From Psammoneis japonica (lineage: Eukaryota): a stretch of 23,687 nt of DNA. Below are positions 1 through 23,687 of the stretch, one piece after another. The stretch covers positions 124,001 through 147,687 of the forward strand of contig QPGO01000178.1 of NCBI GenBank assembly GCA_008632985.1. The letters are read 5' to 3'. The notes under the pieces were generated by a model. It was not told where the DNA came from. It was given only the letters and a program-made list of their open reading frames with translations, and made no database searches. The position numbers and the translations under genes are program-made. Numbering within the stretch: position 1 is the stretch's first letter; each line of letters starts with the position of its first letter.

Positions 1-1716
1 TGTTGGATTCATTCGGAACATTTTCATGAGTGTTGAATTGCGGACGGGGACGCGAAGGTCGGCAACTTCGTCTGAATCGTTTTCCACAAATATAACCTCT
101 TCATTGGTACCTCGGTAAGTGAACATTCGTTGTTTTGGATCCGTGTTCCACTGTCCGTCCTTTCCCTTTTTCTCGACCGGCTGTTCATGCCCCATGGCGC
201 TTGGTGAGTGCATAAGTGTTGACGCAATATCAGCCATTAACAAATGTAGCGCACGCAAATGGTCAAATTTGGGCTGTCTCCGCTCTCCTGACGAGCACAT
301 GGGGGCATCACTTGCGTAAATATTGGCGATACCAGCTCCAGCAGTTCTACCGCGGTTGTAACTTCCTACAATGCAAATCGAGAAAACAGAAAAGCGAATG
401 AGGCGACGCATATGCAGTCGGCAGAGTGAAATTTCTGTTCACGTACCCCACCACATGTAGTAATTGATCTGTGAACCTCCACGTGCAAACCATCGTAGGA
501 TTCCCAAAGCGTAGGACCGAGCTGTCCTTCCCCAAAAGTAACCTGTAGGTTTCATTGGCCCTTCTCCCCATATTTGGAATCCACCCTCAAGCTCCGTCCA
601 CATGGCGGGCTGATCAACCTGAATCCTCCCAGATTGCCCATGAGACTCAAGAAAAGATATGCTGCATTCTCCCCCGACGCCATTGCAAGTATTGATTGTG
701 TTTTGGCTGAAAGCCCATTGCACATGGTCCACACGACATTTGGTGCGACCCTGGCAACAAGCTCTCCACACCAATCTGCGTGGTCTTGGATCGACGGCTT
801 CTTGTCAGATGACACATCGATCGTTTCCTCTTCACCTTGCAATTCATTTTCGATCTGCCCCAAAATGATGGGGCCTCCTTGATGCGCCCAAAGATTATTC
901 TCTTCAAGATATCCGACGCATTCTCTAACGTACTTTTCCATGATTTCAGTCCATAGCTTGTTTTGCCTTCTCATTTCCATTGTTGGATTTTGAAGGGGTA
1001 TCCATTCGGGAATTCCACCGTAATTGTATTCGGCGCAAGCATAAGGACCTATTCGGATATGAACAAACAATCCTCGATTCGCAGCTTCCTTGATGGCTGA
1101 CGCCAGATTCCAGTTGCACTTCAGGTCAGCCCTAGATCCAGCATGAGAATCACAAAACTGATCGCTACCACCATTAGGAAGAGACCAATCCATTGGTTGA
1201 TTCGGAAACGGCTGATGAGCGGACCAAAAGACGTAGACTGTAATCATGTTGAGCCCGTGCCGCACCGCCTCATCCAAGGCCAACGTCCAAGTCTGTGGCG
1301 TTGCTCGAGCTGCATGTACGCTGCCCGACAAAAAGAGTGCGCGATTCCCGTTGAGCATAAAGGATCTCTTGTCGTAGGTAACATTGATGGATCCATGGAA
1401 GCATAACTTAGATAAGATGGAAAGGAAGGATTGTCTTCTTTGACACGAATCCCAGCAACCTTGGAGGGAACGATTGCTTATACTGACCATTCATCTCATC
1501 TCGTATGCTCTCTTCAGCCCCTCCTGACCAATTCCCCAAATCAAATATGAAAGGAATCGAAAGAAAAACAAGGAGACCGACACAAAATAGCTCCATCAAA
1601 AGACGTCTTCTCCTATTCTCCAGCTCGGTCGCGTCCATGACACTGCCCTTGTGTGCGTACGCCACAAGCGGGGTGTTTTCGTCAATAATGTTCTGCTTGC
1701 TGTTCAAGGGCCTCAT
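1..1716 (-). CDS. Glycoside hydrolase family 35 beta-galactosidase with N-terminal membrane anchor; 3' end runs off the window
   Basis: GH35 motifs in order: VTYDKRSFMLNG..LFLSGSVH, GLNMITVYVFWSAHQP, GLFVHIRIGPYACAEYNYGGIPEW, GGPIILGQIENE (acid/base Glu), NTINTCNG, QPAMWTE (nucleophile Glu), INYYMWWG|SYNRGR, YASDAP, RQPKFDHL. A hydrophobic segment (LLMELFCVGLLVFLSIPFIF) follows the ATG at 1716. One intron (366-446). Apparent frameshifts near 1400-1460 and near 700 (A-run). Confidence 0.92.
366..446 (-). other. Spliceosomal intron (81 bp) in the GH35 gene
   Basis: Minus strand reads TGGTGGG|GTACGT...pyrimidine-rich...TTGTAG|GAAGTTAC. Splicing restores YYMWWGSYNRGR and an open frame to base 1. 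Confidence 0.9.
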
Positions 1717-1981
1717 GATCGAAAAGTCCTTTCCTGGAATGAATGACCTTGGTAGAATCAACGACAGTAAGAGATGCTAATTCTCATGGAGTTGCCATCG
1801 TTGATCGTTGATCGCCATTTCATGCGTGTTCTGACATCACATGACACAACGCCCATCCGCCGCTAACAAAATTAATATACAATATATATGAATTCGAATA
1901 GTAAAATTATTAATTGCTAATTTGCGAACTGCGAAATTCAAAAAAAGATTTCAGATCTCTCAAAAGATTCGCCCACTTTTA

Positions 1982-2039
1982 CTTCCTCCGGCAAGCGACA
2001 ATTGTCCACGGCGAAACACCGTGCCATTCTTTTTGGGCC
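1982..2039 (+). repeat. Left terminal inverted repeat
   Basis: cttcctccggcaagcgacaattgtccacggcgaaacaccgtgccattctttttgggcc; its reverse-complement match is at 3644-3701. Confidence 0.92.
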
Positions 2040-2191
2040 GTATAACGTAGCACCGCTTCTACGCAAGTAGTCTCGGAGGGAAAAGCACGACCCGACATCA
2101 TCAAAACACATGGAACCGCTGCCGCCGCAGCAACGATGAGACATGTCGCTTGTGCCGTCAACTGCAACTTCATGTGCGATGATGCCACATC

Positions 2192-3453
2192 ATGGACCCT
2201 CCTCCACTGCATCCAAGCATCCACTCAATTGGTGCGTTGGTGCATGTGGCTCCGGAGCACCGCACGGGATGACCCGACAGTGAAGGTGGAATCGGCTGCA
2301 TCACGGAATTCAACGCTGCCAATGGCCCAGTGCATGTGTGGCACGCAATCAACAACAGTCTCAGTTTTGACATTGTTGTTCCAGAGAGACTCACCCCAGC
2401 ATCATTGGCTGCAAGTGCTCATCGGCAATCACCAAATGAAACTTGACGGCCATTGACATTGATGACCAAACACAATGAACAAGCTGGACTCCGTGGCGTC
2501 AATGTTGGAAACACGAGAGCGACAGAAACACAACAAAGACCTGAAGGTGTTGCTGGCGCTCTTCTAAGTTTGAAAGATTGGCTGATGAGCGGTGGCAGGA
2601 GGAAGCATCCAGTGGTGGTGGAGCACCTCAGACAAGGTTGATCGAAGGAGAAAGGGTGGATGTGCCAGGCGGAGGCTGCAATTGCTGGCCGTCCGGCCCC
2701 AAAACCGAAATCTCATTTGTCGACACCGGAGAGAAGGCTGCTGTGTGACACCCAAAACACCGCAAATGCATTGACTCCATCTGAGATCCACACAGGGGCA
2801 AATCCCCTGGCTGATCATGCACGCACTTGGGGTGCAACAAAAAAAGACAATTGGCAGGACACACAAACGTGTTCTTGAGCAAAACAACAGTGCATTGAGG
2901 AAGAAGCAGCGTGATGCTGGTGTGACAGCATTCAACTCCGACGAAAAGTGGGAGCAGGTGTGTGCTCCACATGAATGCTTCAAGTGGCATCAAAGAATCT
3001 TGAACTCTGTTCATTGTGTTTGTAGTTGCTGTCCCAAGGGAACAATCGCCCGGTCATTTGTGCACCACAGTCAAGTGGTGAATGCCATTTTTCAGTGTGA
3101 TGGTTGGGGACAATTTTGCAAAGGATTCGCGATCGCTTCACTGTGGAATTCGGAAGTTTTTTCAGCATGTTTGCAACTCGGAAGAGACGCAGAATCCCAC
3201 CAGAGTCATGGAGGTGATTGAGCTCCTTGATCTGGTGGAACAGAATCTGTGGCACCCGACGCCAGATGTCATTGGGGACGGGCACAATCCGGCAGACTTC
3301 TTGAGTGAGAATGAGCTTTCAATGTTGGTGAACAACATGGGCCACTCGTGTGAACATGCTGAAGTGCATCTCATGGCAGAGCTGGAACAGAATTGGGAGC
3401 TGTTCGATGCCGCACACCTGGAGCAGTGCTGTTTTGGAAGGTGCTGTCTCTAG
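2192..3453 (+). pseudogene. Mariner-type transposase remnant (N-terminal and C-terminal parts, catalytic core apparently deleted)
   Basis: Frame from ATG 2192 (MDPPPL..DSEGGIG) with in-frame TGA at 2270, 2444 and 2639, and a frameshift in the A-run near 2840. It continues into an HTH-like WGATKKTIGR..RKKQRDAG segment, joined near 2990 to a C-terminal-like TIARSF..QVVNAI..LHCGIRK segment. No DDD/E triad seen. Lies inside the TIRs. Confidence 0.6.
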
Positions 3454-3643
3454 AGAATTGATGGCATGCACTTAGAACTGGCACCAGAGTGTCTGTGTTG
3501 TCCTGCCATTGCATCAAATTGGCACTTTGTTCCGTGGTCGGGCCAAAAGGAGCAATTCAATGGCAAACTCTAGAAGGTTTTGGTGGTGGCACGAAATGGC
3601 ACGTGAACAAAAACATGCAAAAGCAGCAAAAGCAGCACCACGT

Positions 3644-3701
3644 GGCCCAAAAAGAACAACACAGTGTTTCCTTGTGGACAATTGTCGCTTGCCAGAGGAA
3701 G
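3644..3701 (-). repeat. Right terminal inverted repeat
   Basis: ggcccaaaaagaacaacacagtgtttccttgtggacaattgtcgcttgccagaggaag; two of the 8 differences from the left TIR are isolated CpG transitions. Confidence 0.92.
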
Positions 3702-3949
3702 CATCATGGCAAAGCAAGAGTGCTGCACTGTGCCGCACACTCTGGCCAGTGACACACAAAATTGGCCACTTTCAGTTTCACGCGTGGAAGCACGGCAAAA
3801 GTTTTTCTGCTTCGGGCAGTGCATTTCAATCTGATCTGCTTCCGACATGCGCACACAAGCAACAGTGTCAAAACCTCATCACCAGCATTGTTTTGCACAC
3901 AAGTGCGAGCCATTTCTCATTTCATTCAGCTCCTGGCCACAAATTGTTT

Positions 3950-5870
3950 GTGGCTGATTTTCCAAGCTGCTGGCTGGAGTGCCGGTGCACTCATTTGTCT
4001 TTCCTCATCATTGACCAAAAAGCATCAACACTGACGCGATCTCTCTCACAATTGTGCATCATCAGACTGGCTCCTCTTGGACATGTGATCAAAGGTTTTC
4101 CTGCTTCAGTTCTCTCAGAAGAATCATTCTCAATGTCATCAACAAGCATCGGAAACACAATGTTCAAAAGCAGGGTCGTTGCTCATCTGCACACTCCCCT
4201 GGGCAATGCAGCTCCCATGGGTGTCAATGTCCACATTTCCACCAATGTTTGTGTCTGACAATTCCTTGCAGAGGCAAAATCATTCATTCCTGCCTCTGCA
4301 TCTCTGCTCCATCCTCAATCTGTCCATCCTCTGCCGCATCGTGCACACCTCTGGCGATGTTTTTTGCATCTCTCAACGGAGCTCCCAATTCTGATGCTGC
4401 GCCAATGCTTTCTGACCAAGGCTGTTGTTTTCCCAAATTCCATGACACTCACTTTCCATTTCTCTGAGTCACCTCCATTGTTTGGAGCAGCCAGGGCTGG
4501 CTCGCCTTGCATGTCACTCACTGCAAGATTGACCAAATTTGCTCCAACAACAAGGGCGGCACTGATGACAGCCAATGCGTTTCTTTCCTTTTGCACAATC
4601 CACCATGCAACAAGGAGAAAGCTGGTGAAAAATTTCCAGGAGTGCAGCAACAGATTGAAAATGCTTGCCAGCGGTGTTCCTCAAATGCCGTTTTTTGCTT
4701 CTGCTGGTTGCCCCCTGCAAAACAAGGAGCAATGAAAATTTTGATTTGTTCATCATGTTTTAGCGCACATGTTCAATGCATCATCCATGAACCAACCATG
4801 GTTCAGGATGGATTCAGAACTCTGTCACTCTTGTTCTCATTGTCTTGTTTGTGTGACTCGCTCCTTGTGTGACCATCAGGATCATCAGGCAAGGCACTCA
4901 AGACGAGCTTGAAATGCAATGAGTTGTTTCTTGCACCAGCAACCAATTGCAACAGTTCCATGTCTTGTGTCAGGATCAAGGAAGAGATTCTGAGAGTGTG
5001 CAAGTCTCTGCTCAAGGTGTTTGTGGATGCTCATGCATGAGAACAGAAACTCCACTGTCTCTGCCAATTTAATGCAGCAGCCCTCAAAGAGAAACCAAAA
5101 AAAAATGCGCCTTTTGTGTCATTCAGCCATCTTCCCTCCTCATGCTCTAAGGGACTCAACTGCAAACATTCTGATCACAAATCTGACAAGAACCCTTCCT
5201 CTGCTGGCAGATCACAACCCTTTTTACACAACAGCAAAATGGGGCTGCAACACTCAAGTTCAATGGACACACAACAAGAAGCAAAGTGCAGCAGCATCTT
5301 TCCTTCAATGTTGTGAGACCAAAAACATGTGGCTTTGTCATCATCATAAAAAAGCTTTTAGTTGCTGCCTTTTGTGCCTGTGTTTCAAACAATTTTGTTG
5401 GTGTTTCGTTGCTGTCCCTGTCATCATCACTGCGCTTGCTGCAAAGCTGGCTGCAGTGGCTGGCTCCACCAATTTGATCAGACCTGAACCATCCAACAAA
5501 GAATGCACCCATGCTTTGTCTTGAAGTCCAAACAAATGTGATGGACTGCCAAGGTTAGTGTTGGAATGTGTCAGACCAAAGAAGTGTGTGCTGCATTGCA
5601 AGTTTCGTGAAACAATGCCACACAAAAAAGGAGACGAGAGAGCATGGCATGCTCTTTGTTTTTTCTGCAGAAATGAGATCTTCCTCCATGTTCCAAGTTT
5701 TCCTTGATCCTTTTTCGGCATGTCATCCAGGAGGGTGTCTCTGACCTTCGTTTAAAAAACAATCCAGGACCCTCGCTTTCTTGCAATGACAGGAGGCACC
5801 GGGGTGAGGTGTTTGAGAAAGCACGTTCGTTTGTGCAGAGCATTTTTGAACCAGGCCTGCGGGGAGCATT
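3950..5870 (-). pseudogene. Degenerate hypothetical protein gene(s)
   Basis: Protein-like segments in shifting minus frames (SKRSDDDRDSNETPTKLFETQ; LSPLEHEEGRWLNDT; LAETVEFLFS..LEQRLA), downstream of a C/A-rich leader-like stretch at about 5900-6080. No family recognised; limits approximate. Confidence 0.3.
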
Positions 5871-6443
5871 GACCACTTGTCTGTTCGTGTGTCGTTGCAG
5901 GTTGGTGCTGCACGGTGTGAATGCAGGGCCCTGCTGTGCTTCGAAGTGCGTGCAGTTGGCAATGGTGTCGTGCCGGTGCATGCTCGTGTGCCATGCGGTG
6001 TGTGATGTTGTGTGGGCGGTGTGTGCATGGGTTGTGTCGGTGGATGGTCAGACGGTTGTGACGTTGTGACCGTTGTCAACTGCAGATGGCGCCGAGCATG
6101 GTGACGTGGATCGCCGTTGTGCCAGATGTTTCATGTCGAGTTTGGGGCAGTGCCGCAGAACATTTTTGCTCGTGATTGATCATTGTGTGATGCACATGGT
6201 TGCATGTTGAATGCAGATGCATTTCTGAAAAGCTGTCACGTTGGAGCCTGTTGCATCAAGCAAATCAGAGTCTGGATCTGGAAGGCAGTGTGACGTGTTT
6301 GCGTGTGGAACAGCACGATCGAGGGCATGCAGATCCTGCTGGGTTTTCATGGAACGTCGACACAGTTTGTTGTTGTTGGCGGCAGACAGAGAATCTTCTG
6401 CATTGGGTGCATTGTCATCATCGTAACTGTGTCCAGTTGCGCA

Positions 6444-6842
6444 ATGGCTCGCGTCAAGCAAACCGCACGCAAAAATGCCGGAGGTGTTGTCGGTCGTAAG
6501 AGGTTGCGTGGCAAAGCGGCGAAGGTTGATTCCAAGGCTGCCGGAAGGAAGAAACGTCATCGCTTCCGCCCCGGAGTCGTCGCGTTGCGTGAGATCCGGA
6601 AGCATCAGAAGTTGACGGAGTTGTTGATCCGGAAGGCACCGTTTCAGCGGCTTGTTTGTCAAGTGGCTGGTGAAGTGACGAGTGAATTGGGAATGCAGGG
6701 GGTGAGATTCCAGTTGACGGCCGTCTTGGTGTTGCAGGAGGCTTTGGAAGCGCATCTGATTGGATTGCTTCATGACAGCAATCTTTGCGCTGTCCATGCG
6801 GGGCGTGTGACCATCATGCCGAAGAATCTGATGTTGGCTTGA
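6444..6842 (+). pseudogene. H3: Divergent histone H3 variant, mutated (premature TGA at the R128 position)
   Basis: [67 protein letters not shown] matches the H3 tail and histone fold. Lesions: Y54H and Y99H (CAT at 6603 and 6753), S57L and S86L (TTG), R72C (TGT), R128* (TGA), R129C (TGC). Confidence 0.93.
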
Positions 6843-7201
6843 TGCACTCATGGCAAACATTGCCAGGCAGAAGAGAGAGGTTGGCGGCCTCTGGTTGTTG
6901 GGCAGCGAGGAGGGACTTCTTGCGTGGTTGAGACGCAGGGATGTTGTTGCGTGTTCGGATGCATTGCGCAGTGTTTAAGTTGGCGGTGTGCCAGATCAGA
7001 GTGTGTGTTTGTCATTTGTTGTGTGTGTTTTATGGTGTTGCAGTTCCAGCAGTTCTGGCATTAAAAAGTTGCATGGATCGTTGCCAAGCAATGTGCAGCA
7101 TTGTGCAGTTATGATGAATGGAGAAATGGATGTGCGCAGAGGTGCAGGGTGGGCCGCGGGCGCGGCAAGAGTCCTTTCCGCGCAATGTCCAGAGTGAGTT
7201 G

Positions 7202-8040
7202 TCAATCATCGCAGGCTTCGAGGGTGTCTGGGACGTCCTGCTTCACCGGACTTGCGCCGTTGGAGGCTTTCTGTTTGCCATCCTTGTCGTCTTCGACTGC
7301 GTGGCCAAACTCGTGAAGGGCGGTGTTGACTTTGTTTGGGCCACAGTGCAGTTCCATGGTTTCTCGATCGGTGCAAATGTCATCTTGGGTGCTGTCCGGG
7401 AAGCTGCATTGCATGACATCCATCGTGCAGGCGAGGGTGAGGTGGTTTCCAAGGTGAGCATCGCCTGGCCCGTTGACAGGAGTGAGGTCGGACCCGACGT
7501 CGCAGGGATTGTTCCACTTGAAATCTCTCTTGACAACTTCGTTCAGGACGTTGCAGAGGCGCATCACCCATTTCCTGCGTGGTTCTGGCATGTTCAACTT
7601 GGGGTCTTTCAGGACCCGGACCATGAGGGGCCAGGGCGTTTCACACACCTGGCTTGGATCGGATTTGGATTCGCTCTCTGCCGACCACACACAGATCGGG
7701 TTGCAGGCGCTGACGAGATTTTTTACGAAGTGAATGCCTGCAATCGACAAAATCTTGGTGGTCTTCAAGGCGTCCCACCATGGCTTGGCGAAAGGTGGCA
7801 TCGTGGTGGAACAGTTGCAACTGATGAGCCTTGCGATGATTTCTCCTGATCGAGTGCCGAAATGGTTGATGTGGTTTCTGCTTCTGGGTTTTTTTTGGTC
7901 GGAGATTCTTTGACGTCGGTGGCCACCTTGAAGTTCTGTCTGCGTTTGAGCGGCCTGTGGGTCGGCGTCTCACTCTCAGAAGGTGATTTCGATTTAGCAG
8001 CCGTTGACTTGGTGCTTCACTTCTTCGGATCGTTCGGCAT
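7202..8040 (-). pseudogene. Hypothetical protein with S/K/T-rich N-terminus and globular C-terminal domain
   Basis: ATG 8040 MPNDPKK*(TGA)STKSTAAKSKSPSESE..., then one frameshift into the 199-aa ORF 7202-7801 (FAKPWWDALK..KWVMRLCNVLNE) with protein-like composition. Family not recognised. Confidence 0.5.
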
Positions 8041-8127
8041 GGTGATGGTGGACGGGGCAGCATCGGGTGTGACTGTGGAAGCGGTGTTGCTGTGGCTTCT
8101 TTCGTTTTGTGGGAGGAGAAATGTGTG

Positions 8128-8772
8128 ATCGAAGAAGGGAGGGTTCGCAAATGGTGAGGAGGAGGCACAAATGGTTGCATGGGGTGGTTTGTCCAAAGTG
8201 CGGAGGATTTGGAAAAGAGGCAATTGCGTTGATCGTGACATGACTGGTTTGCAATGGGTGGTGGTTTGTCCGCAGGAGAGAGATTTCGCAATTTTGACAA
8301 TGGCTTGATTGGCTCACAAGGGGTGGTTCATCTGATGGAAGTTGGGTTTGCATGCATGGGGTTTTGCAAGGGGTGGGTTGTCTGATGAATGGAAGGTTCT
8401 CAAAGGATGCAGGGGCAATTGTGGTTTGTTTGAAGAACAAAAAAGGCATGTGTTGCTTCCAAGGCACAAATCTTGTGGTGTGTCCGAAGATCGGAGGGTT
8501 GGGCAAAAGTCGGTGAAAGGCACAAATGGGTCACAAGAGGTGGTTTGTCCGAAGAAGGGAGGGTTCGGAAATGAGGAAATTGTGATGACTCTGAAATGAC
8601 TGTTCGGCAAGATGTGGTTTGTCCGAAGAAGGGAGGGTTCGCAATTGAGTCAAAGGCACAATTGGTTTGTCGGGGTGGTTTGTCCGAACAATGATGGGTT
8701 CGCAATTGTGCAAGCAAAGGACAAGTGTCTTGCAAGGGGTGGTTTGTCCAAGGAACTGCAGGTTTTTCGCAA
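8128..8772. repeat. Degenerate tandem array, about 11 copies of core GGTGGTTTGTCCGAAGAAGGGAGGGTTCGCAA
   Basis: Cores at about 8130 (partial), 8183, 8260, 8322, 8372, 8421, 8475, 8539, 8614, 8674 and 8738; period about 48-77 bp. 8540-8567 and 8614-8641 are identical over 28 bp. Confidence 0.9.
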
Positions 8773-9072
8773 AAGAGTCATGGTCCACAATTGTTTTGCA
8801 GGGGGGGGTGTCTCGGCGGACAGCGCACCGGCAATTTTGTGCTGCACCTGCACAAGCACGGCAAATTTGCCGGGAACTGATTGTGTGTTGTCATGGTGCC
8901 GTGGGCCTTTACGGTGGTGCTGCAGGCACGGGCATGGTCGCACCGTTGGCAATTGGACTGGTGGCAATGTGGGTGTGTCGACACATGGGAGTGACAGTCA
9001 CAATGGCTGTCGAGTGGGGCAGGCACGTGTGGCGTTGTGTGTGGGTGGGACAAGACGCCTTGCCGGAGGTGC

Positions 9073-12000
9073 TCAGTTGGAATGCAGGCTGGCATTTCGC
9101 CAAGGTTTTTGCGCGCACAGCGGGAAAGACAGTGCAAAGTAAAACACGCAATGGTGAAAATAAAATGCAATTGTCACTGTGATTAAGGCGAAAATGTGTG
9201 TCCAGCTGAATTGGATTTGCCAATCACCCTTGTACGTTCCGTCGGGAGGTGCGGTGCAAACGAGCGAGTCGAGCCGTTGCCACTCGCCGTCCACTAAAAT
9301 TTTATGGTGGATTTTTTTCTTGGACGGAACTCGGCACATGTTGGGTGCCGCTTGCATTTGGTTTGCAACGAACACAAGGAACTCCCACTTGCAATCACTG
9401 CCTCTTGCCCGACCACAGCCACACTGTTCGACATGTGATTTTTCCATGTGTGTCCGCTTGAGTTCGCGTGGCTCCGACATGACATCATCGAACTGGGTGC
9501 AGATCGTGAGTTCATTGCCATTGTCATTGTAGCAGGACGTCCTGCCACACGTAAGAAACCAGCATCCAGGACCGTGTGAAAGGTTCTCGGAGACGAATGC
9601 CTCCAGTGCATGAGCGGGATTTGCCAGTCCGAACAGGGAGAAGAGCCGGATGAGGTCCATTGCCGTGAGGTGGCCCAATCCTTTCAATGTGCGACTTTGT
9701 ACGATGGTTCAATGAACCTTGTCAGCTGTTTTGGGCACTGTCTGGTTCCCGAATGCAAGGTCCGTAGCAGCTCCTCTGTGCAATTTCCCATGGCCTCGAT
9801 GACAGGTTTGTCTGTGCAAGATTGGACCGCCGGTGGTTGCGACGCGTGGTGGCGGGGGTGGGCACATCTTGGACGGCATCTGTCCCCCTTGCGGCTTGTT
9901 GGTTGTGTCAGTGAGAGTGGCTCGCCAAAGGACAGGCAGTGCAATTCCGCCGCACACAACATGCACAAATTGCGTTTGACACGGATGGCCGCGAAGAAGG
10001 CACCGGGTTGTCCGTTGAAGCGGTTCTCCATGAAATTGTGCAGGACGGTGAGGATCAGCCACTGCCCCGGACATTCGCGTGCAACGAAAAGGCACAAAAA
10101 CACCAAGTCCTTGGCAACCACCACTGTGGTGATGCATTCCGTGGTGTCGAGCCATTGGAGGAAGTGCAGGATGACGTCGACCGTGCTGGAGCAGTTCAGC
10201 ATTTTAGCAATGCGCTCCAAAAGGAAGCACGTGTGTGCCATCGTTCGGCCGTCGTGCTCTGCAAATGTCTGTCTGTCGGCGCACCACTTGCTCAGCCGTT
10301 CCATCGTTGCTTGGGTTGGTCCTTTGTCATCGCAATCAAACAGGTTGACGTCTGACCAAGTTTCGTCTGTGAGGGCAGCAAGGAAGTCTGTGCAGACGCC
10401 GCTGGCCGCAATGGATCTTTCCAAGCTCATTGCTCTGGAGCAGATGACTTGTTTGCTGCAGAACATTGCGCCGAGGTTGATGATTTGGGATCACATGCCT
10501 GCGTTGAGGAGGGTCTTCTGTTGTGCCTTGCTGAAATGATTGGACATTTCCACTTTCAGATTGAGTCCCGTGGAATGACAGCACTTGTCCGTGGAAGAAT
10601 CCCCGGCATCAAGGTGCAACCCCGTTAAGTCCGTGACGTGGAATTGCGTGGCGTGGTGTTTCATGCCGGTGATGTCTTCCGCATTCATCTTCTGGCGGAG
10701 ATGTTTCAGCATGAACTCTCGGTGTGGGCAGTGCGGAAAATGTTGCGACTCGTCACCATGGAAGATTGCCGACACGACAAAATCGCGTGCCATGGATGAC
10801 AGTTCCGCCATCTCTCTCAAAAATTCCTTGCTGAGATGCTCTGTTTTTCCGCCGACACCGGGAAACATCACACCTTCATGCTTGCACATGACTTGTGCTT
10901 GCTGGTCACTTGTCCCGACATTCAGTGACATCAAATTCCATTCGCAGTCCTTTTTGGCTGACTTGCAAAATTCGTCAAGGTGCAGGCGGATGATGCGGAA
11001 CAGTTTGGCACCGATGGGTTTCAGCAAATCGTGATGATTTGTTGCTGCAGGTTGGAGTGGATCGTTGGACGGAAAATGGTTCTTGTCGTTGCGCAGTGGG
11101 ATTGCTTCCTGATCGCACTCCTCTTCTAGCTTGGGGATTTTTGCAACGGGTCCCACACCGTGGTGCGTGATGTTGAGAAGTTTGCTGAGCGTTAAATTCA
11201 AGGGAGCGCATTGGACAGCGCAGATCTTGTCGACGTGTTTTTTTCGGAGGAACTTCCAAGCGAGGCAGCCTCATTTGAAGTGAAGCATGGAAGTTGCTTT
11301 TTGCAACTTGGGAGCAAAATGGAAGAGACACCAGTCGCACATGTCGTCCATGGTGCATCGCATTTCGTCCAGGGCGGTTTGTCGGAGTTCCATCATGGAA
11401 TCCCGCCAAGTCTGGTTTTCCCGGCAAGCTTCGAAGCGACGTTTGTTGTGCTGCGATTTCTTGGATCGTTGTTCGAGTTTCCATTTCTTGCGATCCAACT
11501 CATCTTGCAATTTCTTCGGAAGCCTCAAATCATCTGAACAGTTTGACAGATCGTCGTTGCAATCCGTGATGTCACAATCTTCTTCTCGGGAATTGTCATC
11601 GTCTTCACTGTCCTTTGGATCCGGCGGCAGTGCGAAGTTGTAGACGTGCTGTTTGTCTGCGTTTGGTCGTGATTGCCTTTCATTGTGGCAGATGAGGCAT
11701 CGACGCTTCTTGTCCGTAAGATCCTGACGAGTCATGCATGTTGGACACATCCATTTGCGTGTGACAGGAAGTTTCGAAGTTTCCTTGGGGTGCGTCGCTT
11801 TGTTTGGAACAATCTTGGTGATGTCAATGCCTTGCTTTTTTAATGAAGCAATCGCAAGTTTTTTCTTGCGGCATTTTGTCTTCTTGCATTGGCGTCCTTT
11901 GTTGACACAACATTTGCGAGTTGTGTGTCAGTGCTTCTCTTTGGGAGGCAGCAAGGATGGGTCGAACTTGGGGACTGGAGGACCGATGCCGTCCACGGAA

Positions 12001-12269
12001 GGGTTCAAATGCCATCCGTTCGTGTGCAAGGCCAGAGTCATTGGCATGGATGGAATGGGCAACAACCTGTGGATCAGAGGACTCGTGCCGTCCATGGAGG
12101 GTTTGAAGTGCCACTCGTTTGTGTGCGAGGCCGGTGTCATTGGCACGGGCGGAATGTGCAACATGCTCTTCGGGAATGGTTGCGTCGTCGCACTCCGAGT
12201 GAATTGCGAAAGGTGAGGCAACGGCGGCCATTTTGGCGCAAGGGGACACGGTCAAGGTGGGACTGGCAT
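9073..12269 (-). pseudogene. ~1000-aa protein: Pro-rich N-terminus, RanBP2-like zinc finger, acidic tract, possible 2OG-Fe(II) (TET/JBP-like) HxD region, C-terminal HhH-like motif
   Basis: Track ORFs 12252-12461, 11928-12221, 11271-11750, 10491-11201 and 9684-10466 share one frame, broken only by single TGA codons (12252, 11928, 11271, 10491). A frameshift near 9750 and TGA 9709 lead to ORF 9073-9687. Motifs: WMCPTC-x12-CLIC, TGLHLDAGDS, LKGLGHLTAMDLI. The gene is well supported; the domain calls are tentative. Confidence 0.7.
11989..12156. repeat. 99-bp-period in-frame duplication
   Basis: ccgtccacggaagggttcaaatgccatccgttcgtgtgcaaggcc at 11989 versus ccgtccatggagggtttgaagtgccactcgtttgtgtgcgaggcc at 12088. 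Encodes PMTPASHTNEWHFKPSMDG / PMTLALHTNGWHLNPSVDG on the minus strand. Confidence 0.9.
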
Positions 12270-13171
12270 TAAATTGTTGAACTCTCCGGCTTTCATGCGG
12301 TGCCCGTGTGACGTGTTTGCTCCAATTGCACTGGCATGGCATGTTTGAAATTGGTTTTGTGTGACAGGTGGTGTCGGAGTTGCGTTGTGTGGTTCTGTCT
12401 GGTTTGGATTCGGAGGGTGCTTGGGGTTTGGCGAGAGTTTGTGCTGTTGATGTTTGGGCATGGCAGGGTCAATGCGGTCAAGGCAACGGTGTGTGGCACC
12501 TCAACAGTTCCAAGTCATTGGTGTTGGTGGCGGAGGGTGGTGGAGGACACAAGAGGGGCAACGGATGCACGTGCATGTGGCGTCTCATGGCGTGGCATGT
12601 TGTTGCGGCGGGAATGTTCTGCGCGACATTGTGAGAGATGATGTCATCACAATGTTCACATGTAAATTGTCCCATGTGCATTGCAAAAGTGGAAATGCTT
12701 CACACAAAGGAGGTTGCAAGAAAAGTTCAGCATTTGCCCTGACAATGAATTTGCCAATCAAATTCGTTTTTGATGACATGCGAAGGGTGCATTTAAGGAA
12801 AAGACAAAAACCGAATCACAACTGTTGGTGTCGATTGTTTGGAAACTTGCTTTGTGTACGTGCAGTTTTCACTGCAGTTGCAGCAATTGTTGGGGGCAAC
12901 AAGACCATCATCAGGGCTTCTCTCTGTGTCTTGCTGCAGAAAATTGCACTTCATGGCAGCTGCTGCAGCAACCACTGCACAGCACCGGTGCTGCAGTGCT
13001 GTGGTGCGGTGTCGCATGCATCCGCTGCAGTTTGCAGCACAGACCAGCAAGTGACAAGTGCCACCGAGACAACTGTTTTTGTTGGCGTCTTCGTGACAAG
13101 TCATTGCTGTCTGCATTGCAGTGTGGTGGTGGCACTGTGTTACAACAGGTGGTTTGCAGTGCAGTGCAACA

Positions 13172-14026
13172 ATGGTTCGTGCGAGTCGCAAAGGGACCAC
13201 ACAAGAACTTCAAGAACCACATCCAGTTGGCAAGAATCGCCAACAAGACAATGCTCCGGCAAAGGTCATGAGGGCTTGTGAGGCATCTCGCAAATGCTTT
13301 CACAGACACAGCAGGGGCCTGCCTTGATTGCGTTGCAAGAAAGGAATGGCATTGAAGCGATTAAAAAGGAAAGCATCTGAGCAAGCGCAACATGCCACAA
13401 GTGGTGCAGATGGCACAGAATGTGATTTGTTCGAAGACTTTCGAGTTGATTGCACGCATCCGGAAAAGGTAAAAAAACACGGAAGTCATTGTCAATGGAC
13501 CTCAATGTTGCCTGTGGAGGTTGATGGTGTGTCACAGAAGGTCACCGTGAAACGACATGACAAGAACGCCACGCACAAGTTGTCCATTCTGTCCAAGAAG
13601 GGTGTCATGGAAGATCACATCTTGGCAAAGTCCCTTCCTGTGAAGGACGTCATTGATGGTGACGCCCTTCACATGGTGGTTGCATTGCATTGTTTTGAAA
13701 AGGGCAGCACTGTGGGAGTGCACGTCGGAAAAGAACGGAGCGTGAACGCTTCTGAGTTGGAAAAAGCCTCGGTGCGTGTCCAAAAACGGCGCCGGCACTT
13801 TTTGAAACAGAAGGTGGTCGGAGATGTTGTGACAGGAATTGATGCCGTAGGAGGCGTTGCATCTGGACGTCCCTTGCACCTTGGAGTGCATCTTGTCAAC
13901 GACCCTGCTTTGTCTGGCGGGAAAGCGAGCAAAGCGAACTGTGAAGTAAAGACGGATGGCACCGTTGTCACTGCGAAAAGAGTCCATCCGGGACAAGAGT
14001 TGCTTTTCCATTGTGATTGGCAGTGA
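13172..14026 (+). pseudogene. SET-domain protein (putative lysine methyltransferase), mutated
   Basis: ATG 13172, in-frame TGA 13325. SET-like motifs VVAL..FEKGSTVGVHVG (F.KG..IG.Y.G), LHLGVHLVND..KANC, and VVTAKRVHPGQELLFHCD (A.K.I.PG.EL..DY), with the expected tyrosines read as H or C. Confidence 0.75.
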
Positions 14027-14029
14027 ACA

Positions 14030-14685
14030 TGTTTTAAATTAAAGTGTGGTTGCAACATCACACAGTGTGGCAATTGGCGCTCCCGCCCACAAAAAGGACA
14101 ACTTGGAGGTCCTTGAGAACTTCGCATCCAATGGCAGAGACAGCTTTGGTGGAAAGCATGAAGGCACACATGAGGCACAGCCACTTTGCAGTTGTCGTTG
14201 TCGTCCTTTTCAAAAGGCATTCTGCACAAGCAGCATTCTTTGCCAGCAGCTCCCATGGTTGTCGGAAGGTCGCTGAAGCGCCGATCTTCACAGACAATGC
14301 GTTTGATGCAATGAAGTTTGCTTGGATGAGTCTTCTTGCAAGGATCACATCGGTTGATGGGGGGGATTCTCCGGAGACGCCTTGGTTCCGAAGTGTCAAT
14401 TGGAGTGCGTTTGTTGCATGGAACCCAAGCATCTTCCTTGCAATCAACCCACCTTGTTTTTGTCCTCACGTTGTCTTTCCTGAATGCCTTGGGTCCTTGC
14501 AGTGCTTCAGCTTCGTGTTTGATTTTTGCATTTCCGTGTTCTGCCAGGATCATTTTTCTGATGGGAGGCCGTTGAGACTTGAACGAAGCATGTTTGGTGG
14601 CAGCCCAATGGACACGCTGCAGACGCGTTCCAGCCCCAGGTGGGAGCTCGTAGTGCTGACGTGTGACAACAATGATTTTTGTCAT
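14030..14685 (-). pseudogene. RING-H2 finger protein (putative E3 ligase), convergent with the SET gene
   Basis: CCLC-x19-CLHAFHQSCLCHW..SCPFC at about 14088-14235 fits C3H2C3 spacing. The track ORF's extension to 13669 is probably read-through antisense to the SET gene after loss of the stop codon. Start and end approximate. Confidence 0.75.
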
Positions 14686-15377
14686 AGTCGCATGTTTCGT
14701 ACGCAGATTTCCACGTGTGACATTTAAAAAAATTGTCCAGACTCGCTGTTTTGCGAAGCCCCAGACGTTTCACATGACAAATTTGTAGAAACAACAATGC
14801 GCTAGTTGCATTCTTCAATGTCTGAAGAATGTGACTGGCCAAGTAAAAAATGATGCACTTCAATCATGTGCAAGTTTGTGCGTTCGCAAAATTGCCTCAT
14901 TTTCTGTTGGCGATCATTGACATTTTAATTGCCGCACAATTTTGCTGCGGAGCTCGCACGCAGAAGTCTGCAGGCCCAATGTCACACGGATTCCCACCTG
15001 CATCTGGAACGCGTCTGCATCTCTGCCTTTCGTTTCTTTTGTTGTTCTTTTTTTTTAAGCCGTTCCTGCTGCATGATGTCAGAACACGGAGTGGAACTTG
15101 ACTCCCCGTCAGTTGTTGTCGTTTCACGACGTTGTGACGATGCTGTCATGTTGATGTGTCACAAGAAAGTGCAGCAGTCAGTGAGAGGTTTTAGGGTTGG
15201 TGGCACTGTCATCCGTTCTTGTGCTTCCTGTCAGTGCGCTGCCATTGTGGAGTTGTGTCCGTCAAATGAGTTGGGGTGTCGTGAATGGGTGCACGTCCAT
15301 TTTGTGCGGTTCATCAGTCTTCGTCTGGGAGTCATCCGGCGGCAAAATGATGCTGGCAAGGAGTGCGCGAACAGGCG

Positions 15378-15655
15378 CTGTGACTGCATCACTGGAGGAC
15401 AACTGCAGCCATTGTCCAATTGGCTTCATGTGAGTTTTACATCCGAGTGTGGTGCAATCAAACTTGGATTGTGTGCCATTGTCACCATGAGGAGAGCCCG
15501 CTCTCTGCCAGTGCCACAGCGCTGTAGAGAGTGGGCACTGTGACTGTGCGTGCAGCATCACTGGAGCACAACAATTGCAGCCGTCACACTGTTGGCTTCA
15601 CATTGGTTTTAGCCATCCAGAGGGCTGACTCAAATTGGTTTGTGCTGTGTCGTCA
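15378..15655. repeat. Degenerate direct duplication, about 169-bp period
   Basis: gcatcactggag..tgcagcc..ttggcttca..gtttta..catcc..tcaaa..ttgg occurs from 15386 and again from 15555. Confidence 0.7.
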
Positions 15656-16142
15656 ACTGGCCAGCACTGCTTTGCTGCACTTGCAGTGCTGCATGTTTCT
15701 GATGTGAACGCTTCCAACTTGGCCGTTATTTTGCGTGCTTCATTTGTTCAAAGTGCACCGTTGTGATCTTCAATGCCGTCATAGGATCATTGTTGCGTAA
15801 GCCACAATGTGGCACATGTCAGCTCAGTGCTGCAATGCAATTTACAATGTTCAACACAAACAATTCTTGTGCTGTTTTTGTCTCTTCCTTAAATGCACCC
15901 TTCTCGCATCATCAAAAACGATTTTGATTGGCCGGTTCATTTGTTAAAATGTCTGTCGGGACGGCACTGTGCCAAGACAATCGAATCAACAAAGTTTGTT
16001 CATAGCACGCATGTCTAAATGTCTCGAGTTGTGCTTTGACAACTTGGTGAATTTGCCAAATTATGGAGGGTGTCATTCAGTGCTGTGTTGTGGTTGTGTG
16101 TCGAGCTGCACAACATTGTTTCACGCATCGTCCACAATGTTG

Positions 16143-19100
16143 TCAATTGCTCTGTTCTGTCAATTGTCTGCAACGATGGCAAGCTTTGTTCATGTCCCAA
16201 CTGTCCTTTTTCCAGTTGTGGTCTTTCGATTGACTGAAGCCAGCAAAAAATGCTTCTGCAGATGTGTCAGGCTTCAGATCTGACACACGCTGAATGGATT
16301 CCCATTTTTGCATTTCAAAGCAACCTGTCAAAAGCAATTGCCTGTTTTCTGGCAATTTAACTCTGCTGCTTCCCACATGCAGTTTGGCACAAGTGCAGTT
16401 GGCGACTTGTCGATGTGACATTGCGAGTGTCTCATGGTCCAAAGTCTGTCCCTTGGCTTTGTTCGCGGTCACGGCGAATCCCATCTCTAAAGGAAATCAA
16501 GGCGCAACGATGCATTGCGATGGAAGACATCCTGGTCCACCCGGAATCGGAACGGGTTTCGGTTCCTTGGTTCGCATTGGAGAAACCGGCATCACCACCT
16601 CCCTTTTTACGATGGATTTGTCTCTCAGCAATCGCAATGTTTCACTGTCAAAATCTTCGGGATCCAGTTTGATGTTTGCCATGATGGGTGGCTCGGACAG
16701 TGTGACGACGGTGCCAGCCGCACCATTCTGCTCAGTGTAAAAGTCGACGAGGTCCACGTCATGTGGATTGCCGATCGTCAAAGAATGGCACTTGAACTTT
16801 CTCCCGTTTGCCATCTTGAGATGTGCGTCAATCTTGCTGGCAATGCACCCGGGACCACCAGCAACAAAGTGCTCATGGAATGCCATGTCCTCCATGGCCT
16901 GTGCTTCACAAGCCTGGGCAGGTTTCTGTTCCCATTTTGTTGGTTTGGCAGCCAACCATCGAAAGACAACGGCACCTGTGTGCCTTGCAAATCAAACCGC
17001 TGCCTCGTGGTTCAACGTGTGACGTTCATGATTGGCAATGACAATTGTCGGAGCCGTCAACCATGGACTGTTTGGCTTTGCAAAATCGTCTTCCAAGAGC
17101 AATGGAATCGATTTGCAGCAATCAGGATCAATCCGTTCATGATGATGGAATTTGGACAACAGCTCCGTGTGACGTGGATCCTCACAGCGCAGTTGTTGTT
17201 CGAATTCGATCCATTTGACCGATGCGAATGTCTCACACCCAACGCGACATGGAGAACCTTCTTGCAATCGTGCCTTCTGCTCTTTGGTCCACTTCTTCGC
17301 TCTTTTGTTGCTGCGAACCTTGCCCGCTCTCTTCCATTTGTTCCTGTTGCCCGTGGAGAGGAGTGTTCACCCGGATGTTTCCAACATTTCTGCATCTCGA
17401 ACCCAATTCTGTCTTTCCCTTTCCATTTCTTGATGGTGTTTGTAAGCCGCCACTTCCATTGAGGCACTGGTTGACGAAGGTCCAGCCACAATCGGTCCAT
17501 TTTGGTCCAGATCCCCAGCAAATGAGACAGGAATGCCTCCAAAAGGCGTGCCGATGTTTCCAGTGAATTGCTGCAAAGTCCAGCTCAATTGTGCAAGATG
17601 CCACAGAGCCTGATTTCCGACTTCGTCTACAAAGAGCAATGTTGGATCCTTCAACAACGACTTCAATTCGTTCAATTGATTTGCGGTGAGATCAACCAAC
17701 TCTTTCATTCTCATTGCCGTGTTTTGGCCCAGAAAGATCAAACAAGCTGTTGACGGTCCGCCGATGTCAATCGCGTTTGTCCCATTGAAAGCCGTCCAAG
17801 GAATGTTCCTGGATTCAAGAATGGACAGATCAACAGCATTTTTGAGACAAAGGCTTTTGCCTGTGCCTGCCGCACCGTGCACCAACACCATTGCCGGCAC
17901 ACTGTTGTCGGGATCTTCAGGTGCTTTTGCGCATGCCGAATGAAGGTTGAACACTTCCCAGTGTGCAGGCGCAAACAATTCCTCTCGGCTTTTCATCGTC
18001 TTCTTTGTCGCTTCGTGCTCCGTGTTCCGCTTTCCAGGCATTGTGCCAAGGCCACCTTCAGTCGATGGGTGTTTGACAGAAGTGTTTGTGTTGTTGTCCG
18101 GCTTGCAATCTCTTGTGTCTTTGCTCATTTTCTGACACCATTTGATTGAGTCGTCTGCGGTGTCATTGTGAAACACCAGTGACTTGTTCCAGCTGTTGTG
18201 GTGCATGGGAACAAGTCAGGCGTTGTGGTTGCCACGCCAAGGGTTCGTGGTGTGACACACAGACACCATGTTGCGTCCGTCTTCCAATGCTTGCAGGATG
18301 CTCTGGTGACTCTTCTCTGACAGCTTGCGATTGACGGTTTCGAACACCATCTCATCAGTTTCGTTTTGCTCTCGGTTTTTTAAACATTGTTCGATTGCAA
18401 AATCCGTGGACCATCGTTGCTTTTGTTCTTCGGCCCAAAGCATCCGATTGCGTCCACGACACTGAGCCAGCATCCACTCATTTAAAAAGCTCATGTGAAG
18501 CCCTTGCATTCCAGTGTGCATGGCAAAGAGTCTCATTTTAGACACGACAGACTGGTCGGTTCGCAGTTCTTCCATCCATTTCGCTGATGCAGCCCAATCA
18601 TGTTCACAACGGTTCACGTGAGATGACTCATGGCATTCCGTTTCTGGACGGCACTCACACAAATGGAATCATGCAAACTTGTTGGCTTTTGCTTTCCACT
18701 GGCGGCATTGCATGCTGGTGCGAAGTTCATCACACGGTTCCTTGCCCGGATGGGGGGGGATGTTTTTCTGTCAAGATGACCATCTTCTGCTTCTTGTCCA
18801 GCACTTGAGCACACTGACTTGCGACAGGAAAACTCGGCGCAAAGGCAAAATTTTCGTCTGTGGTCCTCCCTTCTCCTTGACGGACACGAACGCTTTGCAC
18901 TTGTTGCGGTTCAACATGCGCAGCTCTGTGCCACGATTCCCGCAAAACGCAGCTTTCGGAATCAGATGTTTTGTTTCCAAAGTGTCGCCATTGGGTGGCT
19001 TCTCTTTCAACGTGAACAAACGGACGGTGCCCAGATTTGCCTGCATCAAATCGTCTTCATTGCACTGATCCGCGTCATCTTCCTTTTTGTCTTCCGCATC

Positions 19101-22100
19101 TTCTGCCGATTCCTTCTTGTCTCCTTCTGTCTCATCTTCTTCATCACTGTCTTCACACCCGTCGCACGAATCGTCAATGAACATGCTGTCTTCCAAGTCG
19201 CGTCTCTCTCTTTGTTCCAACAGCCGTTCAAACAGTCATTCCATGCGCTGTTTGCCATCTTCCTCCATTTGGATTAGAGTGCTGTGAGCCCGGTCGCAAG
19301 CCGGATTGCTGCAAACAAATTTCTCCAAAGCAATGATGCTCGGCAGACCCAGCAAGTCGGCACACATCTGGCAATCGGACAACTCCATTTGCAAGTTCAT
19401 CTTGTTCATCACACGTTGGAGGACTTGTTTCACACTGCGTCCGGAGGTTCCTGCATTGTCTGCCTTGCTGGCACACTGCTTGGCATGACTGATGGCTTCT
19501 CGAAACAACACTGCGCAATGTTGCAAGGGATGCTTGCATTTGCCCATGCACAGGCATGTGTAGAAGATGGCTCCTTTCGCTTGTCCAGTGCTTCCCAACA
19601 ACTGACAGTTGTCATGAGAGCCGGTGCAGCAGGAGATGACGACATTGAACATGGAAACATTGCCATTGCCCTCCTTTGCAAAGTCGAGGAGTTCCAAACA
19701 AAATTCAGTCAGCTTCTCCTCCATCAGTTTGTCGAGAGCCATCCACAAAGATTCACGATTACGACACGTGTCCGAGACGCCATCTCGCAACGATGCCAGC
19801 ATTTCATCTTTGGACATTTCTCCACCATTCAACCGACACTCAATGTCATCCAATTGCACACGCGGTCTTTTTGTCTCCCACACTGTCACAGAATCTTCCA
19901 TCTTTCTTTCCAAAATGTCGATGGTCTCGTGCCGTTCTGGTTCGTCGTTCCATTCCATCTCTTCTGCATCACACAGATTGCAGTCTTCCTTTTCTTCTTT
20001 TTGCACCACACCTGCTGTTTGACTTTCCTCAGCCCGACTGCCATCGTCTTCTTCTCTTTCAAGCACCTCTTTCTTTGGCACCAAACGCACTGCTCCCAGT
20101 CTCTTCTACAAGGCCGGCTGGTTGGGACAAGCGACACCACTGCTGCCCATTGCACCTTGTGGCAAGTCAGCATGTGATCGTGCATTTGTTGTTGGCCTCC
20201 TTGCCCAGAAGTTTTTTCTTGCACTCGTTCATGCTGCACGTGTCCTTCTGGTTCCATCACTTCTAACAGATGCAATCTTTCTGGCAACGGATTTCGATTC
20301 ACCCGGTCCAAGACATTCTTTGGAAACCGCAATCGTCTCTCTTCTTTTCGACAATGGCTGGCATGCCACCAATCGAAAAGCACTGGCCTCGGCAAAGAGG
20401 ATTGATGCATTCGATCCAGTGTCTCTGACAACGCTTTGCAAACTTCCTTCAAATGCGCAAAATGCTGCATTGCATGTGAAACAACAGGTGGCAATGCAGA
20501 GTTCCTTTTTTGTGATCTTCCACAACAGCAATGTGCCCAAGACAATGGCCAAAAATGCCCTTGTTTGTGATTTAAAAATGTCAAGTCTTTCGACGTGACT
20601 CACTCATGTGTCGAGAAAAGAAGTTGTCCAGCGGCATTCCCAAAAGCAATGCACAGACATCGTTGATCAACGACTGACTCTCTGCCACAAACGCGACGGG
20701 GTCTTCAATTCCTTTAGAGGCACTGTCCTGTCTGGACAAACCAGGCAAATCGATGACTCCTGCGCCAACTTCCGCAGATGCACATCTCATGTTCTCCATG
20801 AACTCTTCTCCACCACGACCGCACCCCGAACTCTCATCAAAGACCACCCAGAAATGTCTTGTTGTTGACAGTTCGGAAAGTCGTCCGAATGGCATGAGGA
20901 TTCCCACAGTCGTCAAATGACAATGTCATGAAACAAGACGGAAGGCCCATTCTTTTTGACATTTCAAGAGTCATCGATGTCAACTTGCTGGATTCATTGC
21001 AGCCATGTGACGTGTCCTTTCCCATGGGTCGAAGATGTCCCAGATGTTTCTGCTGAAAGTCTTTTGCTGCTTTTCCACCCGGATTTGCCACCACTTCATC
21101 AAGCTTCTTCAATTCGGTTTCGTCTCTGAGCAGGCTTCTGATCATTGCAGCAGACTGTTTGCTGTTTCGGACGTGAGAATTCACTTGAAAAATTGCTTCG
21201 AACCGTTTCTTGCTGTCGAAACAGCAAGCCAACAACCTCCTGTCCAACGAAGGCACTCAAGTGAACTGTCGCAAAAGATGGTTTCGTTCAATGTAGTTCA
21301 GTTTTCCCAGTGCTTTGTCGCACATGCGTCCAAACATGAACCCGTTGGGGAATGTGGTCGCCACCTCAAAATCACTTGCAGCAAATTCATTGATCGGATC
21401 ACTCTCCCGGCAGCTGTCACACATTCCATCTCTCTCGGTGGGAAGCGACGGCATTGACATGTCATCGTAATCATCGCATGGTTTTATGTCATCCAAAGGA
21501 GAGTGGTCTTCCACGGCATCATTGTCTTTGTCACTTTCCAACATGACATCCTCCTTTTCACTGTCATGAACGTTTGCAGGGTCAGGCTTGCAATCTGAAT
21601 CTGCCAAACACTTTCCGTCTGCATCCTCGCCCTCTTTCCTGCTTGACGATTCCGACTCTGATGCGGAACTTCTGGAATCGTTGTTGCCGCTGCTGCCGAC
21701 AGACCAATCAGAATCATCAGAATGTTCCCCATCGCTTTTAGCACTCACGTTCTCTTCTGCTTTTTGTCCCTTGTGCCGACATGCTGACTGTTTAAAAGAT
21801 CGAAGACAAGCCATTCTCATTGTGATTTCATCTTGATGAGTTGATCCCGCACTGTCCACAATGCAGAAAAATCTCATGCTGTCACTGGGTTTTTGTGTCT
21901 CCACTTCGTCCCGTTCTTCTTCATCGGCATTGTCAGTGTTCAAAATTTCTTCCGATTGTGCTTTTGCAACATCAGAGCCGATGGCATCTTCATCTTGTAA
22001 AATGGCTTTGTCCTTCACGCGACAAGCTGAATCTTTTGTGTGCTGCACAGCGATGCCTGCATTGTGCTGCACTTTGGCACAAGAAACGCCAATGGAGCAA

Positions 22101-23687
22101 TTGCCTTTTCCCCACAAAATGGCATTTAACGCCGTTGCCCATCCACACAGATTCCAAGCACGTCCAAAAATGTCATTGCGTCCGAAAGCTTCCTTTGCCA
22201 GTGTGTCAAATCTGCCTTCAGGGTCCAAGAAACAGAGCCGTGACACCGACTTCATAAAATTAGGATGAAACATGTCTTTCACACTCAAAATCTCTCGGAT
22301 CGTTTCTGGAGCATCATGGGCGAACAAAATGCAATTGCACTTCAAACAGCTGTGATCGAAATTTACATGGCCACGGCGATTCGAGGAAATCTTGATCGTC
22401 GATGCAAACAACCAATTGCGTGATAAAATGAGCTGTTCATGCAAGTTCAATGGCTCCAAATCCAACCGTCTGAAATCCCCGCGGCTGTTGACAGTTTTGG
22501 TTGTTCGGCCTTTTCTTCTAAACACTCATGGCACGTGGGACACAAGTGAGTGAACTCCTTTCCGGCATCATCTGTGTCTGCCAATTCCAGATGAAGATGG
22601 CGCCATTCACCAACAGATTCTTGGGACTCGTACATGGAGTGCCCTTTTTTCAAATCAATCGTTTTGAATTTGCCATTTCCATCTGCCAGAATTGCCACAT
22701 GACCCAACTGTTTCTGCCATTCCAACTTCTGCAAGTCTTTGTCCGCACAAAATCGCAAGGGCCCCAAGATTCCATTCTTCAACCACACCCTGGTGCACTT
22801 GATTTTGGGTTCCGCAGGTCTTTCCAACATCCGAATCCCGCATGCTCCACAAGCAATCATGCACCCGTTCATGTGTGTGAATGACACAGATTCCTCACTC
22901 ATTCCCTCTTTCGAAATGTCACTCACAATTCTCTTGACATCCACCTCTTTTCCGTCACATTTCTTGTCATGTTCTCCATGACGATCAAACTGAAGACAGC
23001 CTGAATTTACATGATGCAACACAACCTCAGAACATCTTTGTCGAAATGCTCAAAGAAACCATCGTCTTCAGGATGTTCTTCCATTTCTTGCAATTTTTCC
23101 ATCAAAAATGCTTCAGACACGTGGTCCGAATCCAAGCCTCGAATCTCCTTTTCGGCTTCATTTAATTCATCCTGTCGTCATTGCAATGCCTGCACGGCTT
23201 CACGTTGCAATCTCTCCTGATGTTCCTCCTCCGACTCCTTGCTTCGCAGATCTGTTTTGTGTGCGCTCCCGTTGCAACCTCTCCTCACGTTGGTCCTCTG
23301 ACTCCGTGTTCCGCCGGTTCGCGCTTTCTGCGCCGCCTCTCGTTGCAGCCTTTCCCGATGTTCGACCTCCGACTCTTTTCTCTGCCAATCCGCTTTGTGT
23401 GCCGCCTCCCATTGCAGCCTCTCCTCATGTTTGTCCTCCGACTCTGTGTTCTGCCGGTCCGCTTTCTGCACCGCTTCTCGTTGCAGCCTCACCCGACGTT
23501 GGACCTCCGACTCTTTGTGGAGCTGACCCGATTTGTGTGCCACCTCCCGTCGCAGCCTCTCCTCACGTTGGTCCTCCGATTCTGTGTTTTGCCGGTCCGC
23601 TTTCTGCGCCGCCTTGCATTGCAGCCTTTTCCAACGCTGGACCTCCGACTCTTTGTGGAGTCGATCCGTTTTCTGTGCCGCCTCCTG
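16143..23687 (-). pseudogene. Helitron RepHel transposase (HUH Rep plus PIF1 helicase), 5'-incomplete, broken by stops and frameshifts
   Basis: N to C: charged 23-aa repeats; Cys motifs CGACG and CPTC..PKLSTAAG..LEPLNLHEQLILSR (DUF6570-like); Rep motif 1 GLPSCFMTLSFDD (about 20910-20950), DPVAFV; motif 2 KGIFG..VVEDHKKGTLHCHLL (HUH at 20488-20496); motif 3 AKGAIFYTCLCMGK (about 19540-19580); PIF1 GAAGTGKS (about 17851-17875), LLFVDE, PFGGIPVSFAGDLDQ, QQLRCED, FPLEMGFAVTANKAKGQTLD, LHVGSSRV. Confidence 0.93.
23190..23687 (-). repeat. Coding tandem repeat, 69-bp (23-aa) unit with 138-bp periodicity, in the RepHel N-terminus
   Basis: ESEVQRRVRLQREAVQKADRQNT / ESEDKHEERLQWEAAHKADWQRK; ggacctccgactctttgtgg at 23501 and 23639. 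About 7 units, continuing past the window edge. Confidence 0.92.

Follow-up and report, generated by a model that had tools for sequence, protein, structure and literature searches.

Genes and elements of the window

The window, by which we mean the whole analysed stretch of 23,687 nucleotides, contains a host gene and, beside it, a gene-poor transposon island. The gene fragment at 552..1490 (minus strand) belongs to glycoside hydrolase family 35, the beta-galactosidases (Pfam PF01301, E 4.9e-42), and has a normal TA content. The side of its start codon points toward the island. Its closest named homologues all come from diatoms, with 44–50% identity, and unnamed matches reach 60%. Judged by these relatives, the host is most probably a diatom. 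The island comprises a Tc1/mariner-like element, a second inverted-repeat element, a Helitron and DNA of unrecognised nature.

Element 1 (1982..3701) is a 1.7-kb Tc1/mariner-like element with inverted terminal repeats. Its 58-bp ends, 1982–2039 and 3644–3701, exhibit 86% identity, and it is flanked by TA on the left (1980–1981) and by CA on the right (3702–3703). No Pfam family and no transposase domain was found in any of its frames at E ≤ 0.05. The inverted repeats and the TA/CA flank agree with the mariner named in the earlier note; a transposase was not found. The second inverted-repeat element (12744..15941) carries repeats at 12744–12834 and 15851–15941 with 81% identity, and its TA observed/expected ratio (o/e) is 0.13. 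It includes a weak RING-finger frame (13672–14769, minus strand; zf-RING_2, E 1e-4, under Pfam's cutoff) and a very high-copy repeat (14620..15015), with a summed contig depth of 64,892 in the bin 14341–15007 and many loose ends at 14622–15015. Scanning the window for tRNA genes and Rfam families gave no match, including at the high-copy repeat at 14.6–15.0 kb. Six-frame read-throughs of 1980–6200, 6843–12604 and 12600–16201 searched with Pfam yielded no transposase, and the weak RING only; the ORFs of at least 75 aa contained no transposase either. The long frame at 9687–11927 (minus strand) has zero homologues in the word-indexed search. Tyrosines of a SET motif had been described as replaced by His or Cys; that observation falls away, since Pfam finds no SET domain in ORFs of at least 75 aa or in the six-frame read-throughs of 1980–16201.

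A histone H3-like pseudogene or variant lies at 6444..6842 (plus strand; Pfam Histone, E 5.1e-27). The ORF has a 5-residue insertion and an early stop (TGA) after ...LMLA, and contains no Tyr at all.

The largest element, judged by its motifs and homology, is a Helitron (Rep/helicase) transposon that is now a pseudogene. The near full-length Rep/helicase frame of about 2,400 codons (16150..23687, minus strand) has 396 homologues at E ≤ 1e-3 and a TA o/e of 0.066. A Rep nuclease with the HUH and two-Tyr motifs (...GTLHCH... and FY..L(C)MGK) is joined to a PIF1-type helicase (Pfam PIF1, E 2.9e-9) in one long protein. The frame is colinear with 43 full-length homologues of 1,800–3,441 aa (tblastn); residues 1161–2422 of homologue P0135 align to 20039–16182 in one frame. 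It is interrupted by 10 in-frame stops (9 TGA and 1 TAA), and the frame shifts in a few places. Tandem repeats at 23190..23687 (minus strand; self-BLAST), with a TA o/e of 0.0, encode the repetitive N-terminal part, and P0135 residues 34–191 align to them in several registers. The word-indexed homologue search with the N-terminal Helitron ORF returned 1 match.

Loss of TA from the island

In 500-bp windows, TA o/e is 0.37–0.58 over positions 1–2000, 0.18 at 2001–2500, and 0.00–0.23, mostly below 0.1, from there to the window end. From about 2069–2090 onward the overall ratio is about 0.05–0.08, against 0.51 in the host part (1–1981). The 21.6-kb domain at 2090..23687, depleted of TA and enriched in TG and CA, holds 103 TA compared with 1334 ± 25 in 200 mononucleotide shuffles, and it continues past the window end. 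The TA desert described in the earlier note is thus real, as is the absence of TA from 3573–4760, where TA occurs at 3571 and next at 4761. Each sub-element of the zone has a ratio of 0.00–0.13, with the exception of the high-copy repeat, which at 0.28 lies above its surroundings.

The TA share of dinucleotides falls from 3.72% in the host part to 0.48% in the depleted zone, the TG share rises from 7.10% to 10.59% (+3.5 percentage points) and the CA share from 7.78% to 9.15% (+1.4 percentage points). Strong depletion affects TA only (o/e 0.05); no other dinucleotide shows it, AA, AT and GA included, and AA o/e is 1.0–1.9 in the window. G+C is about 0.50 in the zone and about 0.47 in the host part. 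CG o/e is 0.41–0.57 in 2090–6293. The H3-like ORF (CG o/e 1.08) and the tandem repeats (1.05) are not depleted of CG, yet are depleted of TA just as much. TG is in excess at 5–16 kb and CA at 19–23 kb, an asymmetry that does not follow gene orientation consistently.

Ahead of the desert, the final TA sites occupy 2041, 2043, 2048, 2060 and 2068, and the following one is at 2565. At the host TA rate, the 2068–2565 gap without TA has P = 6.8e-9. The edge of the mutated domain lies at 2069..2090, and the transition takes place within about 30 bp. In element 1, TA o/e is 0.90 in 1982–2089, where the left ~90 bp retain TA, versus 0.05 in 2090–3701. The edge had been equated with the start of the first transposon; it does lie in that element, but about 90–110 bp inside it and not exactly at its end. 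The gene next to the island is untouched, as is the DNA upstream of it; in this window the TA loss is regional and leaves that host gene out. As regards confinement to transposons, the view comprises a single edge and 2 kb of host DNA; the zone includes the Helitron, the two inverted-repeat elements and the DNA of unrecognised nature, and over long stretches no transposon protein can be recognised and the summed contig depth is low.

Runs X1–X3 represent one sample and are possibly the window's own assembly data. Each of the 30 bins has k-mer contigs of X1, and the exact-word contigs of this run contain 0.81 of the words sampled. Summed contig depth, which is not equal to copy number, is 57–81 in 4336–5669 and 15675–19009 against 61 in the host gene, and 300–1000 in element 1 against about 60. 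It is very improbable that the depletion is a sequencing or assembly artefact, with G or C called systematically in place of a modified base at TpA. The possible identity of the runs with the assembly's own data leaves some room for it, and the sequencing platform is not on record. The X1 contigs, however, cover every bin at host-like depth in parts of the zone, and among the rows listed at the window's own copy the contigs show no TA alternative. A lesion confined to one strand and not yet fixed would leave TA and TG mixed; no such mixture is seen, each site being either TG or CA, as expected of fixed mutations. In the alga Bigelowiella natans, considered below, the corresponding changes are heritable differences between lines (10.64898/2026.01.13.699255).

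Differences between copies were also observed. Of the 40 listed among 1511, 35 lie in the zone. In 16 of these 35 the window has TG or CA where other copies have CG, and in 7 it has TG or CA where they have TA; 19 are of the CpG type, and pairs of TG with CA are ambiguous between ancestral CG and ancestral TA. Because 16 of the 35 listed zone differences are TG/CA versus CG, CpG decay contributes much of the between-copy divergence among the listed differences, and it supplies part of the TG/CA excess.

Direction and context of the changes

Comparison of the Helitron frame with its homologues uses 464 conserved columns. The frame retains the residue in 338 of the 447 non-Tyr columns, but in 2 of the 17 Tyr columns; 12 of these 17 are changed to His (6) or Cys (6). 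The reverse changes are absent, with conserved His to Tyr in 0/17 and Cys to Tyr in 0/8. Six intact homologues given the same treatment keep from 14/19 to 18/19 of their Tyr and have His or Cys at 0–2. In 84 homologues pooled, 763 of the 916 Tyr columns are kept, with 23 His and 6 Cys (29/916, against 12/17 in the window; Fisher p = 5e-14). The 28 related metagenome loci keep 283 of 317, with 6 His and 1 Cys (7/317), and the Tyr-loss signature is absent from 28/28 of these environmental loci.

The catalytic Tyr pair of Rep is located at 19548..19562 (minus strand). The first Tyr is kept (TAC, 19560–19562) and the second is now Cys (TGC, 19548–19550), as had been claimed. Tyr occupies both columns in 42/42 homologues. 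The motif translates as FYTCLCMGK, compared with the consensus FYLIPYxGK. The stripping of tyrosines from a transposon protein is therefore borne out for the Helitron, one catalytic Tyr included. Y54 and Y99 of the H3-like ORF likewise read His (CAT) in translation, DNA and alignment to solved H3 chains, which have Tyr at both positions (E 2e-42). The helicase example fared differently. The change of LYV to LHV was proposed, and LHV is present at 16382, but His is native in 13 of the 21 aligned intact relatives and Tyr in 5, so the site is no evidence.

The two arms of element 1 offer a comparison within the window: 3/3 aligned TA of the unmutated left arm read TG in the mutated right arm. The Helitron Tyr columns, the H3 CAT codons and these arms bear out the proposed polarity. 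The TA loss is a mutational process with the direction TA to TG and TA to CA. It removed about 90–95% of TA, its changes are fixed, and the two strands are equally hit, Tyr to Cys and Tyr to His occurring 6 times each. In the predicted translations, coding sequence is ruined by Tyr to His or Cys, Val (GTA) to Ala (GCA) and Ile (ATA) to Thr (ACA) substitutions; the changed codons of the Helitron are Tyr (TAY), GTA and ATA. At codon position 2, 9 of 11 T to C candidates in the Helitron now end in A (GCA, ACA, TCA). Changes of A to G at codon position 1 after T show a weak trend, 6/12 versus a background of 175/671.

It is highly improbable that the composition is native, the elements having always avoided TA through codon usage, foreign origin or selection against UA in RNA. 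Genomes generally under-represent TA, the host part itself being at 0.51, and low TA without Tyr loss does occur among related Helitron loci (L008 0.23, L006 0.27, L022 0.27). Across the 28 related loci the ratio ranges from 0.23 to 0.76 and is at least 0.5 in 22, so no relative comes near 0.05–0.07. The Tyr test contradicts native composition, since 12 of the 17 conserved Tyr, including the catalytic one, are now His or Cys; the 10 stops and the loss of H3 Y54 and Y99 also speak against it. Moreover, non-coding DNA and both arms of unrelated elements are depleted too, and the depletion stops abruptly. Hypermutation was also considered for L006, L008 and L022 and rejected, the low TA of these loci being a matter of codon usage.

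The neighbours of the surviving TA sites define the context. With Helitron DNA of other organisms as baseline, which is not ancestral to the window DNA, the surviving xTAy counts fit two independent hits on the A of either strand (chi2 16.3, 12 df), and the hazards by 3′ neighbour are 2.71 for T, 1.40 for C, 1.01 for G and 0.30 for A (T > C ~ G > A). The 3′-neighbour model is better than a single rate (LR chi2 113, 3 df). Survival is 0.52 for TTAA and 0 for ATAT and ATAC. Among the product trinucleotides TGC (x1.75) and TGT (x1.31) are enriched, and TGA and TGG are not.

This context bears on two further explanations. In one, T:G mismatches from 5mC deamination recruit a Pol eta-type polymerase, which mis-inserts G opposite T at TA during error-prone patch repair. 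CpG decay does operate on this DNA, as seen in the 19 of 35 listed differences and in the low CG o/e of 2090–6293, and during antibody hypermutation the errors of Pol eta concentrate at WA motifs, with A to G as the outcome. However, WA includes AA, which is not depleted. The near-saturation of one dinucleotide and the clean two-strand 3′-neighbour model better fit an enzyme motif, and the H3-like ORF and tandem repeats lost TA equally without CpG depletion. We regard patch repair as quite unlikely.

The other, that transposon RNA was edited from A to I by an ADAR-like enzyme, reverse transcribed and re-inserted, is scarcely credible. The preprint on B. natans remarks that ADAR favours U before the edited A (10.64898/2026.01.13.699255). 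The element types contradict such an origin, for the mutated DNA belongs to DNA transposons and a Helitron and includes their inverted ends and non-coding flanks. The two strands are equally hit, and AA is kept. ADAR prefers a 3′ G and tolerates U or A as 5′ neighbour, and the 3′ order observed here differs from that preference. To our knowledge, ADARs occur in animals only.

A proposed adenine deamination and known systems

The reading we favour, with a probability of about 0.8, is that a diatom transposon island was hit by a regionally targeted TpA to TpG/CpA process, via adenine deamination. The enzyme would deaminate adenine to hypoxanthine in DNA at the motif 5′-T-A-N-3′, with the 3′ neighbour preference given above. 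Hypoxanthine pairs with C, so that A to G would be fixed at replication. Deamination on the opposite strand would read as T to C, i.e. TA to CA. Targeting would follow silent or foreign chromatin, not sequence repeats as such. Ordinary CpG to TpG/CpA decay acts on the island too and raises the TG/CA excess. A role in defence we infer from what gets hit.

Since TpA is self-complementary, A-directed and T-directed chemistry give identical outcomes, and the sequence itself separates neither. The data can be rewritten as 5′-N-T-A-3′ to N-C-A with the 5′ preference A > G ~ C > T. The T of TpA might then be modified in silent chromatin, for instance hydroxylated, and miscopied or misrepaired as C, the opposite strand changing from A to G. 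Dinoflagellates, in which thymine is replaced by 5-hydroxymethyluracil preferentially in some dinucleotides, offer a parallel. We know of no thymine modification that is strongly T to C mutagenic, and a thymine-directed route seems unlikely. Adenine deamination is also what the authors of the B. natans work favour (10.64898/2026.01.13.699255).

The earlier note knew of no characterised pathway with this chemistry. That statement is overtaken by a 2026 bioRxiv preprint on mutation accumulation in B. natans (10.64898/2026.01.13.699255); the signature is not unprecedented. The preprint describes TpA to TpG/CpA hypermutation in integrated viral DNA. In two viral insertions 230/231 mutations were A to G or T to C; all of these hit TpA, the rate was about 1000x that of the background, and the larger target region is single-copy. 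DDE and reverse-transcriptase domains were over-represented among the TpA-depleted CDS. The authors propose a TadA/ADAT2-like deaminase and cite DNA activity of amphioxus and trypanosome ADAT2 (10.64898/2026.01.13.699255).

Both cases share the TpA target, the two products TpG and CpA, clusters poor in TpA and rich in CpA and TpG, TpA-depleted genes of transposon type and, probably, the regional targeting of foreign or silent DNA (10.64898/2026.01.13.699255). Ordinary genes are spared there, and one adjacent host gene is spared here. The host there is a chlorarachniophyte (Rhizaria), whereas here it is a diatom, judging from the relatives of the host gene. New mutations in lines were recorded there; the window displays the end state only. 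The main target there is half depleted (rho 0.45), whereas the DNA transposons and Helitron here are near saturation (0.05). The window adds the sharp edge beside a gene, the 3′-neighbour preference and the co-occurring CpG decay. The words "diatom" and "trinucleotide" do not appear in the main text of the preprint (10.64898/2026.01.13.699255), and our literature search found no report of the TpA to TpG/CpA signature in diatoms.

Other systems resemble the process in part. Fungal RIP is also a context-dependent transition hypermutation that leaves missense and nonsense changes in mobile elements and a dinucleotide signature. RIP, however, changes C to T, mostly CpA to TpA, which generates TA and makes the DNA AT-rich; here TA is lost and G+C is slightly higher, which confirms the opposite chemistry that had been claimed. 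RIP needs duplication, a sexual phase and a RID-type methyltransferase, whereas parts of the zone here have a host-like summed depth. AID/APOBEC enzymes are likewise polynucleotide deaminases with a short motif that mutate foreign nucleic acid beyond repair. They deaminate C in TC, CC or WRC on single-stranded DNA and give G to A or C to T, unlike the A:T to G:C change at TpA, which involves chromosomal DNA on both strands and no reverse-transcription intermediates. Deamination of 5mC also yields TG and CA and is active in the same DNA, but it consumes CG, not TA, and is unable to change a codon for Tyr to one for His or Cys.

In the substrate of TadA/ADAT2 a U stands just before the edited A34, and the tRNA of TadA itself reads U-A-C-G. 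Early adenine base editors evolved from TadA preferred Y-A-C. Both preferences fit 5′-T-A with a 3′ pyrimidine preference as seen here, although no natural enzyme of this family has been established to mutate chromosomal DNA in genome defence. The motif T-A with its 3′ pyrimidine preference, together with strands hit independently, sets a requirement for any candidate enzyme.

Genome defence by A:T to G:C mutation of DNA was not known from any organism before 2026, and the single report concerned one alga. A second, distant lineage with the signature, at saturation on transposons, would mean that it is not the curiosity of one species. Genome defence through TpA hypermutation may extend to more lineages than has been supposed. 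More tentatively, and with more doubt than confidence, diatoms and chlorarachniophytes might share an old chromatin-guided DNA adenine deaminase with the motif 5′-T-A-Y, a natural "adenine base editor" that disables transposons and integrated viruses by TpA erasure. If so, chromosomal adenine deamination would be a widespread eukaryotic genome defence beside RIP, APOBEC and DNA methylation, and the enzyme could be found by comparing genomes with and without the signature.

The genes common to carriers would give a comparative handle on the enzyme, and a natural DNA adenine deaminase would be of interest to the base-editing field. TpA observed/expected also offers annotators of algal genomes an inexpensive marker of silenced foreign DNA. 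It is a warning, too, against Tyr-free "proteins" predicted from such DNA: P0181 and P0189, for example, are products of pseudogenes.

TA loss and the contents of the island

The TA observed/expected ratio (o/e), computed in 500-bp windows, is 0.37–0.58 over nt 1–2000, 0.18 over nt 2001–2500, and 0.00–0.23, mostly below 0.1, from there to the window end. The o/e of TG and CA is 1.1–2.2 in such windows. From nt 2090 on, 103 TA are observed vs 1334 ± 25 expected from 200 mononucleotide shuffles. Between the host part and the depleted zone the dinucleotide share of TA falls from 3.72% to 0.48%, and those of TG and CA rise from 7.10% to 10.59% and from 7.78% to 9.15%. The TA depletion described in the earlier note is thus far beyond chance, and it extends to every sub-element. 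TAA drops from 8.3 to 2.4 per kb and TAG from 6.0 to 1.0 per kb, with TGA unchanged (20.8 in the host part, 20.3 in the zone); therefore all six frames are rich in long, meaningless open frames.

The host part carries a fragment of a glycoside hydrolase family 35 gene (nt 552–1490, minus strand; Pfam E 4.9e-42). Among its named relatives the nearest are without exception diatoms (Cylindrotheca, Nitzschia, Pseudo-nitzschia, Mayamaea, Epithemia, and Amphora), followed by plants at about 35% identity, which places the window in a diatom and not in Bigelowiella. The last TA before the island lie at nt 2041–2068 and the next at nt 2565, a gap with P = 6.8e-9 at the host rate. The edge is located about 90–110 bp within element 1, on the side toward the host gene's upstream DNA.

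Element 1 (nt 1982–3701, 1.7 kb) carries inverted ends of 58 bp, with TA next to the left end and CA next to the right one, and its part from nt 2090 has a TA o/e of 0.05. The flanks look as a Tc1/mariner TA duplication would after mutation of its right copy. Of the mariner named in the earlier note, the inverted ends and the TA/CA flank are present; a transposase domain is not detectable in any frame of the element. The following stretch, nt 3702–6293, has a TA o/e of 0.045.

An H3-like gene lies within the island at nt 6444–6842 (TA o/e 0.07). Five extra residues (GMQGV) interrupt its histone fold, the site of Tyr41 holds Phe, which some plant H3 share, an early TGA occupies an Arg site of H3 (a CGA to TGA-type change), and the gene has not a single Tyr. 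It may derive from a host gene that was captured, or be a variant that an element carried. The next 6 kb or so (nt 6843–12743, TA o/e 0.08) include a frame of 747 codons at nt 9687–11927 on the minus strand, interrupted by two TGA only. Neither Pfam nor the word-indexed homologue search gave a match for it, and it is a large gene remnant without an assigned family.

The second inverted-repeat element (nt 12744–15941, TA o/e 0.13) harbors a weak RING finger, and a repeat of very high copy number lies inside the element at nt 14620–15015. The summed contig depth in the bin of nt 14341–15007 is 64,892, with many loose ends. Scans of the window assigned the repeat to neither a tRNA nor an Rfam family. 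Its TA o/e of 0.28 is above that of its surroundings; the repeat may have inserted later, or may be hit less efficiently.

A near full-length Helitron-type Rep/helicase pseudogene occupies the minus strand from about nt 16150 to the window end (nt 23687), with a TA o/e of 0.066 over nt 16150–23100 and 0.0 in the terminal tandem repeats. Proteins of 1,800–3,441 residues (n = 43) align colinearly with it, and residues 1161–2422 of one of them (P0135) match nt 20039–16182 in one frame. Nine of its 10 in-frame stops are TGA. The SET domain proposed earlier was not found anywhere in the window by Pfam.

An artefact of sequencing or assembly is unlikely to have produced the zone. Exact-word contigs from the public run X1 contain 0.81 of the words sampled from nt 1–6000 and span 30 of 30 bins of nt 1001–21000. 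Their summed depth, which does not equal copy number, is 61 in the host gene, 57–81 over nt 4336–5669 and 15675–19009, and higher over repeats. X1 is possibly the assembly's own data, so that these figures represent internal consistency rather than independent confirmation. A lesion on one strand only would yield a TA/TG mixture, yet each site is cleanly TG or CA.

The edge inside element 1, and the depletion of DNA of low summed depth and without recognisable transposon features, suggest that a chromatin domain, rather than repeats as such, may be the target.

Direction of change

To read the direction of change, 43 full-length homologues were placed on the window by tblastn, and columns were kept if 15 or more homologues covered them and at least 60% of these carried the same residue (n = 464). 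The window retains the residue in 338 of 447 conserved non-Tyr columns and in only 2 of 17 Tyr columns. The 15 lost Tyr are 6 Cys (TGC/TGT), 6 His (CAT/CAC), 2 Phe, and 1 Arg. The reverse changes are absent, with Tyr at 0 of 17 conserved His and 0 of 8 conserved Cys. By the same procedure six intact homologues keep between 14/19 and 18/19 Tyr, with 0–2 His/Cys. Of the 89 homologues that cover three or more Tyr columns, 84 retain Tyr in at least 0.5 of them and were pooled, leaving out P0168, P0189, P0206, P0234, and P0262; the pool keeps Tyr in 763 of 916 columns, with 23 His and 6 Cys. Fisher tests gave p = 5e-14 and 8.5e-14.

Single sites agree with this count. Both Tyr of the Rep catalytic pair are present in 42/42 homologues, and the window reads TAC at the first and TGC at the second, the latter as the earlier note had it. 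The two H3 tyrosines, which we take to be Tyr54 and Tyr99, each read CAT, as also claimed there, and both are present in the aligned solved chains. Where conserved Val, Ile or Leu columns now read Ala, Thr or Ser, 9 of 11 codons end in A (GCA, ACA, TCA), as expected from GTA, ATA, and TTA. The left inverted-repeat arm of element 1, which lies outside the desert, retains TA, and the right arm reads TG opposite each of the three that align. These lines uphold the direction proposed previously, TA to TG/CA.

One example does not hold. The His of helicase LHV (nt 16382, minus strand), previously taken for a mutated Tyr, is the native residue of 13 of the 21 intact relatives that align there. For these 13, the native form of the helicase motif that is usually given as ..LYVA.SR.. 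is, in this Helitron family, ..VHVA.SRV...

The Tyr loss of 15/17 contradicts the possibility that the elements are TA-poor by native composition, as do 28 related metagenome Helitron loci. Their DNA has a TA o/e of 0.23–0.76, at least 0.5 in 22 of the 28, and they keep 283 of 317 Tyr, with 6 His and 1 Cys. The three lowest (L006, L008, and L022; o/e 0.23–0.27) show TG/CA excess yet retain the conserved tyrosines. Their low TA looks like codon-usage avoidance of TA, the reading suggested by the retained tyrosines, or like the process at its very beginning or in a mild form.

A second process contributes to the TG/CA excess. Methylated transposons are expected to undergo CpG decay. The CG o/e is 0.41–0.57 in nt 2090–6293, with a minimum of 0.12 in nt 5001–5500; the H3-like gene and the tandem repeats at the window end have values near 1.0. 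CpG decay is therefore uneven across a uniformly TA-free island. Among 1511 between-copy differences 40 were listed, 35 of them in the zone; of these 35, the window has TG/CA vs CG elsewhere in 16 and the reverse in 3, TG/CA vs TA elsewhere in 7 and the reverse in 0, and 9 are of other types. The Helitron pseudogene also has Arg to His/Gln/Trp and Pro to Leu changes. The low CG, the CG-type differences, and the Arg and Pro changes together indicate that CpG decay is also acting and explains part of the TG/CA excess. As a consequence, TG/CA pairs between copies, such as nt 2183/2184, have an ambiguous ancestor. CpG decay cannot explain the TA loss or the Tyr changes.

Strands, flanking bases and mechanism

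A sense-strand hit turns Tyr into Cys, and an antisense-strand hit turns it into His. The equal numbers of the two changes, 6 vs 6, bear out the proposal that both strands are hit.

Survival of TA, estimated approximately against a baseline of 22 ordinary Helitron relatives of other organisms, depends on the flanks: 0.52 for TTAA, 0.26 for CTAA/TTAG, 0.18 for GTAA/TTAC, 0.12 for CTAG, 0.10 for CTAC/GTAG, 0.07 for GTAC and for ATAA/TTAT, 0.03 for ATAG/CTAT, and 0 for ATAT and ATAC. A model that treats hits on the A of the two strands as independent events, whose hazard depends on the 3′ neighbour alone, fits all 16 context counts (Pearson chi2 16.3, 12 df) and is better than a single rate (LR chi2 113, 3 df). 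The fitted hazards are 2.71 for T, 1.40 for C, 1.01 for G, and 0.30 for A. Consistent with the model, the products TGC (×1.75) and TGT (×1.31) are enriched, and TGA and TGG are not.

We consider a targeted TpA to TpG/CpA process acting on the island to be likely, with a probability of roughly 0.8. On the preferred reading, the adenine in 5′-T-A-N would be deaminated to hypoxanthine on either strand in silent chromatin, and the hypoxanthine would then be fixed as G. The tRNA anticodon-loop substrate of TadA/ADAT2 has U before the A and a pyrimidine after it, resembling the T before A and the 3′-pyrimidine preference of the window. Thymine-directed chemistry at TpA would lead to the same sequence outcome, the site being palindromic, but we regard it as quite improbable. 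Error-prone repair of the Pol eta type at WA motifs is unlikely, since AA is not depleted and the parts undepleted in CpG are equally TA-free. RNA editing of the ADAR type is at odds with the kinds of element that were hit, with the strand symmetry, and with the neighbour preferences.

TG exceeds CA on the plus strand over nt 5090–16090 (log2 0.2–0.8), and CA exceeds TG over nt 19090–23090 (log2 down to −0.55). The asymmetry may reflect native composition, or a mutator that favours one strand in connection with replication or transcription.

Precedent and related signatures

The earlier note knew of no characterised pathway of this kind; a preprint of 2026 on Bigelowiella natans shows the process experimentally (10.64898/2026.01.13.699255). 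Of the 302 nuclear mutations in its 15 mutation-accumulation lines, 231 lay within two integrated viral regions, and 230 of these 231 were A to G or T to C, all at TpA. The rate there was about 6e-7 per site per generation, about 1000 times background, and the larger region has a single copy and is transcriptionally silent. DDE endonuclease and reverse-transcriptase domains are enriched in a CDS class with a TpA frequency of 0.0018, and an ADAT2-like DNA adenine deaminase was proposed by the authors (10.64898/2026.01.13.699255). The window shows a process of this kind in a second lineage, only distantly related, where it has reached saturation on DNA transposons. The words "diatom", "stramenopile", and "trinucleotide" are absent from the main text of the preprint (10.64898/2026.01.13.699255). 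Full-text literature searches found this preprint as the one relevant paper and no diatom report of the TpA to TpG/CpA signature, and the process is new for diatoms. What the window contributes beyond the B. natans precedent is the sharp edge of the domain, a rule on flanking bases, and the independence of the two strands.

Among the 150 best homologues of the Helitron protein, P0181 has no Tyr, with His or Cys in 6/6 Tyr-consensus columns, and P0189 has 0.2% Tyr, with His or Cys in 5/6. Both are only 30–37% identical to the window's copy, so Helitron families other than the window's carry the signature too, in some public genome or metagenome. Two further relatives of the protein, P0163 and P0270, also belong to the group with 0–0.2% Tyr.

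Follow-up and report, generated by a model that had tools for sequence, protein, structure and literature searches.

Graded, context-dependent loss of TpA from a block of mobile-element DNA in the genome of Psammoneis japonica

About nine tenths of the TA dinucleotides in at least 21.6 kb of mobile-element DNA from Psammoneis japonica have been converted to TG or CA. The stretch analysed here, 23,687 nt in full and called the window, comprises an unmutated flank (1 to 2070) and a block (2071 to 23687) that is depleted of TpA, enriched in TpG and CpA, and runs past the window end, with 103 TA left in 21,617 nt; neither is assigned to a strand. The reading that we prefer, with a probability of roughly 70%, is that the block has undergone TpA hypermutation at the DNA level, graded by sequence context; the chemistry lies outside that figure. 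In the block, rho is 0.077 for TA, 1.57 for CA+TG, 1.26 for AA+TT, 0.92 for AT and 0.73 for CG, so that the depletion is specific to TA: AA+TT and AT are not depleted and CA+TG is raised. The flank has a TA observed/expected ratio (o/e) of 0.53, CA+TG of 1.20, CG of 0.97 and a rho for AA+TT of 1.16. It holds a fragment of a glycosyl hydrolase family 35 gene on the minus strand (ORF 555-1490; Pfam Glyco_hydro_35, E = 4.9e-42) and the AT-rich region upstream of it. This gene and promoter, 2,070 nt with 77 TA, are the sole unmutated baseline from the same genome and may not represent ancestral mobile elements.

The edge of the block is sharp, no more than about 30 nt away from the single-copy gene next to it. 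The flank has its last TA at 2041-2068, and the next TA comes only at 2565. In the read evidence, which consists of Logan contigs of one sample (run X1), a single contig covers 1508-2055 with 0 differences and stops at 2055; the contigs of repeats begin at 2086-2095. Run X3 yielded no contig on the window. A preprint on Bigelowiella natans (Mettrop et al., bioRxiv 10.64898/2026.01.13.699255) defines TpA-depleted clusters in 1-kb windows by a rho of at most 0.43 for TA and at least 1.52 for CA+TG. Both values are reached in 17 of 23 1-kb windows, with none in the first 2 kb and a longest run of 5; from 2001 on, this amounts to 17 of the 21 whole windows. The loss of TAA and TAG stops leaves 85 stop-free frames of at least 120 aa. 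CpG is also decayed in the block (rho 0.73 vs 0.97 in the flank), down to 0.36 at 3571-5070, which points to 5mC-marked silent chromatin as the putative route by which the block is recognised. The skew between TG and CA varies along the block and does not track the orientation of the helicase gene described below, and the GC skew is larger than the loss of TA alone could yield.

A multi-copy element (2095-3701, no strand) stands at the block edge. Many contigs match its positions 2095-3500 with 80-99% likeness, and its right end (3644-3701) is an inverted copy of flank 1982-2039 (58 nt, 86% complementary). Farther in, there is a histone H3-like pseudogene on the plus strand (6444-6842; Pfam Histone, E = 5.1e-27; H3.1 in the PDB, E = 2.3e-42), a degenerate tandem array with units of about 61-75 nt (8119-8777, no strand) and, at the window end, an array of 69-nt units whose copies differ mainly at CG versus TG/CA (23188-23687, no strand). 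In these internal repeats, TG/CA alternations fall at CpG-type columns and are uninformative on TA. A high-copy, MITE-like insertion without strand assignment (14620-15017) has 26-nt terminal inverted repeats, which are found on both strands without a mismatch at the specified bases. Summed contig depth rises from about 60-140 in the surroundings to 18,598-47,031 over the insertion, and loose contig ends lie at 14622 and 15015; a metagenome scan with the terminal-repeat pattern returned 0 stretches. The insertion is less depleted than its surroundings, with 8 TA, a TA o/e of 0.28 and a CG o/e of 1.03.

A large mobile-element protein with a PIF1-like helicase is represented by its C-terminal 1,258 codons (16194-19967, minus strand), in a frame broken by 7 stops. 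This remnant matches P0001-P0005 by tblastn in single HSPs (E = 1e-89 to 1e-123) and has 1,242 relatives at E ≤ 1e-3, and no relative was confirmed in a scan of viral_contigs. Upstream of it on the same strand, an ORF of 422 aa (21260-22525) shows a weak match to Pfam DUF6570 (E = 0.0055, below the curated cut-off) and none at E ≤ 1e-5 among proteins of 232-739 aa. Judged from full-length relatives, P0010 (2,372 aa) and P0012 (2,435 aa), in which an N-terminal DUF6570 is joined to a C-terminal PIF1/AAA_30 helicase, this ORF is probably the N-terminal part of the helicase gene; the relatives show DUF6570 clearly, the window only weakly. Helitron-like elements combine an HUH Rep endonuclease domain with a PIF1-like helicase; PIF1 was found here, and no Rep or Helitron_like_N domain is listed for the window or the three relatives scanned. 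No viral genes are recognisable in the block, and Rfam gave 0 matches in the window at the gathering score.

As judged from homologous sequences, the changes are TpA to TpG and TpA to CpA in DNA, with TA as the ancestral state. Where at least 50% of at least 15 aligned helicase relatives have tyrosine (15 columns), the window has Cys 6 times, His 5 times, Tyr once and another residue 3 times; in the same alignment, Trp is retained at all 13 of its positions and Gly at 28 of 29. An alignment with 5 relatives gives the same picture, with 8 Cys, 5 His, 4 Phe, 4 other and 0 Tyr in 21 tyrosine columns, and the whole ORF has 3 Tyr beside 48 Cys and 45 His in 1,258 codons. Since Cys and His both occur within one ORF, both strands must have been hit. 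The two conserved tyrosines of histone H3, in IRKYQKS and EAYLVGL, have likewise become His (CAT) in the pseudogene, whose frame stops early at a TGA. Among the 40 differences listed (of 1,614), 8 set a TG or CA of the window against a TA in other copies of the element at 2095-3500, and site 2183/2184 is TG in the window and CA in another copy. Overall, the run X1 contigs differ from the window by 1,376 transitions and 229 transversions. The tyrosine codons themselves are less instructive on context: with 5 relatives, Cys:His is 4:4 after a pyrimidine and 4:1 after a purine, which does not follow the rule set out below but involves few events, and with 153 relatives the outcomes are mixed and the numbers small.

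The first-pass annotation had counted by hand about 21 surviving TA in 2101-8000 (no strand) and concluded that TAY is hit and YTAR spared. Its count is exact (21), as are its classes: 13 YTAR (5 TTAG, 4 TTAA, 2 CTAA and 2 CTAG), 4 RTAR, 4 YTAY and 0 RTAY. The 77 TA of the flank divide quite differently, into 10 YTAR, 31 RTAR, 10 YTAY and 26 RTAY, so the survivors are not distributed like background TA of the same genome (p = 5e-5, Monte-Carlo contingency test). They also depart from a uniform split (p = 6e-4) and from the first-order Markov expectation within the domain (p = 0.003) in Monte-Carlo tests. The remainder of the block (8001-23686) has 36 YTAR, 27 RTAR, 14 YTAY and 5 RTAY, which differs from the flank (p = 5e-5) and not from 2101-8000 (p = 0.31). 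The pattern stands for each flank subset tried and persists when the MITE is left out (46 YTAR, 27 RTAR, 18 YTAY and 4 RTAY).

The direction of the earlier rule was right, and the order YTAR > mixed > RTAY is seen in all ten strand-symmetrised NTAN words, but a division into hit and spared is too coarse for what is a gradient of loss. The o/e in the domain relative to the flank is 1.0 for TTAA, 0.38 for CTAG and 0.36 for CTAA/TTAG; it runs from 0.23 to 0.064 in the mixed words, is 0.095 for GTAC and falls to 0 for ATAC/GTAT and ATAT. TTAA alone among the YTAR words is truly spared, and the others have lost about 60% relative to the flank. When loss is fitted per half-site, the values by +1 base are T 2.56, C 1.44, G 0.92 and A 0.16, those of C and G not being separable, which gives the order T > C ≥ G > A. 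A Markov baseline from within the domain points in the same direction with weaker contrast (T at 0.28 of expectation, C and G at about 0.95, A at 1.6). The base at +2, missed earlier, has an equally strong effect: a TAYY half-site is present at 7 of 103 survivors versus 36 of 76 flank sites, and TTTA/TAAA sites make up 58 of 103 survivors versus 4 of 77 in the flank. TAT is the most depleted context, and G at +1 has a share of 20.9% among survivor half-sites, its share in the baselines being 17.5-22%.

The products mirror the survivors. Pyrimidine follows TG in 57.9% of cases and other G in 48.2% (OR 1.48, p = 4e-23), an enrichment that is not seen in the flank, and the base 5' of the T has hardly any effect (OR 1.10). 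This bears out the earlier view that a base on the 3' side of the mutated A decides. Relative to the in-domain control, TG is enriched before CC, CT or TC (1.43-1.46) and scarce before AA or AG (0.56-0.58). TAAA accounts for 31.6% of survivor half-sites, and AA follows only 5.8% of TG. This comparison is diluted because CpG decay also makes TG and CA in the block, as in 19 of the 40 differences listed (of 1,614).

We propose that the surviving TA are what is left after an in situ process at the DNA level, which turns TpA into TpG or CpA (A:T to G:C on either strand) in a block of mobile or foreign DNA and halts no more than about 30 nt from a single-copy gene. How readily a site is lost is set by positions +1 and +2 on the 3' side of the target A, equivalent on the opposite strand to the pair of bases 5' of the T, with the +1 order given above and a further contribution of pyrimidine at +2, TAYY being hot and TAAA (TTTA) cold. 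A TpA site would survive only if both its half-sites are cold, which would be the reason why survivors pile up as YTAR and above all as TTTA/TAAA. Of this, the TA-ancestral state, changes on either strand, divergence among copies, the abrupt edge and the gradient of contexts are shown, and the chemistry and the means by which the block is recognised are inferred.

With regard to the chemistry, we lean towards an adenine deaminase acting on DNA, A becoming inosine and being read as G, as a plausible candidate that falls somewhat short of even odds. Deaminases of the TadA/ADAT2-ADAT3 and ADAR families have RNA as their natural substrates. Their A-to-I change would read as A-to-G, and a T or U 5' of the target fits both families. 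A review table lists 5'ACG as the preferred motif of TadA/ADAT2 and 5'UAG as that of ADAR1/2 (PMC10661471), and as far as that table goes, neither matches the block, where TACG and TAG survive at or above baseline and TAT and TAYY are hot. TACG makes up 19 of 206 survivor half-sites (9.2%); its share is 9.9% in the flank and 4.8% in the baseline from within the domain, so it is not preferentially lost, and the earlier suggestion of TadA fails on context. An ADAR-type UAG context does not fit either, with +1 G neutral, +1 T most depleted and both strands affected in one ORF. Protection of TACG by CpG methylation was considered and dropped, given that TACA survives to the same degree as TACG and TACC and TACT do not; the survival of TACG is explained by a purine rather than a pyrimidine at +2.

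The alternative is that the T of RRTA is enzymatically modified or oxidised, as when a TET/JBP-type enzyme converts it through 5hmU to 5fU, and then pairs wrongly with G, giving T-to-C while the A stays untouched; this strikes us as rather unlikely, and yet the sequence holds no point against it. An A in TAYY is a T in RRTA on the other strand, and the contexts of survivors and products are symmetric in this respect; the first-pass annotation had stated that sequence alone cannot separate the two chemistries, and we agree. Thymine hydroxylation in some protists is said to favour TpA; a literature search on 5-hydroxymethyluracil, dinoflagellate and TpA found no report. The authors of the B. natans preprint prefer deamination only on the strength of an ADAT2 homologue.

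It is improbable that the contexts of the surviving TA were inherited from the original make-up of the elements, or come from TA remade later by ordinary G:C-to-A:T mutation, rather than from a preference of the mutator. The flank is a small baseline of another sequence class, and the 4,264 TG and CA in the block could regenerate TA. However, other copies of the edge element keep TA at ATAT, GTAC and CTAC sites lost in the window, and hot contexts therefore did exist; 14 of 15 conserved tyrosine codons (TAY) are gone; and the products show the mirror enrichment described above.

Less probable still is error-prone repair synthesis by polymerase eta, triggered by deamination of 5mC in methylated repeats. 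The polymerase makes A-to-G changes at WA, that is, at both TA and AA. The decay of CpG in the block and the differences between copies at CG versus TG/CA would agree with such a trigger, but a WA signature should erode AA too, and AA+TT is not depleted (rho 1.26 vs 1.16 in the flank), so that this earlier lead fails. Furthermore, the loss of TA is as deep where CpG is intact, as at 11071-12570 (CG o/e 0.91, TA o/e 0.07).

We give very little credence to A-to-I editing of RNA by an ADAR- or ADAT-type enzyme, fixed through reverse transcription of the edited transcripts. ADAR usually prefers to edit an A that has a U on its 5' side, in line with the 5'UAG that the review table gives for ADAR1/2 (PMC10661471). 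Against it, changes on both strands coexist within one ORF (Cys 6, His 5), non-coding repeats, the MITE and the helicase gene are affected alike, copies differ in situ, the 123 ORFs scanned include no recognised reverse transcriptase, and the most depleted context is TAT and not TAG. An equally remote prospect is an artefact: if TA in silent chromatin carried a modified base that is read wrongly, the reads would be depleted and the DNA itself would not. A palindromic site with such a base, read from one strand or the other, could look like a mixture of TG and CA. But normal TA calls are seen in the flank and at 8 MITE sites within the block, the run X1 contigs differ from the window at fixed sites and are not a mere copy of it, and none of the 8 full-share differences listed in 6825-14057 restores TA.

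The only report of TpA-to-TpG/CpA hypermutation that our literature search found is the 2026 preprint on B. natans, which describes it for integrated viral and other foreign DNA (bioRxiv 10.64898/2026.01.13.699255). It reports 124 TpA-depleted clusters, 231 de novo TpA-to-TpG/CpA events in mutation-accumulation lines, and targets that are foreign or transposon-like and largely unannotatable, with the ordinary neighbouring genome untouched; its authors favour deamination, having found an ADAT2 homologue. The two systems share an exclusive change of TpA to TpG/CpA, depletion and enrichment in clusters of 1-kb windows under the same cut-offs, foreign or transposon-like targets that largely escape annotation beside an unaffected ordinary genome, and, on the evidence of the tyrosine columns, H3 and other copies in the window, a TA-ancestral polarity. 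Unlike the B. natans NCLDV region, with a reported rho of 0.45, the block is near saturation (0.077), and it consists of a DUF6570/PIF1 element, an H3 pseudogene and a MITE in place of recognisable viral genes. The main text of the preprint gives no flanking context beyond the dinucleotide, which its supplements or figures may hold.

The four-base rule, in which TAYY is hot, TAAA is cold and the bases that count lie 3' of the A, gives the mutator a concrete fingerprint: it speaks against a TadA-like (ACG) or ADAR-like (UAG) specificity, supplies oligonucleotide substrates for in vitro trials of candidate deaminases and thymine-modifying enzymes, and can be compared with the 231 de novo events reported for B. 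natans. For annotation, it follows from the loss of TAA and TAG that TA-depleted blocks give dozens of long false ORFs, and real genes within them show Tyr replaced by Cys or His.

Fungal repeat-induced point mutation (RIP) changes C to T at CpA, which makes TpA, raises the AT content and creates stop codons. The block resembles RIP in that transitions specific to a dinucleotide extend over a whole domain, affect both DNA strands, are confined to repeated or foreign DNA and stop abruptly beside a normal gene, but its polarity is opposite: TpA is destroyed, GC goes up, TAA and TAG stops vanish and tyrosine codons are lost. Fungal RIP itself would need an excess of TpA and a deficit of CpA/TpG, the reverse of the values in the block. 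We tentatively suggest a mirror image of RIP, a possibility that we would not rate as likely, in which a eukaryotic genome-defence enzyme on duplex DNA would flip the A (or T) of TpA and read about two further bases. Because this specificity is not known to match that of any characterised adenosine deaminase, such an enzyme may come from a family of deaminases or thymine-modifying proteins that is as yet undescribed. If this is true, the erasure of TA would strip mobile elements of every tyrosine codon, including those for the catalytic tyrosines of HUH enzymes and tyrosine recombinases, and would remove TATA and AATAAA signals without creating stop codons; and as the window is not from B. natans, the system would be wider than the single species for which it has been reported.

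The contexts in which TA survives in the mutated part of this window are not those of unmutated DNA, and the observation is confirmed as something other than chance. The first-pass annotation had counted by hand 21 surviving TA in 2101-8000, with 13 in YTAR, 4 in RTAR, 4 in YTAY and none in RTAY, and this tally was exact. The flank (1-2070), the only unmutated baseline available from this genome, divides its 77 TA into 10/31/10/26 over the same classes, and the survivors differ from this short baseline at p=5e-5 (Monte Carlo), from a uniform split at p=6e-4 and from the in-domain Markov expectation at p=0.003. The rest of the TA-depleted block (2071-23687, with 103 survivors in all), which had not been tallied, divides 36/27/14/5; this division, too, departs from that of the flank (p=5e-5) but not from that of 2101-8000 (p=0.31). 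The contrast was stable with every subset of the flank and when a MITE-like element in the block was left out.

The loss is specific to TA and is offset by TG and CA, as seen from the rho values of the block and the flank for TA (0.077 vs 0.53), CA+TG (1.57 vs 1.20), AA+TT (1.26 vs 1.16), AT (0.92 vs 1.15) and CG (0.73 vs 0.97). The first 2 kb has a TA o/e of 0.46-0.56 and an ordinary dinucleotide content, and from about 2070 to the end each 1-kb interval combines a TA o/e of 0.01-0.19 with an excess of TG and CA. With TAA and TAG almost missing, the block holds 85 stop-free frames of at least 120 aa, the bulk of which are not genes; only a few among the 123 ORFs scanned had Pfam matches. A strong skew of G over C and T over A runs through 6001-13000, with TG well over CA on the + strand (for example 128 vs 71 in 8001-9000), and flips past about 18.5 kb; this skew exceeds what TA loss alone could yield.

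With regard to the sequence rule, the earlier proposal was that TAY (equivalently RTA) is hit and YTAR spared. We compared the o/e ratio of the block over the flank for the ten strand-symmetrised NTAN words, and the order of the classes held: YTAR words were retained best (TTAA 1.0, CTAG 0.38, CTAA/TTAG 0.36), followed by mixed words (GTAA/TTAC 0.23, ATAA/TTAT 0.11, CTAC/GTAG 0.08, ATAG/CTAT 0.064) and RTAY words (GTAC 0.095, ATAC/GTAT 0, ATAT 0), but "spared" is true of TTAA only. When each survivor is read from both strands as two half-sites (the A plus the bases 3' of it, 206 in total), the +1 base is A in 50.5%, C in 22.3%, G in 20.9% and T in 6.3%, compared to 22/28/17.5/32.5% in the flank and about 31/24/22/22.5% at in-domain AA/GA controls. 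A two-strand survival model fitted on the flank baseline gave cumulative losses of 2.56 (2.05-3.56) for T, 1.44 (1.01-2.06) for C, 0.92 (0.32-1.52) for G and 0.16 (-0.73-0.48) for A, a pyrimidine/purine ratio of 3.7 (2.1-17) with C and G inseparable. The second base also affects loss: TACC, TACT, TATC and TATT jointly make up 7 of the 206 half-sites, while TACA makes up 23, TACG 19 and TAAA 65. Sites with a TAYY half-site account for 7/103 survivors and 36/76 flank sites (p=3e-10), and TTTA or TAAA sites for 58/103 and 4/77 (p=8e-14). The proposed rule is upheld in its direction and in the side on which it places the recognised base, but it is a gradient that reaches +2.

That side could not be settled from the survivors, since TA is self-complementary and +1 of A is then the same as -2 of A, but it can be from the products. 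Within the block, the base after TG is a pyrimidine in 57.9% of cases (strands pooled) and the base after AG/CG/GG in 48.2% (OR 1.48, p=4e-23, a test diluted by CpG-derived TG and CA), compared to 45.0% and 45.9% in the flank, while a purine preceding TG is hardly enriched (48.8% vs 46.4%, OR 1.10). The enriched classes are TGY and RCA, and TG followed by CC, CT or TC reaches 1.43-1.46 of control compared to 0.56-0.58 for AA or AG, which places the deciding bases on the 3' side of the A that is mutated or, equivalently, on the 5' side of the T. Tyr codons provide the only polarised events with known context; their Cys:His outcomes were 4:4 where a pyrimidine precedes the codon and 4:1 where a purine does, a sorting that departs from the prediction of the rule in few events whose neighbours may have changed, and in these small numbers the outcomes stayed mixed with more relatives.

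The polarity itself is read from the last 1,258 codons of a large gene (16194-19967, - strand), which can be aligned to PIF1-helicase proteins in a single frame. Full-length relatives of this gene have 2,000-2,900 aa with an N-terminal DUF6570 and a C-terminal PIF1; a Helitron label was withheld, as no Rep domain was seen in the window or in the three relatives scanned. Tyr occurs 3 times in the frame, Cys 48 times and His 45 times. Among columns covered by 15 or more aligned relatives, 15 have Tyr in 50% or more of them; there the window shows Cys at 6, His at 5 and Tyr, Phe, Ile and Arg at one each, and conserved Trp and Gly are retained in 13/13 and 28/29 columns. With the first five relatives only, 21 Tyr columns gave Cys 8, His 5, Phe 4, others 4 and Tyr 0. 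Since TAY>TGY and TAY>CAY both occur within a single ORF, each strand of the DNA was hit, which together with the non-coding targets argues against editing of an RNA intermediate. At column 1226, the conserved Tyr is now Arg (CGT), a change that needs both TA bases altered and is unexpected after a first hit if the process is strictly TA dependent. An H3-like pseudogene (6444-6842, + strand) has His at both conserved Tyr positions; the H3 tail and fold can still be recognised (PDB H3.1, E=2e-42) despite a 5-residue insertion and a premature TGA in place of the C-terminal 'RRIRGERA', and the pseudogene may derive from a host gene that was captured or from one borne by the foreign element.

The onset of depletion coincides with that of repeated DNA: no TA lies between 2068, the last in the flank, and 2565, a contig assembled from sequencing run X1 spans 1508-2055 with no differences and stops at 2055, and contigs of repeated DNA start at 2086-2095. 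The flank holds a GH35 gene fragment (Pfam), the block edge a multi-copy element (2095 to about 3700) and the block interior tandem arrays. In 8 of 40 listed differences, the window shows TG or CA at a position where copies of the edge element elsewhere retain TA, and at 2183/2184 its TG corresponds to CA in other copies, so the copies were mutated independently and in place. CG elsewhere vs TG or CA in the window accounts for 19 of the 40, showing that CpG decay is also active; copies and alleles differ mostly in this way, and the pattern suggests 5mC in the block. CpG o/e falls to 0.36-0.91 in parts of the block (strongest decay at 3571-5070; flank 0.97), and this loss does not follow TA loss along the block. 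The last stretch of unmutated flank (1982-2039) and 3644-3701, 1.6 kb into the block, form the two arms of a 58-nt inverted repeat (86%). Its inner arm departs from the outer mainly by CG>TG/CA, and an X1 contig links 2039 to 3528 on opposite strands.

The MITE-like element of about 400 nt (14620-15017, perfect 14+9-nt terminal inverted repeats) still has 8 TA (o/e 0.28), and its CpG content is undiminished (o/e 1.03), so that it is younger than the sequence around it or has been less exposed. Despite this weaker depletion, no other sequence of the window is as highly repeated (summed contig depth 18,598-47,031 vs about 60-140 nearby). A 366-aa frame at 13672-14769 (- strand) weakly matches a RING finger (zf-RING_2, E=1e-4, under the Pfam cut-off). 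Summed depth, which is not copy number, is 53-77 at 4169-5502, 12173-12839 and 16175-18842 compared to 57.6 for the unique flank contig, and TA is depleted there as much as elsewhere, so that depletion may not require present-day repetition.

With regard to chemistry, we favour deamination of A on DNA, at a probability of roughly 0.4; modification of thymine is a less likely source. The first-pass analogy with TadA fails on context, since the motifs tabulated in a review (PMC10661471) are 5'ACG for TadA/ADAT2 and 5'UAG for ADAR1/2, and neither of them is the hot context of the block. The WA signature of polymerase eta, also raised in the first-pass annotation, is not seen because AA is uneroded, and RIP, as far as its described polarity goes, runs the reverse way.

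The closest parallel is a 2026 preprint on Bigelowiella natans (bioRxiv 10.64898/2026.01.13.699255), which reports de novo mutations almost solely of TpA to TpG/CpA in two integrated viral regions and 124 TpA-depleted, CpA+TpG-enriched clusters, and proposes an ADAT2 homologue as a candidate; our literature searches found no other report of TpA>TpG/CpA hypermutation. The window passes the cut-offs by which those clusters were defined, and the phenomenon is a further example of this very recently described kind. The main text of the preprint does not go beyond the dinucleotide, and the graded wider context found here in P. japonica is, so far as we could see, new.

Follow-up and report, generated by a model that had tools for sequence, protein, structure and literature searches.

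A decayed and divergent histone H3 variant in repeated, TpA-stripped DNA of Psammoneis japonica

The locus and its TpA-poor domain

The window, by which we mean the whole stretch of 23,687 nucleotides analysed here, opens with the exon of a GH35 host gene and then passes into a domain almost devoid of the dinucleotide TpA (2069-23687), in which lie the relic of a histone H3 gene (6444-6866, forward strand), a probable SET-domain ORF, a RING-H2 finger and a decayed Helitron-like Rep/helicase (RepHel). The domain extends to the end of the window and so measures at least 21.6 kb, and its left edge is sharp, adjoining the normal GH35 exon directly. Dinucleotide counts give 108 TA in 21,687 nt for the domain (observed/expected 0.08) and 72 TA for the first 2000 nt with the flanking host gene (0.51), while the other ratios within the domain are 1.70 for CpA, 1.48 for TpG and 0.73 for CpG. 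In its 423 nt the H3 gene itself holds a single TA, where the rate of the host exon predicts 12.6 (P 4.5e-5). In the frames that we read through, all in-frame stops are TGA. Long ORFs in all six frames were considered as evidence for genes and rejected, being explained by the loss of TAA and TAG, and because these two stops have been erased the length of an ORF carries no such evidence here. The counts point to repeats as the target of TA-directed A:T>G:C transitions, a process opposite to fungal RIP. We found no account in the literature of diatom DNA that loses TpA or mutates in a RIP-like manner, and a TpA loss so nearly complete and so sharply bounded may outrank the histone in importance. 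The named relatives of the GH35 exon in the first 2 kb are all from diatoms and its best database match is 60% identical, from which it follows that the host lineage is poorly represented in the databases.

Within the domain the H3 gene sits in a compositional sub-block with approximate edges at 5900 and 16000, which is marked by an excess of TG over CA and by more CpG than the DNA at 2.25-5.25 kb. The bias, expressed as (TG-CA)/(TG+CA), is 0.15-0.31 between 5251 and about 12750, and CG counts per 750 nt are 42-50 in the sub-block against 9-29 leftwards. For coverage we used the contigs of the one sequencing run found to contain this stretch, a DNA run (X1) whose sample-mates X2 and X3 contain next to none of it; no RNA run turned up as containing it. 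Summed X1 contig depth is about 60-70 left of 5.3 kb and about 95-140 around H3, a weak signal that does not give copy number. A composition break, where CpG rises and the TG bias begins, lies at 5251-6000 and includes a high-copy stretch (5314-5970, summed depth 1157); it is probably the junction of two repeat units differing in age. Near 16 kb the lesions switch from one strand bias to the other. Tandem arrays occur at 8119-8777, with units of about 61-77 nt that are mostly near 64, and at the right end of the window (23188-23687), with units of 69 or 138 nt.

RepHel occupies 16500-23049 on the reverse strand and is interrupted by TGA stops and frameshifts. Its profile matches are to PIF1 (E 2.9e-9), DUF6570 (E 0.0055) and Helitron_like_N (E 0.0069), and a single frame at 16500-20105 read through six TGA codons matches PIF1 at E 3.3e-8. 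An X1 contig about 10% diverged from the window joins 14616 to 15015 and 15776 to 19136, which indicates that the stretch at 14.2-19.2 kb is a repeated unit. The first of these joins skips a MITE-like insertion of 398 nt (14617-15014) with 28-nt inverted ends (14618-14645 and 14992-15019), a summed X1 depth of 66,512 and eight retained TA sites; since it keeps its TA and the contig runs past its position without it, the insertion postdates the TpA loss.

The ORF at 13328-14026 on the forward strand is decayed and probably encodes a small SET domain, to judge from an ESM Atlas feature score of 0.96 and from the 25 of its 30 Atlas matches that fall in SET clusters, the nearest of them haptophyte and Nucleocytoviricota. 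It has no Pfam match and none in PDB at E up to 10, its AF2 model has a pLDDT of 32.5, and a BLASTP alignment to a Pfam-confirmed SET protein is colinear but has an E value of 1.9. On the opposite strand the ORF at 13672-14769 contains a RING-H2 finger (14088-14235; zf-RING_2, E 1e-4) whose 22.9 bits lie under the Pfam cut-off of 27.3. These two ORFs are convergent and are enclosed by 91-nt inverted repeats (12744-12834 and 15851-15941). Between them and the histone a 748-codon frame on the reverse strand (9684-11927) is interrupted by two TGA only and has a CxxC...CxxC finger near its start; it matches no Pfam family and its stop-free piece has no usable ESM Atlas match. Scans of 19, 7 and 133 ORFs found no H4, H2A, H2B or other histone elsewhere in the window.

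The H3 relic, its residues and its decay

The relic is a genuine member of the H3 family and no chance ORF, because it matches the Pfam histone family PF00125 over residues 25-132 (E 1.9e-27, 96.4 bits against a cut-off of 26.4) and because a search of PDB chains returned 177 distinct sequences at E <= 1e-3, the best 60 of which are all H3.1, H3.2 or H3.3-type chains with E near 1e-42. The H3-specific N-terminus ARxKQTARK and the motifs PGxVALREIR and PFQRLV are present in the alignment. The original prediction had placed the gene at 6444 to 6860, and the start is retained here while the end is moved, as 6860 falls inside a decayed C-terminus and the reconstructed gene, intronless and of 140 residues, runs to 6866. 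Its open part consists of an ATG and 132 codons in all before a premature TGA (6444-6842, stop at 6840-6842), followed by the decayed C-terminal codons and a former stop, once TAG and now CAG at 6864-6866 (6843-6866).

This copy is a pseudogene, since it has lost its last eight residues to the TGA at 6840 and carries further lesion-type replacements. That TGA is one CpG-type transition away from CGA (Arg), and each of the nine codons from 6840 to 6866 is a single CpG- or TA-type transition away from R-R-I-R-G-E-R-C-stop. Both remaining conserved tyrosines, Y54 and Y99, are now His codons (CAT), and R72 has become a Cys codon (TGT). Two X1 contigs cover the 3' end of the gene, and at 6825, 6843 and 6847 the X1 sequence has G, C and T in place of the A, T and C of the window. 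The differences correspond to N128D, C>R and T>I, each of which brings the protein nearer to ordinary H3, so that X1 carries an allele or copy that has decayed slightly less and in which the TGA is identical.

For the comparison of residues we aligned the relic with nine ordinary H3 proteins chosen among its best database matches and used conventional H3 numbering. Identity to the nine is 64-67%, and identity to their consensus is about 74% once lesions are reverted. The alignment agrees with what had been predicted of the tail and of the fold: K4 and K9 are kept; T3, S10, K14 and the K27 ARKS motif are lost through T3V, S10N, K14V, R26K, K27V and S28D; Q68 (in PFQRLV) and F84 (in RFQ) are retained; and loop 1 is five residues longer, as 15 in-frame nucleotides (6690-6704, forward strand, codons 83-87) add GMQGV after the L of the TDL motif and ahead of RFQ. 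Other changes are T11A, A15V, P16G, V35R, P38R, Y41F and T45V, together with T in place of K79 and G in place of K115. Residues that are also kept comprise A1, R2, Q5, T6, A7, R8, K18, K23, K36, K37 and K56 as well as C110 and H113. The residues of the four-helix bundle are ordinary (C110, H113, L126 and, in the X1 copy, D123), and residues 87-90, which we take to be the H3 chaperone-recognition patch, equal the protist consensus after two CpG lesions are reverted. Overall the first ten residues and the core of the fold are preserved, and the middle of the tail has been rewritten yet remains basic and rich in K and R.

The original prediction also held that the odd tail and the long loop 1 are older than the TA and CpG decay, and the types of substitution, their ratio and the sparing of invariant columns all speak for this. 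Only 9 of the 42 substitutions relative to the H3 consensus are of the lesion type, that is revertible at a TA or CpG, leaving 33 that are not; in the tail, whose changes had been described as no such lesions, 1 of 19 is revertible versus 8 of 23 in the fold. Counting minimal codon paths at the 28 H3-specific positions, defined as those with a residue found in none of the nine ordinary H3s, gives 19 transitions and 19 transversions. The window compared with the X1 contigs over 4000-23687 gives 1192 transitions to 183 transversions (6.5:1). Of the 78 columns in which the nine H3s do not vary, 12 are changed, versus 30 of the 49 variable columns (Fisher p 1.9e-7), and after lesion reversal 8 of 78 versus 25 of 49, although the choice of best matches as the nine comparison proteins may have influenced this test. 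Both indels in the H3 gene are in-frame (+15 nt and -3 nt), and frameshifts are found in the neighbouring RepHel. The absence of further stops says little, because TpA loss erases TAA and TAG. Judged by these patterns of substitution, with few changes of the lesion type, a 19:19 ratio, invariant columns spared and indels in-frame, the variant is shown to have been held under H3-like constraint through most of its evolution and to have been inactivated later.

Relatives of the relic

Among the 8000 word-richest candidates drawn from 5.8 billion proteins, 7998 of which matched at E <= 1e-3, none was closer to the relic than ordinary H3, and full-length matches were at most about 65% identical. 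Likewise there was no closer relative among the best 150 of 14,502 matches to 1.84 billion cluster representatives (51-67% identity), a library clustered at 50% identity in which a close relative may be hidden. A search with the tail only (residues 1-46) yielded four candidates and one match, the protein P0388, at E 0.77; P0388 shares T3V, Y41F and T45V with the relic and is 57% identical to it overall. A scan of JGI metagenomes for the ten-residue N-terminal start gave 49 loci, 36 of them with BLASTP matches, the best at 59% and none a close relative. In a tree of 35 rows, which contained no CenH3 sequence, the terminal branch of the relic measures 0.85 against a median of 0.075, and the relic attaches to an unresolved comb of H3s in no supported clade and apart from P0388 and the metagenome protein L048 (bootstrap unconverged). 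On these comparisons the relic is an orphan H3 variant among the database sequences compared.

The metagenome scan also returned proteins that are not histones. Two loci, L006 (2971-5016, forward) and L013 (478-2826, reverse), combine the ten-residue start with a Pfam SET domain (E 1e-22 and 4e-21), and these SET proteins may carry a built-in pseudo-substrate tail. Other non-histone ORFs with this start were found at L003, L004, L010, L022, L028, L033 and L043, and at L014, L027 and L029; they include a C2H2-like finger family of about 640 aa at full length, the SAP-domain protein L014 and two ORFs with no family. Mimicry of the H3 tail at N-termini thus seems to be recurrent in environmental eukaryote or virus DNA.

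Origin of the gene and its possible effect on chromatin

The composition and repeat content of the DNA around the relic raise the question as to whether the gene was carried there by mobile DNA. The original prediction had taken it for a TE-borne histone. Its position in hypermutated, repeat-rich DNA beside a Helitron-like element is supported, and carriage by a transposon is a plausible reading. Four observations favour cargo: the H3 gene is as fully stripped of TpA as the transposon genes, its sub-block (about 5.9-16 kb) abuts the RepHel block, the diverged X1 contig that joins 14.2-15.8 kb to 19.1 kb marks that stretch as a repeated unit, and extra X1 contigs lie over 8720-9265 and over the 3' end of H3. 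Against this, H3 and RepHel lie 10 kb from each other, one on each strand. No X1 contig and no other result links the position at 6.4 kb to RepHel, and inspection by eye for Helitron termini at the left edge of the domain turned up a weak 5-bp stem only. Any such termini are likely to have been defaced by TpA loss. Because of the opposite strands, the 10-kb gap and the switch in strand bias near 16 kb, H3 and RepHel may belong to different elements. Nevertheless we infer that carriage by mobile or repeated DNA is the likeliest reason for an H3 in this block, a judgement with about as much chance of being right as of being wrong. In the sequence of events that we propose, a constrained H3 variant would have joined repeated, silenced DNA adjoining or including a Helitron-like element, and a transition process which removes TpA (to CpA or TpG) and CpG, whose mutation pattern is shown by the domain, would then have destroyed H3 together with its neighbours. 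The joint reading, of a dead and divergent H3 variant that was once constrained and that lies in repeated, silenced DNA as its likely cargo, is in our estimation an even call.

Alternatively the gene could be a lineage-specific host H3 variant, a bystander that was mutated within, or duplicated into, a TE-rich heterochromatic island. The pattern of constraint suits a host gene equally well, no element boundary was found around H3, and many protist H3s among the best matches (P0055, P0058, P0117 and the P0388/L048 clade) are without K27. Furthermore, with a host lineage sampled so poorly that the best GH35 match is 60%, a lineage-specific host H3 would look like an orphan too. We nonetheless consider this explanation somewhat unlikely, as H3 has lost TpA as completely as the transposon genes, repeats flank it on both sides (the high-copy stretch at 5314-5970 and the extra diverged contigs at 8720-9265), and the window contains no H4 or other histone, whereas diatom H3 is reported in H3-H4 doublets, the arrangement given for the Phaeodactylum H3 genes (PMC4504042).

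A different explanation is that an ordinary H3 was captured by a Helitron-like element and drifted neutrally, its odd tail and loop being products of decay. Helitrons are known to pick up copies of host genes, this copy is dead amid decayed neighbours, and the copies differ by transitions in all four directions, beyond those at TA and CpG. Drift is nevertheless improbable, given that the H3-invariant columns are spared (p 2e-7), that H3-specific changes stand at 19:19 transitions to transversions versus 1192:183 between copies, that both H3 indels are in-frame where RepHel is frameshifted, and that the mid-tail is rewritten, though still basic, in a protein whose first ten residues and fold core are preserved.

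Centromeric H3 is distinguished by a tail that cannot be aligned with H3, by a longer loop 1 and by the loss of Q68 and F84. A CenH3 paralogue or pseudogene would account for five extra residues in loop 1 and for the repeat-rich DNA, yet we regard it as very unlikely: the tail, of normal length, aligns with H3 from end to end with one gap, Q68 and F84 are both present, CENP-A and Cse4 chains are absent from the best 60 PDB matches, and identity to ordinary H3 is 64-67%, or about 74% to the consensus after lesion reversal. The original prediction, which had likened the relic to canonical H3 and not to CenH3, is thus sustained by the alignable tail, the two retained residues and the PDB matches. 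It is equally far-fetched that the histone was taken from, or left by, a giant virus, a notion to which the Nucleocytoviricota among the nearest ESM clusters of the SET-like ORF lend some colour, but against which stand the 59 viral H3 loci of IMG/VR (47-63% identical, below the 64-67% of cellular H3), an IMG/VR scan for close relatives that gave 10 pattern matches and no relative, another for the ten-residue start that gave none, and the absence of viral hallmark families from all scanned ORFs of the window.

Were it expressed, the H3 variant would likely be deposited as ordinary H3 and form normal nucleosomes, because its fold, its four-helix-bundle residues and residues 87-90 (with lesions reverted) are ordinary. 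Nucleosomes containing it would bar methylation at K27 and K79, acetylation at K14 and phosphorylation at T3 and S10, and they would expose the larger loop 1 as a new bulge. In Phaeodactylum tricornutum H3K27me3 covers many transposons, and H3K9me2/3 mark TEs about as widely, with 1350, 1510 and 1421 of 3493 TEs for the H3K9me2/3 and H3K27me3 marks (PMC4504042). The original prediction proposed a TE-borne histone possibly refractory to PRC2, or a decoy, and both roles are hypothetical. Losing K27 would not by itself release an element from silencing, because the variant keeps K9 and H3K9me2/3 mark TEs so widely.

It is also conceivable, though rather doubtful, that a diatom mobile element, Helitron-like or a larger composite, carried a chromatin kit made up of a nucleosomal H3 with these properties, a RING E3 and a small SET methyltransferase; with this kit the element would have packaged itself, and the host would have silenced the entire element by TpA-directed hypermutation. 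If this is true, it would be the first case of a core histone borne by a transposon. Core histones have been described in cells and in certain large DNA viruses, and we found no transposon carrying one in the literature. Reported TE fusions involve readers, SNF2 and SET domains, with histones not among them in the available part of the source (10.1101/2021.11.30.470311). Since no transposon-borne histone was found in the literature, a once-constrained H3 without the Polycomb site, adjacent to a Helitron-like gene and a probable SET gene, is a concrete lead, namely that mobile DNA may tamper with the composition of the nucleosome itself, beyond the readers and writers of histones.

Comparison with known systems places the relic close to, and at the same time apart from, each of several kinds of gene. 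With ordinary protist and plant H3 it has in common the full histone fold, an equal length apart from the loop insertion and a nearly identical first ten residues; unlike them it has 33 non-lesion substitutions, has lost T3, S10, K14, R26-K27-S28, P38, Y41, T45, K79 and K115, bears the loop-1 insertion, lies in hypermutated repeats without an H4 partner and is a pseudogene. Protist H3s that start with ARVKQTARK (the P0388 cluster, L048 and others) share T3V with the relic and lack the K27 motif as well, but they are only 57-59% identical to it, and the tree does not join them with it; T3V evidently recurs. CenH3 (CENP-A) resembles the relic in its longer loop 1, by five extra residues in the latter, and in its repeat setting, and departs from it in that the tail of the relic is H3-like, Q68 and F84 are kept and the best 60 PDB matches by sequence are all H3.x chains. 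The stand-alone H3s of giant viruses differ from it both in identity (47-63%) and in context, the neighbours of the relic being Helitron-like and without viral genes. Genes captured by Helitrons are usually fragments. The locus recalls such captures in that a host-type gene lies near a RepHel gene in what may be one repeated block, and it differs from them in that the H3 relic is complete and bears the marks of past constraint, its location between Helitron ends being only putative.
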